Shown: positions 1 to 62,653, counted from the stretch's first letter. The stretch is DNA of 62,653 nucleotides from Candidatus Uhrbacteria bacterium (GCA_018701105.1 JABIWD010000051.1:1-62653), one strand, 5' to 3'. The notes: generated from the sequence alone by a model not told the origin. Numbers and translations: made by a program.

Positions 1-1680
1 CTCGAACTCACCAATAAAATCATGCAAACTCGCATGTTCCGAAATCTGCACGAACCTTCTGATCCTCTCGTAAAACTGTTGAAGGTGATCCATCTGCTCC
101 GCCTGCTCCTCTTCTGTTAACTGCAAGACGGCTCCGTAAAGTCCAGATAGCTTAAGAGCCTTCGCCATAACCTCGAGTGCGTTCCGTCGTCGAGCCAAAA
201 CTCGCAACTCTTGCAATACATCCGAGATCTCGCGAAGTATCCTCGATCCATCCGTGGACAGACCTGCTATCGATGAGCTTATGACATCAACTATGGGCTT
301 CCCTTGTTTCTTTGCTTCGTGTGTCAGTGATACAAGATCGCGCTCAGGGATTCCGATATGTTCGTGCGACAAGAGACGGTATATGCTCGCGCTGTCGTAG
401 GGTCGGTCGATGATTCTAAGTAGTGCGATGGCATCAAGTACGATTGGTTTTCTGTAGAGACCGCTCAATGCCATGAAACGATACGGAATTCCGTGTACGT
501 CAAACCCACGTAAAAATGGTTCAGCGTTATCATTCGCGCGTACGAGCACCGCCATGTCAGACCACTCACAATCGTGCGATGCCTTGAGCCCGGTCATCTT
601 ATCGATCACCGCTTTCACCTCACTTTCGAGATTGTCTGCGTGAATGTGCTCCAAATGTGCATCACCCAGGATCTGACTCTTGAGCTCTTTGTCGAGCCCG
701 TGCGTTTCCTTCAATCTAGTCTCGAGTCTTCTGGGATCGTTCTGCTGTATAAAAGTATAGGAAGCATCTAAAATGCCCTGTTGTGAACGATAGTTCTTTG
801 TAAGGATTACTCGTGCTGTTTTGGGATAATCGTCCTCAAAACGCAGAATATTAGCCACAGAAGCACCTCGGAAAGAGTAAATAGCCTGATCATCGTCCCC
901 AACGACCGCTAAATTGTTTTTTGGGTCTGCGAGCAACTTTACAAGCTCATATTGAGCGTAGTTCGTGTCCTGAAACTCGTCGACAATTATGTACTTAAAC
1001 TGCTCTCGGTACTGTTTCAAAATAGCAGGACGCTTCCTGAACAACTTAAGCGTGTACATTATCAGTGCACCAAAATCCAAAACATTATTGTCGTGCATCA
1101 ACTGCTCGTATGTTTCGTACGCGCCCGCAATTTCCAAAAGTCGATCTCGCTCTTCATCATCGATATCGGTTTGCGCTTTCACGAACTCAAGATAATCCTT
1201 CGGGTCGATGTCCTCATCCTTTGCACGTGAGAAGTGATTCAGTAGCGCACGAAGAAACTTGGTTGGGTTCCCTAGCGGCTTATAGTAATCAAGATTAAAC
1301 TTGTCGATGTTCTGCCGCACGAGCAACCACGCATCAACCTCAGTCATCAACTGAGCGTCATTCGAGAGCCCGACGTCGAGTCCGTGTTGCTGCAATATTC
1401 TTTGGCAGAAAGCATGAAACGTCGATATCCAAAGATCGACGTATCCATACGGTAAAAGTTGATCCACACGCTCCTCCATCTCGGCGGCTGCCTTTTCTGT
1501 GAATGTGAGCGCGAGTATTTCATCTGGCTTTGCGAGATCTTTCTCGATCAGCCATGCAATCCTTCGCGTCATCACAGTAGTCTTCCCTGTTCCCGCCCCC
1601 GCGATAATCATCAAAGGGCCGTCAGTGTGAGTGACGGCTTCTTTTTGTTCAGAATTTAGATTCTGAAGAATGTCGGACAT
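1..1680 (-). CDS. UvrD/PcrA/Rep-family ATP-dependent DNA helicase (N-terminal ~560 aa; gene runs off the window start)
   Basis: Hand translation from ATG at 1680 gives MSDILQNLNSEQKEAVTHTDGPLMIIAGAGTGKTTVM (Walker A). DEFQDTN (around 960-1000) and VVGDDDQA (around 880-905) follow. The frame is open to position 1, so it is absent from the ORF track (no in-window stop). Confidence 0.9.
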   Translation of the reverse strand, partial: MSDILQNLNSEQKEAVTHTDGPLMIIAGAGTGKTTVMTRRIAWLIEKDLAKPDEILALTFTEKAAAEMEERVDQLLPYGYVDLWISTFHAFCQRILQQHGLDVGLSNDAQLMTEVDAWLLVRQNIDKFNLDYYKPLGNPTKFLRALLNHFSRAKDEDIDPKDYLEFVKAQTDIDDEERDRLLEIAGAYETYEQLMHDNNVLDFGALIMYTLKLFRKRPAILKQYREQFKYIIVDEFQDTNYAQYELVKLLADPKNNLAVVGDDDQAIYSFRGASVANILRFEDDYPKTARVILTKNYRSQQGILDASYTFIQQNDPRRLETRLKETHGLDKELKSQILGDAHLEHIHADNLESEVKAVIDKMTGLKASHDCEWSDMAVLVRANDNAEPFLRGFDVHGIPYRFMALSGLYRKPIVLDAIALLRIIDRPYDSASIYRLLSHEHIGIPERDLVSLTHEAKKQGKPIVDVISSSIAGLSTDGSRILREISDVLQELRVLARRRNALEVMAKALKLSGLYGAVLQLTEEEQAEQMDHLQQFYERIRRFVQISEHASLHDFIGEFE

Positions 1681-2103
1681 TTATTCTACGCTCTCAAAAC
1701 TAATTGAACCGTCGTCGTCAATCTGAACGAGTACAGTCTCTACCTCAAGGTCGCCATGAGCTTCCTTTACGATCCCGGCAGCTGCACGTAAATCTGTGTG
1801 ATGCTGTGTATTCTCAGCGTCACGATTCTCAAATGCACCACGTCCACCATATGCGCCACAGTCTGTGTGGTTCATGATTATAAGTTTCTTGATGCTGTGC
1901 AATTTCTTCGAAAGCTCAATGTGACTAAGTGTTGCCTCGTGCCATGAAGCGGGCTCATCTGAAACGATAGTCTTACCGGCTCCAGCGATAGCAACAATGT
2001 CGCAATCATTAAGTATCCCTCGTTTTTCAAGTTCACCGCGAATAGCAGAACCGAGTCTGAAGTCCATGCAGTGAAGGACCATTGTTGAACATGTGCGTGA
2101 CAT
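1681..2103 (-). CDS. Small beta-carbonic-anhydrase-like protein (CxDxR / HxxCG zinc-ligand pattern), 140 aa
   Basis: The ORF track protein contains LHCMDFRL (CxDxR) and NHTDCGAYGG (HxxCG). It abuts the helicase start. Confidence 0.6.
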   Translation of the reverse strand: MSRTCSTMVLHCMDFRLGSAIRGELEKRGILNDCDIVAIAGAGKTIVSDEPASWHEATLSHIELSKKLHSIKKLIIMNHTDCGAYGGRGAFENRDAENTQHHTDLRAAAGIVKEAHGDLEVETVLVQIDDDGSISFESVE

Positions 2104-2202
2104 AAATCAAATTAATTTCAATTGGGCAAATGGGCAAATTTCAATTTAATGAAGTTCGTATCCATTGGCAGATTATCATGAATTCACCCTTATAACAAAA
2201 AT

Positions 2203-2228
2203 GCGACCCCCACAGCTGTGGAGGTCGC
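2203..2228 (-). terminator. Rho-independent terminator of the GC-rich 274-aa gene
   Basis: The minus strand reads GCGACCTCCACAGCTGTGGGGGTCGC followed by ATTTTTGTTAT. It lies 10 nt after the stop at 2238. Confidence 0.6.
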
Positions 2229-2237
2229 TCGTCTTCT

Positions 2238-3062
2238 CTACCGAGGCTGCGTGCGAGCGACCTCGAAGGTGTCCTTGGCGCCCTTGACCACGAAGTGCGA
2301 CCCGGTCTCATTCAGAGCGCTGGGAATCTGCATGAACCCGCGTCGGTGCAGGAGCATGTTCCCCATCGAGGTCTCTTCGACCATCAGACGCCGATCCTCC
2401 TCGACGGTCAGCTCTCCACCGTGCACGAAGTTGCGCTTGCCGCAGTTCTCGTGTCCCGCAACTCCCACCTGCGCGGTCGGACAGTCCATGTCGCTCAGGA
2501 ACTGCCAGATGTTGGCGATCACGACGTCCCGGTCACGACGCTCCCGAGGCAGGCTGCCACCGAACGTACCATCGGGTCCCGGCATACGAAGCAGCCGTGT
2601 GTGCTCGATGTCGGCCAGGAGCTCCATGAGGTCCTGCAGCCGAGGATCCACGCACAACGCGATCACCTTCTTCACCGGTGCAGCGGCCGCTGGGATCAGC
2701 ACGTTGTGCTGTCGGATCTCGAGCTGCGCGCTCTGCGGCATCGCAGAGCGGAAGACCGCGAGCATCTGGTCCTGAATCGCTCGCGACACGACTCCCTGGA
2801 ACGGAAGCACGAGGTCCAACACTGTGCAGCTGTGAAGCGTCAGGCACTCACCGTACCAACGCCTCACGAGGTCTGCCATCTTGCCGCCCCTGTCGAGCGC
2901 CATGAAGGGCTTGTGCACCGCGATGGTGTCCACCTCTCCCAGCTCCCCCTCTGCCGTCATTCCGGCCATCCACTCCTGCAACACCAACGGCGGCAGAGCC
3001 ATCGGGCTCACGACCACCGACTGCGGGACTTCTGCTCCCGCTCCTGTCTTACTGCTCATCAA
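2238..3062 (-). CDS. GC-rich hypothetical protein, 274 aa; the C-terminal half is a paralog of the adjacent CxDxR/HxxCG protein
   Basis: Contains ALCVDPRL and GHENCGK motifs colinear with the 140-aa neighbour. The ATG at 3059 is preceded by AGGGG. The stretch is visibly GC-rich with multiple shadow ORFs. Confidence 0.6.
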   Translation of the reverse strand: MMSSKTGAGAEVPQSVVVSPMALPPLVLQEWMAGMTAEGELGEVDTIAVHKPFMALDRGGKMADLVRRWYGECLTLHSCTVLDLVLPFQGVVSRAIQDQMLAVFRSAMPQSAQLEIRQHNVLIPAAAAPVKKVIALCVDPRLQDLMELLADIEHTRLLRMPGPDGTFGGSLPRERRDRDVVIANIWQFLSDMDCPTAQVGVAGHENCGKRNFVHGGELTVEEDRRLMVEETSMGNMLLHRRGFMQIPSALNETGSHFVVKGAKDTFEVARTQPR

Positions 3063-3122
3063 CGCACCCCTGTCTTGGTTTCACGCCCGGTTTTGGACGA
3101 TTGGAAAAAGCCTAGTCCTATT

Positions 3123-3599
3123 TTACCGCTTTGTCAAACGTTTCCTTTCAAACGCGCGCAAAGCCGCTTTTTTTACTGGATAATCTGGGCAATGCATCGC
3201 AACCAGGTTCCAAAAAGCGCGCGAATGGTTTAATTCTACGGTATGAGCGAGTTCGTGAATGATCACGTAGTCGATGACGGCGGGATCGAGCTTTACGAGC
3301 TCTAGGTTCAGGCTCAAGTGCTTCTTTGAGCTACAGCTTCCCCATATCGTTGTTTGACGACGAAACGAGACCTTGTGTACATCCCATCCGGTAACCTCGG
3401 TAAGGATTCGGACGCGCTCGGTCAAATGTCGCTTTGCCTCTCGCTCGGTCCACCGCAGTAACGTCGACAATACGTGTGCGTCGTCATCTCTCAGATCAAC
3501 GACACACAACTTGTCACTCTCTAACCAAAGCATCCGGTCGTCAAAGACCGGAATGCGATTTAGTTGATATGTAACTCCAAGGTGTTCGAGCTCCTGCAT
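3123..3599 (-). CDS. YgjP/DUF45-like (SprT-like, M48-type) metal-dependent hydrolase
   Basis: WGSCSSKK motif and HELAH (HExxH) in the ORF translation. Confidence 0.75.
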   Translation of the reverse strand: MQELEHLGVTYQLNRIPVFDDRMLWLESDKLCVVDLRDDDAHVLSTLLRWTEREAKRHLTERVRILTEVTGWDVHKVSFRRQTTIWGSCSSKKHLSLNLELVKLDPAVIDYVIIHELAHTVELNHSRAFWNLVAMHCPDYPVKKAALRAFERKRLTKR

Positions 3600-3616
3600 A
3601 CCGTATAAACTCGTCC

Positions 3617-4150
3617 TTACTGTAACTTAAGCTCAGCGAACACCTCCTCGGGTGTGATGTCACTTCCCTCTGCAGTATAAAAGAATATTTCAAAAAGCAA
3701 GTCATCCGTCTTCCAGTACCACGCATCGAACACATTCCCTCTTCGTACGCCCACGTTTCGTCCATCGATCTCGATAAGCTCTAGATCAGGCGGCATGAGG
3801 GCCTGTTCTGGGTATACCAGCACATCAAACAAAACCCAATCATCTCCATCGTAGTAATCCAGATCGTCTCTACTCTGCCGATTTGGCAACTCAATTGGCT
3901 GATCTACGTTCTGGAAGAATGTCTTGGCCTCTTGTCGTGCAGTCGTGCGCTCCTTCCCTACTCCAAAGTCGCTACGAATACCGTCATACGGCTCATATGC
4001 ATACCAATCATCCTTCTCACCGGTAAGGTACCACTCAGTAGCACTAAACTCAGGCTCATCAACAACCTCACTCAAACCCTCCGGCGTCTTTGCCGCGCAA
4101 CCTGCTCCAATTACGAGCAACATGCCGAACATCATCATCAATTTCTTCAT
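3617..4150 (-). CDS. Hypothetical lipoprotein
   Basis: N-terminus MKKLMMMFGMLLVIGAGC has a signal peptide with a lipobox Cys. Confidence 0.7.
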   Translation of the reverse strand: MKKLMMMFGMLLVIGAGCAAKTPEGLSEVVDEPEFSATEWYLTGEKDDWYAYEPYDGIRSDFGVGKERTTARQEAKTFFQNVDQPIELPNRQSRDDLDYYDGDDWVLFDVLVYPEQALMPPDLELIEIDGRNVGVRRGNVFDAWYWKTDDLLFEIFFYTAEGSDITPEEVFAELKLQ

Positions 4151-4151
4151 A

Positions 4152-4895
4152 TTATTTCATTACGATTCTATCTATAAATTTCCATGGTATTGAGTTGACG
4201 TCATCCATGTCGACGGCATCCTCAACGAGCCCTTCTAGTACTTCACTGGTATCAACATATCTTGCTTGATACCTGCGAATCCTTGTTATGAAATCCTTCT
4301 TGTCGATCTCGGAATGGAACTGCGTCACGTAGAACGGCTTCCCGTTCACCTTGAATGCATGATACGGACACCCTTCAGAACGAGCAAGTAATGTAACGTT
4401 ATCAGGTAACTTTGTCGCACTATCCTTATGAAGCGCGACGGCCCTGAAGGTTTTAGGCATGTCATGAAACAATGGATCGTTCCCTGCGTCTGAAATAACC
4501 TCGATCACCCCCGATCCGTACAACTCTGCATATTCTTCACTCCGTTCAACTTTACCTCCGAGCGCTTCTACTGCAAGCTGAAATCCATAACATGACCCAA
4601 GCACCGGGATATTTTGCTCAAAGCAGTGTACGAGTAATCTTTCTGCATCTGTTATAAATGGAAACTTGTCCAAATCAAGGACATCGGCATCGCTAGATCC
4701 ACCAACAAACAGAGCGTCATACCCATCGATGATGTCAGGATCGAAACTAGGAACATCAAATAAGTTTATTGCGTCTAGCTGATCGTCATTCAACTTTCCA
4801 AATCTCACAAACTCTGCACGCTCCTCCGACAATGTCGGTGCATCATCCCTTGCTTGAATCAGTAATATTTTCAATTCATCACGTTGTTTCAACAT
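4152..4895 (-). CDS. Class I glutamine amidotransferase-like protein
   Basis: GSCYGFQL nucleophile elbow and a downstream QFHSE His-Glu pair. Confidence 0.8.
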   Translation of the reverse strand: MLKQRDELKILLIQARDDAPTLSEERAEFVRFGKLNDDQLDAINLFDVPSFDPDIIDGYDALFVGGSSDADVLDLDKFPFITDAERLLVHCFEQNIPVLGSCYGFQLAVEALGGKVERSEEYAELYGSGVIEVISDAGNDPLFHDMPKTFRAVALHKDSATKLPDNVTLLARSEGCPYHAFKVNGKPFYVTQFHSEIDKKDFITRIRRYQARYVDTSEVLEGLVEDAVDMDDVNSIPWKFIDRIVMK

Positions 4896-5484
4896 ATTCT
4901 TTCAATTTCTCAAAGTCCGTCAGAAGCTCACCGTACCTAGTTCTATTATAAACCGCAACTGCAGGGTGAAATAAGGGCAATATAGTTACCGACTTCCCAT
5001 TGATCTCCGTGACAAACGTATTACCTCGCGTTTCCGTTATTGTGCCAAGTTTTTCCTCGAGCCCGTAGCGCTTCATAATGTACTCCATCGAGAACCTTCC
5101 AAGTGTCGCGATTACGTTTGGTGCGATGATGTCGATCTGGCGATCCAGGAACGGAGCATACAGCTCAATCTCCTCAGGCTTTGGATCACGGTTCTTTGGC
5201 GGTCGATCTTTTACTACGTTTGTTACGTAAACCGTTGATCGATCTAGTCCGATGTCCGCTAATAGTTTATCGAGAATCTTTCCTGAAGCTCCACAAAATG
5301 GAAGCCCTGTTTCCGCCTCCTTTTTTCCGGGCGCTTCTCCGATAAACAAAACATCAGCGTTGACGTCGCCCTCGCCAATAACGCACTGCGCATCATTCGC
5401 AATACGATCTGCATAAAACGGCGATATTTCAAGCTGCTCGAGCTCAGTCAATATTTTCTTCATCGATGCACTCATACGTGACAT
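4879..5484 (-). CDS. Uracil-DNA glycosylase, family 4
   Basis: FIGEAPGKKEAETGLPFCGASG motif typical of family-4 UDG. Confidence 0.85.
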   Translation of the reverse strand: MSRMSASMKKILTELEQLEISPFYADRIANDAQCVIGEGDVNADVLFIGEAPGKKEAETGLPFCGASGKILDKLLADIGLDRSTVYVTNVVKDRPPKNRDPKPEEIELYAPFLDRQIDIIAPNVIATLGRFSMEYIMKRYGLEEKLGTITETRGNTFVTEINGKSVTILPLFHPAVAVYNRTRYGELLTDFEKLKEYVETT

Positions 5485-5527
5485 ATTAGCACATTTTTGC
5501 TACATTATATTCAAGAAAGGAGGCCAC

Positions 5528-5785
5528 ATGCAGCACGCTGGCGGTACGATTCGATTCATGCGCGATCCGAAAACTGGAGACCAGCTTGCATCGCTGGTCG
5601 TCTACAAGTTCGGGACACTCAACTTCAAATGGGCAGATCCAAGCAGGCCTCTCATGAGGACGCTTGGTGAAGGGCTCAAAATCACTGTGACACACATTGG
5701 GGGCACGCGATATCGATGCGTGGTCGAAAACGCATCTGTGATCCTGCACGAGAACGTGCTCGAACTGATCGCGATCCCCAGCTGA
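5528..5785 (+). CDS. GC-rich orphan protein, 85 aa
   Basis: AAGGAGG lies 4 nt upstream of the ATG, and a private hairpin terminator follows. The opposite-strand 116-aa ORF looks like a shadow. Confidence 0.5.
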   Translation: MQHAGGTIRFMRDPKTGDQLASLVVYKFGTLNFKWADPSRPLMRTLGEGLKITVTHIGGTRYRCVVENASVILHENVLELIAIPS

Positions 5786-5792
5786 ACTACAA

Positions 5793-5826
5793 AGCACCCC
5801 ACCGTTCAGGCGAGGTGCTGTTTTAT
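5793..5826. terminator. Hairpin terminator between the 85-aa cassette and the MBL-fold gene
   Basis: AGCACC ... GGTGCT stem followed by GTTTTATT. Confidence 0.55.
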
Positions 5827-6599
5827 TCTTTTCCAAGCATCCTTAGAAACAAGAGACCCGTTGTCTTACGTGGTAACGTCTTCTTGTTGATCGTGATAGA
5901 AGTTCTTTTCAGCGTCTTTCCGGAATACTCTTTATTCAGGGCATTTGCATTTTGCAGCAAGGTGGCAAGTTCCATGAAGCTAGTACTGTCTTCATATCCC
6001 GGACCTGTGCTTGCGTACCTCTTGAAATACCGCACAAAGAAGGCTCTAAACTTTTTCCCATCATCAAACCCCGGCATCTTGTCCGGAACGATATGGTGAG
6101 CCCATACAACCAACTTTGGCCTCAGCGCTTGGATGTTCTGCCTTACGTGATCAAGTGAAGTATCATTCTTTACTTTGGGCGCTGACATAAAAATAATATC
6201 AACCTTACCGATCTCCTTTAACTGCTTCTTTGTTAGCTTGTGTGCATTGTCTCCGAAATGAGCCAGCCTCACTCCGTCGATAGTATAGTTCCATGCAATA
6301 TTCAAGTCGCCGTTCCACTCGTATATCACCGTCCCCTTTAAATCAAGCTTTGGGAAAGGGTCAGAGTTCACGCCTGTCTGCGGTGCGGTTTGCAACCAAC
6401 CACCCGGCGCATATGCATGATCCGCATCCGGTTCTGACATCAAAACCAAATTAGCCCCAAAAGCTTTTCCTTTAAAAGTTTTTGGAAACTTGGGACCAAG
6501 CGCCCATTCAGGTGCATCATTGTAAGGGTCAACGACTATGCGATAACCCTCGTCATTTTCAATAAGAAAACATGATAATCCTAGGAAGTGTATTTTCAT
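5823..6599 (-). CDS. MBL-fold metallo-hydrolase-like protein
   Basis: N-terminus MKIHFLGLSCFLIENDEGYRIVVDPY and an SEPDADH segment resemble the UlaG/MBL fold. A TAGAAT -10 box lies 6 nt from the ATG. Confidence 0.6.
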   Translation of the reverse strand: MKIHFLGLSCFLIENDEGYRIVVDPYNDAPEWALGPKFPKTFKGKAFGANLVLMSEPDADHAYAPGGWLQTAPQTGVNSDPFPKLDLKGTVIYEWNGDLNIAWNYTIDGVRLAHFGDNAHKLTKKQLKEIGKVDIIFMSAPKVKNDTSLDHVRQNIQALRPKLVVWAHHIVPDKMPGFDDGKKFRAFFVRYFKRYASTGPGYEDSTSFMELATLLQNANALNKEYSGKTLKRTSITINKKTLPRKTTGLLFLRMLGKE

Positions 6600-6610
6600 A
6601 TATGTATTCT

Positions 6611-6650
6611 AACAAAAACATCGAGCTTGTACTCGATGTTTATCCACTAC
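6611..6650. repeat. Copy A of a 40-nt terminator-containing direct repeat
   Basis: aacaaaaacatcgagcttgtactcgatgtttatccactac matches 7907-7946 at 35 of 40 positions, including an 18-nt identical run ctcgatgtttatccacta. Confidence 0.8.
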
Positions 6651-6673
6651 GACAGTTACCGGAGTAATTGAGT

Positions 6674-7855
6674 TTACTCTCTCCCAAACAATCGCTTCAA
6701 CCAGCTCTTCTTAGGTATCGGCGCTGCATCCCTAGCCTTAACGGCGCGTTCAGCTGCCCGATAACGTGCAGTATCTGCTTCGTTCTGCAATATCCCTGTC
6801 GACCTTCTCCCATCTACACCTCCATGTGACCTATCGTCTGATGGAGAATGTGCATCTGAGCCATCTATATATTGTAAGAACTCTGGCGCCATTTGTTCAA
6901 TACCCTCCCTTTCAACGAACTCACTAACATGGTCAAGTATTGCTTCTGGAGTATTCGCATCTGTATTATCCAAGCTGTGAAGTTCACCCATTACCATCAA
7001 TGCACCTTCCTTAGACCGGCCAATATCAATACCTTCCTCATTCACAACTAGACGATAGCCAAACGATTCCCAAAACAGTAATACGAGATTCGCATTAATC
7101 TGACCAAAGTGATATTGGGTACCCTCTAAAAAGCTATCAAAGTCTACATTCCCCGGCATATGCAATACCTCGGGCATCGTCCTGTACAGCCGCTTTAACT
7201 CTTCGCTTTCTATTGGGCGTTCAAGTGTTCTTTTGGTATCTACGGTATAACTCCCGGCCTCACCATTCCATGATGCGTCCTGCTCACCATACCGCTCATT
7301 CACAAGAGCCTGAAGCCGCTCATCCTTACTAAGCAGATCGATCACTGCATGATCAGTGTCCCCGGATCCCCCAAGCGCTATGTCAATTGCCCTGACGTTC
7401 TCCAGGAAACCATCGTCAACACCTGCCAAAGCTTTCAGGTCTTCAATCGCGGCTTCGGCATCACCCCTCTCTTGACCGAGTAAAACGTCTACACGACCAG
7501 CAACGACAATGTCATACTCTTCCCGATCAAAATTCCAACTAACAGAAACATCTACTCCATTGATTCTGCCGCTCATATCGAGCGTTGTGTCATACATCGC
7601 ATCTTGTTTCCAGCCCGAGTTACCATCTGTGCCAATAATGTCCCTCACTGACTCAACGCCTGTCTCGGGATTTGGCATCTCTCTGAACGAGAGATGATTG
7701 TTATCATCAAACATCCAATCTCGCTCACTGACCTCCGCGGCTTCAAGGTCAGGAAGACTGTCGGCTTCTTTGTTAGGCAAACTAAACAATGCTTCCGCCC
7801 GTCCCAATGCCGCCTCCCTGTGGCCATATCCACCTCCATCAACTCGAGGTTTCAT
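6674..7855 (-). CDS. Acidic hypothetical protein, 393 aa
   Basis: Long ORF with its own extended -10 promoter. No recognisable motif. Confidence 0.7.
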   Translation of the reverse strand: MKPRVDGGGYGHREAALGRAEALFSLPNKEADSLPDLEAAEVSERDWMFDDNNHLSFREMPNPETGVESVRDIIGTDGNSGWKQDAMYDTTLDMSGRINGVDVSVSWNFDREEYDIVVAGRVDVLLGQERGDAEAAIEDLKALAGVDDGFLENVRAIDIALGGSGDTDHAVIDLLSKDERLQALVNERYGEQDASWNGEAGSYTVDTKRTLERPIESEELKRLYRTMPEVLHMPGNVDFDSFLEGTQYHFGQINANLVLLFWESFGYRLVVNEEGIDIGRSKEGALMVMGELHSLDNTDANTPEAILDHVSEFVEREGIEQMAPEFLQYIDGSDAHSPSDDRSHGGVDGRRSTGILQNEADTARYRAAERAVKARDAAPIPKKSWLKRLFGRE

Positions 7856-7881
7856 ACGCAGATGTAAATACTTATATACAA

Positions 7882-7890
7882 ATTATATCA
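7882..7890 (-). promoter_or_regulatory. Extended -10 (TGATATAAT) for the 393-aa gene
   Basis: The minus strand reads cgTGATATAATttg, about 27 nt upstream of the ATG at 7855. Confidence 0.5.
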
Positions 7891-7906
7891 CGTATTGTTT
7901 AGCGAA

Positions 7907-7946
7907 AACAAAAACACCGAGCTTTCGCTCGATGTTTATCCACTAT
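7907..7946. repeat. Copy B of the 40-nt repeat, which is the native atp-operon terminator including the atpC stop codon
   Basis: aacaaaaacaccgagctttcgctcgatgtttatccactat. The cta at 7943-7945 is the atpC TAG. Confidence 0.8.
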
Positions 7947-8365
7947 CGTTTTCTTTTCATCGCAACTCGATGTCGCGCCATCTCCCGTTCCAGTGCGGCT
8001 GCTGCATGAGCGTAGGCTTGATCGTTTACCGATGTCGCTTCACTCATGATCCGTTCTGCCTCTTCTTTTGCTTTGTTAATAGCCTCAATGTCGAGCTCTT
8101 CTGCGCGGTCAGCAGTGTCTGCAAGTATCACGACCTCACCCTTGTCTCGGACCTCGATGAATCCTGTTGAGACTGCAAGTAGCTCCTCTTTGCCATCGAC
8201 GATGAGCTTAAGCTCACCCGGCTTCAACTCGGATACGAGCGGAGCATGGTTTGGCAAAACTGTAATCTCACCTGTAGACGTCATGACCGACACTGAATCA
8301 ACCGTTTGCGACATTATGATGCGCTCCGGTGTGACAATCGAAAATTGGATTGTCTTATCAGCCAT
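7943..8365 (-). CDS. atpC: F1 ATP synthase epsilon subunit
   Basis: IVTPERIIMSQTVDSVSVMTSTGEITVLPNHAPLVSEL, and its position after atpD. Confidence 0.9.
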   Translation of the reverse strand: MADKTIQFSIVTPERIIMSQTVDSVSVMTSTGEITVLPNHAPLVSELKPGELKLIVDGKEELLAVSTGFIEVRDKGEVVILADTADRAEELDIEAINKAKEEAERIMSEATSVNDQAYAHAAAALEREMARHRVAMKRKR

Positions 8366-8368
8366 ACT

Positions 8369-10694
<2,326 letters not shown>

Positions 10695-10700
10695 CGAGCA

Positions 10701-12212
10701 TTATTCCTTTAGAAAGTCTATTGTAAATTCTTCAATTGCCTTGATAAGCTTTTCCTTCGTATCATCCTCAAGCTTAAGTGTTGTCTGCATCTCGGTTACG
10801 ATGTCCTCGTTCATTGAACTCATGTGAGTAATAAACTCAGACTCCCATTCACCAATTCGCTCAACTGGAACTGTGTCTAGGTAACCATTTGTAACTGCGA
10901 AGATAGACATAACCTGCTCTGAAACACTCATTGGAGCGTACTGAGCCTGCTTCAACATCTCCACTGTTCGTTTACCTCGCTCAATCTTTGAACGCGTTCC
11001 CTCATCAAGATCAGATGCGAACTGTGAGAAAGCCTCCAACTCTCGGAACTGCGCAAGGTCAAGACGAAGCTGTTTTGCAACAGACTTCATAGCCTTTGTC
11101 TGCGCAGACGATCCAACACGCGAAACTGAAAGTCCCACGTTCAAGGCTGGTCGCAATCCCTTGTTAAAGAGGTCCGACTCCAAGTAGATCTGTCCGTCTG
11201 TAATCGAGATAACGTTAGTTGGAACGTATGCTGACACGTCTCCACCCTGCGTCTCGATAATTGGAAGAGCTGTCATTGATCCTCCACCAAACTTGTCATT
11301 CAACTTAGCAGCACGCTCAAGAAGTCGTGAGTGCAAGTAGAAAACATCTCCAGGGTAAGCCTCACGTCCTGGTGGACGTCGAAGCAGCAATGAGATCTCT
11401 CGGTATGCAACGGCCTGCTTTGAAAGGTCATCATATACTACAAGCACATCCTGTCCCTTGTTCATGAAGTACTCTCCGATAGACGCACCAGCGTAAGGCG
11501 CGATGTACCAAAGCGCAGATGGATCAGATGCTCCGGCCAACACAACGGTTGTGTATTCCATCGCACCCGCATCCTCAAGCTTTTTCACAATCTTGGCGAT
11601 CTTTGACTCCTTCTGACCAATAGCTACGTAAACACACACAACTCCCTGCCCTTTCTGGTTGATGATTGTGTCGATTGCAATAGCTGTCTTTCCTGTCTGT
11701 CGATCACCAATGATGAGCTCTCGCTGTCCACGTCCAATTGGGATCATTGAGTCGATAGCTTTGATTCCTGTCTGCAAAGGCTCGTGAACTGATTCTCGCG
11801 CCATCACACCTGTTGCGACCTTCTCGATTGGCTCAAAGTGATCCTCTGGCAGCTTTCCCTTTCCGTCCAACGGTCGACCAAGTGGGTCAACAACCCGTCC
11901 GATAATCTCGTCCGATACAGGGATTGAAAGAATTCGGTTTGTTCGCTTTACAGTGTCTCCCTTTTTGATGTGTGTAAACTCTCCAAGGATGATAGCTCCA
12001 ACTGAGTCTTCCTCGAGGTTCAACACAACTCCAAATGTCTCGTTTCCAAAATCAATAATCTCCGAAGACTGAACTTCATCCAAACCAGAGATTCGCGCGA
12101 TTCCGTCTCCAACTTCAATCACGCTCCCAACTGATGCCGTCTCAACATCGGAAGAAAAACTTTCCAACTGTTTCTTCAGCGAGTCAAGGATGAGTGTTTT
12201 TGATGTAGCCAT
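10701..12212 (-). CDS. atpA: F1 ATP synthase alpha subunit
   Basis: [18 protein letters not shown] Walker A and operon order. Confidence 0.97.
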
Positions 12213-12213
12213 A

Positions 12214-12597
12214 TTATTTCAAATGTGATGCTAGCCGACGCAAACTTCCTTTTACGGACGCATCGATAATCGTATTATCCACTTTGACAATCGCTCCTCC
12301 GATCAACTCCTGATCTTGCGTTGCCGTTATGTCTTCTTCGTGCCGCTTCAGTAACGATGCGACCTTGCTCGTAAGCTCTCCCGGATCACCCGCTGTGATC
12401 ACCTGTATGTCAGATCCTGCAACGAGCTTGTTGTACGCTCCAGATATTTCAGACTCGAGCCTTGCAATCAAGTGAGCGTCTCCGCGCGCGACCATCAGGT
12501 CAAGCACTTCCTTCACTCTCGTGTCTAGAGTCGATCCTGCTGCATCCAGACTCGTTCCGACAAGTAACTCTGCATATGTTGCTATGTTTGTCTTCAT
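12214..12597 (-). CDS. atpH: F1 ATP synthase delta (OSCP) subunit, short form of 127 aa
   Basis: C-terminus [26 protein letters not shown], and its position between atpF and atpA. Confidence 0.7.
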
Positions 12598-13271
12598 AGA
12601 TCCTTTGCAGCTGACTCGATAGCCGAGCTCGCATTAGCCTCAGCCTTCTTCACGTCTATAGCCGATCCAGCAACACGTTTTGCAGCCTCGACAACAAGTG
12701 CTGAGATCTCATCTTTCACCTCTGCCATCATCTGTTCCTTTTGAGCTGCGATCTGAGTCTTTCCAGACGCAACAACTTTCTCAACCTCAGACTTAGCGTT
12801 CGCTACCGTTTCTGTTCGCTTCTTTTCTGCAAGCTCACCAGCTTCTGCAACCATCGCCTTAGCTTCTGATCGAGCCTTAGCCATAACCTTCTCTTTGTCA
12901 TTCTCTAGCTCGTTGATCCGTTGCTCCATCTCATCCGCATGCTTGAGTCCTTTCTCGATCTTTTCTGTTCGATCCTGCATGAGTTTGAGCAATGGCTTGT
13001 ACGCGAACTTCCACAACACCAGCAAAACGATCATGAAGTTGATCAACTGGGCTGCAAAAAGTGAACCACTTAGTCCAAACTGACCCAAGAGGTCTCCCTC
13101 TTCGGCAACGTGAATTTCAGTTGACACCTCAATGAAGCTATCAGATGTAGCCTCTGTGTTGTGATCATCTCCGATCACTGCCTCGTCTTCAATTGTAGTC
13201 TTTTCAGTTTGTGACATATATTCATTCTTCGCACAAGATACGATAGCTCGTATCCTCTGCGCAGATGCCAT
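12594..13271 (-). CDS. atpF: Fo ATP synthase b subunit with an acidic N-terminal extension (start uncertain; alternative ATG at 13217)
   Basis: A single TM segment (LFAAQLINFMIVLLVLWKFAYKPL) is followed by a long charged helix. Confidence 0.8.
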   Translation of the reverse strand: MASAQRIRAIVSCAKNEYMSQTEKTTIEDEAVIGDDHNTEATSDSFIEVSTEIHVAEEGDLLGQFGLSGSLFAAQLINFMIVLLVLWKFAYKPLLKLMQDRTEKIEKGLKHADEMEQRINELENDKEKVMAKARSEAKAMVAEAGELAEKKRTETVANAKSEVEKVVASGKTQIAAQKEQMMAEVKDEISALVVEAAKRVAGSAIDVKKAEANASSAIESAAKDL

Positions 13272-13294
13272 GAATTCTCATGGCTATGCGACAC

Positions 13295-13561
<267 letters not shown>

Positions 13562-13573
13562 TCATGTCAGCCC

Positions 13574-14374
13574 CTAATGCGCTTCCTCCTCCGCGTGCAA
13601 ATCCATTGTAGCGACCGTTGCAAACGCAAGGAACAGGATCGCAAATACAGATGCCTGGATAATACCAACCAACAACTCAAGGAACATAAATGGTATCGGC
13701 AATCCATATGCCATTATTCCAGCAAGCACAGTAAGCAGCACTTCTCCTGCAAAAATATTTCCGAACAATCGTAAACTCAAACTTACAGTCTTAGCTACTT
13801 CACCAACAAGCTCGATAACTCCAACTCCGAACTCGATGAATGCAACAACTATGGCCATTGGACCCTTCTTGAAGGAATGGACAATGCCCATTATGTTGAT
13901 GAACTTATTGAAATGCTTCCAAGTTCCCAAAGCAATGATTCCAAATATGTGCGTCATGAATATCGAAAATCCTGCTATCGCTAACGTTAGGTTCAAATCA
14001 GAACCTGCGGGTCGCAAAAGTGGAATCAGTTCAACGTGACCGTGATGCAACTGGTACACACCGATAGAACCCGTTCCTGGCATTAAGCCGATCCAGTTAC
14101 TAAAAAGCACGAAAACAAATATCGTAGCTGCAATTGGGAAGTATTTCATTGCCGTATCTTTGTCTCCGGTAACCTGTTCAGCAAAAGACATGAGCACCTC
14201 CATAATCCACTCAAATACATTCTGCAATCCACGTGGAACCATTTCACGCTTTCTTGTGACTATCAACGCAAATACCACAAAGAACACGACAGCAATCCAT
14301 GAATTGATTATCGCGTTGGTTACGGGGAATCCCGCAATGTAGAAAATAGTTTCAGCCGATAGCGGCGGAATCAT
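13574..14374 (-). CDS. atpB: Fo ATP synthase a subunit
   Basis: SLSLRLFGNIFAGEVLL motif and multiple TM segments. Confidence 0.9.
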   Translation of the reverse strand: MIPPLSAETIFYIAGFPVTNAIINSWIAVVFFVVFALIVTRKREMVPRGLQNVFEWIMEVLMSFAEQVTGDKDTAMKYFPIAATIFVFVLFSNWIGLMPGTGSIGVYQLHHGHVELIPLLRPAGSDLNLTLAIAGFSIFMTHIFGIIALGTWKHFNKFINIMGIVHSFKKGPMAIVVAFIEFGVGVIELVGEVAKTVSLSLRLFGNIFAGEVLLTVLAGIMAYGLPIPFMFLELLVGIIQASVFAILFLAFATVATMDLHAEEEAH

Positions 14375-14664
14375 ACCTCTTTGTTGTACATGACAGCGTA
14401 TTTCTTCGCCTTTTTATAGAGCCACAACGCCGTCAGAGTGAAAGCTGCGACTAAACATATAATCAGAAACAATGGATCTGTACCAAAACGCGTGTCCAAC
14501 CAGGTTCCTAGGAACGTGGCAGCAACAGCGGGCACCGCAATCGAGATTCCAAAGTCTGCAGCGATACGGAGGGCTAGTGTAACGTAGTAATGGTTAGAAA
14601 CCTTCCCCGAAGGGCGTTTCTTATCCCCACCTTCCACCGGTCTCTCCATACCGCCAATATTCAT
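14371..14664 (-). CDS. AtpI/AtpZ-like small membrane protein (ATPase_gene1-type)
   Basis: FLGTWLDTRFGTDPLFLII motif. It is the first gene of the atp operon and overlaps atpB by 4 nt. Confidence 0.55.
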   Translation of the reverse strand: MNIGGMERPVEGGDKKRPSGKVSNHYYVTLALRIAADFGISIAVPAVAATFLGTWLDTRFGTDPLFLIICLVAAFTLTALWLYKKAKKYAVMYNKEV

Positions 14665-14725
14665 ATGTTAAAAAGCGCCCGAATTGTACAACTCAAGACG
14701 CTTTTGGTCAACCACAAGATAAAAT

Positions 14726-15574
14726 TTACGCTAATTTGAAGAGTTTATTGGCATTTTCGTCAGTAATTCGCTCAACTTCCTCCACAGTCACTCCTTTGAG
14801 CTTTGCGATTTTCTCCGCAACATGGATAACCATCCATGGTTCGTTCCGCTTTCCACGGTTTGGCTCAGGAGTCAGGTAAGGAGCATCAGTCTCAACCAAC
14901 ATCCACTCTAAAGGTACGTCTCTAGCCACTTCCATCAACGGTGTGAGCTTTTCAGGGTCTTTCTTGTCCCTGAAGGTCATAATGCCCGTAAACGACGTGT
15001 AGAAGCCAATATCGTGATATGCACGCGCTTCCTCGATCGTTCCCGTAAAACAATGAACAACTCCCCTTCGCTCGAGCCTCCCGGACTCAGTATATTGCTT
15101 CAAAACCTCGACCATCTCCGCATGAGCGTCTCTAACATGAAGAATAACGGGCATATCAGTCTCGTTTGCAAGCTCGAGCGCGTGATGAACGTTAATCAGC
15201 TGCGTCTCCATCACATCTTCTTTCCCAATATCCGGTAATCTAAAGAAGTCGAGTCCAACCTCGCCAATGGCAACAACCTTTGAGGAGCTCTTGATCAATT
15301 CACGATAATAATCCTTATCGAAGCTCTCTGCACGCGTGTTAAACGCTTCCTGATCATCCTCGTGTATCGTCTGGCGATGAACATGGCTTGGATGTAGCCC
15401 AACAGAGCACCACATATTCTCGTGAGCCTCTGCAACCTCTATCCCGTATTTCGATGTACTCGTCTGCGTACCAATAGTAATCATTCGCACCCCTCTTGTC
15501 TGAGTACGAGCAATCACCTCCTCCATGTCTTCCTTGTAAGATTGAAAATGAATGTGGCAATGTGAATCTGTCAT
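14726..15574 (-). CDS. TatD-family metal-dependent hydrolase (start at MTDSHCHIHF; the ORF track extends to 15628)
   Basis: HCHIHF, the HPSHVH-type motif and a VETDAPYLTP C-terminal motif. A TATACT -10 box lies 9 nt upstream of the ATG at 15574. Confidence 0.85.
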   Translation of the reverse strand: MTDSHCHIHFQSYKEDMEEVIARTQTRGVRMITIGTQTSTSKYGIEVAEAHENMWCSVGLHPSHVHRQTIHEDDQEAFNTRAESFDKDYYRELIKSSSKVVAIGEVGLDFFRLPDIGKEDVMETQLINVHHALELANETDMPVILHVRDAHAEMVEVLKQYTESGRLERRGVVHCFTGTIEEARAYHDIGFYTSFTGIMTFRDKKDPEKLTPLMEVARDVPLEWMLVETDAPYLTPEPNRGKRNEPWMVIHVAEKIAKLKGVTVEEVERITDENANKLFKLA

Positions 15575-15597
15575 AGTGAAAACAGTATATAAAGGAA

Positions 15598-15780
15598 AAG
15601 GACCAACGTCGAGTGACGAAGGCCCCATCTGGCTCCAGGTGGAGCGAGGGAGTAGATTGGGCGGGCCATCCGGAATACGTCCGGCACTGTAGCTTGTTGC
15701 AGGGCTCGTCGCAAAAACGAGAATTCTACACTAATAGCTTGTCAAGCACTACAGCCCTCCCCTCCGAGGAATGGCCTGCA
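15598..15780 (-). ncRNA. Candidate structured small RNA of about 180 nt; class unknown, 6S-like length
   Basis: Bounded by a TTGACA-17-TAGTAT promoter (15815-15787) and an imperfect hairpin plus TTTTCCTTT (around 15598-15630). Several internal hairpins are visible: GCTCC-ACCT-GGAGC, CCGGA-CGTAT-TCCGG, CTCGT-TTTTGCG-ACGAG, and CTGTAG(TG)CTTG pairing with CAAGCTACAG. No credible CDS. Confidence 0.3.
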
Positions 15781-15786
15781 AAAAAG

Positions 15787-15815
15787 ATACTACTCACTCT
15801 CTATGTTTATGTCAA
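15787..15815 (-). promoter_or_regulatory. Sigma70-like promoter TTGACA-17 nt-TAGTAT overlapping the CvpA stop codon
   Basis: The minus strand reads gattcTTGACAtaaacatagagagtgagTAGTATcttttt. Confidence 0.45.
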
Positions 15816-16351
15816 GAATCCTGTGGAAGACTAGCCTGAATCAACTCGCTGGCACGCTCTGATGCCTCGGGAAACAGGGCGCCAAGTAACATCGAGACGA
15901 AAACTACCGTGCTCGCCATGATCGAGCCGTCTAGCGCTGTCTGGAACACTTCAGGCAGGTTCGGTAGGCTCGTTGCTACGAACAATGCAGCTCCTGCTAT
16001 CAGTACTCCTTCGAGTAACCCTAGTACGACGCCTAGAATTCTGTTTAATGTTTTTGTAAATGGAATAATCGAAACGACGTTAAACGCCTTTCCGATTACT
16101 TCGACTAATATTTGTACTAACTTGCTACCAAGTGCAAGTATGAAAAAGAAAACTGTAATCTGCGCCCAGAACTGTCCCGCCATCGCGTCGGGCAAGATCC
16201 AGAACGCAACCGTCACGTGAGTATGCACGGCCACGATGATAGAGAAGATCGTACCTACCAAGCTCGACAATGTGTGCACAAACCCCGCAGCGAAGCCGTA
16301 AATGGCGAACCCTGCGATGATGCCGAGAATAACTAGGTCGAGTATCATCAT
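15812..16351 (-). CDS. CvpA-family membrane protein
   Basis: N-terminus MMILDLVILGIIAGFAIYGFAAGFVHTL, with 4 TM segments. Confidence 0.75.
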   Translation of the reverse strand: MMILDLVILGIIAGFAIYGFAAGFVHTLSSLVGTIFSIIVAVHTHVTVAFWILPDAMAGQFWAQITVFFFILALGSKLVQILVEVIGKAFNVVSIIPFTKTLNRILGVVLGLLEGVLIAGAALFVATSLPNLPEVFQTALDGSIMASTVVFVSMLLGALFPEASERASELIQASLPQDS

Positions 16352-17865
16352 TCTTTCTTTGTTTCGATTCTAGGGAAAAGCTGTTCACCCAGCGCCACCT
16401 TTGCACCCGGCTGCAATCCACCCCAAATAGCAGCTTCCTTCATTGGCATCTGCGCCTGTTCGACAACCGATGTACCGATAGCTTCAAAAATCTTGTAACT
16501 CGTCTCTGGGGTAACTGGCATTATCATCCACGCAACATGACGCAAAGCCTCGAGCAACGTGTACAGAACCTCGCTTACCTCTGTCTTGTCATCGAGCTTG
16601 CCGAGCTCCCATGGTTTCTTGTCATCGATGAATTTATTCATGTCGCGGACAATCTGCCATGCAGCTGCGAGTCCATCGTGGAATCGCAAATCTTCCATCG
16701 ACTTTCTGTAATCAGTCCAATGCGACTTCACGTTGTAGTCAACTACTGCGGGAACGACTCCTCCAAGATAACGATCTGTCATTGCTACCGCACGGTTCAA
16801 CAAGTTACCAAGCTCGTTAGCCAGGTCGTTGTTGAACCTCTCTTCAAATCTCTTGATCGAAAAGTCACCGTCACTATGAAATGGGATCTCCCGCATCATG
16901 AAGTACCGCAAAGGCTCTGTGCCATATTGGCTAAGTAGCTCAAACGGGTCCAACACGTTTCCACGAGTCTTGCTCATCTTTTCACCATTTGCAGTGATCC
17001 AGCCATGTACTCCAATCTGCTGAGGCACCTTAACACCTGCGGCCATAAGCATAGCCGGCCACAAAACTGAGTGGAACCGGTTTATCTCCTTTCCTATAAT
17101 ATGTATGTCAGCCGGCCAGTACTTTCGCATCATCTCGTCATCCTCACCGTAGCCAATAGCTGATATATAGTTCACTAGCGCATCGAACCAAACGTAAATA
17201 ACTTGACCATCGTCACCCGGGACAGGAATACCCCACTTCAACACTTTGGTTGAGCGCGAGATCGAAATATCCTCAAGCCCAGACTTCAACAACTGTTTCA
17301 TCTCGTTAAACTTGGCCTCAGGAACAACGAAGTCAGGGCGCTCCTCATAAAGTTTCTCCAACTTTTCCTGAAACGCTGACAATTTGAAAAAGTAATTCTC
17401 TTCCTCCACCTCCTCGCATGGTGTCTTGTGATCCGGACATACATCATCAACAAGATCCTTCTCGGTCTTAAAGGACTCGCATCCAACACAATAAAGACCT
17501 TTGTAGGCCTTCTTATATATGTAACCCGCCTTATCCACCCTTTTCCAAAACGCTTCCACCGACTTGTGGTGACGTTCTTCCGAAGTCTGGATAAAGTCGT
17601 CGTTACCAATATTGAGCTCGTCTGCGAGCTGCCTTACCCGTGCCGCAATTTCATCAACAAAAACCTTAGGCTCCTTTCCAGCCTCCTCGGCCTTACGTGA
17701 GATCTTAGATCCGTGTTCATCTGTTCCTGTCAGGTATCGCACGTCCCTACCAGACATTCTGTAATATCGCGCCAACACATCTGCGTAAATCAACTCTAGA
17801 GCGAATCCGATGTGCGGATCCGCATTCGCGTATACAATCGCGGTCGTAATATAAAACGGTTTCAT
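16348..17865 (-). CDS. metG: Methionine--tRNA ligase
   Basis: FYITTAIVYANADPHIGF (HIGH region) and KMSKTRGN (KMSKS). Confidence 0.95.
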   Translation of the reverse strand: MKPFYITTAIVYANADPHIGFALELIYADVLARYYRMSGRDVRYLTGTDEHGSKISRKAEEAGKEPKVFVDEIAARVRQLADELNIGNDDFIQTSEERHHKSVEAFWKRVDKAGYIYKKAYKGLYCVGCESFKTEKDLVDDVCPDHKTPCEEVEEENYFFKLSAFQEKLEKLYEERPDFVVPEAKFNEMKQLLKSGLEDISISRSTKVLKWGIPVPGDDGQVIYVWFDALVNYISAIGYGEDDEMMRKYWPADIHIIGKEINRFHSVLWPAMLMAAGVKVPQQIGVHGWITANGEKMSKTRGNVLDPFELLSQYGTEPLRYFMMREIPFHSDGDFSIKRFEERFNNDLANELGNLLNRAVAMTDRYLGGVVPAVVDYNVKSHWTDYRKSMEDLRFHDGLAAAWQIVRDMNKFIDDKKPWELGKLDDKTEVSEVLYTLLEALRHVAWMIMPVTPETSYKIFEAIGTSVVEQAQMPMKEAAIWGGLQPGAKVALGEQLFPRIETKKE

Positions 17866-17896
17866 CTGAACTGTCAGTATAATTCTAAATACACTG

Positions 17897-18565
17897 TTAT
17901 TCTAACACAATAACGAACTCTCCTTTAGTGCTCGCTGTGGCTAATCGCTCAACAAGCTCGCTTGCTGTCCCTCTCATGATTGTTTCAAACTTCTTCGTGA
18001 GCTCACGCGCAATCACCATTTTACGATCCGGTTGCCTACTCGCGATCTCATCAACTGTCTTATGAATGCGATGCGTGGACTCATAGAGCACCGTCGTGAT
18101 GGTCGATGCTGCGACGTTGTCAAAATATGTCTGTCTCCCCTTTTTCTTTGGCGCAAACCCCATCACGTTGAACTTGTCTGCAGGAAAACCGCAAACTGAC
18201 AGAGCAGTTATGATCGCAGATGGGCCTGAGATCGGCACGATCGGAGCCTCAGGCAAGTCTCGAGCTACCGACTCAACGAGTCGCCCACCAGGATCTTCGA
18301 TCCCAGGTGTTCCTGCATCCGACACGTACGCAACGTCATGCCCTTCCTCGAGCTCTTCCAACACATGTCGAATCTGCTTCTCATGACTATGATGGTCGTA
18401 GCGCTTCACAGTCACTTTGATATCGAGCTTATGCAACAGCGACTTCGCAACACGCGTATCTTCCGCAAACACAACATCGACACTCTGAAGTGTCGATGTC
18501 ATACGAGCGGAAACATCATTCATGTTCCCGATCGGTGTAGCAACTATGTACAGTGTGCCAGGCAT
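17897..18565 (-). CDS. rsmI: 16S rRNA (cytidine1402-2'-O)-methyltransferase
   Basis: GTLYIVATPIGNMNDVS N-terminus typical of RsmI tetrapyrrole-methylase-fold proteins. Confidence 0.88.
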   Translation of the reverse strand: MPGTLYIVATPIGNMNDVSARMTSTLQSVDVVFAEDTRVAKSLLHKLDIKVTVKRYDHHSHEKQIRHVLEELEEGHDVAYVSDAGTPGIEDPGGRLVESVARDLPEAPIVPISGPSAIITALSVCGFPADKFNVMGFAPKKKGRQTYFDNVAASTITTVLYESTHRIHKTVDEIASRQPDRKMVIARELTKKFETIMRGTASELVERLATASTKGEFVIVLE

Positions 18566-19821
18566 TACTCTGCTTCAACTTCCGCTGAAGGGGTATCAAA
18601 CTGTGGATCGATCACCTCAATGACCTGCCCTTTATCTTCCTCTCTACCCTCACCTTCTTCTAGTTTATATTCTCCATCAACCAATCCTTTTCCAAACACA
18701 ACCGCGTACAGCTGTGACTCCTGGTACAACGATGACCACTCGAACCAGAACATTGTCTGCACCTGCAACTGAGCTAGGGTCGTACCCTCAAGCACGAGGT
18801 CGCGCTCTATGTCGCTAAGCTCCCAGACATTTCCGTCGCTATCTATCAATGTACCGTCTTCAGTACTATCGAACTCCACATCACCGCGCTCATGCGCTCG
18901 TAATACACGTTCGGCATCATCGAACCAAACGACTACGTTCGTCTCGCCAACAACGTCATTCTTTACTCCACCGGCGAATTCAACGATAGGCCCCTCTTGA
19001 TACGCCTTGGTCCCAGTCTCTGTCACAACTCCAAGAACAACGTCTTTTGGTCGCAACGCTTTGTCTGGATCGTTTACAAAAGGGAAGTAAATCACCTTTG
19101 CCACGATGTATGGTCCATATGGTGATCGATCATATGCTCGAACTGATCCTGTGTCTTTCGACAACACGACACCGTTGGGATGAGCTTCTTTCCAAACTCC
19201 CCACGGTACAAGATCAAATGGCAACGTAGTCATCTCCTCTCCTGCATGGTCTCCGTAAACACCCTTTGCAAGAACCTGACTCCACAAACTATCTGATTCC
19301 TGGTCGTATAGTAGAGAGTTGTTGCTCCAAAGCAATCCTGAAACTCCAAACGTCAAACTCGACCCATCTTCATCCTCTGCAGAAAAGATGTTCGATACTC
19401 CAGAAAGCTCACTGTATGTTACAGCAGCATTCGTTCCGTTGATCTCGTCGAGCAAGATCTCATGCCAGCTCAAGATCTGTTGCGAGTAGAACTTGTACTC
19501 ACCGTCGTCAAGAACACTGATTCCGTAGTTCTCGTTAAAGAGGTAACCCTCGGCACTCGCCTCGTCTACACTCACGAACTTTGGGTCTGTGATAACGGGC
19601 ATTCCGTCTTTCCCTTGTCCGCTCTCTACGATGTCGGAAGGTCGAACAATCATCTTGTCTCCCTTATGCTTCACGACCTCGTCGAAGATCCCAACGCCTC
19701 CGATCTCGTTTGATGGATCCGAGTCTGCGATACCAAAAAGCTTCGCATCTCCCGTTGCACATCCAGCGCCAATAAGCGCCACTACTGCCAATACTCCAAA
19801 AATCGTTATTCGTTTATCCAT
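18565..19821 (-). CDS. DUF3179-like secreted lipoprotein
   Basis: Lipobox LIGAGC, and GKDGMPVITDPKFVSVDEA resembling the DUF3179 signature. Confidence 0.6.
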   Translation of the reverse strand: MDKRITIFGVLAVVALIGAGCATGDAKLFGIADSDPSNEIGGVGIFDEVVKHKGDKMIVRPSDIVESGQGKDGMPVITDPKFVSVDEASAEGYLFNENYGISVLDDGEYKFYSQQILSWHEILLDEINGTNAAVTYSELSGVSNIFSAEDEDGSSLTFGVSGLLWSNNSLLYDQESDSLWSQVLAKGVYGDHAGEEMTTLPFDLVPWGVWKEAHPNGVVLSKDTGSVRAYDRSPYGPYIVAKVIYFPFVNDPDKALRPKDVVLGVVTETGTKAYQEGPIVEFAGGVKNDVVGETNVVVWFDDAERVLRAHERGDVEFDSTEDGTLIDSDGNVWELSDIERDLVLEGTTLAQLQVQTMFWFEWSSLYQESQLYAVVFGKGLVDGEYKLEEGEGREEDKGQVIEVIDPQFDTPSAEVEAE

Positions 19822-19899
19822 AATATGAGAATTTCCAAAATTATAGCACTTTTTATGTAAACTAGGTATAATCGATTTTACTGATTAAGTCAAAGAAAA

Positions 19900-20469
19900 A
19901 TGAACTATATGGATACATGTTGCAAATCAAACCAATCCTTCTGCTGCGGAGCTAAGGTTGGTAAACCAGCGCCTAAGATGACGCTTGATGCTGTATTAGG
20001 TAACGGTGAGTTTACAAAAGTGACGGTTGGAGAAGATGCGGGAAAGTGGACGGTGCTGTTCTTCTACCCTCTAGACTTCACTTTCATCTGTCCTACCGAG
20101 ATAAAAGGGTTCTCACAGCGGTTCTCTGAGTTCGAGGCGCTCAACTCCGTAGTCTATGGGTGTTCTACAGACTCAGTCCACAGTCACAAAGCATGGCTAA
20201 AGGATCTTGGTGAGCTTAAGACTCCCCTTTTGAGCGACATGAAACACGAGCTTTCACGAGCATACGGAGTATTGCTCGAGGACGAAGGTATCGCGTTGCG
20301 AGGAACTTTCATGATCGATCCTGAGGGAATCCTGAAGTATGCATCGATTAACGACAATGCGGTTGGTCGAAGCATCGACGAGACATTGCGCGTGTTGAAA
20401 GCGTTGCAAACCGGTGAGCTTTGCCCGGTTGAGTGGAGCGAGGGTGGAGAGACACTTGGGAAGGCCTAG
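19900..20469 (+). CDS. 2-Cys peroxiredoxin (AhpC/Prx1 type) with a Cys-rich N-terminal extension
   Basis: FFYPLDFTFICPTEI peroxidatic Cys motif and GELCPVEW resolving Cys. The extension is MNYMDTCCKSNQSFCCG. Confidence 0.9.
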   Translation: MNYMDTCCKSNQSFCCGAKVGKPAPKMTLDAVLGNGEFTKVTVGEDAGKWTVLFFYPLDFTFICPTEIKGFSQRFSEFEALNSVVYGCSTDSVHSHKAWLKDLGELKTPLLSDMKHELSRAYGVLLEDEGIALRGTFMIDPEGILKYASINDNAVGRSIDETLRVLKALQTGELCPVEWSEGGETLGKA

Positions 20470-20474
20470 TAAGA

Positions 20475-20533
20475 ATAGGTCTTCTGGCAAAGGGCTAGTT
20501 GAATATAGGTCAGATAGGACCTATGGGACCTAT
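20475..20533. repeat. Cluster of four 7-mers ATAGGTC / GACCTAT (two forward, two inverted)
   Basis: ATAGGTC at 20475 and 20505, and GGACCTAT at 20517 and 20526. Confidence 0.6.
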
Positions 20534-20540
20534 ACGGGAA

Positions 20541-20565
20541 ACGGCGGTTTTGGCCGCTGTTTTTT
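20541..20565 (+). terminator. Rho-independent terminator after the peroxiredoxin gene
   Basis: ACGGCGG-TTTTGG-CCGCTGT followed by TTTTT. Confidence 0.65.
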
Positions 20566-20566
20566 A

Positions 20567-20595
20567 TTGACAATTTGCAATTTTTGTGGGATTGT
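20567..20595 (+). promoter_or_regulatory. Putative promoter TTGACA-17 nt-GATTGT upstream of the GC-rich 362-aa gene
   Basis: Perfect -35 box but a weak -10 box. Confidence 0.3.
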
Positions 20596-20707
20596 CAGCC
20601 CAGTACGTAAATGGCTCGGAGAGGTTTAGCCCGTAAGGGGCGACATCTTGATGAGTGACCTCTGCTATACAGGGCATACGTCCTGATGGCTTGGAGGGGT
20701 GATAGAA

Positions 20708-21793
20708 ATGCAGGTTACAGTAGAAGAGAGATGCAAGCTGTGTGTCGACGAAGCAGACCTGAGCGAAGGAACGCTTTCTGGCGAGATCGCCAAGGTCATG
20801 GGCATAGTCGCAATTACCGGAATCGCCATTGCCTTCTGGGCGTGGTTCGCTTCGGCCTTTGGCTGGAATCGTGAAGCTGTCCCCGCGGGTGTTTTCGCGG
20901 TACTCTCCACGGCCTTCGCTGTCTTTGGTCTGAAGTGGCTCCTCCTCGGGAGATACGTGTACGAGTTCGTCACCGAGGACGGCAAGGGTCACATGCATCG
21001 CTACGACGGAAGTCGGATCAAGGATCTGCTTCTTCGCGACGGTGCGAAGGACTATGTTGTGAAGCGACGTCTGAATGGGCTCTTCGGGTCCAAGGGAGAG
21101 GTCTGGCGCCACGTTCGAGGCGGCAGGTGGGTTGATGCTGCCTGGCGTGTAACAAGAAGCTGGGGAAAGAGGTTCGACCTCACGTACGGCTCGGAGGATG
21201 ACCAGGGGCTGCCTCTCGAGGACGTCGACATCATTGGTGCAACGCGCATCATGCGTGACGACGAATTCATGAACTGGCAGCAGCTCGTGAGCATCCTCGA
21301 TGCCCGTGACGAGCACAAAGCAAACCTGCGAGTCCTTCGTATAGAGCACGAAGGGCTCATAGCTCGGTCCAGTAGGCTGCAGACCGAGATCAAGGAACTC
21401 GGGCTCTACAAGACCGAAACAGCCAGGCTTCAGGACCTGCGTAACGCGATGATCGTCAACATGGTCGACTGGCTCATGGATCTGCTGAAGCAACATCACA
21501 TTGTTGACGCAGACGACCTTCGTCGCTACTACGCGATCGTGAATGCTCTTCTGGAGCTCAAGACGACCGATGATCAGACCGCCATCGTCGAGGCCCTGGA
21601 GCGCGCCGAGACCCTGGAGTGCATCGCAGACCTAGCGCCCAAATCTCAGGGGGTGCTCGCCACGGGATTCCTGAGGAATCTCGAGCGCAAGATGAAGCAA
21701 GCCGTGCTCGATCCCGGGGATCTGGTGGCCGATGCTTGGAACAAGGGTCTGAGTATCCAATTCCGATGCATCGCAGAGGGAAAGCAGCGATAG
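20708..21793 (+). CDS. GC-rich orphan membrane / coiled-coil protein (about 361 aa from the ATG at 20708; the ORF track starts at GTG 20699)
   Basis: GGAGGGG lies 8 nt upstream of the ATG. Two TM helices (IVAITGIAIAFWAWFASAF and VFAVLSTAFAVFGLKWLLL) are followed by a helical C-terminal half. Confidence 0.55.
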   Translation: MQVTVEERCKLCVDEADLSEGTLSGEIAKVMGIVAITGIAIAFWAWFASAFGWNREAVPAGVFAVLSTAFAVFGLKWLLLGRYVYEFVTEDGKGHMHRYDGSRIKDLLLRDGAKDYVVKRRLNGLFGSKGEVWRHVRGGRWVDAAWRVTRSWGKRFDLTYGSEDDQGLPLEDVDIIGATRIMRDDEFMNWQQLVSILDARDEHKANLRVLRIEHEGLIARSSRLQTEIKELGLYKTETARLQDLRNAMIVNMVDWLMDLLKQHHIVDADDLRRYYAIVNALLELKTTDDQTAIVEALERAETLECIADLAPKSQGVLATGFLRNLERKMKQAVLDPGDLVADAWNKGLSIQFRCIAEGKQR

Positions 21794-21809
21794 AGAACCG
21801 GACAACGAA

Positions 21810-21840
21810 ACGGCGACCCGCTCTGGGTCGCCGTGTTTTT
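21810..21840. terminator. Bidirectional hairpin terminator
   Basis: ACGGCGACCC-GCTCT-GGGTCGCCGT followed by GTTTTT. It lies between the 362-aa gene and the pepA stop. Confidence 0.7.
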
Positions 21841-23350
21841 ATTTCTGCTTCTTTAACCAGTTCAACAATGTCCTCACCATCACACCCGTTCCGCCGTACG
21901 GTACGTACTCAAGATACGGTCGCTCGGCGAATGCTGGGCCAGCGATGTCTAGGTGTACCCAAGGTATCTCCGGATCCACGAACTTCTTGAGGAACAATCC
22001 TGCGGTCAACGCACCTCCCCATTTACCGCCTATGTTTTTCACATCGGCGATCTTACTTTCGATCAACTTGTTGTATGGATCAAACAGTGGAAGTCTCCAT
22101 GTCGGCTCGCCCGTTTCTTCTGCAGACGCCAAGAGTTGCTCGGACAGCTTATCGTTATCCGTCATCAACCCCGTCATCTCCTCACCAATCGCAACCACAA
22201 CGGCACCTGTTAACGTCGCAAGATCGATCACAGCATCCGGCTTAAGCTCGCATGCATACGGCAGAGCGTCGGCCAATATCACCCTTCCCTCTGCATCCGT
22301 ATTCAGCACCTCAATCGTGACACCATTCTTTGCTCGAATAACATCACCGGGACGATATGCATTACCACCAGGCATGTTCTCGGTTGCGGGGATGATCCCA
22401 TGCACCTCAACAGAAGGCGCAAGATCGACGATCGAATGAAACACTCCTAGTACTGTCGCAGCTCCACCCATGTCCATCTTCATAGACTCCATGGACGATG
22501 CAGGCTTTAACGAGAGACCGCCAGAGTCAAACGTGACACCCTTCCCAACCAATGCGATCGACTTCTTGGCTTTGATCTTCGGCTTGTATGTCAAATGTAT
22601 AAAGTAAGGCTCCTCGTCCGATCCTGCAGCTACAGCCAAAAACGCATCCATATTCATGCGCTGCAGTTCAGCACGACCAAAGATCTCCACTGAAACTCGA
22701 GGAGACTCGTCTGCGATCCTGAGCGCATCGTTCTTCAGGTCGCGAGGTTTCATTGTCCCCGGTGGCTCGTTCACAAGATCACGAGCATGCATTGTCCCCT
22801 TAGCACCAATGACTCCCACCTCTATCCCCTGCGTGATTGATGAGATCTTCCGCGCGTCCTTTTCAACGATCTGCACCAACTTAATATCTTCCAATGCGTT
22901 CTCCTCGTCTTTTTTCTTCCACTTATCAAATGTATACAAACCAAGATGAGCGCCCTCAGCAATCGCAGCTGCGACCTGCTTAGAAGCGAGACCTCCATGT
23001 CCGGCTCCCATCGCAATAACATTCACAGTCTTTGCCTTCTTGCGCTGAGCTGTTCTCATTGCACGAGCGACCGCCTGTCTCACGCCATCCACGGTCAAAT
23101 CCTCCTTCTTTCCTAGACCCACGACAATGACACGAGCACACTCGATCCTGCCATGCGTCTTGAATACCGTTATCGACCCTTGAGCCGTCCTCATCTTCTC
23201 TTCCTCATAAAACTTAACCAGGCGCCCCTTAAGAGCTCCGTCTAATGTTTCAAAAGCACCTCCACACTTATCCACACCCTCTAGATGACCAACGATCACC
23301 ACATCTCCTGCAACGTCCTCCACATCGCCCCTTACAACCTTTATCTGCAT
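21839..23350 (-). CDS. pepA: Leucyl aminopeptidase (M17)
   Basis: NTDAEGRVILADAL motif and VGKGVTFDSGGLSLKP. Confidence 0.9.
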   Translation of the reverse strand: MQIKVVRGDVEDVAGDVVIVGHLEGVDKCGGAFETLDGALKGRLVKFYEEEKMRTAQGSITVFKTHGRIECARVIVVGLGKKEDLTVDGVRQAVARAMRTAQRKKAKTVNVIAMGAGHGGLASKQVAAAIAEGAHLGLYTFDKWKKKDEENALEDIKLVQIVEKDARKISSITQGIEVGVIGAKGTMHARDLVNEPPGTMKPRDLKNDALRIADESPRVSVEIFGRAELQRMNMDAFLAVAAGSDEEPYFIHLTYKPKIKAKKSIALVGKGVTFDSGGLSLKPASSMESMKMDMGGAATVLGVFHSIVDLAPSVEVHGIIPATENMPGGNAYRPGDVIRAKNGVTIEVLNTDAEGRVILADALPYACELKPDAVIDLATLTGAVVVAIGEEMTGLMTDNDKLSEQLLASAEETGEPTWRLPLFDPYNKLIESKIADVKNIGGKWGGALTAGLFLKKFVDPEIPWVHLDIAGPAFAERPYLEYVPYGGTGVMVRTLLNWLKKQK

Positions 23351-23403
23351 AGAATTTGGATATTATTTCTCCGATCTTAGCACAAAACAAAAACACGGCG
23401 CAA

Positions 23404-24324
23404 TCACCGTGTTTCCTCTGCAAGTTTGATAGCCCCCTCAACCGGATCGTCAGTCAGTGGAATCATGTTCATCCATCTGTGCTTACGAGCTCTCCTGATG
23501 ACCTCGTTACGCAAAGGTTTGTTCTTATTGATCGTCCCTCCAATCAGCACAACATCGATCGACGTCGGCCGCGAAGACATGCACTTCTTTAGTGTTGTGA
23601 GCATCAACATGAGCTCATCAGCAGCTTCCTTTATGATCTTTCGGGCGACGCGGTCTCCTGCCTCAGCAGCTTTTTCAACAACGTCGTTGAGCGCGCCAAT
23701 CTGACTCTTAGATCGAACATTGTCGAGCTTCGGCGGAATGTCACCCATCTCCGATGCTCTGAACCTACTCAACATGATCGGTAAGATCTTGGTCTTGGGT
23801 CCACGACCATCTTCTGCCTTTGTCGCAGCCTTCAATCCTGCTAAACCGATCGCGTAACCACTCCCCTCGTCTGCGAGCAGGTGACCTCGTCCCGAAACGC
23901 AGAACTGTTCCCCGTCTTCGAACACACATGCATTCGAGCCTGTTCCCGATATCAATGCCATAGAGTTCTCGTTCTCTGTACCGGCGCGCAATCCAATCAC
24001 AAGATCGTTAACAAGCACCCGACGATTAGGATCCGCCTGCTTCCACCAGGACTGCTTGTTAAGCTCGCGCAATACATCACGATGATCCTTTGCAGTGTCG
24101 ATCCCGGCCATTCCAATACAAACCGCATCTATACGCTCCTTTTTGCCCATTTTCTGCTGAATTACCTTGACATGCTTAGCTAATTCGCGTATAAGTGCCC
24201 CACTACCTATCTCATGTATGTGACCTATCGCGGGCACGACAAGATTCACGTCACGACCCTTTTGCGGTCGCGCGCGTAAGTGGAACTTAGTTCCTCCAAT
24301 GTCGATGCCGAGAAGATAGCTCAT
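23404..24324 (-). CDS. BadF/BadG/BcrA/BcrD-type ATPase (N-acetylglucosamine-kinase-like)
   Basis: LLGIDIGGTKF phosphate-1 motif and ISGTGSNA. Confidence 0.7.
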   Translation of the reverse strand: MSYLLGIDIGGTKFHLRARPQKGRDVNLVVPAIGHIHEIGSGALIRELAKHVKVIQQKMGKKERIDAVCIGMAGIDTAKDHRDVLRELNKQSWWKQADPNRRVLVNDLVIGLRAGTENENSMALISGTGSNACVFEDGEQFCVSGRGHLLADEGSGYAIGLAGLKAATKAEDGRGPKTKILPIMLSRFRASEMGDIPPKLDNVRSKSQIGALNDVVEKAAEAGDRVARKIIKEAADELMLMLTTLKKCMSSRPTSIDVVLIGGTINKNKPLRNEVIRRARKHRWMNMIPLTDDPVEGAIKLAEETR

Positions 24325-24354
24325 ATTATGTGTTAGTATATCACGAGAACAATT

Positions 24355-25044
24355 ATGCGCATCAACAAATACATTTCTTCACACGGGGTCGCTTCCCGTC
24401 GCGCCGCTGACAGACTTATCGAAGAAGGTAAGGTCACAATCAACGGTAAGCGAGCAAAGCTTGGTGACACCATCGAAAGTGATGATGATGTCGTTATTGT
24501 TGATGGTAAAGCTGTGAATCCTGATACGGATCAAATATACATCGCCTACCACAAACCTCGAGGAGTTGAGGTTACAATGAACCGCGATGTTAAACATAAC
24601 ATTGCAGAGGCTATCGGCCTCAAGGGACATGTATTCCCTGTCGGACGGCTCGACAAAGACTCGTCTGGACTGTTACTTCTAACAAACGATGGAGACATCG
24701 TAAACGCGATCCTGCGACCTGCGTCTGGGCACGAGAAAGAATATCTTGTCCACGCCGATCGACCGATCTCGAACGAGTTCCTGAGACAGCTCGCCAATGG
24801 CGCGAAGATCATGGGGCGACAAACGTCACCCACAAAGACAACTCGTCAGAACAAGACATCGTTCAAGATCATTTTGACCGAGGGACGCAACCGACAGATT
24901 CGCCGAATGGTGGACAAGCTCGGGTTCCATGTGAAGAACTTGAAGCGAACACGAATCATGAACATCAAACTAGGCCACTTAAAAGCCGGTCACTGGAGAC
25001 ATCTTACGAAGGATGAACTCAAAGAATTAAAAAACCAGCTCTAA
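24355..25044 (+). CDS. Pseudouridine synthase, RsuA/RluB family, with an S4 domain
   Basis: MRINKYISSHGVASRRAADRLI (S4 domain) and GRLDKDSSGLLLLTNDG. Confidence 0.88.
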   Translation: MRINKYISSHGVASRRAADRLIEEGKVTINGKRAKLGDTIESDDDVVIVDGKAVNPDTDQIYIAYHKPRGVEVTMNRDVKHNIAEAIGLKGHVFPVGRLDKDSSGLLLLTNDGDIVNAILRPASGHEKEYLVHADRPISNEFLRQLANGAKIMGRQTSPTKTTRQNKTSFKIILTEGRNRQIRRMVDKLGFHVKNLKRTRIMNIKLGHLKAGHWRHLTKDELKELKNQL

Positions 25045-25060
25045 CGAGCTGGTTTTTTGT
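25031..25060. terminator. Bidirectional terminator; the pseudouridine synthase stop codon sits in the loop
   Basis: AACCAGCTC-TAAC-GAGCTGGTT followed by TTTT. Confidence 0.7.
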
Positions 25061-25071
25061 TTGTGTGTTTT

Positions 25072-26139
25072 CTATTTCTTGGATCCTGACTTCATTCGCC
25101 AAGCAATGAGTGCACCGATGATAATCACAGCTCCTCCCGCTAACCAAATGTTCTGCAAGATGCCGATGAATACGAACTCGATGATCCAGAGAACCAATGC
25201 AAGCACGAACGATGCTCCTGCAATCATTCCCTTTGAACCTTCTCGCAAGAACGATCCAATTCCAGGAATCTTTCCGGCCATGCGTCCCATCCACTCAAGT
25301 GGACCAAACATCATTGCGAAACCGATGAAGAGCATAAAGAATGTTACTCCCCATAGTGCAAACTTGTTTGCACGATCCTGTGCCTGAAGCTCTAGTAGCG
25401 TTCCGTCAAAGTCTAGGTTTGAAAGAACGAATACTCGCTTAGCTGATGTTGAAATCGTTGTTCCGTCTGACTGACCTGCAGCAAGCAACTGAGCTGGCTT
25501 CAAGAAAGATGTGTAAACGGTTCGAGCGATTGTCTTTCCGTTGTAGTCGTAATCATCTTCTACGATGTCCTCGACAGTGTCGATCAAGATCGCGTTATCT
25601 GTTACTCCTACTACGTATGCCCCTATCTTTACGTCATATTCAAGCGTACTGCTTGAAAGCTCTTCCCATGTATCCTTCTCAACATCCCAACATGGAACAC
25701 ACTCTCCTGTATCTCCGTCACACTCCTCACCATTCTGACGAAGCACGCGTACTGTTGCAGACTCCTGAACTCGCTGCCTACATTCGAGCACTACGTTTGT
25801 CTCCAAGTTCTGAACACTCTCAACCTCAGAGATGCATCCGTCTCGGTAACATAGGTCTCCTCCGTCTGCAGTTGCATATGTTGGGGCTCCACGCACCGCA
25901 ATGTAACCAGACTGTAGACTAGATGAGTCCACCTGCTCTGCTTTAGCAAAGTCCTTAGCAGTGTCCTGAGATCCTGCCATCCACATTGCGAACGGTGACC
26001 CAAGTACAAGTACGATTCCGACAAGCACTCCAACGATACTCTGGAAGAATCCTGCCTTCTTTTTCATTCGTGTTGGTCCGGACGATGGACCCATTCTGTT
26101 GAAGGAGTTTGATCCTCCGACTCTAAACTGGTTAGCCAT
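25072..26139 (-). CDS. TMEM43/DUF1625-like membrane protein
   Basis: N-terminal TM, a large Cys-containing loop and a cluster of C-terminal TM helices. The family call is by architecture only. Confidence 0.5.
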   Translation of the reverse strand: MANQFRVGGSNSFNRMGPSSGPTRMKKKAGFFQSIVGVLVGIVLVLGSPFAMWMAGSQDTAKDFAKAEQVDSSSLQSGYIAVRGAPTYATADGGDLCYRDGCISEVESVQNLETNVVLECRQRVQESATVRVLRQNGEECDGDTGECVPCWDVEKDTWEELSSSTLEYDVKIGAYVVGVTDNAILIDTVEDIVEDDYDYNGKTIARTVYTSFLKPAQLLAAGQSDGTTISTSAKRVFVLSNLDFDGTLLELQAQDRANKFALWGVTFFMLFIGFAMMFGPLEWMGRMAGKIPGIGSFLREGSKGMIAGASFVLALVLWIIEFVFIGILQNIWLAGGAVIIIGALIAWRMKSGSKK

Positions 26140-26140
26140 A

Positions 26141-26308
26141 TTATTGGTTCATTATAAATCTTATTAATAAAGTTACGACCATGAGCATAAAGAAGCTCAG
26201 TGCAGCGAATACCTTACCAGTGCCGATAGACTCGAATTTTTTTGCCATAAAAAACCCAATGCCCACAGACAAGAGTATTACGATTGGTACTGTTACTGCG
26301 TAGTACAT
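26141..26308 (-). CDS. Small membrane protein, 55 aa (below the ORF-track cutoff)
   Basis: Hand translation gives MYYAVTVPIVILLSVGIGFFMAKKFESIGTGKVFAALSFFMLMVVTLLIRFIMNQ. It packs tightly between neighbouring genes. Confidence 0.35.
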   Translation of the reverse strand: MYYAVTVPIVILLSVGIGFFMAKKFESIGTGKVFAALSFFMLMVVTLLIRFIMNQ

Positions 26309-26309
26309 A

Positions 26310-26678
26310 TTAGAATAATCCCGGACCTGCTCCGCTTACGAGCAGCACAATAGCCGCTGCGAGAAGAATAAGGTCGAACTCCCATCCCGTTGCCTTCATT
26401 GAAGCAAAAGGTATTTTCATCATGGAAATTTTCAAAACAATCGCTCCAATCATCAATATAATGATGATAAGCGCCATCAACTGACTGTAGAGCCCTACAA
26501 TAAGTAGAAGTCCTACTACTGGCTCTAGGAATTTCAACATCGACATCATGTTCTTCATCATTCCCTTCACCGGTGGCATCGTCCACTTTTTGATTCCGTG
26601 GTAAAGGAAAATAAAACCAACGGCGAAACGCAGTATCACAATACCGGCGTCACCGTATGCTAAGAAAGACTCAAGCAT
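26310..26678 (-). CDS. DoxX-family membrane protein
   Basis: ILRFAVGFIFLYHGIKKW N-terminal motif, with 4 TM segments. Confidence 0.7.
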   Translation of the reverse strand: MLESFLAYGDAGIVILRFAVGFIFLYHGIKKWTMPPVKGMMKNMMSMLKFLEPVVGLLLIVGLYSQLMALIIIILMIGAIVLKISMMKIPFASMKATGWEFDLILLAAAIVLLVSGAGPGLF

Positions 26679-26711
26679 AGTTAAAAAAATAAGAGCAATT
26701 AGATGCTCCTA

Positions 26712-27173
26712 TTATACCATTTTCTTTTTTCTACAAACCGCATTCATCCCCATGATGAAAAGTAGCGTCGATGTCACCGCCGATCCAAGGCAGTACTGAC
26801 AAAACGCGTGAAGAACAAACGCTTGGATAATAAGGAAGTAAACTGACATGATGAACCCTGCCGTCGTCGCCCAAGCTGCCAGCTGCATGATCTTTTTGCG
26901 CTTCGTATCCCAGTACAGGATCACCGCGAAGACTATTGCAAGATAGTAGAGCACTCCGAGTAGCGCTACTGGGACCGGACCTATCATCGAGTAGACACTG
27001 TTAGTAACAACATCGCAACCATGGATGATGTTGCACGTTATCTCCTCGCCAGAATAATGCTGTATTGTTAAATACAAAGAGTCCAGAAACCCGAGGAAGC
27101 CAATAAGCAGCATCCCCGGGACCAACCATTTTGGAAAGTTATTCTGTGTCTGTTCCATCTTCAGTTTCCTCAT
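26712..27173 (-). CDS. Vitamin K epoxide reductase (VKOR)-family membrane protein
   Basis: 4 TM segments, loop cysteines (CNIIHGC) and a CQYC (CxxC) in the last helix. It is adjacent to and overlaps a DsbA-like gene. Confidence 0.7.
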   Translation of the reverse strand: MRKLKMEQTQNNFPKWLVPGMLLIGFLGFLDSLYLTIQHYSGEEITCNIIHGCDVVTNSVYSMIGPVPVALLGVLYYLAIVFAVILYWDTKRKKIMQLAAWATTAGFIMSVYFLIIQAFVLHAFCQYCLGSAVTSTLLFIMGMNAVCRKKKMV

Positions 27174-27993
27174 CCACTACTACTTCTTCATCAACAACCT
27201 CTACTACAATGTCCTCTGTATTTATCTCAATCGCAGAGGCGCTAATTCGTTCCAACTCCGCATCAATCAACTGTCGGAAAGGCTCAAACCCACGTGGGTT
27301 GTTTATTCGCTGCCCATTCACAAAGAACGAAGGTGTTCCCGATAGTCCTGACTGCGTCCCGCTTGAGGAATCATTGTTGACCTTGTCACGCGCTGCAGCG
27401 GAGTTCATATCTTCCTTAAACTGATCGACGTCGAGCTCGAGCAGAGCTGCGTACTCCAAAAACTTTGTATTGGCCGTAGCATTAGACCCTACCCACTCAC
27501 CTTGATTCTCAAAAAGTATGTCATGGAATTCAAAGAACATTCCCTGCATTCCCGCCGCCTCAGCAGCCTCGGCTGCTGCTTGTGCCTGATCGTGTATTTG
27601 TCGTAGTGGAAAATGTCGGTAAACAAACCTCACATCGTCTGGATAATTCTCTACCACCTGACGAACAACGGGTGCGTACTGCTTACACGCGGGACACTGG
27701 AAGTCTGAGTACTCGATAATAGTGATAGGAGCATTTACAGCACCCTTAGTGTGGTCAGAAGATGCCACCTCGGTTGTGCTCAAAGTTGGCTGCTCCGTCT
27801 CAGGCCCGCTTACCTTTGTAAGACCCCAGACTCCAAGAACAAGCACGAGTAACGTGCCTCCCCAAATCATTGCACTTCGCATCGTCTTGGATCGAGCTTC
27901 AGCACGCGCAGCTTGTCGCTGAGCCTCTTTTTTTGCCGCTTTCATCTCCTTTTTACTCATCCCCTCCATCTCGTCGATATTCTTTTCTTCCAT
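27139..27993 (-). CDS. DsbA-like thiol:disulfide oxidoreductase, membrane-anchored, with an acidic C-terminal tail (start at MEEKN; the ORF track extends to 28038)
   Basis: FQCPACKQY CxxC motif. AAGGAG lies 6 nt upstream of the ATG at 27993. Confidence 0.8.
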   Translation of the reverse strand: MEEKNIDEMEGMSKKEMKAAKKEAQRQAARAEARSKTMRSAMIWGGTLLVLVLGVWGLTKVSGPETEQPTLSTTEVASSDHTKGAVNAPITIIEYSDFQCPACKQYAPVVRQVVENYPDDVRFVYRHFPLRQIHDQAQAAAEAAEAAGMQGMFFEFHDILFENQGEWVGSNATANTKFLEYAALLELDVDQFKEDMNSAAARDKVNNDSSSGTQSGLSGTPSFFVNGQRINNPRGFEPFRQLIDAELERISASAIEINTEDIVVEVVDEEVVVDEETEDGTDTE

Positions 27994-28064
27994 ATATTTC
28001 TCCTTGTTAAAGTGAGCGTTCACCCACAAAACAATCAATTTTTATGCAAGAAGCATAGCATTTG

Positions 28065-28093
28065 TTGATATTTTTGTCGATTTGATGTATTCT
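28065..28093 (+). promoter_or_regulatory. Promoter TTGATA-17 nt-TATTCT for the GC-rich 214-aa gene
   Basis: Followed by GAAGGAGGG 4 nt before the ATG at 28113. Confidence 0.5.
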
Positions 28094-28112
28094 CTCGCGA
28101 GAAGGAGGGCCT

Positions 28113-28757
28113 ATGCCCAGAATACCGGTGATGAGTTCAAAGGATCGGTACGCCGTACTGATCCTAGCTGCGCTGAAATACGGCGACGTCGATCCCACGA
28201 CGTTCGAGACAGACCTGAAGCTCAGTGAAGCGACAGGGTTGCGTGAAACACTGACCGATCAGGAGATCGGCGAGATGCTCCACGTGGCGAGCTACAGATT
28301 CGAAGCTGAGAGACTTGGGGACTTCAGTACGTTCGACCCCTCCGGGATCGACGAGGCTTTTGCCCAACGTCTAGCTGACGCTCTGCACAGGCAGTACATG
28401 CGTCTGCTGGTACTCGGCGGCAAGGACTTCGGCGATCACCTGCTTGCAGGGTCGAAGCACAAGGTGGAGGCTATCCGCGGCGGTGCACAGAGCACGTACC
28501 TAGGAGAGATGGCCGTAATCCTTCGTGCGGATGAGATCTTGCGCGGAAAGAAGGTGGTCAACCCGAATATCGCTGCCCTCATGTTCGGTGTAGACAGCGA
28601 TGCCGCTAGTCGGTTCTTCGGCGATCTGGAATACGGACGTCAGAAGATGATGGACGCCCTGGCCTGGAAGTTGCCGGGAATGCCCCCAAAAGCCGTGAAG
28701 CGAGTGCGACGCCGCAGCAAGGATCCCACATTCTGGATCCAGAGTCCCAACAACTAG
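28113..28757 (+). CDS. GC-rich orphan protein, 214 aa
   Basis: Strong SD, its own promoter and terminator. No recognisable motif. Confidence 0.55.
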   Translation: MPRIPVMSSKDRYAVLILAALKYGDVDPTTFETDLKLSEATGLRETLTDQEIGEMLHVASYRFEAERLGDFSTFDPSGIDEAFAQRLADALHRQYMRLLVLGGKDFGDHLLAGSKHKVEAIRGGAQSTYLGEMAVILRADEILRGKKVVNPNIAALMFGVDSDAASRFFGDLEYGRQKMMDALAWKLPGMPPKAVKRVRRRSKDPTFWIQSPNN

Positions 28758-28765
28758 ACACGAAA

Positions 28766-28797
28766 GCCCGCAGGACCTAGTCCTGCGGGCGCTTTTA
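28766..28797. terminator. Hairpin terminator
   Basis: GCCCGCAGGA-CCTAG-TCCTGCGGGC followed by GCTTTTATTTT. It overlaps the stop of the methyltransferase gene on the other strand. Confidence 0.7.
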
Positions 28798-30087
28798 TTT
28801 TCGATCTAAGATCACCAATCCCTCCATGTGCGGAGTTCGTGGGAAGAAATTGTACAGTCTTGAGAACACGATGTCGTAACTGTCCAACAGCAGGTCAACG
28901 TCACGAGACTGCGTCGACAAGTTACATGACAGATAGATCACTCGCTTCGGCTTCTTAAACAAGATCCGCTCAATCACCTTCTTATGCAACCCGGCGCGTG
29001 GTGGATCTACAATCAATATCTTGTCCGTTGAAATATATTCAGTCGCCTCCTCTGCAGTCGACAGTACGGCAACCGCGTTATCAACATGATTATCCTCGAT
29101 GTTCTGACGTGCGAAATCAGTTGCCTCATCATTGCTCTCCACCAACACAGCCTGGTTGTAATGCTTTGATAGTGGAAGCGAGATCGATCCGACTCCAGAA
29201 TAGAAGTCTACGATGTCGATCTTAGGGTCTAGGTATGTCGCGATATCTTCAACCGCTTTAGAGAATACCGGCACGTGTACCTGGAAGAAGCTCAACAAAC
29301 CAAACCGCAAACTCGTAGTCTTCACATCCATCACGAGACTCGACTCTCCAATACTGTAAAGTAGCTCGGTAGGAACGGACGCAGGGCTCTTTGGGTTCGA
29401 GAAGTAAACATGAAAACCAACGAGCGCGTCACTCAAAGGCTGCCACTCACTAACATCAACTCCTTTTTTCACAAACAACGCTGCTATCGCCTCCCCTTTT
29501 CCATTCGAGCGGACAATGAGCGACTTAAGGTCTACTCTATTCACCTCCTCGCGATTCAACCACTCTAAAATCTCATTCGCCACCTCGTTGATCACAGGCT
29601 CGGCTAACAAGGACCCGTCAACAGGAACTTTCGTATGTTTACCTCGTGCAAAGAAGCAAAGCTGCGTTGGCGAGTTGATATCTTTTGTGTAAAAACTGAA
29701 CTCCATCTTGTTTCGGTACCCAAACGCCATCTCGGTATCAGATACGATATCGAGCTCATTGAACGAGTCCTTTGCCCCTTCGTTCGATATACCGCGGCTA
29801 TAAGTCTCCTTCCCAATCTCAACCTTGTATCGATCCTCAGCCTCCATCGTCATCATCTGCCATGGGCTTGTTGAGAGATATGCATCTTCTTTTGGCTCAA
29901 TACGATCCTGTGATGCGCTCAAGATCTTTGTAGCAACACCCTCCACGATGCCTTTCTTCTTTTTTGTTACCTCAAACTCAACCTCTTCACCTGGAAGTGC
30001 ATTCCAAAGAAACAAAGCCTTACCCGTCTCCTCGTCACGTCCTAGTGCCTGCCCTCCGAATACGAGCTTTTCAATCTTAGTTTTCAT
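28795..30087 (-). CDS. RNA (uracil-5-)-methyltransferase, TrmA/RlmD (RumA) family
   Basis: N-terminal TRAM-like segment, DFYSGVGSISL SAM motif, and the VDPPRAG and YLSCN catalytic motifs. Confidence 0.85.
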   Translation of the reverse strand: MKTKIEKLVFGGQALGRDEETGKALFLWNALPGEEVEFEVTKKKKGIVEGVATKILSASQDRIEPKEDAYLSTSPWQMMTMEAEDRYKVEIGKETYSRGISNEGAKDSFNELDIVSDTEMAFGYRNKMEFSFYTKDINSPTQLCFFARGKHTKVPVDGSLLAEPVINEVANEILEWLNREEVNRVDLKSLIVRSNGKGEAIAALFVKKGVDVSEWQPLSDALVGFHVYFSNPKSPASVPTELLYSIGESSLVMDVKTTSLRFGLLSFFQVHVPVFSKAVEDIATYLDPKIDIVDFYSGVGSISLPLSKHYNQAVLVESNDEATDFARQNIEDNHVDNAVAVLSTAEEATEYISTDKILIVDPPRAGLHKKVIERILFKKPKRVIYLSCNLSTQSRDVDLLLDSYDIVFSRLYNFFPRTPHMEGLVILDRK

Positions 30088-30195
30088 GTATCTATATTAT
30101 TATGCGATGTGTCACCATAGCCTATCGATCATGGAACCGCAAGTTGAATAACTCAAGTATAGCAAAACAGGACTCTCGCCCTGTTTATTTGCCGT

Positions 30196-30387
30196 CTACA
30201 TGTGACCTTTGATCAATTTCTCAAGATCTTTGATGTGCTCTTCCTTATCTTCCTTCATCTTCGCCCAAAATGCCTTACAGTCATCACAATCCGCTTCTGC
30301 GAGATAATTACTCTCAATTCGCTTAAGGCTCTTAGCCTCCTGCACCATCTGAATCATTAAGTTATATAGGTGATCTTTCATATTCAT
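30196..30387 (-). CDS. Small helical hypothetical protein, 63 aa
   Basis: ORF with a downstream hairpin terminator (ACAGG...CCTGT followed by TTTG). Confidence 0.5.
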   Translation of the reverse strand: MNMKDHLYNLMIQMVQEAKSLKRIESNYLAEADCDDCKAFWAKMKEDKEEHIKDLEKLIKGHM

Positions 30388-30445
30388 CGCTAGTGATTTA
30401 TATCTATTCTAAGAAGATTGTACCAGACTTTGAGAACGGCATGAT

Positions 30446-30721
30446 CTAGCTCTTTGGCTTTGTTGAAAGGAAATACACTCCAACGGGAATGCTGATAAAT
30501 ATTCCCAAAATCGAAGCAACGCCCAGTAGCCCGAGTAACATATTTATTACTTGCCCAACTCCAGCTGCACTCGATGGCACACTTTCGGCGCCCGCCAACA
30601 GACCAGCTACGACGCTAGATGCTATCGCGAAACCAATCATGGTAAGTATTAATGTTGGCACCGGCCAGATAATCAAAATTAATCCTAGACGCTTCCTCTT
30701 TGCAGCTTTATCTTTTTTCAT
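30446..30721 (-). CDS. Small membrane protein, 91 aa
   Basis: Two or three TM helices in the ORF translation. Confidence 0.5.
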   Translation of the reverse strand: MKKDKAAKRKRLGLILIIWPVPTLILTMIGFAIASSVVAGLLAGAESVPSSAAGVGQVINMLLGLLGVASILGIFISIPVGVYFLSTKPKS

Positions 30722-30735
30722 ATTGATCGTTAAAT

Positions 30736-32073
30736 TTATATCGGTTCAATCGGCTCCGGAAGAATGCATGCATCATTCGCAACACACGCCTCTATCCTAT
30801 ACGCTCCCCTCTTCGGAGCATGCAAGAAACCGTTCATTGCCGCACGAGCTAACCATCCGGACTCAAGCCAGTCTATAAGCCACTCATCCGCATATCTAGG
30901 ATCGCGCTGATCAATACCGGACCCGGCATTCAATAGCCACTCCCTGTTAAAGTCCTCCTGGCTACCTATAGGATCCGCCATGATTATAGGCATACCGAGA
31001 CCTGTATAGAACGAGAGCTCACTCGGTTTCGTCCAGAGCACATCAGTTTCTCGTAACGCCTTATTGAACAACTCAAAATACTTCATTTTATCCCTATCGA
31101 ATATCACATCTACGCCCTTTCCAAGTTCACCTTCTAAGTTGATCTTTTTCACAGCGGCCTTAAAATATCTTGCGACCTCACCGCGAGACCCTGCAGACAA
31201 CAACAATCGTACCTTCCCTGCTCGGATCAGTCCCTGCAGACTTCCGACTATCGTCCTGGCCATACGGCGTTGAGCGCCGGCTCCCCCAACAGCAAACATA
31301 ACGGTCACAGGCTTGTCGTCTTTCTTAGGCAGCTCGCCTAGATGATCGCCAATAGAGTCCTCCATCCTATCAATGTAGTTGCGATTGGGATCGAGGCGTA
31401 CAAGACGTTTTGCAATATCCTTCTTTAGTACGCTGTACTTCATACCGCCAATGTTCTCTTTCGGCAACGGGAAGCCGGTCAAGAAAATATTCTCAGGAAT
31501 CACACCGTATCGTTTCAGCCTCTCCGCAACACGTCGTGATGGAGCATAAAACTTAATCTTCGACTTCTTCGGCTCCATTGGAACCCAGGCTCGAGAAATG
31601 TCAGTATCAGTCAAGATCACGCTAATGTCGTTCTTGTAACCGTAATACTCAGCTGCCTGCGCAGGTATGAAGTAAGTCGTAACCATCGGAAGGTCCTTCT
31701 CAGCAAGTTTCTTGGTTATAAGGTGCTTTAAAAAGTTCTTCTTCTCAAACATCGAATATATTGTCTTCAACTGTGTGCTGGGCTCCGACAGATCGCGCTC
31801 AGGATAAAACTCTGGGATCTCCTGCCAGTGGTCCATGATCTCGAAGATTGGTACACCAACCAACGGAATCTCTCTAATTCGTGAAATCTTTTCATACAAC
31901 TTGCGTGAATTGGACCAAAGATTACGGTCGCTTATCGGAATTCCCTCATAATCATTTGCGGCCACGATTCCCTCATGCGCAAAGTCCTTCAAAGGGTACG
32001 CAGCACGGTCATGACCATACCCCATACTCACAGACACAATCCACGCATCATTGTATATTTTTTGCTTTGCCAT
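30736..32073 (-). CDS. Glycosyltransferase, MGDG-synthase/UgtP-like (GT28-type)
   Basis: N-terminal SVSMGYGHDRAA resembles the G-x-GH-xxAA motif of the MGDG synthase N-domain. The C-terminal half is GT-B-like. Confidence 0.5.
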   Translation of the reverse strand: MAKQKIYNDAWIVSVSMGYGHDRAAYPLKDFAHEGIVAANDYEGIPISDRNLWSNSRKLYEKISRIREIPLVGVPIFEIMDHWQEIPEFYPERDLSEPSTQLKTIYSMFEKKNFLKHLITKKLAEKDLPMVTTYFIPAQAAEYYGYKNDISVILTDTDISRAWVPMEPKKSKIKFYAPSRRVAERLKRYGVIPENIFLTGFPLPKENIGGMKYSVLKKDIAKRLVRLDPNRNYIDRMEDSIGDHLGELPKKDDKPVTVMFAVGGAGAQRRMARTIVGSLQGLIRAGKVRLLLSAGSRGEVARYFKAAVKKINLEGELGKGVDVIFDRDKMKYFELFNKALRETDVLWTKPSELSFYTGLGMPIIMADPIGSQEDFNREWLLNAGSGIDQRDPRYADEWLIDWLESGWLARAAMNGFLHAPKRGAYRIEACVANDACILPEPIEPI

Positions 32074-32099
32074 ACTGATTACCTCGTCTCAAGTAACAA

Positions 32100-32297
32100 T
32101 TATATAACTTGAATCAAATATCCAGCCACGATGCACGCGACACCAATGTAACCAAATTTCTGCTCAAGCTTCATCTCTGAAAATACCTTCTTATCGATCT
32201 TTCTGTCGCTAAGAACACGATGATGAACACGAAGCAACGTAAAGGCTATCAATACCTCACCAATCACCTGAATAGTTAGCCCATAGTTCTCAATCAT
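32100..32297 (-). CDS. Small membrane protein, 65 aa
   Basis: Two TM helices, and tight packing with neighbours. Confidence 0.45.
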   Translation of the reverse strand: MIENYGLTIQVIGEVLIAFTLLRVHHRVLSDRKIDKKVFSEMKLEQKFGYIGVACIVAGYLIQVI

Positions 32298-32298
32298 A

Positions 32299-32679
32299 TT
32301 AGAAGAACGTGACGATCGTCATGTAAACACCAACGGCCAACAACAACAGCCCTGCCGTGTAAGTATACGCTGGTCGCTTCCAAATCTGTACTAGCTTTAT
32401 TGACCTATTTGGCATGAACCAAAGCAATGTTCCCTCCATAAGTGCGAGCCAACCAAATACCGTAATCAATACGCGCCAGTCGTTCGTCCATACGTTGTGG
32501 CTTACAACAATAAAGAGACCTACCAAGAAGTCTATTGCACCACCAATCCAAAGTGCGATGTGATTACTCTTAATCTGCTTCGCCATGATGACGAACTCTT
32601 TTCGATTCGCCAATATGGCAAGTCCGGTAATCACCATGAATAACGCAAGTACTCTGCCTAAGATTAATTCAAAAGCCAT
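32299..32679 (-). CDS. Membrane protein (start at MAFELILG; the ORF track extends to 32781)
   Basis: 4 TM helices. The upstream extension overlaps the preceding gene. Confidence 0.55.
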   Translation of the reverse strand: MAFELILGRVLALFMVITGLAILANRKEFVIMAKQIKSNHIALWIGGAIDFLVGLFIVVSHNVWTNDWRVLITVFGWLALMEGTLLWFMPNRSIKLVQIWKRPAYTYTAGLLLLAVGVYMTIVTFF

Positions 32680-32683
32680 AAGA

Positions 32684-33295
32684 CTATCTTTTATAAATAA
32701 AGTAGTAAATAAATAAACTAAGGATCGCAGACATGAAACACCACACAGAAACAAACGCAGCGCTGAAGAACGTCCAGGCAACGAATGCAGCGAATAGAAC
32801 CAATCCTCCGAAAACGTTCAGCAACTTGTCCGATGCAACGAAGAAAGACCCAACCGTAACCGCAACATAATACACAACGCCAACATAGATCTGATAAAGC
32901 GGCACATCGAGACTGTACGCAATGCTATGCCCAATGACCGAAACATCGAGAGTTTCATTATACAATATGATCATCAAAAACAAAGATGCAAATGCCCCCA
33001 TACTGATTATAGTCGTCAGTATTTGCTTCCTCTTCTTTAACCTTTCCGCCTTGTATATTGCCAATGGAATGTACGTTGGCCAAATAATGAATGCAAATAA
33101 CAGAAATGCGTATGCATAGAACATGTTTGGCTCGGCCGTTAACCACTGCATTCCCTCAAAAAACTGCTGCAAACCAAACAGTAGCGGCATTGCCGCTAAG
33201 TATCGATACTTCTTTTTTGCTTTTTTCAGCGATGCACCTCCTATTACCCCCAATCCGGCGCTCGCAGCAAAGCTAACTGGAGCTGAAAAACACAT
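32684..33295 (-). CDS. Polytopic membrane protein, 203 aa
   Basis: About 6 TM helices. Confidence 0.6.
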   Translation of the reverse strand: MCFSAPVSFAASAGLGVIGGASLKKAKKKYRYLAAMPLLFGLQQFFEGMQWLTAEPNMFYAYAFLLFAFIIWPTYIPLAIYKAERLKKRKQILTTIISMGAFASLFLMIILYNETLDVSVIGHSIAYSLDVPLYQIYVGVVYYVAVTVGSFFVASDKLLNVFGGLVLFAAFVAWTFFSAAFVSVWCFMSAILSLFIYYFIYKR

Positions 33296-33361
33296 AATTA
33301 ACTACATTATATCACGCGAACACAGATTTCTGGGTGTGAACAAGTCGACCTGCGTCAACCA

Positions 33362-33389
33362 TTGACAAATCCCCTCAATCGGCTATACT
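33362..33389 (+). promoter_or_regulatory. Promoter TTGACA-16 nt-TATACT, 9 nt upstream of the ABC-F ATG
   Basis: cattgacaaatcccctcaatcggctatactcaccgaactATG. No SD is present, which implies a leaderless or very short-leader mRNA. Confidence 0.6.
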
Positions 33390-33398
33390 CACCGAACT

Positions 33399-34853
33399 AT
33401 GAGTACACAAGGAGACGTAATCCTTCGTTTTGACGAAGTAACATTTGGACACAATGAAAAGAAGCCTCTTTACGTTGAGGCGAGCTTTTCTGTACGCGAG
33501 AATACAAAGCTTACATTGATGGGACAGAATGGTGCCGGAAAGTCTACGCTATTCAAGTTGATCACCGGTGAGTTTAAGCCCGACAAAGGAACGCTTCATT
33601 TGCGAGATGGTGCAACTATCGGAATCGCTAAGCAGGTAATGGATCGAAAGTATCTTGAAATGACAGTTGCAGAGTACTTTACTTCTGCATTTGATGAGGT
33701 GCCACGAAACATTCCTGTGCTCATCGACGAAGCGCTCGATGCTGTGAACTACAAGATTCCGCACGACAAAGTGCTTAAGGATCTTTCTGGAGGTCAGCAG
33801 GCGCGATTATTGCTCGCGTTCGCGATTATTCAAAAGCCGGACATCCTACTTTTGGACGAGCCTACAAACAACTTGGACGAAGATGGGATCGGTCACTTGA
33901 TCATGTTCTTGATGATGTACGAGAAAACAGTAATCGTGATCTCTCACGATGCAAACTTCTTGAACACATTTACAGACGGCGTTGTGTACATCGACGTTGT
34001 TGAAAAAACTATAGACCAGTACGTGGGCGACTACTTTGCTGTTGTAGAAAAGATCAAGGCGCGAATCGCGGCAGAGCAAAGAAAGAACGCTCAATTAAAG
34101 AAATCAATTCAGGATCGCAAAGATAAAGTGAACTTCTTTGCACACAAAGGTGGAAAAATGCGTAAACTCGCATCAAAGCTCAAAGATGAGGTAGCTGACG
34201 CTGAAGACAGTATGGTTTCCGTGAAACGAGACGATGTCACTATCTCTCCTTTCACGATTGAAGCTGCACCGTATGACAAGCCTCTCGTCACGATCTCGAG
34301 TGTCGGGATCATGAAAGACCACGAGCCGGTTCACCGCGATGTTGATATCTCGCTACGTCGAGGAGAGCGTCTACGAATAAAAGGGCCAAACGGAATTGGA
34401 AAGACTACCCTTCTAGAAAGACTTGCGAACAGAAAGGAAGAAGGCGCGGTTATCCCTAACGATGTCACGATCGGATACTACCGACAAGACTTCTCGGGAC
34501 TAGACTTCTCTCAAACTGCGTACGAGTCACTCGAAGAAGTAATGGAAGTTGGAGATCGAGAGACGATTTTCGCAACAGGGGCCCGATTCCTACTTAAAGG
34601 TGACGTTCTCACAAACGAGATCGGCACATTGTCTGAGGGACAAAAAGCCCTACTCAGTTTTGCACGGTTTACACTACAGAAGCCGAACCTGTTGATCCTG
34701 GACGAGCCTACAAACCACGTGAACTTCCGACACTTACCAGTGATCGCAGAAGCATTGGATGCATTTGAAGGTACGATCATTGCAGTGAGTCATGATGAGG
34801 AGTTCATGCAGAAGATCAAAGTGGAACGAGACCTCGACCTTGGAAGATTATAA
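33399..34853 (+). CDS. ABC-F family ATPase (two ABC domains, no TMD)
   Basis: GQNGAGKST and GPNGIGKTT Walker A motifs, plus LSGGQQ and LSEGQK signature motifs. Confidence 0.88.
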   Translation: MSTQGDVILRFDEVTFGHNEKKPLYVEASFSVRENTKLTLMGQNGAGKSTLFKLITGEFKPDKGTLHLRDGATIGIAKQVMDRKYLEMTVAEYFTSAFDEVPRNIPVLIDEALDAVNYKIPHDKVLKDLSGGQQARLLLAFAIIQKPDILLLDEPTNNLDEDGIGHLIMFLMMYEKTVIVISHDANFLNTFTDGVVYIDVVEKTIDQYVGDYFAVVEKIKARIAAEQRKNAQLKKSIQDRKDKVNFFAHKGGKMRKLASKLKDEVADAEDSMVSVKRDDVTISPFTIEAAPYDKPLVTISSVGIMKDHEPVHRDVDISLRRGERLRIKGPNGIGKTTLLERLANRKEEGAVIPNDVTIGYYRQDFSGLDFSQTAYESLEEVMEVGDRETIFATGARFLLKGDVLTNEIGTLSEGQKALLSFARFTLQKPNLLILDEPTNHVNFRHLPVIAEALDAFEGTIIAVSHDEEFMQKIKVERDLDLGRL

Positions 34854-34861
34854 GAATCAAA

Positions 34862-34883
34862 AATAACCGCCTAGGCGGTTATT
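34862..34883. terminator. Bidirectional terminator
   Basis: AATAACCGCC-TAG-GCGGTTATT followed by TTG. Confidence 0.7.
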
Positions 34884-34887
34884 TTGT

Positions 34888-36426
34888 TTAGTGTTCAAAA
34901 TAGTAGTCAATGATCATTTCCTCCGTCATAAGCTCAATCGGGGCGCGATCATCTGTGAGTACGAGCTGCTCAGGATCATGAACAAACTCGACTGCCTGAC
35001 TGCTCAGCACGTTCGCGTAAGTGTTCAGCGGCTCCTCGAGCTCGAGCTCGTGAAGTAACTCGAGATTGATCGGCCCATTTGATGCAAGTACGATGTAATT
35101 CCACGATGCATTGTGAGTCAGGGGAACAACATAAGTATGACTGAAGACAGACGAGACCGTATTCGAGATCGCAGACAAGAGGGGCGCCTCGAGACTAGTC
35201 GCATTCATGTTCAACGCCACGACACCACCATCTTTCAAAGCAAGCTCGGCATCCCGCCAAAACTCCTGTGTTGTCATCGTGAACGGAATGTACAGTTGCT
35301 GTGTGTACGCATCAATAATCAACAGATCGTATGCGCTCTGTTTACGCTCGACGAACAACCTTCCATCCTCGTTAAATACCGTCAATGACGGTTGATCAAG
35401 TTCAAAATATTCACGCGCAACCTCAATCACCTTCTTGTCGATCTCAACACCATCGATTGCAACGCGATCACCATAGATGCTCGTAAATGCTCTGGATAGA
35501 GACCCTCCTGCTAATCCTATTATCCCAACATTAACCTCATCTTCAAACAATTCTGGCAGTGGCAAATAATAGTCGTAGTACATTCCGAGAAATATATCTT
35601 CAGGATCAAACACAGATTGAACACCAAGTCCTTCATTGAACAATAGCATTCTACGATCGTCGTCGTCTTCAATCACCTCAATGTACTGATAAACCGACTC
35701 ACCCCTGTATATCGACCGCGCTGAAACGGGTTCGAGCATCGAGAACGATCCAAATATTGCAAAGACTATCACGAGAAGGATATATCTCTTATCCCGATAC
35801 AACCCGACGCCAGAGACAACTATCAAGATCAACGCAAAAATTAGAATCGTCCACCGAGTTCCGACCGTTGGTATCAACCACAGCGTCGGTAAAAATGTTC
35901 CTAGAATACTGCCGACTGTCGATAACGCGAAAATCGATCCAGCCTGTTCTCCTAAGTGCGCCTCATCGTCCGCGTACAGCTTGATTACGTATGGACTCAC
36001 CATGCCGAGCAACAGAAGTGGCATTGCAAATAGAATCAGGATCAACAAAAACGATCCCAACATTATCATCGTAGATGCTGACGCTGTCTCGAATATCGCC
36101 AACTTGATTACGATCGCTAACGGTGCAGCAGCAAATGGCACGAACGCGAACATCAATCCCGCAATGCATAAAAGCCAGAGCAGCATCTTGAGCTCAGGTT
36201 TCTTGTCAGCGAGCTTCCCTCCGATGTAATAGCCGATCGATAATGCGATCATGACTACGCCGATTACGTTTGTCCACACGAATAGTGAGGTACCAAAAAA
36301 TGGCGCAATCAAACGAGATGCGCCAATTTCCATAGCCATGATAGACATTCCTGCCACGAATGCAATCGTCAAAAGATATTTGGATCGAAACTGTGATTTC
36401 ATGTCACCACAGTATATCAAATCCAC
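34888..36426 (-). CDS. Spermidine-synthase-like (polyamine aminopropyltransferase fold) protein fused to a 7-8 TM N-terminal domain
   Basis: YQYIEVIEDDDDRRMLLFNEGLGVQS and IIGLAGGS motifs, following a long hydrophobic N-terminal half. Confidence 0.75.
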   Translation of the reverse strand: MDLIYCGDMKSQFRSKYLLTIAFVAGMSIMAMEIGASRLIAPFFGTSLFVWTNVIGVVMIALSIGYYIGGKLADKKPELKMLLWLLCIAGLMFAFVPFAAAPLAIVIKLAIFETASASTMIMLGSFLLILILFAMPLLLLGMVSPYVIKLYADDEAHLGEQAGSIFALSTVGSILGTFLPTLWLIPTVGTRWTILIFALILIVVSGVGLYRDKRYILLVIVFAIFGSFSMLEPVSARSIYRGESVYQYIEVIEDDDDRRMLLFNEGLGVQSVFDPEDIFLGMYYDYYLPLPELFEDEVNVGIIGLAGGSLSRAFTSIYGDRVAIDGVEIDKKVIEVAREYFELDQPSLTVFNEDGRLFVERKQSAYDLLIIDAYTQQLYIPFTMTTQEFWRDAELALKDGGVVALNMNATSLEAPLLSAISNTVSSVFSHTYVVPLTHNASWNYIVLASNGPINLELLHELELEEPLNTYANVLSSQAVEFVHDPEQLVLTDDRAPIELMTEEMIIDYYFEH

Positions 36427-37100
36427 TACTTCCCCGCGTTACGCTTCTGCTCCGTGAACCATTCAAGGGCCTTCACGAGCTCTGCCTCATCAAATGCCGG
36501 CCACTTGGTATCGGTAAAGTAAAGCTCAGCATAAGTAGCCTGCCATGTTAGGAAGTTTGAGAGACGTTGATGCCCTCCAGTGCGGATCACAAGATCCACG
36601 TCCGGCAACTCGGGAAAATCAAGTGAGCTCAAGATCGCATCCTCAGTGATCTCGCCACCGCTTTTAACGATCTTGCGCGCTGCTCGCACGATCTCGTCAC
36701 GTCCGCCATAGTTCACACAAACCGTAAGGGTGAGGCTTTTGTTATCTTTTGTCTCCTCTTCGAGAGTTCGCACTGTTTGTTGAACAGCTTCTGGCAAACC
36801 CTTTATGTTTCCAATCGCGCGGAAGACAACGTCATTATCTTTAAATAAGTCCCGATAATCGATAAGCTTCACGAACAAAGAAAACAGGTGTTTCAACTCT
36901 GATTCTGATCGATTTGCGACATTCTCAGTAGATAGTGCGTAAAGTGTTAGGAACGAGATTCCCTGCTTTACCGATTCCAATGTTATTCGTTTCAAATTCT
37001 TGGCACCATGCGTATGCCCAACAATCTTTGGGTACCCTTTTTCCACCGCCCAACGACGATTTCCATCCATGATTATTGCGACGTGTTTTGGTATGTTCAT
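36426..37100 (-). CDS. uppS: Isoprenyl transferase (undecaprenyl diphosphate synthase)
   Basis: HVAIIMDGNRRWA and the RTGGHQRLSNFLTWQ motif. Confidence 0.92.
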   Translation of the reverse strand: MNIPKHVAIIMDGNRRWAVEKGYPKIVGHTHGAKNLKRITLESVKQGISFLTLYALSTENVANRSESELKHLFSLFVKLIDYRDLFKDNDVVFRAIGNIKGLPEAVQQTVRTLEEETKDNKSLTLTVCVNYGGRDEIVRAARKIVKSGGEITEDAILSSLDFPELPDVDLVIRTGGHQRLSNFLTWQATYAELYFTDTKWPAFDEAELVKALEWFTEQKRNAGK

Positions 37101-37128
37101 ATGTTCTATTTGATGAGACTAACCCTAT

Positions 37129-37644
37129 ATGAAAGGATCGCGGAGGTCAATGTTGACATTCAGCTCTATTACGAGTAACTTCGAGACATCGCGAATGGAC
37201 GCGTGGAACACGAGGTTGCAAGTGAACGAGCGTATGGCAGCGTTGAGACTGAAGAAGGTGATTGGCAACCCACTGACAGTGGGACTGCTACTGGGTGCTT
37301 TGAACTTCCTGGCGATCGTCCTGATCAAGCCGAAGAACTACGCCATGGGAATCGCAACGTTGGCGATCTTTGGAGGAGTCATCTTCGTCGTGCAGCATGC
37401 GTGGATGAGCCTGTTCGTAGATACGGTCGTTGAGAAGGCGAGCGTGGTGATCACGCTCAGGCAAACTCTCGACTTCATCATCATCGGTGCCATCATCCTC
37501 CTGATGATCTTCGGTGGTCATCCCGACATGCTCTCAGGTCCCACTGCGCGATTCCGTTTCGTGACCCCCCTGATGAGCATCGCGGTCTGGGTTGGATACC
37601 TGACCATCTGGCTCTACACCAGAACACGTGATCGCGGCAAATGA
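37129..37644 (+). CDS. GC-rich orphan membrane protein (start ambiguous: 37129, 37150 or 37195)
   Basis: Four TM helices. GGAGG precedes the ATG at 37150. A TTGACA-17-TAACTT at 37153-37181 could instead drive a short-leader start at 37195. Confidence 0.5.
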   Translation: MKGSRRSMLTFSSITSNFETSRMDAWNTRLQVNERMAALRLKKVIGNPLTVGLLLGALNFLAIVLIKPKNYAMGIATLAIFGGVIFVVQHAWMSLFVDTVVEKASVVITLRQTLDFIIIGAIILLMIFGGHPDMLSGPTARFRFVTPLMSIAVWVGYLTIWLYTRTRDRGK

Positions 37645-37673
37645 TCGTCTCCCCACGACACAAACTGACAACG

Positions 37674-37699
37674 GCACCCGCTCGGGTGCTAGTTTTTTT
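37674..37699. terminator. Hairpin terminator GCACCC-GCTC-GGGTGC followed by a T-run
   Basis: Its sequence context, gacaacggcacccgctcgggtgc, resembles the terminator at 21802-21834. Confidence 0.65.
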
Positions 37700-37937
37700 A
37701 TATCAACTCTTCTTTTTCTGATTTTCTAAATTTCTTGATCTCCGCCTCCCTTTTCTTTGCGTCGGACTCGGAGCTCACACTCTCACTCCAAACAAGCTCA
37801 ACGGGAAGATGAGCGCGCGTATACTTTACTCCTTTGCCAGAACGGTGCTCAGCGACGCGGCGATCAAGATCGGTCGTAACTCCTGTATACAAACTCCCAC
37901 CTTTACAACGTAACATGTATACAAACCATTTTTTCAT
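37698..37937 (-). CDS. GIY-YIG nuclease-domain protein (start at MKKWFVYML; the ORF track extends to 37997)
   Basis: WFVYMLRCKGGSLYTGVTTDLDRRVAEH is the GIY-YIG signature. Confidence 0.8.
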   Translation of the reverse strand: MKKWFVYMLRCKGGSLYTGVTTDLDRRVAEHRSGKGVKYTRAHLPVELVWSESVSSESDAKKREAEIKKFRKSEKEELI

Positions 37938-37953
37938 AAAACAAAAACGAGGG

Positions 37954-38112
37954 TTATTTATCCCCTCGTGTTCCTGTCCGCTTTGCTGCGCGCCCAATGC
38001 CGGAATAGTTGTTTGTTGAACTCATTGGATTCTTGTTACCAGATCCAAAGCTTTCGTTTGCAACTTTAAATTTTCCGCTCTTCGATAATTTCGCTTTATT
38101 CTTACTGGCCAT
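37954..38112 (-). CDS. Small basic protein, 52 aa (below the ORF-track cutoff)
   Basis: Hand translation gives MASKNKAKLSKSGKFKVANESFGSGNKNPMSSTNNYSGIGRAAKRTGTRGDK. The stop is embedded in the hairpin CGAGGG...CCCTCG, which is followed by TTTTTG. Confidence 0.3.
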   Translation of the reverse strand: MASKNKAKLSKSGKFKVANESFGSGNKNPMSSTNNYSGIGRAAKRTGTRGDK

Positions 38113-38124
38113 AAATTTCTTTTA

Positions 38125-39237
38125 TCATTTAATCACCTCATGAAGCTCTACGGCCTCATCCACAATCTCTACGTTGAATCGTACTCGTCCCATTGTCTGC
38201 CCTCTCTCGGTTTCAACATCAACCCGCCAAAGTCCCGGTTGAATGTTGTTTGAAAACGAGAATCCACGATACCCATCCCCTCGCCCACCAAACAGTGAGT
38301 ACGATGGTCGGCTCCAGTCTACCCACTCACGATCATCTTCATCGTAATGCTGCCATTGGTGATATATAGTCGTATCAAGAGCAGCGGGTGCAAATATTGA
38401 GGCGAACACGTAGATGCGCTCACCGCTTACGGCATGAATCGTCTGCCCTGGCAGTACCGAATCCAGCCATCCGTCGTTTTCCTCCTCGACTACGTACGAC
38501 CCGTTTACGCGCTGAACACTATGATAAATACCGGCATCTGTCAATGACAGTGGGATCGGCGGAATCACATTCGCGAAGTATAGTACATTCATAGACACGA
38601 ATATCGTTATTACCACCATCGCGATCCCTGACCTCTGAGACCTTATAGAGAATAAGTATCTGCCAAGAAACTGCACGTACAAAAGCATCGCAAACAGGCT
38701 CGCAACACCACTTACCAGAAACACCCATGGCTCAATCGAGTTAAAAATGTACGGCAAGACGAGTGCGAACAGTGAGAAAATAATGAAGTAGTATACGCCG
38801 ACCTGCACAACAGGCTTCAAGTAGTAATGCCGTAGAACATCGTTAGACGCCATCAACGAAGCGATAATGATCATGAACGGCCAACTTACCGAGAACGATC
38901 CAGAGAACCAGTAGAAGATCAACGACGCACTCAACAACGCTCCAAACGTAAACTGAACAATGAGCGGCGCTGCAAGTCTGAGGTATCGCCATCGTGTTTC
39001 CTGAGCCTTCCTACTTCCCGCGTCATAAATGTGCATGAATGCGATCGTAGATCCGGAAACAATCAAATGTGCTAAGAGCAACATGAATGCGGTGTTGATC
39101 TCGATAGATCTAAATGTAACAAAATCAACCGCAACACCAAAGATCAAAGTCCCTGGAATCAGTAGGCGCTCATGTTTATCGTAAAGATGCTTTAGTTTAC
39201 GATAACGCTTTGAAGTTTTTAGTCTTTCTCTAATCAT
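38125..39237 (-). CDS. Polytopic membrane protein with a DUF2914-like C-terminal domain
   Basis: About 8 TM helices, then a YHQWQHYD...GGRGDGYRGFSF...PGLWRVDVETERGQTMGRVRFNV segment. Confidence 0.6.
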   Translation of the reverse strand: MIRERLKTSKRYRKLKHLYDKHERLLIPGTLIFGVAVDFVTFRSIEINTAFMLLLAHLIVSGSTIAFMHIYDAGSRKAQETRWRYLRLAAPLIVQFTFGALLSASLIFYWFSGSFSVSWPFMIIIASLMASNDVLRHYYLKPVVQVGVYYFIIFSLFALVLPYIFNSIEPWVFLVSGVASLFAMLLYVQFLGRYLFSIRSQRSGIAMVVITIFVSMNVLYFANVIPPIPLSLTDAGIYHSVQRVNGSYVVEEENDGWLDSVLPGQTIHAVSGERIYVFASIFAPAALDTTIYHQWQHYDEDDREWVDWSRPSYSLFGGRGDGYRGFSFSNNIQPGLWRVDVETERGQTMGRVRFNVEIVDEAVELHEVIK

Positions 39238-39685
39238 TGGTCAGCCAACTATAATCCTTACGCCACACATCGCGACGCTGAATTCCAAAAGTCTTTGCCT
39301 GTTCAACGTCCATTCCCATATACCAATCGATGCGCTTTGTGTACCTCGCATTCATGCGATCGAGCACAAGACAACTCCCCATTCCATCAACCCAGAGTCT
39401 CGTCCCAATCGGCACAAAGTTCGCAGCACACGTGTGCCCTCCAAGAATTTTATGCAAACAAATATCATCTCCCTTCGCCGCGAGACACGGTGTATCGTCT
39501 GTCTGCCCGGGCACAGAATTATAAGCGGAGATGTAACGAGTACCAATCGGCTCCCAACCCTTAACAGCAAATCCAACGAGAGCAATGACAATTACCGAGA
39601 ACAAAAACTTTACAGGGATCTTCCTGCTTATCTTTTTCCATCGCGTTTTGAACTTCGGTTTTGGTTTTGTTTTCTTTTTTGCCAT
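39230..39685 (-). CDS. 3D (RlpA/MltA-like double-psi beta-barrel) domain protein, membrane-anchored
   Basis: AYNSVPGQTDDTPCLAA ... GTRLWVDGMGSCLVLDRMN pattern. Confidence 0.65.
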   Translation of the reverse strand: MAKKKTKPKPKFKTRWKKISRKIPVKFLFSVIVIALVGFAVKGWEPIGTRYISAYNSVPGQTDDTPCLAAKGDDICLHKILGGHTCAANFVPIGTRLWVDGMGSCLVLDRMNARYTKRIDWYMGMDVEQAKTFGIQRRDVWRKDYSWLTND

Positions 39686-39775
39686 GGTCTTCTCTATGCT
39701 GTGATTATATCACCTACTAGCACGTCATTGCGAACAGCAGTGAAGCAACCTTTTCGATTAAGCTAACTTTAGCGT

Positions 39776-40111
39776 CTACTTCCCTTTCTTTATTGGCACA
39801 GTATCAAGATCAACTTTCTTTCCAAATTGCGAGTATGACATACCGTTATTTTCACGTTTGAACGTAAAGTCCCATACAAAAGGCTCCACATCTATCTCTC
39901 CATAATATCGAGTACCGCAAATATCACACTTAACAACCCATTCCTGATATCCACTACCCATATCAACCTCAGACATTCCGGGTAGCTCCATCATTTCTGG
40001 TGCCTGAGCCTCGCCGTCACCGTCTTCGCTAAACATGCTAGATGAATACGAGCTGGGTATCTTTGAGCACCGTGGGCAATCTTCCCACGAATCAATTTTC
40101 TTTTTCGCCAT
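39776..40111 (-). CDS. Zinc-ribbon-like hypothetical protein, 111 aa
   Basis: CPRC ... CDIC cysteine pairs. Confidence 0.5.
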   Translation of the reverse strand: MAKKKIDSWEDCPRCSKIPSSYSSSMFSEDGDGEAQAPEMMELPGMSEVDMGSGYQEWVVKCDICGTRYYGEIDVEPFVWDFTFKRENNGMSYSQFGKKVDLDTVPIKKGK

Positions 40112-40132
40112 AAGCTAATCTCGTTGCTTCTA

Positions 40133-41929
40133 TTATACACTCATTGCCTCAATCTCGTCTTGAAGCTTCAGCCATTCCCTCTCAAGCCTCTCCAGCTCTT
40201 TCTTGAGCTCCTCAAGCCTCTGGGCCTTTGGCGGTGCATAGTCAGTCGGATTCTCGAAGAAGTACTTCATGATCTCCGCCTTCTCCTGTTCGTACTTCTC
40301 GATCTCGCTATCGACCCTCCTCAACGACCTTTGAATCTCGCGAACACGCATCCGCGCTTCTTTTCTCTCCATCTTTGCTTTATTTCGAATAGCCTCCTCC
40401 TCGGATACACTTTCCTCGATCATGTCAGCTTCCACTGCAGCAAGTTCCGCTAGGTACTCAACATACATTGGGTAATCGCCTCGATACTCTCGAACCGATC
40501 CATGGCGGACCTCAAATACACGATCAGCTAACGCGCTAACAAAAGTACGCGCATGTGAAACGAAGATCACCGTCCCCTTGTATTTCTTCAGAGCTATAGC
40601 GAGCCCTTCCGATGTCTCAACATCCAGATGGTTCGTAGGCTCGTCCAGAATCAGTACGCTATGATTGCGCAGGAGTATTCCGGCGAGTGCGAGTCGTGCT
40701 CGTTCCCCACCAGACAACACAGAAACCGGCTTATCAAGATCATCTCCTTGGAACAAAAAGTTGCCAGCCATCATCAAGATCTGCTCTGCTGACGTTCCAT
40801 CACGTGCACTATCGGTTAAATGCGATATCACCTTATCGTTATCTTTCAATGAAGAGCTTGTCAGTTGGTCGTAGTATCCAACGTCGGCGTGCTTCCACCA
40901 TTTCATGTAACCATCGAGTAACTCAATCTGACCAACGATCGTCTTCAACAGCGTCGACTTTCCACGACCGTTGTCCCCTGCGATGACGATTTTCTCCCCA
41001 CGCGAAATCGTAAACGTAATATTGTCAGCAATGACGAGGTCGCCGTAACCGATGACAAGATCGGTTACTCGGAGCGCAGGCCCAGCATGAACCGTAGGTG
41101 ACGGAATCGTGATTCTTGTCGTCGCGAGGTCTGCATTAATCTTCACGATCTGGCTTCGCAGTCGAGATATATGCTTAACCTTGTTCTTTGCACGTGACGC
41201 GAGATTCGCCTTCGCTCCGAATCGATCTACGAACTTCTGATGATGTGACATCTCGCGTGACAGCTTCTTGTTCGTTCTCTTCACGAACTCAAGCTGCTCC
41301 GCTTTCCACTCCAAGAACTCCTGAACCTTTCCTTTGTATATAGTAAGAGCAGCACGCTCAATCTCGTACGTGAAATCACAAGTATTCTGTAAAAAGGTTC
41401 TGTCATGCGCCACGAGAATAAAGCTGCCACGATAATCTGCGAGTACCGACTCGAGCATCAGCAGCGTCTGGAGGTCCAAGTAGTTCACTGGCTCATCTAA
41501 GAACAGGAGATTCGGTTCTTTCAAGAACATCGCAACAAGCTTGATGCGCATCTGATAACCTCCGGACAGCTCACTTGGAGCTTTCTCCAAATGGTCAACG
41601 TGCAAACCAAACTTGGATCCCATCTTCTTAACCTCCCACGATGGTTTACCACTAGACTCTTCAAGAAATGCAAGGGTCGAGATTCCACCAGGCAGCACCT
41701 CATTCTGACGGATCACTCCAACATGAGTCCAATCAAACATCTGAAAGGATCCTGAGTCTGCTTCAATCTCACCCATGAGGATCTTGAGCAAAGTAGACTT
41801 CCCTGCTCCATTACGACCGATTAGCGCTATCTTCTGACCTTCCGCAACCTGAAACGAGATGTTTTTTAGAACATCCTGCCTCCCGTACATCTTTGCAATA
41901 TTTTGTACTTCCAGTAACGGTTTAGCCAT
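40133..41929 (-). CDS. ABC-F family ATPase with a C-terminal coiled coil
   Basis: GRNGAGKST and GDNGRGKST Walker A motifs, LSGGYQ and LSGGER signature motifs, and a Glu/Lys-rich tail. Confidence 0.9.
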   Translation of the reverse strand: MAKPLLEVQNIAKMYGRQDVLKNISFQVAEGQKIALIGRNGAGKSTLLKILMGEIEADSGSFQMFDWTHVGVIRQNEVLPGGISTLAFLEESSGKPSWEVKKMGSKFGLHVDHLEKAPSELSGGYQMRIKLVAMFLKEPNLLFLDEPVNYLDLQTLLMLESVLADYRGSFILVAHDRTFLQNTCDFTYEIERAALTIYKGKVQEFLEWKAEQLEFVKRTNKKLSREMSHHQKFVDRFGAKANLASRAKNKVKHISRLRSQIVKINADLATTRITIPSPTVHAGPALRVTDLVIGYGDLVIADNITFTISRGEKIVIAGDNGRGKSTLLKTIVGQIELLDGYMKWWKHADVGYYDQLTSSSLKDNDKVISHLTDSARDGTSAEQILMMAGNFLFQGDDLDKPVSVLSGGERARLALAGILLRNHSVLILDEPTNHLDVETSEGLAIALKKYKGTVIFVSHARTFVSALADRVFEVRHGSVREYRGDYPMYVEYLAELAAVEADMIEESVSEEEAIRNKAKMERKEARMRVREIQRSLRRVDSEIEKYEQEKAEIMKYFFENPTDYAPPKAQRLEELKKELERLEREWLKLQDEIEAMSV

Positions 41930-41979
41930 ATCAATCAGAATCTACCAGTACAAACCGGTTTGGTCCAGGTAACTGCGTC

Positions 41980-42546
41980 CTATAAGCTCGTTTCCTTCAT
42001 AAACGGCTTGATTCCCTCAATAGCCTTCTTGACACTCATATTCATGTATAAAGCTGCGAGTTTAAGCTTTCTTCGACTAAATGTAACCCCTGCACTCGTT
42101 ATCTTCGCCAAAGGTACTTCTTCTGCTTCATCAAAAGTCAACCCGAGTCCTCCATGTATCAACCATCCCTCTGGTCGAATATCAGTCAAACTTACATCTC
42201 TAAACGCCCAGCCAACTTTGTTCAGATATTTTGTTGGAATTGAGTATGCGTTATAGCCAAATCCAGTTCCAAACGTCACATTATCGGCATCAATGCGCAT
42301 CATCACAGGTGGCTTCACTATGTATCGAGTCATCTTCCAAATAATCAAGCATGGTACGAACAAGAAGAAGATGCCAAACATGATCCACGCAAACATCGGT
42401 GCATCGTTTAAATACTCAGGCTTAATAACAACATTGAACAATGCAAGATCGAGCCCGGTCAAAAGGAAGAAAGAAGCTATCAACAACATTACGGACAATA
42501 TTGGACGGCCGAGCCTGACTTCAAAGAATGGTTTTTCATTTTTCAT
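41980..42546 (-). CDS. Membrane hypothetical protein, 188 aa
   Basis: Two TM helices followed by a soluble domain. Confidence 0.55.
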   Translation of the reverse strand: MKNEKPFFEVRLGRPILSVMLLIASFFLLTGLDLALFNVVIKPEYLNDAPMFAWIMFGIFFLFVPCLIIWKMTRYIVKPPVMMRIDADNVTFGTGFGYNAYSIPTKYLNKVGWAFRDVSLTDIRPEGWLIHGGLGLTFDEAEEVPLAKITSAGVTFSRRKLKLAALYMNMSVKKAIEGIKPFMKETSL

Positions 42547-42606
42547 ATATCAATTTTATCATAGCTCCTCCAATCAAAAAACCGGCAAAAGCCGGTTTAT
42601 TTGATT

Positions 42607-43155
42607 TTAGAATGACAATGTCTTTGCTACGTCAGCAAGTGCCTGATCGTGCACTGTAAGCTCGTAGTAACCTGTTGTTGCAACAATCACGTAGTGAGTT
42701 GTTCCATCTGCCAACTCATGACGTCGAGCATCAATATCACCAAACAACATGTCCTCAGAGCTCTTGATACCTGCAAGTCGCCCCTCAACCATCTCATTTG
42801 TTGGTGAGTCTACTTTTGAGTACTTCATTGTGAGAAGTCGCTCCGAAACGTCACCTCCCTCTGCAAACAACCATACGTCGTCGCTGTTCACGATAACAAA
42901 GTCTGCAGTAGCTTCCTTTGCCTCGTCATCTGGTCCACAAGCAACTGTGTACTGGTTGTCATCGTATGTAAGATCGAAACTTGGAGCGTAGTTGTTGTGC
43001 AGGTCTACTAGACGCACCTCTACAACAGCTGGGGCTTCATCCACCACAACATCCTCAACAACGACTGCGGGATCTGCATCTGATGTGAATGAGCAACCTG
43101 CTCCCAATAGTACGAGCCCTAGAAAACCGAGTGAAATGATTGACCAATTCTTCAT
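42607..43155 (-). CDS. Hypothetical lipoprotein, 182 aa
   Basis: Lipobox LLGAGC. Confidence 0.65.
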   Translation of the reverse strand: MKNWSIISLGFLGLVLLGAGCSFTSDADPAVVVEDVVVDEAPAVVEVRLVDLHNNYAPSFDLTYDDNQYTVACGPDDEAKEATADFVIVNSDDVWLFAEGGDVSERLLTMKYSKVDSPTNEMVEGRLAGIKSSEDMLFGDIDARRHELADGTTHYVIVATTGYYELTVHDQALADVAKTLSF

Positions 43156-43197
43156 AAAAGTTTTATTTATTTATGCTGATATCTTACTATAATTTCT

Positions 43198-44049
43198 CTA
43201 CAACCCCAAGCTATCGAATACACATACTTCCTCTGTTCGCAATGCCGCGCGAGGTTCTGGGGTTGCGTTGTCATAAACTGTAAACTCAACACACTCATCT
43301 GACACCCAGGCAATCTCAAACTCTGGCAATACATCTGGCAAGCCGTCCGGATCACCATCAACAGAAGTGATGCGCTCATCAAAATCTCGTATGATCGTAC
43401 TTTCATGACGCTCACCAAGAAGGTCGCTCAATACAAGGAACCGTCTGTGATCACGAGACATATACTCGTCGCTCAGACTGGCAACGTATCGTTGCGTAGG
43501 TGAAAGAATGTTCAGCATCTCAAGCTTGTTGAACCCTGGATCTTTCACGAACACGGGCTCTAAGTCACTCAAATCATTAAGGTCGATTGTGACGGGCTTA
43601 AACGTATGCTCAGTCTCCCCCGAGTACACTGCAAATATTCTGCCGTCATAATCGTCCGGCACTGCAAAAAGTCGTAGACCAACACCATTTGTACTCGTAA
43701 CCCTTGCATGCTCACCGGTAATCGGATTTGTAACCTCGATGAATGATTGATACTCGTCTTGAACAAAGTAAGGCTTTGGAGTTCCGTCCAGAATGCGCTG
43801 AACAAGCTCCAAATCAAGCGTCTCATATCCAGTAGTCTCCTCCACTTCTGCCACAACCTCCACCTCTTCATCCGCTTCAATATCCCCCGATAAAAAGTCA
43901 CCCGCATCACTCAGCGAGTAGAACGACACTGCGATCGCTCCAATCGACAATATAATTGACGCAACGATAGGTACAAACAAGTGCTTTGGTACCACTGGCT
44001 GCGACACTTTCTTCTTTGAGGTCTTCTTTGTAGGTTTTTTCTTTGCCAT
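43198..44049 (-). CDS. Membrane-anchored hypothetical protein, 283 aa
   Basis: Lys-rich N-terminus, a single TM and an acidic linker. Confidence 0.6.
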   Translation of the reverse strand: MAKKKPTKKTSKKKVSQPVVPKHLFVPIVASIILSIGAIAVSFYSLSDAGDFLSGDIEADEEVEVVAEVEETTGYETLDLELVQRILDGTPKPYFVQDEYQSFIEVTNPITGEHARVTSTNGVGLRLFAVPDDYDGRIFAVYSGETEHTFKPVTIDLNDLSDLEPVFVKDPGFNKLEMLNILSPTQRYVASLSDEYMSRDHRRFLVLSDLLGERHESTIIRDFDERITSVDGDPDGLPDVLPEFEIAWVSDECVEFTVYDNATPEPRAALRTEEVCVFDSLGL

Positions 44050-44194
44050 ATGAAATTAGTGTACCACATTGATATTAATCAGGAATAATAGGCTCAAGTT
44101 AGACTCACTACTAACTTCCAGCTATAGATATAGTAAAGATACCAATAATTATTATGCACATCTTACATCAATTCATTCACAAGACATAGGAAGC

Positions 44195-44225
44195 AAAAAA
44201 TGAGCCTACTGGTGCTCATTTTTTC
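44195..44225. terminator. Terminator at the end of the pilin operon
   Basis: AAAAAATGAGC-CTACTGGT-GCTCATTTTTT. Confidence 0.7.
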
Positions 44226-44611
44226 TAGTTCAATGCTTCGGTGACTGCGGTGACATCGATCGGATCGACTCCCAGATCTATATCGAGCCCATAATGCACG
44301 TTCCCAACCACGTCCGTAATCACAGCATTCCTAGTGCTCGGTGATGGGGATATGAGTGCGACATCGCATTCTGCGCCCTCTATGACCAACGTCGACGTCG
44401 TGTAAGTCGAGTCTGACGCAAGCCAGATCAAAAGCTCATCCATGCAGCCCTGCACGTTCTGCCTTGCTTCCCATGAGTGTAATCGATCTTGGTCCATGCC
44501 CACGTTCTCGAGTCCGATTCGCGTGAAGACGATCGCAGTGCTCAAGGTTACTACTCCCAAAATCAAAACAATCATCATGACAGTGAAACCACTTTGTTGA
44601 TGGCGCGTCAT
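44225..44611 (-). CDS. Pilin-like (PilX/minor-pseudopilin-like) protein lacking Glu+5
   Basis: MTRHQQSGFTVMMIVLILGVV is a prepilin-like leader plus hydrophobic helix. Confidence 0.55.
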   Translation of the reverse strand: MTRHQQSGFTVMMIVLILGVVTLSTAIVFTRIGLENVGMDQDRLHSWEARQNVQGCMDELLIWLASDSTYTTSTLVIEGAECDVALISPSPSTRNAVITDVVGNVHYGLDIDLGVDPIDVTAVTEALN

Positions 44612-45153
44612 ATTTCAAGCGTATTGGGAGTAAGCGGGATCGTGGTAGATCCAGTGAATGTACGATCGGACACTGCGGAGTCTATCGTACTAATAACGTA
44701 GTCGATCTTTAGACCTGTCAAAATACCGCCCGAATCATCAACCGTATCAATCTGCCACGTGTCAACATTAAGGTTTGCGTCAGTAATCCATGCTGGAGCC
44801 TCCGCACCCTTAGTTAATTGTAATCGATCTACATATGTCACTGTGCCACCAAAATCAACCGCATCTTGTACTGACCTTATCTGCACAGCATCGCCATTCC
44901 CGTCCTCGAGAATCAACGTACTCGGATTCGACCCGAGTGTCGAAGCAGTTACATTTATGTTATTTGCCCCTGTAATATTGTGGGACATCAACAACATAGT
45001 CACCGTCGCTGTCTCTTTCAGGCGTAGACCAGGAGCTAGGCCACTCTGAACGCGCATTGTGTTTAGCAAAAATGTAGTCAGCCCAGCTAGGACGATTATA
45101 ACTACTGCAACATACAGCACTAACTCAAGTAATGAGAAACCGTTTTGTTTCAT
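44608..45153 (-). CDS. Type IV pilin-like protein with a prepilin N-terminal methylation motif (start at MKQNGFSLLE)
   Basis: G/FSLLE cleavage motif followed by a hydrophobic helix. Confidence 0.75.
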   Translation of the reverse strand: MKQNGFSLLELVLYVAVVIIVLAGLTTFLLNTMRVQSGLAPGLRLKETATVTMLLMSHNITGANNINVTASTLGSNPSTLILEDGNGDAVQIRSVQDAVDFGGTVTYVDRLQLTKGAEAPAWITDANLNVDTWQIDTVDDSGGILTGLKIDYVISTIDSAVSDRTFTGSTTIPLTPNTLEI

Positions 45154-45154
45154 A

Positions 45155-46042
45155 TTAGTCTTCAGGTTCAAATTCGTCAGACACATAAGTCGACCCATCA
45201 CCAAATGTCAGAGTGACGGTCATGGTAACGTCATCCATATCTTGAGAGAACTGCATCTTGTGCATCTCGAAAGTCTCCGATGGATTGATAACCGTATCAA
45301 CTATATCAATATCGACGCCGCTTGGTTGATTGCCTGACGGGCTACCTGGGCCGGCATCGGACCAAACCTTAGTCTTATTCATAAATATCTGACCAAGAGT
45401 TCTGTCATTGTCCCAAGTCAACGTAACCAAGTCGATAGTAACTGCAGTAGTTCCTGTGTTTTCAATGTAAACGCGACGCAGCTGCTTGCTTCCAACAAAC
45501 TCACCACTGGACACATCCACGGACACCATTCCAGCCTCGTCAACTCCAAAACAATCACCCTGCGGATTGTCAAAACGTGTCCTGTGCACCATATTCGAAA
45601 CGGAGCGGCTGTGGCCTCCAAGATCCGTCCAACCAACGTTACTCAACAAAAGCAACGAATCGGGATCCACTGTACCGCCCGATGCAACGATTATACACGC
45701 TCCATCACGCTCTACTTCGGACACGGTGATATCTCGAGTCATACCGTTCGCCAAAGTCTCTGTGCCAGGCTCTACGCCCCACGACCCAGCCGCAAATGCA
45801 ATCTGCCCCGCCCCAACGGCGAGATCATCGAATGCGATCGTCCGTAATGCTGACACGCCCTCATAGACCGCATACTGAGCCTCACCTCTCTGCGATGTAA
45901 CGGAGACCGTTCTAGCACTTTGCACTGCTAACGAGGTTAGGGCAACCAAAAACATGGCCGCGATACCGGTCGCGATCAAGACCTCCAGGATCATAGACCC
46001 CTTTTGATCCTTTTTTAGTTTATTCCCAAACCGCCCAGCCAT
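45155..46042 (-). CDS. Large pilin-like protein, 295 aa
   Basis: KGSMILEVLIATGIAAMFLV has Gly at -1 and Glu at +5 with a hydrophobic helix. Confidence 0.6.
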   Translation of the reverse strand: MAGRFGNKLKKDQKGSMILEVLIATGIAAMFLVALTSLAVQSARTVSVTSQRGEAQYAVYEGVSALRTIAFDDLAVGAGQIAFAAGSWGVEPGTETLANGMTRDITVSEVERDGACIIVASGGTVDPDSLLLLSNVGWTDLGGHSRSVSNMVHRTRFDNPQGDCFGVDEAGMVSVDVSSGEFVGSKQLRRVYIENTGTTAVTIDLVTLTWDNDRTLGQIFMNKTKVWSDAGPGSPSGNQPSGVDIDIVDTVINPSETFEMHKMQFSQDMDDVTMTVTLTFGDGSTYVSDEFEPED

Positions 46043-46511
46043 ATCGAGATATGTTCAATGTTTTAGAAAGCCCGAGTGATTCAATCGTAATGTTGCCGTA
46101 CTGTGGAGTCTCACCAGATAGTGCCGAGAAAACAACCTCGTGATCATTTCCATCTGACGGTGAAGCGCCACTTAGCGATGCATCCGTAATCTGAGCCGCT
46201 GAGTCTACCGTATATGTTCTGTCGTAAGCGACATCTCGTGTCGCATAGGATCCTCCCAGGAATATAATATACTCATTCACATCACGAGAAGTTTCATTGT
46301 AATCTAAATACACTCCCCATGAATCGCCACTGCGATTCTGCATTGCATTTTCATTCGTAACAGACAGAACATGCAGTAGGCCCGATGTCGCCTCTTGTGA
46401 TCTAGCGACTTTTTGCACAGAAGACATGACGGCTAAACTATATCCAAAAACTATGGCTACAACAGATACAACCATCAGAATCTCAATCAATGTAAATCCT
46501 TTTGCGCGCAT
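46020..46511 (-). CDS. Type IV pilin-like protein (start at MRAKGFTLIE; the ORF track extends to 46583)
   Basis: Canonical G/FTLIEILMVVSVVAIV. Confidence 0.8.
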   Translation of the reverse strand: MRAKGFTLIEILMVVSVVAIVFGYSLAVMSSVQKVARSQEATSGLLHVLSVTNENAMQNRSGDSWGVYLDYNETSRDVNEYIIFLGGSYATRDVAYDRTYTVDSAAQITDASLSGASPSDGNDHEVVFSALSGETPQYGNITIESLGLSKTLNISRYGWAVWE

Positions 46512-46512
46512 G

Positions 46513-47565
46513 TTATATGTTTCCAACAACTTGATAGATAGGAGAGATGATAGACAGTGCGAGGCCGGCAACCAAAACACCAATCACAAGCAACAATATA
46601 GGCTCAAGCATGTTTGAAAGATTACGCATTGAGTCATCAACCTCTTGCTCGTAGAATTCCGCAAGATAAATCATCATATTGCCGAGCATCCCGGACTCCT
46701 CACCAACACGCGTCATCCGCTGCATGATCAATGGGAAGAAGCGCTCCGATGCTGCCATGGACTGCGATATAGAGCTTCCCCGCTTCACATTCTTCTCAAT
46801 CGTCTCTAGGAACTGGCTATACCTGGCGTTATTAAGCACGGATTTCACAATCGGGATGATGTCGCTGATAGTTTCACCAGAAGCAAGCATCGTTCCCATG
46901 ACACGTGCCAATCGAGCGAGGTTCGTATTTCGAACTATCGTACCTATAACTGGTGTGTATATTAAAGCCGTATGCAGAAAAGGTTTTAACGGCTTAATTT
47001 TTCTTACAAAGTAAATCGCAAGCACGAATGCAAAGATCGCGAGCAACACAAGGCCGCTCTTTGTCTCAATCACCTCCGCTATCCATAGCAACATCCTTGT
47101 TGTTACTGGAAGCTCCACATCCAAGGTTGCGAAAACATCCGTGATGTTTGGCAGCACAAATACAACTATTCCCACCGTCATCACAATAGCAACGGCCATG
47201 ATAACCAACGGATACATCAAAGCACCTTGGATCTTCTGACGCATCTCGTGCTCTTTTTCGATCTGGAGTGTAAGATGCTCTAGGTTGGCTTGCAAAGTTC
47301 CAGAAGCCTCTCCTGCCCCCACGAGATTAACGTAAACCGGATTAAAGACATGTGGGTATCTCGCAAACCCTTCGGCAAGAGTGCGCCCACTCTGCACCAT
47401 GTTCTGCAATGTGCCAACTATAGTCTTGAGCGGTTTCTTTTTTGATTGGTCGTATATTATCTGTAGCGCGTCATTCATCGGCAGACCGGACTGACTACTA
47501 CATTCAAAAGACAGCAGCCGGAACAATCGTAGCCGGTTCATGTGACCCAGAAGCAGCGGTAACAA
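46513..47565 (-). CDS. pilC: PilC/GspF-family platform protein, N-terminally short (probable ATG at 47541)
   Basis: Two GspF-type repeats (GEASGTL and GEESGML motifs) and 3 TM helices. An in-frame stop at 47572-47574 bounds the ORF. Confidence 0.85.
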   Translation of the reverse strand: MLPLLLGHMNRLRLFRLLSFECSSQSGLPMNDALQIIYDQSKKKPLKTIVGTLQNMVQSGRTLAEGFARYPHVFNPVYVNLVGAGEASGTLQANLEHLTLQIEKEHEMRQKIQGALMYPLVIMAVAIVMTVGIVVFVLPNITDVFATLDVELPVTTRMLLWIAEVIETKSGLVLLAIFAFVLAIYFVRKIKPLKPFLHTALIYTPVIGTIVRNTNLARLARVMGTMLASGETISDIIPIVKSVLNNARYSQFLETIEKNVKRGSSISQSMAASERFFPLIMQRMTRVGEESGMLGNMMIYLAEFYEQEVDDSMRNLSNMLEPILLLVIGVLVAGLALSIISPIYQVVGNI

Positions 47566-47592
47566 TCGAGATCACACAGTAATCTCGACAGC

Positions 47593-47624
47593 AAAAAAAC
47601 AGGCTCGCGCGAGCCTGTTTTTTG
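47593..47624. terminator. Bidirectional terminator with a perfect 20-nt palindrome
   Basis: AAAAAAACAGGCTCGCGCGAGCCTGTTTTTT. Confidence 0.75.
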
Positions 47625-47634
47625 TTTTCTTAGC

Positions 47635-48603
47635 TTACCGCTCGAGAGGAACACTCGAGTCTTTGTACAGGTCCGGATCTATCGTGCGGTCAAAACACGT
47701 CTCCCCTATTTCGTGGTCCCAGGCGTACGATGAAGCGCCAAGTCTATCGTATTCATAACCTCTTGGAACCGATACACCTTTATACTCACCATCAGCATCC
47801 TGACTTGTTACAAACGTGGCACAAAGCTGAAACGACAGGTCTCCCGTTGTTTTGTACGTATATGGCTCATCACTATCCGGATCGGTTGGCGCGATATATC
47901 CGTTGATCGAATTCGTAATTTCATTCAGAGACTCTGGTAGGGCATCTTTCTGCACCCAGTACGATATTACTTCACCTTGAATAGATGCAAGGTCACTCAC
48001 GCGGTTCTCGTCAAAGCGTATCGCCCTTTGCTCGGCCGGTGTTCCGACTATGAAGAAACCTGCGATGATACATGCAACGACCACTGCTGACGATGATATA
48101 CCTACAATTTTATGCACATTTGTCTTCTTCTTAACGTCACGTCTTAGCTCCCATAGGTAATAGGCGAATACGGAAACCGCGACCACCAGTATCGTGAGCA
48201 CCTTCAAGAAGAAACGACCTGTAAGCTCACCTCCAAGGAAACTGTTCATCAACGTTATTAAATCGATGATGACAGTTAGTGACGCTACAAACAAAGTTAA
48301 GTAGAGCAACCACTTGCGGACCCAGATATTCTGCTTTGCCGACTCAATTGAGAGGTCCTTGTTGATCATCCACGATGTCAGCAATAACACTGGCCATACG
48401 ATCACCAACGCAGATATTGCATTACGCATAATATCGAATGACCCGCTTCGATAATAGTCTAATGGGTCCGGCAACTGTACCGTTATGTACTGCCAAAGTA
48501 ATGAAACGAAGAAGCTCACGCCCACTGCAAGCATGATTATCATTAACAGGTACAAAAATACGTCCTTAGCGGAGCTTTTTGCAGTCTTTGTGTCGGATGT
48601 CAT
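47635..48603 (-). CDS. DUF5671-like membrane protein with a pilin-like C-terminal globular segment
   Basis: Five or six TM helices, then RAIRFDENRVSDLASIQGEVISYW...LPESL...PTDPDSDEPYTY...FQLCATF. Confidence 0.6.
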   Translation of the reverse strand: MTSDTKTAKSSAKDVFLYLLMIIMLAVGVSFFVSLLWQYITVQLPDPLDYYRSGSFDIMRNAISALVIVWPVLLLTSWMINKDLSIESAKQNIWVRKWLLYLTLFVASLTVIIDLITLMNSFLGGELTGRFFLKVLTILVVAVSVFAYYLWELRRDVKKKTNVHKIVGISSSAVVVACIIAGFFIVGTPAEQRAIRFDENRVSDLASIQGEVISYWVQKDALPESLNEITNSINGYIAPTDPDSDEPYTYKTTGDLSFQLCATFVTSQDADGEYKGVSVPRGYEYDRLGASSYAWDHEIGETCFDRTIDPDLYKDSSVPLER

Positions 48604-48672
48604 ATATTCTGCTTTGCGTGAGTAAGTTAGTCGTCGATGGTTCTAGTATAGCAATCATCTGCACAATGCAAA

Positions 48673-48698
48673 ACACAGCCCTCCTCGGAAGGCTGTGT
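48673..48698 (-). terminator. Terminator of the giant gene
   Basis: The minus strand reads ACACAGCC-TTCCGAGGAG-GGCTGTGT followed by TTTGCATT. Confidence 0.65.
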
Positions 48699-48708
48699 TT
48701 ATTAATTG

Positions 48709-51700
48709 TTAGTTTGCGCTTATTTGCACTCTTGTTTGTATTCCTGAAGTGTCAACAGACTCTCCAAGGGCTATATCTAGTCCCGTTGTGTATCGAATAT
48801 ATACAGTTGGTTCAATGTCTATGATGTAGTCAGCCCATGCTGAACCGTAGATATTGTTCGCAACTGCTTCGCTTGGAATCCATCGTAAGATGTCCTTTGC
48901 AGGATCCGTTGGGTCCGCCTCGATCGCGTACACCTTAGGATCTGACTCGATCTTCACAAGTACATGACCTGGTTGTGGCAGCATTGGAACGCTCAAACTC
49001 ATCGTTGAAAGCGTTGCATCTGTTACCCACACAATGTCGTCCCAATCAGTTCCCCATGTAAAGAATGATCTTGCATCCCAGAATGGTCGTCGCTTCATGT
49101 CCTCGTCGACGTAGTAAACCGTGTCGAATGCGTAACTTCGCACAAACTGACCGGCTGATACCGTCGACACTGGCTCGAGTGATCCGTCCAATGGTGACGC
49201 GCCCTCCACTCCAGAAGCTGGAGCAACTCGGCGCCCTTCTGAATCTCGTGTGATTCCGAGCACCGTATCAGCCTCATCAGAAACTGCGTCAGGCTGTACC
49301 TCCGAGATAAGCTCAGGAGACGCGTCATCTGCCACCACCTCATCGGTGTCATCAGTACCCTGATCTGACCATACTCGAGGGGCCGATCCACCTCCGCCTC
49401 CACTACTTGCAGTTGTACGAGTTGCAGATACCGCTGAAGACTTTGAAGACTCAAGTCCACCAGTGTCAGACGCTGTGACTTTGTAGTAGTAGAGTGTTCC
49501 TGCTGTCGCAGTTGTATCCTCGTAGCTTGTAGTCAAGATGTCGGATCCATTAACCTGCGTTGAGTAACTTCCGCCAGAACTTGTATCTCGGTACAACTCA
49601 TACCCGACAAGGTCTGAAATCGCAGAAGCATCTGAGTTTGTTGTAACCGCAGTCCAGCTCACCGTGTTTCCAGATGTCGCTCCAACTGCCGCAACTCCAG
49701 CTGGTGCAGCTGGTGCAACTCCATCAGATGGAGCTGTGATACTGAAGACCGTAAAGTGGTCCACCGCTGTACTGAATCGCACACTAGTTACGTCTGACAA
49801 GTTAGAGGCAGGTGATGCAACAACGTTTCCAGATCCGTCCAAGAAAACAGTAGTTGTTGTTTCTGGCACCCATGTTCCATTACCACCGTCATAGTAGGAC
49901 ATTGTAAGTCCATCTACCTCTGTAGCCAACGTAATGCCAGCTGTATTCAATTCTGCAACTGTCATTGTTTTTCCAATTGAAACCGGCTCTGTGAATCCTG
50001 ATGTCAGCTGAGTTCCACCATTATCTACCATCGACACCTCGAATCCGTTTCCAACAACGCTCGTTGTGGCCGTATCCACCACATTGTTAGTCTCCTTCAT
50101 TGTCAGCGACCCTGCGCTTGTAGAAGTACCCGTAGCATTAGATGGAACTGTAACCGACAGACCAAGAGTTGCGTCAGATGCCATTCCACCTTCAGAAGGC
50201 GTAAGAGTTGTAACTGTTGGGTCACTCAATCCCGCCTCTACAGCAGTGAACTGAATGTTCTGTGATGTAGCCGGTGCACCACTGATACCGACAGATGAAG
50301 CGACCATTTCAGGTTGATATCCGTATCCGTTCGCAGTAAGCGACCAGTCTCCGTCATCAACTGCGAGCTCATACTCTCCATCTGCATCTGCTTGCACAGC
50401 CGTCCTTCTTCCGCTGTCCTCGATACCCTCAATAAAGGCGTAAGGAACCGCGTTTCCGTTCAAGTCTGTGACCGTACCAGAAATTGTCTGGTCTGCTGTA
50501 GACCCGGCTAGGTTTAGAGTCTCAGCACCTGTCACAGCAAGTGTAACGGCATCAAGGACCAAACCTGGACTATACGCGTTCACTTGGTATGAACCAACCG
50601 GCGCTTCAATCGAGTAGTTTCCACTGCTGTCCGTTGTCGTTCCCATGAAAATACCCAATGTTGGGTCACTCACCTCAACCCATGCGTCTGCAACTGGGTT
50701 TGCGCCATCTGTCAATTGCCCTGTGACCGTGTTCAAGGCTGGGACAACCACTGTAACAGTTTCTGCACTGTCAACAGTCAAAACTCCAGTGCTCACTACC
50801 GTTCCACCAGCACCAGCAACGTCCGTTGCAGGGTCGATTGGTGCCGACATCGTATGCACGAACATGTCGTAATCTCCAGGCGGCAGATCAATAGATCCAG
50901 AACTATCATTTTCAATGAACAAGTTCTGCCGTATTCCCGTACTGTCATCAAACAGCTCAATGTACATCTCTTCAAGAACCACCGCGCCACTTGCGCCGTC
51001 CTCAATGTTAACTGTCACACCAAGTGGTGTCCCTATCACGATGTCCTGTGTAGTAGCATTACCGCTCGATGTGTCGACACTGCTTAGCATTGGCAATGGA
51101 CCGGCACGGTGATCCCATGCCTCGACCGTGTACCCTGTGGTACCCGGAACTCGCAATGAGTAAGTACCGTCACTTGCAGTCTGTGTAAAGTTGGAGCCTC
51201 CGCCAGCAGCTTGCGAGTATGCAAACACTTCAATTCCGGCCAATCCTTCCAAGTTGGATCCAGAGCTACAGTCGCCTGCACCACCATCCTTCTTACACAC
51301 TGTTCCAGAAATAATTCTGAAAGTTGCGTTTGTGTCAGGCTCTAGGTTAATTCCTGTCTGATCAGCATTGCTAACTGCCACTGTTGTTTGACCAGTAGGG
51401 CCGTATCCAGGAATAAAGGCCTCAACATTCCATGTTCCATTTCCTACATACAGTGTGTAGCCTCCATTAGTATCGGACATAGTTCCGGCATCAAAGTAGC
51501 CTTCACAGTTCGCAGTACAAAATGCGTGAACTCCCGCTCCGCCCACTGCGCTTGTCCCGTCTGTAACAGTTCCACTGATAACAGTGTCGCTCTTACTTAG
51601 CTCCAAGACTACGGTCAAGGTTGCAACATCTGATCCGTCCTGGAAGATATCTCCATTCCCAGCGACTTTCACCGTGATCTCTCCAGTAGGAGGAGCACCT

Positions 51701-54700
51701 TGCATGAACGCACCAACTCGGTAAGTTCCCGCGTCAATTCCCAAGCTTGCGATTCCCGTCGTTGCAGTCTGTCCAAATGTTCCAAATCCTGCAGTTGTAT
51801 CATCCATGAATACCATCGCATCAACGATTGGGTTTCCACTTGTATCTACCACAGAAACTGGCACTGTGAATGCTGCTGCTGACAGAACGAATTCTAGCGT
51901 TCCGTCATCTGCCGTATCACTGTCTTCCGTAACGTTAGGGTTTGCAACATTAACTGGCAACCATCGCGGTGTTACTTTGTAATCTGGTGGTTCAGGCATT
52001 GTAAACCCACCACTCATGTCCATATGAGGACCGATATCAAAGTTCCAATCTCCGTCAGGCAAGTTCATTGTAACTTGATCACTGCCAGATGTGTTTTGAA
52101 TTCGCTGTACCTGGAATCCTCGTGAGCCACTGGCAATAACATCAATATCTTTACCTGTTGTTCCACTCACGTTTATGGTTACGAGTTGGAATCCCGATGT
52201 ACCTGTCAATGTGTAGCTTCCGGTTGCTGACCCGGTGACCCAGGCCTGCTCGCTCATAATTCCTTGATAAGCATCCGAGAGAACCAATGGTTCGGTCCAA
52301 ACATCGTAGTAATCCTCTGGTAGTCCGGTAAATGTGGCTACCTCGGTTCCATTCAAGTTATTTGAAAAGTCCAGTGTCTGTGTCATTTCACCTGTAGTTG
52401 GTGATGAAATGTGCACATCAAATCCTCCCGAGTTTTGTGAGCCAGCGGTCACGGTAACTGCAAGGCTATTTGCACCTGCCGCATTGATAAAGAACGGCAT
52501 CGACGTCATTGTCTCAAGCAACGTCCCGCTTGTCATCGTCTTAATGTCTACAGTATAACCAGCAGTCTCCCAATCTCGCGGAACTGACGAGTTCACGATT
52601 CCCGAGATACTCATTCCAATGAAGTCTTGCTCATCATCAGACACACAAGGATCTGTGTTCCCGGCACCACAACGTGTAGCTCCGGTAAAGTCTACCGTCA
52701 CAGTTCTAGCTGCGGCGTTAGCTGTAACGCTATTCACAGCAAATATACCAACACCTGGTCCATTACTGTCACTGTTCATTGGGTTCGTTGAGTCAAATGA
52801 GGCACCTGTTACGTCGAATCCAGTAGGGAACGTCATAACAACCTTTCCACCGTTTCCGTTCGCTCGAATCTGCTCAGAAATTGGGAAGTCAACATTGTAA
52901 CTTGATACCATCCCGGCCATTCCATTCATTGGCCAAACTCCAGCTTGGGGGACGAATCCGAATGTGCCATCGTCAAAGGCTGCAGGCAGGTCCCATTCGT
53001 TTCCTGTAAATCCAGCACCCGGACCAGATGATCCATATATCGCTACGTCCAACACCGTTCCACCCAAAACTGCAGGTGATCCAAGTGGGTTGGCAGCCAT
53101 GTCTTTGATACCAACTCCTGCGGTAATCTCGAACGATGCTCCGTCTGTGAGCGATATACCACCAAGTGAAGCCGTCATCGTTGAAGGATCCCAAGATGCG
53201 TCAATCCCTGCCATTGCAGACAAAGGAACCGAACTGCCAACAGGACTCTCAAGTGACCAGTTGGCAAGGTTTTCGATAGAAGAGCCAAGCATTCCCTCCG
53301 CAAAGGTAACGTCTATTTTATTCTGAGTTGCACTAGCAAAGCTAGCAGTTGGCGCTGTCACATCAGCTGCACCAGTTGTAAACTTGATGTTGTGAGTTGT
53401 ATCAGCCGGTCCATATCCGTCCGTATCTGCAAGCTCAGTTCCTGAAACGTTTGAAACAGCTGCTCCAGCACCAGCACCTCCTATCACCACTGTGTACTCT
53501 GTGCTTGGTTGGAATACAACTTCAGAGAATATTTCAATCTCTCTAAAGTTTGAGTTATAAGATACTGTGGCAGGTATGGCAGCGAATCCTTCATACAGTG
53601 CAACTGATGAAGTGGTAACCGTTGACGCATCAAGAGCGTCATCAATTGAAATGAACACGATCGGCATTCCTACATCCACTCCAGTAGCTCCATCAGAAGG
53701 GTTAGATGCTATAACGATCGGAGCAGTGTTATCGTTTGAGTCAGCGACCGTAAATGGTATTTGTACATCAGCAGCAAGTGCCACACCATCAGATGATGTC
53801 ACGCCGGTTGTAATTGTAACCAGGTAATCTTCACCCGCGGTGAATGACACTCCTGAAACATCGAGTTCGATGGCATCGTTAGGATCTACGATCGAGAGCA
53901 ACTGCATTCCTGTTATTGTCTCTGATGTACTCTGAGTTGTATTTACCAATGTAACATTGCCCGCCAATGTAGAGCTATCAAGCTCTTGGTTAAAGTTTAT
54001 GTTTATGAATCCACTGTTTGGTGGATATGAAGATGTATTTGGACCAGGATAGGCCCCAACCATTTCTGGAATCGCTTGTGAGCTAAATGAGAAGGCGCTA
54101 GAAGGCGTGAAGCCTACAGTGTAGTCAGAGGCCAATCCATTTCCTGAAAAGTCAGTTACGCCCATAGTCGCAGCAAATGTATGTGGCACAGAAGCCAACG
54201 GTAATGCCGATGGATCTATATTACATGTCACCTGGGCTCCAAACGTAGCGGCCGGATCATAGCTTATGCTCTGACACAGGTTTGTCCCTTGATCAGTGTC
54301 TACAACTAGTAGTACTGAGGTCGTATCGATAGTTCCTGGATCCATTTGTTCACTGAAGCTTAGTCCAGCAGAAGCGAACTCTTGTGGAATGAAAGCTGCG
54401 CTTGCAGCATCTGGGAACGAATCCGTAACCGTTGGTGGTGTCTGGTCTCCGTTCTCGTTAAATGCCGCACCTCCCGCGAACTCAGGCAACGAGAAGCTGT
54501 TCTGTGGCACAGCGGTCGCTTGAATCACGAAGTCAATTGAGTTGTCCTGACTATCAGAACCATTACCATCGAAAACATCACCGCCCTGACCGGTCATTGA
54601 GTTTGCATCAGCGCCAGCAACAGCAAGACGTTCCAGGTTCTGACCACCAGTTATGTCAGCAAGCGCGGTCCCTTCTTTCTTTGTTGACGTTCCCCAACCA

Positions 54701-55779
54701 ACCAAGTCAATTACATCTGTGTCCGCTGTAGCAGAATAACTAATGTAAACAGCGCCATTAGAAACCAACTCGGCAGCAGAGGCAGAGTACGAAGCGTCCG
54801 CAACCTCGTCTCCGTCTCCAGCGATAAAGTTACTTGGAGCAATGAGGAAGAATCCGTTCGGTGGGATTTGAGTGTTGAACATCGTCATCGCAACATTCGT
54901 ATCCGTTGACCCGTCCCAGAAATGGAGCTTAACGCCGGTCATGTCTACAGGAGTTGGACCATAGTTATAAAGCTCTACGAACTCGTCGGTGTCTGATGAG
55001 AGACTAGATACCCTAAACTCACTAATCTTAATACTCGGCAAAATAGTCACCGTTTCACCAGCGGACGCGTTTCCAAACAAATCAGTAACACTTGTCGTGA
55101 CCTGAACGGTGTTTCCCGATCCCTCGGCGATAACTGCTCCAGTTGCTTCCACGCCAATAGCATCGGAACCAAAGCCTGCTATGTCCGTAATAGTTGAGTC
55201 ATCTCCGCCGTCCGAAGTAGCAAGAACTACTGAGCCGGGACCGAACGAGTTCTCGTCTACGGGCTCGTCAAATGCTACAAAAACATTATTTATATCTATA
55301 CGTGCTATATCCTGAACGGCTGGACCAGTCGTGTCCTCTGCAATCGCCGTGTACACATTCACAGGAGAAGACGTGCAGGCCTCCATGTCACCATTCAATA
55401 CTTCGCCAGTTGCACAAGTAATTGTGAAATCTGTTCCACCTGCAGAGTTAAGGTTTCCAGACAACGTAATAATTGCATCCATGTCACCCGGACCATGGTC
55501 TACCGAACTGATAGAAATTGAGTTGGCACCAGCCACAGTAAAATCGGCAGCAACCAACGGTCCACCTTGACCATCATGAACTTGATCGTCGAAAGATACT
55601 ACTATTATATCCTGACCATCCTTCCATCCACCCATTGTGAAAACAGGCGCAGCTGCGCTCACAAAGAACGGTGACACCATCATGAAGGTGCTGAGAATAA
55701 ACATGAAAATGAGAACTGCTATTGCGGTTCTTTTTACGCCAATATCCCGCAATAAGCGGAACGCTGTAGTTCGTGACAT
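48709..55779 (-). CDS. Giant secreted or surface-anchored protein of about 2,356 aa, with LTD, SbsA-Ig-like, CarboxypepD_reg-like and Fn3-like segments (start at MSRTTAF; the ORF track extends to 55911)
   Basis: Signal/anchor AIAVLIFMFILSTFMMVSPFFVSAAAP. LTD-like SEFRVSSLSSDTDEFVELYNYGPTPVDMTGVKL. Ig-like segments P(T/I)V..S.P.DGA. Repeated ISGTVTD...G...V segments. Fn3-like VGYELYRD...YYYKVTASD. The upstream extension crosses a terminator hairpin at 55880-55900. Confidence 0.85.
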   Translation of the reverse strand: MSRTTAFRLLRDIGVKRTAIAVLIFMFILSTFMMVSPFFVSAAAPVFTMGGWKDGQDIIVVSFDDQVHDGQGGPLVAADFTVAGANSISISSVDHGPGDMDAIITLSGNLNSAGGTDFTITCATGEVLNGDMEACTSSPVNVYTAIAEDTTGPAVQDIARIDINNVFVAFDEPVDENSFGPGSVVLATSDGGDDSTITDIAGFGSDAIGVEATGAVIAEGSGNTVQVTTSVTDLFGNASAGETVTILPSIKISEFRVSSLSSDTDEFVELYNYGPTPVDMTGVKLHFWDGSTDTNVAMTMFNTQIPPNGFFLIAPSNFIAGDGDEVADASYSASAAELVSNGAVYISYSATADTDVIDLVGWGTSTKKEGTALADITGGQNLERLAVAGADANSMTGQGGDVFDGNGSDSQDNSIDFVIQATAVPQNSFSLPEFAGGAAFNENGDQTPPTVTDSFPDAASAAFIPQEFASAGLSFSEQMDPGTIDTTSVLLVVDTDQGTNLCQSISYDPAATFGAQVTCNIDPSALPLASVPHTFAATMGVTDFSGNGLASDYTVGFTPSSAFSFSSQAIPEMVGAYPGPNTSSYPPNSGFININFNQELDSSTLAGNVTLVNTTQSTSETITGMQLLSIVDPNDAIELDVSGVSFTAGEDYLVTITTGVTSSDGVALAADVQIPFTVADSNDNTAPIVIASNPSDGATGVDVGMPIVFISIDDALDASTVTTSSVALYEGFAAIPATVSYNSNFREIEIFSEVVFQPSTEYTVVIGGAGAGAAVSNVSGTELADTDGYGPADTTHNIKFTTGAADVTAPTASFASATQNKIDVTFAEGMLGSSIENLANWSLESPVGSSVPLSAMAGIDASWDPSTMTASLGGISLTDGASFEITAGVGIKDMAANPLGSPAVLGGTVLDVAIYGSSGPGAGFTGNEWDLPAAFDDGTFGFVPQAGVWPMNGMAGMVSSYNVDFPISEQIRANGNGGKVVMTFPTGFDVTGASFDSTNPMNSDSNGPGVGIFAVNSVTANAAARTVTVDFTGATRCGAGNTDPCVSDDEQDFIGMSISGIVNSSVPRDWETAGYTVDIKTMTSGTLLETMTSMPFFINAAGANSLAVTVTAGSQNSGGFDVHISSPTTGEMTQTLDFSNNLNGTEVATFTGLPEDYYDVWTEPLVLSDAYQGIMSEQAWVTGSATGSYTLTGTSGFQLVTINVSGTTGKDIDVIASGSRGFQVQRIQNTSGSDQVTMNLPDGDWNFDIGPHMDMSGGFTMPEPPDYKVTPRWLPVNVANPNVTEDSDTADDGTLEFVLSAAAFTVPVSVVDTSGNPIVDAMVFMDDTTAGFGTFGQTATTGIASLGIDAGTYRVGAFMQGAPPTGEITVKVAGNGDIFQDGSDVATLTVVLELSKSDTVISGTVTDGTSAVGGAGVHAFCTANCEGYFDAGTMSDTNGGYTLYVGNGTWNVEAFIPGYGPTGQTTVAVSNADQTGINLEPDTNATFRIISGTVCKKDGGAGDCSSGSNLEGLAGIEVFAYSQAAGGGSNFTQTASDGTYSLRVPGTTGYTVEAWDHRAGPLPMLSSVDTSSGNATTQDIVIGTPLGVTVNIEDGASGAVVLEEMYIELFDDSTGIRQNLFIENDSSGSIDLPPGDYDMFVHTMSAPIDPATDVAGAGGTVVSTGVLTVDSAETVTVVVPALNTVTGQLTDGANPVADAWVEVSDPTLGIFMGTTTDSSGNYSIEAPVGSYQVNAYSPGLVLDAVTLAVTGAETLNLAGSTADQTISGTVTDLNGNAVPYAFIEGIEDSGRRTAVQADADGEYELAVDDGDWSLTANGYGYQPEMVASSVGISGAPATSQNIQFTAVEAGLSDPTVTTLTPSEGGMASDATLGLSVTVPSNATGTSTSAGSLTMKETNNVVDTATTSVVGNGFEVSMVDNGGTQLTSGFTEPVSIGKTMTVAELNTAGITLATEVDGLTMSYYDGGNGTWVPETTTTVFLDGSGNVVASPASNLSDVTSVRFSTAVDHFTVFSITAPSDGVAPAAPAGVAAVGATSGNTVSWTAVTTNSDASAISDLVGYELYRDTSSGGSYSTQVNGSDILTTSYEDTTATAGTLYYYKVTASDTGGLESSKSSAVSATRTTASSGGGGGSAPRVWSDQGTDDTDEVVADDASPELISEVQPDAVSDEADTVLGITRDSEGRRVAPASGVEGASPLDGSLEPVSTVSAGQFVRSYAFDTVYYVDEDMKRRPFWDARSFFTWGTDWDDIVWVTDATLSTMSLSVPMLPQPGHVLVKIESDPKVYAIEADPTDPAKDILRWIPSEAVANNIYGSAWADYIIDIEPTVYIRYTTGLDIALGESVDTSGIQTRVQISAN

Positions 55780-55879
55780 ATTTAATTTTGTTACGGATCT
55801 TTTATGAGTGCATTGTATCTTATTTTGGACGAGGATACTTAATGTACATGGGGATAAACTATCTGCACGTAACAAAAAC

Positions 55880-55900
55880 GGCCATCGCAGAACGATGGCC
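55880..55900 (-). terminator. Terminator after the PLDc_N-domain gene
   Basis: The minus strand reads GGCCATCG-TTCTG-CGATGGCC followed by GTTTTTGTT. Confidence 0.65.
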
Positions 55901-55921
55901 GTACCAAGCATTAACTTTAGT

Positions 55922-56575
55922 CTATTTCTTTATCTTGTATTTCTTTCGAGCCGTGAAGAAGTAGATGACGCTTCCCAACCAGTTAGCAAGTACTATCAGC
56001 AAGATCCACGGAGCCTTGTCTTGAATATCACGCCGAATTACGTCCACCAGCATCCATACCCAGAAGATCGAGGTTACAAGGAAGAGCGCTAACACTCCAA
56101 GAATGATCGAACCATAGTCGCTAATCAGACCGCGGAAGTCTATCGTCGTTAGAACCTCATGAAGGTTTGTGTCCGAGATCATGAACGAGTCTTCCAATTC
56201 TACGAGCTCAATAAAGACTCCGAGGCCATTCACAGACCATGTTCCATTACTTCCACGAGCCTTAATTGAATACTTTCCATCAACACGAAAATGCGTATCG
56301 TCGACTTGCAAGTACTCGTTGCCGTAGATACTGAAAGTAACAATCTCGTTCTCATCCGCAAGAGCAGTCTCTAACACTGCGCCTACGTCCTCGGCCAACT
56401 CGTCTGTCATGCCACCAATAAGCCTATCCACGTCCTGATCAAGGACAGCTTGTTCTATCTCATCAACCACTCCTCCAAGCACATCTTTATACTCCTCAGA
56501 AACTGATGATTGAGCGAAAGTGGCCACTGGAAGCAGTAGCAGCGAAAGGACTGCGATTGTCAGCAACTTCTTCAT
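55922..56575 (-). CDS. Secreted protein with a C-terminal PLDc_N-type transmembrane motif
   Basis: Signal peptide MKKLLTIAVLSLLLLPVATFA. The C-terminus is WVWMLVDVIRRDIQDKAPWILLIVLANWLGSVIYFF. Confidence 0.6.
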   Translation of the reverse strand: MKKLLTIAVLSLLLLPVATFAQSSVSEEYKDVLGGVVDEIEQAVLDQDVDRLIGGMTDELAEDVGAVLETALADENEIVTFSIYGNEYLQVDDTHFRVDGKYSIKARGSNGTWSVNGLGVFIELVELEDSFMISDTNLHEVLTTIDFRGLISDYGSIILGVLALFLVTSIFWVWMLVDVIRRDIQDKAPWILLIVLANWLGSVIYFFTARKKYKIKK

Positions 56576-56750
56576 ATTTAGCTATTTATGTTTGTTTAGT
56601 GCTTATTACAATATTGTATCACGCCTGCCTTTTCTCAAAAACAGGCTTAAACCGCTCCGAAAAGCAGAGATCGTGATCGTCGAGACCGCGCACTCCGAAC
56701 GAGATACAGGGCCAAGGTTAGCGCCCTATCCCTGGCCCGTCCGGATACCC

Positions 56751-56779
56751 TTGACAGATTCTAAATTCTGTGGTAATCT
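56751..56779 (+). promoter_or_regulatory. Promoter TTGACA-17 nt-TAATCT
   Basis: cccTTGACAgattctaaattctgtggTAATCTctc, about 100 nt upstream of the ATG at 56879. Confidence 0.5.
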
Positions 56780-56878
56780 CTCAACAATGCAGAAACGAGA
56801 TAGGTAACTGATCATAGTCCTCGTGTCCCCCGGATACGAGAAATGTGACGGGTTACTTACTACCCTTGGGAGATCGCC

Positions 56879-57169
56879 ATGCGCCGCTACGTCCTTTTTG
56901 TCCACTGCGACGCCGCCGAGAAGCTCCCAAGGTCGCGAGACCTGACCCCCGACTGGCTTTCTCTGGGTGCGCCTTCTGCGCCCCGCGAGATGCGTGCCTG
57001 GCACGACCGGCGCGTTCGCGTGCTGGGCCGAGGGGATTGTGGAGCGATCCTCGGGCGTGTGAGGGAACTGTTCGGCCAGGAGGCCGTACCTGACATCGTG
57101 ATGGCGATGGTACAGCTGCAGCGTGAAGCTGCAGAGGTCCAGGAGATCCTCGAGATCTCCTACGCATGA
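56879..57169 (+). CDS. GC-rich orphan protein, 96 aa (strand assignment uncertain)
   Basis: GGGAGA lies 5 nt upstream of the ATG, with an upstream promoter and a downstream terminator. Hand-counted GC3 is 74%, GC1 75% and GC2 46%, so codon statistics cannot exclude the antisense 151-aa ORF (56726-57181). Confidence 0.35.
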   Translation: MRRYVLFVHCDAAEKLPRSRDLTPDWLSLGAPSAPREMRAWHDRRVRVLGRGDCGAILGRVRELFGQEAVPDIVMAMVQLQREAAEVQEILEISYA

Positions 57170-57257
57170 CGCGCGAGACATCGTGCCAATCTTTTCCCCC
57201 AGACGCTGTCTGGGCCTTCACATAGCGCTCGTATCAACGAGCATTGTGCAGAGGCAA

Positions 57258-57290
57258 CAAAAAAACAACCGCACACGCGGTTGTTTTTGT
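57258..57290. terminator. Bidirectional terminator
   Basis: AAAAAAACAACCGC-ACAC-GCGGTTGTTTTTG. Confidence 0.7.
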
Positions 57291-57319
57291 TTTCATAAGT
57301 ATTTTACACAAAACACAAT

Positions 57320-57366
57320 GCCGCGACCTGGAGGCCGAAGCAAAGTGCTCCAGTTCAGGTCGCGGC
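57320..57366 (-). terminator. Long compound hairpin after the YARHG gene
   Basis: GCCGCGACCTG...CAGGTCGCGGC with an inner CTGGAG/CTCCAG pairing, followed on the minus strand by ATTGTGTTTTGTG. Confidence 0.6.
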
Positions 57367-57372
57367 GAGTGG

Positions 57373-57870
57373 CTACTTTGCGCAGCCGTGCCTCTTCTCG
57401 AGGGCTTGGATGTAGTTGCGGGTTGCGACATCTTGTTCGTTGAGCTTCACCGTCTTGTCGGTGACGCTCGGGTCGCGCAGGTACCAGCCATTCGGGCCGG
57501 CATACTCCTTGGTGTACTGCTGAACCCACACCTGTGCCCTCCTGGTACGGAAGGCGTAGTTGTGGCCAACGTAGATTGCGTTCCGGATCTGCCAGAGCAC
57601 GTCGCAACGCACCTCCGGCTCAATCTCCAGGTACGCCTCGAACGAGTCCTGGAACGGGATCTGCTCGTGCTTTCGCGCGTGCTCGACCAACTCCTGGGCG
57701 TACACCTCGGGACGCTCGCAGGCCTGCGCGTTGGCGTAGAAGCCACAGGCAAGGATCACGAGTGCGAGGATCTGGATACCGAGGAGGACAATCAGCCCCC
57801 TGATCAAGTTGCTGCTGAGGAGGCCTCGAATCAGGCCAGTAGGTCGCTCTCCGTTAGTCTGCTGGGCCAT
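57373..57870 (-). CDS. GC-rich membrane-anchored protein with a YARHG-like domain (start at MAQQTN; the ORF track extends to 57969)
   Basis: AAAGGAG lies 5 nt upstream of the ATG at 57870. TM segment LIVLLGIQILALVILACGF. IRNAIYVGHNYAFRTRRAQVWVQQY...GWYLRDPS...LNEQDVATRNYIQALE fits the YARHG pattern. Confidence 0.6.
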   Translation of the reverse strand: MAQQTNGERPTGLIRGLLSSNLIRGLIVLLGIQILALVILACGFYANAQACERPEVYAQELVEHARKHEQIPFQDSFEAYLEIEPEVRCDVLWQIRNAIYVGHNYAFRTRRAQVWVQQYTKEYAGPNGWYLRDPSVTDKTVKLNEQDVATRNYIQALEKRHGCAK

Positions 57871-57940
57871 GTCGGCTCCTTTAAATCCCTGTTCTGTCAT
57901 CAAACTCGTGCTGGGATATACCCGAGTTCTTCGTGTTCCG

Positions 57941-57969
57941 TTTATACCAAGAAAATGGCCTTTTGTCAA
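57941..57969 (-). promoter_or_regulatory. Promoter TTGACA-17 nt-TATAAA for the YARHG gene
   Basis: The minus strand reads ccTTGACAaaaggccattttcttggTATAAAcgg. Confidence 0.55.
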
Positions 57970-58015
57970 GGTAAGGAGGTGTCAGTTTGGCTAAGGTAAG
58001 CCTCATAAAATCAAC

Positions 58016-58036
58016 GGCCCCGCCAGAAGCGGGGCC
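58016..58036 (-). terminator. Terminator of the 139-aa gene
   Basis: The minus strand reads GGCCCCGC-TTCTG-GCGGGGCC followed by GTTGATTTTAT. Confidence 0.65.
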
Positions 58037-58053
58037 GAGGAAGAGGTTCGGGA

Positions 58054-58473
58054 TCAGTGCCAGTAGAGCACGACCGGCGTATCGGGGTCGATGGCCCCGA
58101 AGTACGCCAGCATCGCCTCGGGGTACCTGTGCTCGACAGGATCCCCGAATGCATAGTGCAAATCGAACACGATGAGATCACCCGCGGCTACGTAGGAGAT
58201 CACGCCGTTCTTTTCCGTCACCGGTGTCTCTCCGAAGAAGACCTCCCAGTCAGACGGTAGTTGTGTCCCCTTCGATCGCTCCAGGTCTTGAATACCCTCC
58301 TTGAATTCGTCACCAGGTGTACGCACGTAGAACGTCGACAGAGTGAAGACGTGAATTTCGCCCGTGCTCATCTGGTATGGATCGACAACCAACAAAGTCA
58401 GTTCCGTGCCCAAGGGCAGCTCCTTAAGTGGAATCACCAAATATCTATTTGCTTGTACCACGAATCTGAGCAT
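58054..58473 (-). CDS. Moderately GC-rich orphan protein, 139 aa
   Basis: ORF with a downstream terminator. No SD, and no motif recognised. Confidence 0.5.
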   Translation of the reverse strand: MLRFVVQANRYLVIPLKELPLGTELTLLVVDPYQMSTGEIHVFTLSTFYVRTPGDEFKEGIQDLERSKGTQLPSDWEVFFGETPVTEKNGVISYVAAGDLIVFDLHYAFGDPVEHRYPEAMLAYFGAIDPDTPVVLYWH

Positions 58474-58544
58474 TTGTCAATACTATTAATACAAAAACGA
58501 TCAACATAATCGTTGATCGTCCTGTGCACTTTTCTCAGCAAGAC

Positions 58545-58730
58545 TTACACTGCGTCAAACCGGGCCTTGTTCTCTGCCATCCATTTCCCTTTCTCCTCTT
58601 CACCCTTAGAAGGGTCTTTCATAACATCCGCATGAGCATCCATGTAATGAGGCATGAGTGCCTTCATCCAGTCTTCAAAAGTCTCGCCATCCGCAGTCGC
58701 GTCGCACAAGTCGCATTTAAGTGTTTTCAT
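58545..58730 (-). CDS. DUF1059-like small protein, 61 aa
   Basis: MKTLKCDLCDATADGETFEDWMKALMPHYMDAH resembles the DUF1059 Cys/His pattern. It is followed by the terminator ACGATCAAC...GTTGATCGT and TTTTG (58493-58520). Confidence 0.45.
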   Translation of the reverse strand: MKTLKCDLCDATADGETFEDWMKALMPHYMDAHADVMKDPSKGEEEKGKWMAENKARFDAV

Positions 58731-58762
58731 AGTTCAGTGTGATTTCTTATGTCTTTGCTGTA

Positions 58763-58918
58763 TCAAGCCGTCACGCCCTTGTCATTCTTATCTCTGAGGC
58801 CCTTTTTGAAACTGTTCATTCCGAAATAGATAATAACCGATATCAACATTACACCCAATGTCTCTACACTAAAGAAGGTACTCACAATGGTGCCGAAACT
58901 ATTCTCATGAAGGAACAT
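58763..58918 (-). CDS. Possible small membrane protein, 51 aa
   Basis: Hand translation gives MFLHENSFGTIVSTFFSVETLGVMLISVIIYFGMNSFKKGLRDKNDKGVTA. Confidence 0.25.
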   Translation of the reverse strand: MFLHENSFGTIVSTFFSVETLGVMLISVIIYFGMNSFKKGLRDKNDKGVTA

Positions 58919-59010
58919 TGAGTCCCGGAATACTATTATGTGTGGGTGTATGTTTTATGTTGTCAAAAAACTGGGCTTGACTGCAGAGTTGATCTTCTTG
59001 TTATTGATCA

Positions 59011-61164
59011 CTAGGTGGATGCTTGAAGCTGAACCAATACACTTGCGTCCAAAGCAACTTGCGCAGACAACGACTCCACTGTCTCACCATCGCTTGAATA
59101 CATCGTCTCCAGTTTCTTTGCTAACATCTTTGGACTCACACGACCCACGTCCAAAGGTATACCAAAGAATTCACCAACAAGAGCTGCCCAGTGATCGTCT
59201 TTCATAATCAATTTTGATGCAGTTAGAAAATCACGTTCATTCATCGCTACCGAAACCTCCGTATTTGCTATCTGCACAGGATTTATCACACTAGTCTCTA
59301 ATTCAGTGAGGCGCCCATCAATAAGATCCTTTGATGACTTCGTGAAGTCGCTAAAAGCGTTATCGTTCATTTTATGCTCAAACATCTGATACCAGATCTT
59401 TCCGTCATGTGCAGACAACAATTCCATGACGGATTCAGGGAGCTCTAGCTTCAGCTTTACAACCTCTACCTTTTGCAAGGTATCGGTCTCCTCATCCGTA
59501 ACCTGCGCCTCCTCTACACCCTGTATTGATGTTGAACCCATATCCTTTAATTCGTCATTCGCAGAAAATGAGTTTGAACGCATTAACGCAATGACCTGCG
59601 CATTTTCACCATCTCCCATAACTCGAATATGCTCAATCGCCCTCTCAAATGCCTTCATTGCTCTATCTCTGTAGGGCTTGCCATCCGTTGCCTGTGGATG
59701 AAATTCCAAAGCGTCTATAAAGATCACTTTTGTATCACCGCGCATTGCAATAGTCATCCCAATCTTCCCCATAAACTTCCCACCTTCTTTCATCATCATC
59801 AGCTGATAGGCTGGGTTCACGTACCAAGACAGTGAGTTTTCATAGTTGATTGACCCTTGCGCTGTACAGTCCCCTGTTTTGTTGCCAAGACGCAAGTCGG
59901 ACTTCTCCCGCTTCATGTACCTCAACTCAACTCCGTCCTGTTCTCCCAGAAGATCAGAAAGACCTCCCCAAGCTTCACTCTCCCTAAACTTCTGGTTTTG
60001 CTTTGCCAATGCCTTCACGGCATCAATAACCTCATCCGCGTAATAAGAAAAGTGATCCTCATTTGGTTTAACTGCACCAATGTGCTTGACGAACAGTTTA
60101 CGAAGTTGACTAATTTGCTTTCCTTCCAAGACGCTCTTTGCACCTGATACTATCTGTCTTGCCACATCTGGAGAGTGGACCGAGATCCACGCCTGCTTAT
60201 TTTCTAGCGGTAGTACATCCATCGAACCTTCAAAAATGTCCTTCTTTGCCATTGGCGTTTCTAATATCCCTTCCACAACAAGCTCCAGTGGTTTTCTAAC
60301 TCTCTTCTCTCTTCTGTCAGCCACGGTTAGCGCAAAGCCCTCAATCAATTGAGCGCCTACGCGTTCAATGTCCTCATGATCCACATATCTCGCGGCATAC
60401 GCCTCCGTAATCATCTGTTTCACTTCTCGTTCTGAGATTTTAATGCCAGGTCTTACAGAGTCCAAGACCGCACTCGAACGCTGCGCATTCATCGCTCCGT
60501 CAATCAAAATAGGTAACAATAGTTTCTGCTGTGCAACGGACATTTTCTCGAAGATCATGGCAACAACTCCAGCGTAAAGATACTCGCCATGAATATCCTT
60601 TGAAGCACTGAACGCCTCAAGTTCATCGAGTATATTTTCCCGCCTTAGCACAATTGACATATAACTTGCGGGCAAGCATTGCAAAACGCTAAACATCTCG
60701 TCATATGGCATCTGTGTCACCTTCTCAGCCATCGCCACTTGAGCATCCGCATCGCTATCGATATATTCACACAAATCTAGGACCGGCTCCGACCAAACTT
60801 CGTCATGTATGGCCATAACATTAATGAACTCATCTAAATGCTCAAATATATCACCTGGACTCAGAGCACCTTGCTTCGCTGACCGTGCGATTGCTGACAA
60901 TATATCGTCACAATACTCAGCAACAACGTTGATACCTGATGCATAGTCCAGCATCATCGAAACAGCTTCGAACTTTCGATCTTCAATGAACGCAAGGACC
61001 TTACCGTTAAACTCGCCCTCCTCCTCTTCTTCTTCTGTCAGGCTATAATGACCCAGAACCTCATTTATCTGCATCTTTAGGGCCTCATCAACCTTAGTTT
61101 CCTTTGCCTCTGGCGCCCCTGGATCAGGAAGGCCGGGGCTTCTATGTACTTCGCCTTTTCTCAT
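59011..61164 (-). CDS. Large orphan protein, 717 aa
   Basis: Long ORF starting 10 nt after the upstream gene's stop. No known motif. Contains LGNKTGDCTAQGS. Confidence 0.7.
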   Translation of the reverse strand: MRKGEVHRSPGLPDPGAPEAKETKVDEALKMQINEVLGHYSLTEEEEEEGEFNGKVLAFIEDRKFEAVSMMLDYASGINVVAEYCDDILSAIARSAKQGALSPGDIFEHLDEFINVMAIHDEVWSEPVLDLCEYIDSDADAQVAMAEKVTQMPYDEMFSVLQCLPASYMSIVLRRENILDELEAFSASKDIHGEYLYAGVVAMIFEKMSVAQQKLLLPILIDGAMNAQRSSAVLDSVRPGIKISEREVKQMITEAYAARYVDHEDIERVGAQLIEGFALTVADRREKRVRKPLELVVEGILETPMAKKDIFEGSMDVLPLENKQAWISVHSPDVARQIVSGAKSVLEGKQISQLRKLFVKHIGAVKPNEDHFSYYADEVIDAVKALAKQNQKFRESEAWGGLSDLLGEQDGVELRYMKREKSDLRLGNKTGDCTAQGSINYENSLSWYVNPAYQLMMMKEGGKFMGKIGMTIAMRGDTKVIFIDALEFHPQATDGKPYRDRAMKAFERAIEHIRVMGDGENAQVIALMRSNSFSANDELKDMGSTSIQGVEEAQVTDEETDTLQKVEVVKLKLELPESVMELLSAHDGKIWYQMFEHKMNDNAFSDFTKSSKDLIDGRLTELETSVINPVQIANTEVSVAMNERDFLTASKLIMKDDHWAALVGEFFGIPLDVGRVSPKMLAKKLETMYSSDGETVESLSAQVALDASVLVQLQAST

Positions 61165-61173
61165 ACAAGATTA

Positions 61174-61938
61174 TTATGTCCGGTTATTTTTTGTTACTTG
61201 CCCATTCGGAGACTCCGTTCCTGATTGTAAACCAGCGTCCCAACGTTGCGATACGCGAGCAACAGCCGGCACGACATCTCGAAGCCTTGAACGCGCACGA
61301 GACGCACCGTCAACGATGCCGCCTGCAGCCCTTGGCGAAATCACGCGATCCTTTCCCATGTTCTGCCCCCAGGAACCCATCCTGCTCAACACAGTGTCCA
61401 TGCTCGACATCACCTGCTCCGTCTTGCGCTCGAGCGCCTTTATGCTGCGAGACATGGTTTTCGCCTTTGATAGCATTTCGGGAGTAATTTCCTCCGCACC
61501 GCCGATCTCAGAGGCTAACTGAGCAATCTGTTCGGCGCCCTCCTTCATCATCTTATTCAAACTCCTGAAGTCGCCATATCCCTGCTCTAAAGTTTTATAC
61601 ATACCCGAACGACCCAGTCCGCCCTGAGCAAGAATATTAGATAGATCCCTGATGCCATTACCTGCAGTCACCAACTTCGACGGTTCAGTAGATGTTCCCG
61701 CAAGTTCGCCGGCAAAAGAAGATGCGCTCCTAAAACTATCTAGCATATTCCGTAGCCGTACTTTTTCCGCAGAATCCTCCCGAGAATCAACAGCATCTTC
61801 TACCGGAGCAGGAGCACCCTCAACACCCTCTTCACCTCTGGATGCGTCGTACCGCCAACAGATCAGCCTCGGCCTCTGCTTTGGCACGCTCAGATTCCTC
61901 CTCCTCACGTTCCGCCTCCGTTTCTCTGCTCTCAACAT
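61174..61938 (-). CDS. Orphan protein. It is either the downstream frame of a frameshifted ~300-aa gene or a separate gene overlapping the 78-aa ORF.
   Basis: The protein-like sequence begins around DASRGEEGVEGAP. The first ~30 residues (RRRNVRRRN) look like an out-of-frame reading of the Glu-rich upstream ORF. Confidence 0.5.
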   Translation of the reverse strand: MLRAEKRRRNVRRRNLSVPKQRPRLICWRYDASRGEEGVEGAPAPVEDAVDSREDSAEKVRLRNMLDSFRSASSFAGELAGTSTEPSKLVTAGNGIRDLSNILAQGGLGRSGMYKTLEQGYGDFRSLNKMMKEGAEQIAQLASEIGGAEEITPEMLSKAKTMSRSIKALERKTEQVMSSMDTVLSRMGSWGQNMGKDRVISPRAAGGIVDGASRARSRLRDVVPAVARVSQRWDAGLQSGTESPNGQVTKNNRT

Positions 61939-62068
61939 TCACTTCTTCAGAATCCTCCTCCTCGTCACCCAAGATATCAAGCAGCCGTTCTTGCTCTAGA
62001 TCCTCGGCAGACGCCTCAGCTCTCGCAATCCCCATAGCCCCCTCCGGTACGTATCTTTCGCCTGTCAT
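61832..62068 (-). CDS. Highly acidic 78-aa ORF (possible N-terminal part of the gene above)
   Basis: The Glu/Asp-rich ORF overlaps 61174-61938 by 107 nt, in a frame offset by 1 nt. Confidence 0.4.
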   Translation of the reverse strand: MTGERYVPEGAMGIARAEASAEDLEQERLLDILGDEEEDSEEVNVESRETEAEREEEESERAKAEAEADLLAVRRIQR

Positions 62069-62201
62069 AGAGAAGTGGGATAATTATTACTATATTATGT
62101 CGTATTTGCTACATCATACCAATAAGCACGCTCAGCGACAAAGAAAAACAACCGCTTTCGCGGCCGCGGTCCCTGGCTCTCAGTACTAGACGAACTCAGA
62201 A

Positions 62202-62653
62202 CTATGCATCGTTCATCAATTCATTCAATTTTTCTTTTGCGTGGGTGGCTGCATCGAGGTTCCTACTATCCGAAGAATAAAAGGACAGATTGTATAGATA
62301 AGCAATAGCTATAAAAACGCGTTCAATTTCTATTATCTCTTTTTCTGAATATTCAGTTACACCATATCCCTTTAGAAAAGATTTTCTGATTTCCAAAGTG
62401 ACCTCTTCTACTTGCTCCGTTTCGCTGAACTGTCCGGCGCTCAAAATAATGGGCACCAAATCCTCAAGCCATACTCCCCTCCTGGCATAATCCCAGTCGA
62501 TCATGAACAAATCACCTTCCTCAGAGAGTATCTGATTCGTTGGACCACAATCACCGTGAACTAATACAGGGCCAAAGCGATTCTCATATTTCAGCAATAC
62601 TTCTTTTACTATTATACTTATTTTATCTGACAATTCCGCTGTTAAATTTCCAG
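62202..62653 (-). CDS. Aminoglycoside/choline-kinase-type phosphotransferase (APH fold), C-terminal part; open to the window end
   Basis: LVHGDCGPTNQIL (Brenner HxDxxxxN) and FMIDWDYARRG (DxD). The frame stays open upstream of the listed TTG at 62633. Confidence 0.75.
   Translation of the reverse strand, partial: GNLTAELSDKISIIVKEVLLKYENRFGPVLVHGDCGPTNQILSEEGDLFMIDWDYARRGVWLEDLVPIILSAGQFSETEQVEEVTLEIRKSFLKGYGVTEYSEKEIIEIERVFIAIAYLYNLSFYSSDSRNLDAATHAKEKLNELMNDA

Follow-up and report, generated by a model that had tools for sequence, protein, structure and literature searches.

We found that eight GC-rich genes, here called cassettes, are scattered along a 62,653-nucleotide stretch of DNA (the window) from a marine, Uhrbacteria-like Patescibacterium whose genome measures about 0.93 Mb. 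Relatives have most of them in the same places and equally GC-rich, which argues for an old, maintained class of accessory genes rather than for recent imports. Each cassette is a single-gene transcription unit in a slot between conserved housekeeping genes, with an expression grammar unlike that of the backbone, and most are old residents, passed on vertically under purifying selection. Their high GC3 may be held by selection on synonymous sites, possibly linked to the translation of GC-rich monocistronic mRNA from Shine-Dalgarno sites. In the long run, whole cassettes are lost, gained or swapped within the same slots, perhaps when imported DNA undergoes homologous recombination with the conserved flanks. 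We assign this reading as a whole a probability of roughly 60%.

Composition and autonomy of the cassettes

The original prediction described eight GC-rich ORFs in a backbone of lower GC. We computed GC and GC3 for all eight, and the description held. The window has 47.9% GC overall. The 58 backbone genes have a mean GC of 46.7% (sd 2.9) and a mean GC3 of 0.491 (sd 0.050, maximum 0.605), compared to 54 to 65% GC and a GC3 of 0.64 to 0.83 for the cassette ORFs. All eight are outliers (GC3 z-scores of 3.0 to 6.7), cassette 2 being the weakest. The cassettes and their signals are as follows.

Cassette 1, 2197..3137 (-): ORF 2238-3062, GC 0.636, GC3 0.815; CDS 2238-3059, 273 aa; TTGACA 3132-3137; -10-like TAGGCT 3109-3114; Shine-Dalgarno-like GGGGTG 3065-3070; terminator 2197-2228
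Cassette 2, 5478..5824 (+): ORF and CDS 5528-5785, 85 aa, GC 0.547, GC3 0.640; GTGACA 5478-5483; TACATT 5501-5506; Shine-Dalgarno AAGGAGG 5517-5523; terminator 5794-5824
Cassette 3, 20567..21840 (+), variable among relatives: ORF and CDS 20708-21793, 361 aa, GC 0.576, GC3 0.699; TTGACA 20567-20572; leader of ~130 nt; Shine-Dalgarno GGAGGGG 20693-20699; terminator 21812-21840
Cassette 4, 28065..28801 (+): ORF and CDS 28113-28757, 214 aa, GC 0.577, GC3 0.698; TTGATA 28065-28070; TATTCT 28088-28093; Shine-Dalgarno AAGGAGG 28102-28108; terminator 28766-28801
Cassette 5, 37153..37699 (+): ORF 37129-37644, GC 0.539, GC3 0.721; CDS ending at 37644, ~140 aa, GC3 0.73; TTGACA 37153-37158; TAACTT 37176-37181; Shine-Dalgarno GAGGT 37212-37216; terminator 37674-37699
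Cassette 6, 56751..57169 (+): ORF and CDS 56879-57169, 96 aa, GC 0.646, GC3 0.732; TTGACA 56751-56756; TAATCT 56774-56779; leader of ~95 nt; weak GGGAGA 56868-56873; no clear terminator
Cassette 7, 57320..57969 (-), strain-variable: ORF and CDS 57373-57870, 165 aa, GC 0.606, GC3 0.825; TTGACA 57964-57969; TATAAA 57941-57946; Shine-Dalgarno AAGGAG 57876-57881; terminator 57320-57366
Cassette 8, 58007..58473 (-), strain-variable: ORF and CDS 58054-58473, 139 aa, GC 0.543, GC3 0.686; terminator 58007-58036

Two gene starts were revised. The start of cassette 1, previously placed at 3062, was corrected to the ATG at 3059. For cassette 5, the ATG at 37129 is probably too far upstream; because the promoter falls inside the ORF from 37129 and a relative is frameshifted upstream, the start is probably the GTG at 37222. 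The cassette frames show the GC1>GC2<GC3 pattern typical of real coding DNA and agree with the JGI gene calls. Five of the eight plus-strand genes in the window are cassettes, as originally counted.

The GC excess is restricted to the CDS, ends at the CDS borders and is strongest at third positions; the upstream flanks, with leaders and promoters, have 35 to 51% GC. In the cassettes, TTC, TAC and CAC make up 0.92, 0.87 and 0.88 of their respective codon pairs. Amino-acid composition is close to that of the backbone, the difference lying at the codon level, and dinucleotide biases lean the same way as in the backbone. The ATP synthase genes lack the cassette-type codon bias, which indicates something other than the usual translational selection acting on highly expressed genes. 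An Akashi-type test comparing conserved with variable residues gave GC3 values of 0.83 versus 0.77 and 0.73 versus 0.69, a non-significant trend.

The cassettes are monocistronic units with a TTGACA-type -35 promoter, a weak -10 box, a leader of 40 to 130 nt with a Shine-Dalgarno sequence, and an intrinsic terminator. Exact TTGACA lies 60 to 140 nt upstream of five cassettes, where about 0.26 sites are expected by chance (Poisson P ~8e-6), and TTGATA or GTGACA takes its place at two more. A Shine-Dalgarno core of at least 5 bases was found for 5 of 8 cassettes compared to 6 of 58 backbone genes (P=0.002), in keeping with the prediction of a backbone mostly devoid of this signal. A hairpin-plus-T terminator follows 8 of the 9 stand-alone units, counting the neighbouring gene 58545-58730 with the eight cassettes, compared to 11 of 57 backbone genes (P=1e-4). 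The expectation that cassettes carry their own promoter, Shine-Dalgarno sequence and terminator was borne out for most of them, but no clear terminator was seen at cassette 6, the sole exception among the nine units, and no Shine-Dalgarno sequence upstream of cassette 8, whose start immediately follows the terminator of gene 58545-58730 (61 aa). Conversely, backbone genes have TATAAT or TAGAAT boxes 5 to 35 nt from the ATG, lack Shine-Dalgarno sequences and use codons near 49% GC3. Judging from these -10 boxes close to the ATG, backbone mRNAs are predicted to be leaderless or short-leader. The anti-Shine-Dalgarno is absent from the 16S rRNA of one Parcubacteria subgroup (PMC9297842).

Across relatives, the -35 box, Shine-Dalgarno sequence and terminator are kept although the leader sequences diverge, suggesting that this foreign-looking grammar is under selection. 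In the distant relative FLOH01, unrelated GC-rich cassettes bear the same signals, and 1 of 16 backbone genes has a Shine-Dalgarno sequence. Pooled over seven loci, with orthologues counted repeatedly, the core was present in 11 of 18 GC3-rich ORFs versus 31 of 200 others (P=5e-5).

None of the cassette proteins has a recognisable function, as originally stated. Several had been called membrane proteins; membrane-spanning segments are present in only three, namely cassette 3 (two segments plus a coiled coil), cassette 5 (four segments) and cassette 7 (an N-terminal anchor, with a YARHG match below threshold). The cassette 1 protein carries CxDxR...GHxxCG motifs in its C-terminal half.

Conservation, descent and slot turnover

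We compared about 60 kb of this genome with pieces of about 20 kb from relatives. The closest genomes, Cand. Uhrbacteria and Patescibacteria MAGs, are collinear with the backbone, at 70 to 90% nucleotide identity. Cassettes 1, 2, 4, 5 and 6 occupy the same slot in the same orientation and with the same GC3 excess in a close lineage, and cassettes 1 and 4 are also kept in distant lineages. Homologues of cassette 1 between YgjP and Pro_CA_2 have 86% amino acid identity in L027-L032 and 29% in L033/L034, both with a GC3 of about 0.78-0.79 (dS 0.32 and omega 0.26 against a close relative). Cassette 2 is 98% identical in the same slot of L027-L032 (omega 0.07); L033 has at its position and orientation a 90-aa ORF with a GC3 of 0.615, whose protein similarity is weak and whose upstream region and Shine-Dalgarno sequence are conserved. 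Orthologues of cassette 4 between TrmA and DsbA have 68% amino acid identity in L021-L026 and L043 (GC 0.606, GC3 0.72) and 41% in L001 (GC3 0.75), with promoter, Shine-Dalgarno sequence and terminator conserved. The cassette 5 orthologue lies between UppS and GIY-YIG (L021:19967-20419; GC 0.552, GC3 0.75, AGGAGG Shine-Dalgarno, omega 0.34), and a 97% identical homologue of cassette 6 adjoins a PLDc_N gene in L035-L042 (GC 0.639, omega 0.10).

Against the close relative, cassette dS ranged from 0.16 to 0.70, with the backbone spread centred near 0.5, and omega from 0.07 to 0.34, compared to 0.01 to 0.10 for the backbone. Cassette proteins evolve 3 to 10 times faster than backbone proteins, yet under purifying selection. 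Because they sit in the same slots in relatives, with backbone-like dS and omega of at most 0.34, the five conserved cassettes were inherited vertically.

The other three (cassettes 3, 7 and 8) are absent from the closest relative and could be recent arrivals. Cassette 3 is missing in L001 and L021, which have 124 and ~27 bp instead of ~1.35 kb; the empty L001 slot still has TTGACA, which suggests loss rather than gain. FLOH01 has other GC-rich genes in the cassette slots: 462-aa and 148-aa genes between AhpC and M17, the slot of cassette 3, and a gene unrelated to cassette 4 between TrmA and DsbA. The 462-aa protein shows weak likeness to cassette 3 (Smith-Waterman z=5.7, 0/300 shuffles). In place of cassette 7, the closest relative has a 413-aa gene of 45.8% GC; the identical cassette 7 protein occurs in two further independent assemblies. 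No homologue of cassette 8 was found at any of the relatives' loci compared. Gain, loss or replacement of whole cassettes does occur.

Origin of the GC-richness

In distant orthologues of two cassettes, the fraction of identical codons at identical amino acids was 0.49 and 0.44, compared to 0.43 and 0.37 under independence, from small samples of 72 and 82 codons. The cassettes are as close to synonymous saturation as backbone genes. Despite these near-saturated sites, cassette GC3 is 0.70-0.81 in every lineage, where passive decay, even from 100% GC3, was calculated to leave about 0.6 or less. Given this persistence, the GC-richness is not a vanishing trace of recent import from a high-GC donor. 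The GC3 of 0.64-0.83 is a gene-specific steady state and not an unameliorated relic.

The original prediction can be read as a series of single-gene imports, each fairly recent and still unameliorated, from a high-GC donor, conceivably the host. Whole-cassette gain, loss and replacement were indeed seen, the composition and signals look foreign, the closest relative lacks three cassettes, and single-gene transfer is documented in Patescibacteria (PMC12455944). For the five conserved cassettes, recent acquisition is refuted by the same-site, same-composition copies in relatives, which for two cassettes span saturated divergence; cassette dS does not exceed that of the backbone, and the promoter remnant in L001 points to loss. 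Individual searches with the cassette 1 and 4 proteins returned no donor-like homologue and, among informative matches, none outside the clade. An exhaustive search with the former gave five matches: the three informative ones are syntenic copies in relatives, and the remaining two, to very long proteins, are weak matches of repeats. The cassette 4 protein matched only itself and one relative. There were no phage or plasmid matches and, as predicted, no integrase, transposase or target-site duplication, nor any attC site or terminal repeat. Recent import is improbable as a general account. Ancient transfer, predating the divergence of the clade, from a donor of very high GC, followed by slow amelioration with nothing maintaining composition, seems unlikely, if less so. 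It predicts equal GC3 in all lineages, since the time elapsed after a shared acquisition is the same for each; cassette 4 codon memory, at its upper confidence bound, just permits a calculated donor GC3 of ~0.9 or more, and a shortened 75-aa remnant of cassette 1 in L050, with GC3 down to 0.54, shows that decay is possible. However, codon memory in distant orthologues is only ~10%, so no more than about a third of the GC3 excess should be left, and that of cassette 1 is still +0.30. Moreover, FLOH01 slots hold unrelated cassettes that are just as GC-rich, Shine-Dalgarno and -35 boxes outlast their leaders, and fast-evolving backbone genes such as 30446-30721 and 4152-4895 are not GC-rich.

We regard it as more improbable still that the slots are recombination hot spots enriched in GC by biased gene conversion or another local mutational bias. 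Replacement by different GC-rich genes fits this idea, as do the 3' ends of four flanking genes, with a GC3 ~0.10 above the rest of the gene, but at five further flanking-gene ends the rise is small or absent. The sharply CDS-limited, third-position excess next to GC-poorer leaders and promoters also speaks against it, as do the GC-richness of the most stable cassettes (2 and 6), the unraised cassette dS, and strain-specific insertions in other slots that are not GC-rich (6674-7855, 59011-61164, DoxX and a 188-aa ORF in L001, at 37-40% GC). An artefact, either chimeric assembly of GC-rich reads or non-gene shadow ORFs, has a negligible probability. GC-rich DNA does yield many long shadow ORFs, but this reading is refuted by omega below 1, conserved motifs and the frame pattern. 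Chimeric assembly is ruled out by recurrence of the cassettes in six or more independent assemblies, the same context being found in NCBI, ENA, Logan, TARA and JGI assemblies from different samples.

Comparable systems

In Flavobacteria, rpsU is a Shine-Dalgarno-led exception in a Shine-Dalgarno-poor genome, and its Shine-Dalgarno sequence serves autoregulation. The cassettes are likewise a few genes with strong, conserved Shine-Dalgarno sequences where bulk translation ignores this signal, but they are lineage-restricted, without recognised function, and deviate in codon composition and promoter type as well. Phage morons, reportedly described by Juhala, Hendrix and colleagues in 2000, are said to be autonomous promoter-gene-terminator units of deviant base composition between two phage genes. 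The cassettes are similar in being single genes with their own promoter and terminator between otherwise adjacent conserved genes, in composition unlike their flanks, and, for cassettes 3, 7 and 8, in presence or absence between collinear genomes. Unlike morons, they lie in a cellular housekeeping chromosome and not a prophage, have no PHROG or viral matches, and are mostly anciently conserved with stationary composition.

Compositionally atypical, horizontally acquired genes are said to be the subject of the amelioration model of Lawrence and Ochman (1997), and Medigue et al. (1991) reportedly defined 'class III' codon-usage genes. The cassettes share with such genes outlier GC3 and codon usage, proteins without relatives and an accessory character. 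However, they are GC-richer, not AT-richer, than the host genome and, against the prediction of the model, remain syntenic across saturated lineages without converging on host composition. Rodriguez-Valera and colleagues are said to have described replacement-type flexible genomic islands of marine bacteria, where gene content at one locus differs between strains. Similarly, the AhpC-M17 and TrmA-DsbA slots and the 57-59 kb region vary in their genes from lineage to lineage, and the genomes are marine planktonic, judging by TARA-named contigs and gene records. In contrast to these islands, the units are single genes and not multi-gene glycosylation clusters, their turnover is slow, and slot occupants share one distinctive composition and expression grammar.

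Composition and expression signals of the cassettes

We compared eight cassettes with the remaining, lower-GC genes of the window, the backbone, working from gene predictions consistent with those of JGI. Each cassette is named below by its first coordinate or its rank, together with its slot, that is, the intergenic site defined by the flanking genes.

Cassettes: position, strand and slot
Cassette 1: 2238-3062 (-), between YgjP and Pro_CA_2
Cassette 2: 5528-5785 (+), adjoining UDG
Cassette 3: 20708-21793 (+), between AhpC and M17
Cassette 4: 28113-28757 (+), between TrmA and DsbA
Cassette 5: 37129-37644 (+), between UppS and GIY-YIG
Cassette 6: 56879-57169 (+), adjoining PLDc_N
Cassette 7: 57373-57870 (-), in the 57-59 kb region
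Cassette 8: 58054-58473 (-), in the 57-59 kb region

The GC content of the window is 47.9%. Backbone genes (n = 58) had a mean GC of 46.7% (SD, 2.9) and a GC3 of 0.491 (SD, 0.050; maximum, 0.605). Measured against them, the eight ORFs were confirmed as compositional outliers, with GC values of 0.54 to 0.65, GC3 values of 0.64 to 0.83, and GC3 z-scores of 3.0 to 6.7. In the frames originally assigned to them, the cassettes displayed the GC1>GC2<GC3 pattern of coding DNA, and the rival long ORFs lying over them are shadows; the 37129 gene probably starts downstream of the position first given for it. The GC excess was uniform along each coding sequence and ended at its borders, the upstream flanks having a GC content of 35 to 51% and backbone intergenic DNA one of 38%. 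The excess is a codon effect. Codons ending in C or G prevailed (family shares of 0.92 for TTC, 0.87 for TAC, 0.88 for CAC, and 0.75 for ATC), and third positions held C and G at 0.37 each, compared to 0.20 and 0.29 in the backbone. Amino acid composition was close to that of the backbone, except that Arg and Leu were raised. When the cassettes were pooled, their relative dinucleotide abundances differed moderately from those of the backbone (delta*, 76; null, 41±13), and the deviations pointed in the same direction as those of the backbone (CC/GG low, GA/TC high, TA low), as would fit a long residence. Scans of the window for Rfam families and tRNAs were empty, and none of its GC peaks is therefore accounted for by an RNA gene.

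The expression signals also set the cassettes apart. An exact TTGACA in the correct orientation was present 60 to 140 nt 5' of five cassettes, with about 0.26 such sites expected by chance (P about 8e-6), and TTGATA or GTGACA stood 5' of two more. A weak -10 element lay 17 nt past each -35 box (TAGGCT, TATTCT, TAACTT, TAATCT, TATAAA, or TACATT). Properly spaced Shine-Dalgarno cores of at least 5 bases preceded 5 of the 8 cassettes (AAGGAGG in two, AAGGAG, GGAGG, and GAGGT), compared to 6 of the 58 backbone genes (P = 0.002). Counting as stand-alone units the eight cassettes and the neighboring 61-amino-acid (aa) gene at 58545-58730, we detected a stable hairpin with a trailing T run 3' of eight of the nine, compared to 11 of 57 backbone genes (P = 1e-4). 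These counts bear out the original prediction that the cassettes carry their own signals, and as far as sequence can show, they are self-contained promoter-ORF-terminator units. The details predicted for individual signals held for most of them; the exceptions were 58054, without a Shine-Dalgarno site, and 56879, without a clear terminator.

About half of the backbone genes carried a near-consensus TATAAT or TAGAAT box 5 to 35 nt 5' of the ATG and no Shine-Dalgarno site (examples are 4879-5484, 5823-6599, 8369-9757, 18565-19821, 25072-26139, and 32684-33295). This arrangement implies that leaderless or very short-leader mRNAs would be the backbone default. Among the cassettes, only the weakest, 5528-5785, had a close -10-like box (TATATT, 16 nt from the ATG).

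Conservation and steady-state composition

The window lies on a JGI metagenome contig of 929 kb. Its backbone includes genes for ATP synthase, MetRS, type IV pili, and a surface protein of 2,400 aa, along with many DUFs, a gene set typical of the candidate phyla radiation. The nearest named genomes were a Candidatus Uhrbacteria MAG and "Patescibacteria group bacterium" MAGs. We recovered relatives of three grades, all collinear with the window.

Relatives of the window
Close lineage: loci L021-L032 and L035-L043, 84-90% nucleotide identity, from NCBI, ENA, Logan, and TARA assemblies
Intermediate lineage: locus L001, 70-81% identity
Distant lineage: FLOH01000012.1 (FLOH01), a 976-kb contig (loci L033 and L044); the fragment L050 is listed with it

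Cassettes in relatives (amino acid identity to the window protein; dS and omega, the protein-constraint ratio, against the close lineage)
2238: close lineage 86%, GC 0.630, GC3 0.79, dS 0.32, omega 0.26; FLOH01 29%, GC 0.612, GC3 0.78 (FLOH01 backbone GC, 48%)
5528: close lineage 98%, GC3 0.66, dS 0.22, omega 0.07; FLOH01, a 90-aa ORF matching in position and orientation, GC3 0.615, upstream region conserved, protein similarity weak
20708: slot empty in L021 and L001
28113: close lineage 68%, GC 0.606, dS 0.64, omega 0.32; L001 41%, GC3 0.75
37129: orthologue in the close lineage, GC3 0.75, dS 0.70, omega 0.34
56879: close lineage 97%, GC 0.639, dS 0.16, omega 0.10
57373 and 58054: both missing in the close lineage, which has a 413-aa gene of 45.8% GC instead

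Five of the eight cassettes thus recurred in their own slots in relatives; absence was limited to 20708-21793, 57373-57870, and 58054-58473, and close-lineage synteny with the window stops at position 57292. Repeated acquisition had been suggested for the whole set, and for those five we observed what had been named beforehand as its refutation, the same gene, with the same composition, at the same site. Recurrence of the cassettes across many independent assemblies of different origin excludes a chimeric assembly.

In comparison with the close lineage, the dS values of backbone genes were mostly 0.2 to 1.0 and the omega values 0.01 to 0.10. The dS values of the cassettes did not exceed those of their flanks, which argues for co-inheritance with the backbone and not for divergent imported alleles, and omega values below 1 show that the cassette proteins are real and constrained. 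Three of the five conserved cassettes evolve 3 to 10 times faster than the neighboring genes.

Among cassette orthologues, the -35 box, the Shine-Dalgarno site, and the terminator were kept, while the intervening leader diverged. For the 2238 gene, TTGACA-N17-TAGGCT and GGGGTG of the window correspond to TTGACA-N17-TAGTTT and AGGAGG of FLOH01; for the 28113 gene, AAGGAGG is common to all three lineages. Other GC-rich cassettes of FLOH01 (a 379-aa gene, a 462/148-aa paralogue pair, and a tandem 135/137-aa pair) bear TTGACA promoters, GGAGG-type Shine-Dalgarno sites, and terminators, and among 16 backbone genes of FLOH01, a Shine-Dalgarno site was seen in only 1. Pooled over the window and six related loci, a Shine-Dalgarno core preceded 11 of 18 GC3-rich ORFs and 31 of 200 others (P = 5e-5), a descriptive count since orthologues enter more than once. 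Both the cassette class and its signals are conserved across the clade.

Several neighbors deserve mention. The 61-aa protein of 58545-58730 (-), which adjoins cassette 8 and has its own terminator, contains Cys and His (MKTLKCDLCDAT...); with a GC3 of 0.55 it is not GC-rich in the window, but its 64 to 68% identical homologue in the close relative is, with a GC3 of 0.70 (L035, 7238-7438). Directly 3' of cassette 5, 37698-37997 (-) is a stand-alone 99-aa GIY-YIG nuclease-domain gene of normal composition, conserved in L021, and we found no tie between it and cassette mobility. A giant surface-type protein of about 2,360 to 2,400 aa (48709-55911 [-]; Big_5, CarboxypepD_reg, and LTD) comes after the type IV pilus cluster (PilC and pilins, 44 to 47.5 kb); it is 85% identical in a close relative, where an extra 346-aa gene separates it from the PLDc_N gene. 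The GATase gene 4152-4895 (-) is only 67% identical in the close relative, with saturated synonymous sites and neighbors at 93 to 96%, and the 91-aa membrane protein of 30446-30721 (-) is 34% identical; both look like allelic replacements via recombination with a divergent lineage.

The composition of the cassettes is a steady state and not the fading trace of a recent import. Between the window and its distant relatives, backbone synonymous sites were saturated (pS, 0.6 to 0.85), and those of the cassettes equally so. The same codon was used at the same amino acid at a frequency of 0.49 for 2238 (window versus FLOH01) and 0.44 for 28113 (window versus L001), compared to the 0.43 and 0.37 expected if both codons were sampled independently according to the usage of the gene itself; backbone genes had the same small excess of identical codons. 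The codon memory left is therefore about 10% over both lineages [(0.49-0.43)/(1-0.43) = 0.105]. From a two-state GC/AT model, in which the per-lineage decay of the GC3 deviation is approximately the square root of this memory, we infer a decay factor of about 0.3 per lineage, with an upper 95% bound of about 0.55. The present excess of +0.30 would then need a starting excess of 0.5 to 0.9, and the ceiling is 0.51 because the backbone lies at 0.49. Passive amelioration would therefore be very unlikely for the 2238 gene under this model; for the 28113 gene it would be possible at the extreme bound only.

Direct comparisons gave the same picture. GC3 was 0.70 to 0.81 in every lineage for both genes despite near-saturated synonymous sites, and convergence of cassette composition on that of the host was not found across the lineages compared. 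Unrelated occupants of the same slots in FLOH01 were equally GC-rich. Fast-evolving or replaced backbone genes (30446-30721, 34% identity; 4152-4895, 67%) were not. All that is left of the 2238 gene in the YgjP slot of L050 is a remnant of its N terminus, 75 aa long, with a GC3 of 0.54 against a backbone of about 0.40, under half of the usual excess, as would be expected if the GC excess depends on a functional gene. What stands of the acquisition reading is that the cassettes are real, distinct, and in some cases variable; most of them are ancient, and their composition is maintained.

Function, origin and maintenance of the cassette class

The cassettes had been described as lacking a recognizable function, and searches of Pfam, NCBIfam, PHROGs, PADLOC, and PDB sequences with the eight proteins agreed, returning no significant match; 57373-57870 matched YARHG (PF13308) at 20.5 bits, below the gathering cutoff of 27 (E = 4.7e-4). 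Several had been called membrane proteins, a description that fits only three. Viral contigs searched with four cassettes and plasmids searched by tblastn with two yielded nothing significant. When 1.84 billion representative proteins were searched exhaustively by HMMER, the 2238 protein had five hits, of which the three informative ones were syntenic copies in relatives, and a word-indexed search with the 28113 protein returned itself and a close orthologue only. These two proteins, searched individually, thus appear to be lineage-restricted families with no homologues visible in a donor taxon, which leaves the proposed high-GC donor without a counterpart among their matches. AlphaFold models from three- to four-row alignments were of low confidence (mean pLDDT, 42 for 2238 and 38 for 28113).

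In the C-terminal half of the 2238 protein, C136-V-D-P-R, P160-G-P, and H203-E-N-C-G (G-H-x-x-C-G) were invariant in four homologues. The distance from Cys to His, 67 residues, is shared with CxDxR...HxxCG in the Pro_CA_2 protein encoded immediately downstream (1681-2103). This likeness is suggestive only; the C-terminal half could be a distant paralogue of the beta-carbonic-anhydrase-like Pro_CA_2 neighbor, although it had no Pfam match at E≤1, and hhalign against the neighboring Pro_CA_2 orthologues was not significant (probability, 0.55%; E = 0.1).

The cassettes form a stand-alone class with a distinct promoter, a Shine-Dalgarno leader, GC-rich codons, and a terminator; the class is inherited vertically at a steady-state composition, with occasional loss, gain, or replacement in a slot. 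We considered what might maintain it. Translational selection for high expression was rejected as the cause of the raised GC3, as the ATP synthase genes have an average GC3; relaxed constraint alone was rejected too, fast-evolving backbone genes not being GC-rich. The explanation we favor, to which we give about one chance in three, attributes the lasting GC-richness of these mRNAs to selection at synonymous sites within a separate, Shine-Dalgarno-dependent mode of expression. GC-rich cassette mRNAs would be structured and need a Shine-Dalgarno site, with default initiation using unstructured, AU-rich starts, and the Shine-Dalgarno-dependent mode could define a condition-specific gene set. Some Parcubacteria have a 16S rRNA without the anti-Shine-Dalgarno motif (PMC9297842).

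A far less probable reading, which we regard as a long shot, is that the cassettes are written for other expression machinery, either a GC-richer partner cell after DNA or RNA transfer or a subset of ribosomes that read Shine-Dalgarno sites. In its strongest form, the cassettes would be expressed in the partner of an episymbiont, much as T-DNA genes are but between bacteria; a milder version would have dedicated Shine-Dalgarno-reading ribosomes in the organism itself. If true, this reading would explain the long selection on -35 boxes, strong Shine-Dalgarno sites, and GC-rich codons, the occurrence of such signals in a genome that otherwise uses none, and the loss of the GC excess in the shortened copy.

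Compositional outliers are routinely taken as recent horizontal transfers, and genome-island predictors would flag all eight cassettes. Most of these outliers are old, syntenic, and at equilibrium; therefore, base composition can be something that a gene class maintains and not a clock of arrival. Set against a leaderless or short-leader backbone, the class points to two coexisting modes of expression in an ultra-small bacterium, which touches on how translation starts in Parcubacteria, some of them without an anti-Shine-Dalgarno. The cassettes also provide a defined candidate set of condition-specific or partner-interaction genes.

Slot turnover, mobility and known systems

The AhpC/M17 slot is occupied in the window and in FLOH01 and vacant in L021 and L001. 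L001 retains a TTGACA right after the AhpC terminator, at the position of the window's cassette promoter, and this leftover at an empty slot suggests that the cassette was deleted there. The FLOH01 462-aa protein has the orientation and architecture of cassette 3 (two membrane helices, then a coiled coil) and aligns with it collinearly (Smith-Waterman z = 5.7; 0 of 300 shuffles reached the score), weak evidence that the two may be homologous. The TrmA/DsbA slot of FLOH01 holds a GC-rich gene without similarity to the 28113 protein. FLOH01 also has a GC-rich cassette duplicated in tandem (L044, 1347-2411), the two copies encoding 135 and 137 aa and differing little in promoter, Shine-Dalgarno site, and terminator, and its 462-aa/148-aa pair (L044, 18497-20594) has paralogous C-terminal regions (z = 15). 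These two cases show that cassettes can duplicate in place.

The original prediction had reported no integrase, transposase, or target-site duplication, and domain scans and junction comparison upheld this. Scans of 40 backbone proteins and the Pfam tables of JGI revealed neither an integrase nor a transposase; the 20708 junctions, compared to L001 and L021, had no duplication beyond "ATTT" and no terminal repeats. All-against-all comparison and repeat searches of the cassette flanks revealed no shared repeats, attC-like sites, terminal inverted repeats, or duplications, and only the private terminator hairpins turned up. Slot exchange by homologous recombination in the conserved flanks would be the simplest mechanism. 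Single-gene horizontal transfer among Patescibacteria is documented in general (PMC12455944). Such transfer may well be how the class arose and how slots refill.

The closest analogues are phage morons and the compositional islets of recent transfer, and the defining features of both fail here. Such islets share deviant composition and codon usage with the cassettes. However, they are expected to be absent from sister sites, where five of the eight cassettes are present instead, and to have donor-taxon homologues, which searches with the 2238 and 28113 proteins did not find, and to ameliorate, which was not seen across the lineages compared. Morons, like the cassettes as predicted here, consist of one ORF with its own promoter and terminator between two genes. 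They sit in a phage or prophage genome, whereas the cassettes are flanked by ATP synthase, MetRS, M17 peptidase, TrmA, UppS, and pilus genes, and no PHROG matches or viral-contig relatives placed them in a phage context. Integron cassettes end in a shared attC-type imperfect inverted repeat, which the present cassettes lack, and form promoterless tandem arrays with an integrase; ours are scattered and have their own promoters, and an integrase was not found. The terminal inverted repeats, target-site duplication, and transposase of transposons and MITEs were likewise not found at the cassettes.

A more distant locus of mixed GC, L046, was rejected as a further case: the genes that are GC-rich there have housekeeping roles (DisA, RadA, ClpC, and LysRS), and the locus therefore belongs to another organism of higher GC.

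Some single genes of the window are specific to it but not GC-rich: 6674-7855 (-), 59011-61164 (-), and 26310-26678 (-). The gene-by-gene flux therefore extends beyond the GC-rich cassettes. The 393-aa gene 6674-7855 is missing between MBL and atpC in L027; a search of 5.8 billion proteins with the 717-aa protein of 59011-61164 found only itself, and the two genes used as joint anchors against metagenome contigs found no relatives. DoxX is missing from L021. L001, the Uhrbacteria relative, has a 785-bp insertion of its own (16510-17295) with a low GC content (37 to 40%) and a 188-aa ORF flanked by copies of a palindromic GGGACGGCCGTCC motif; the counterpart site in the window, at about 15580, is without it. 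Finally, a near-palindrome, TATAGGTCAGATAGG / CCTATGGGACCTATA, lies at 20504-20534 of the window, between the AhpC stop codon and its terminator. L001 has this near-palindrome too, and an operator-like role is conceivable for it.
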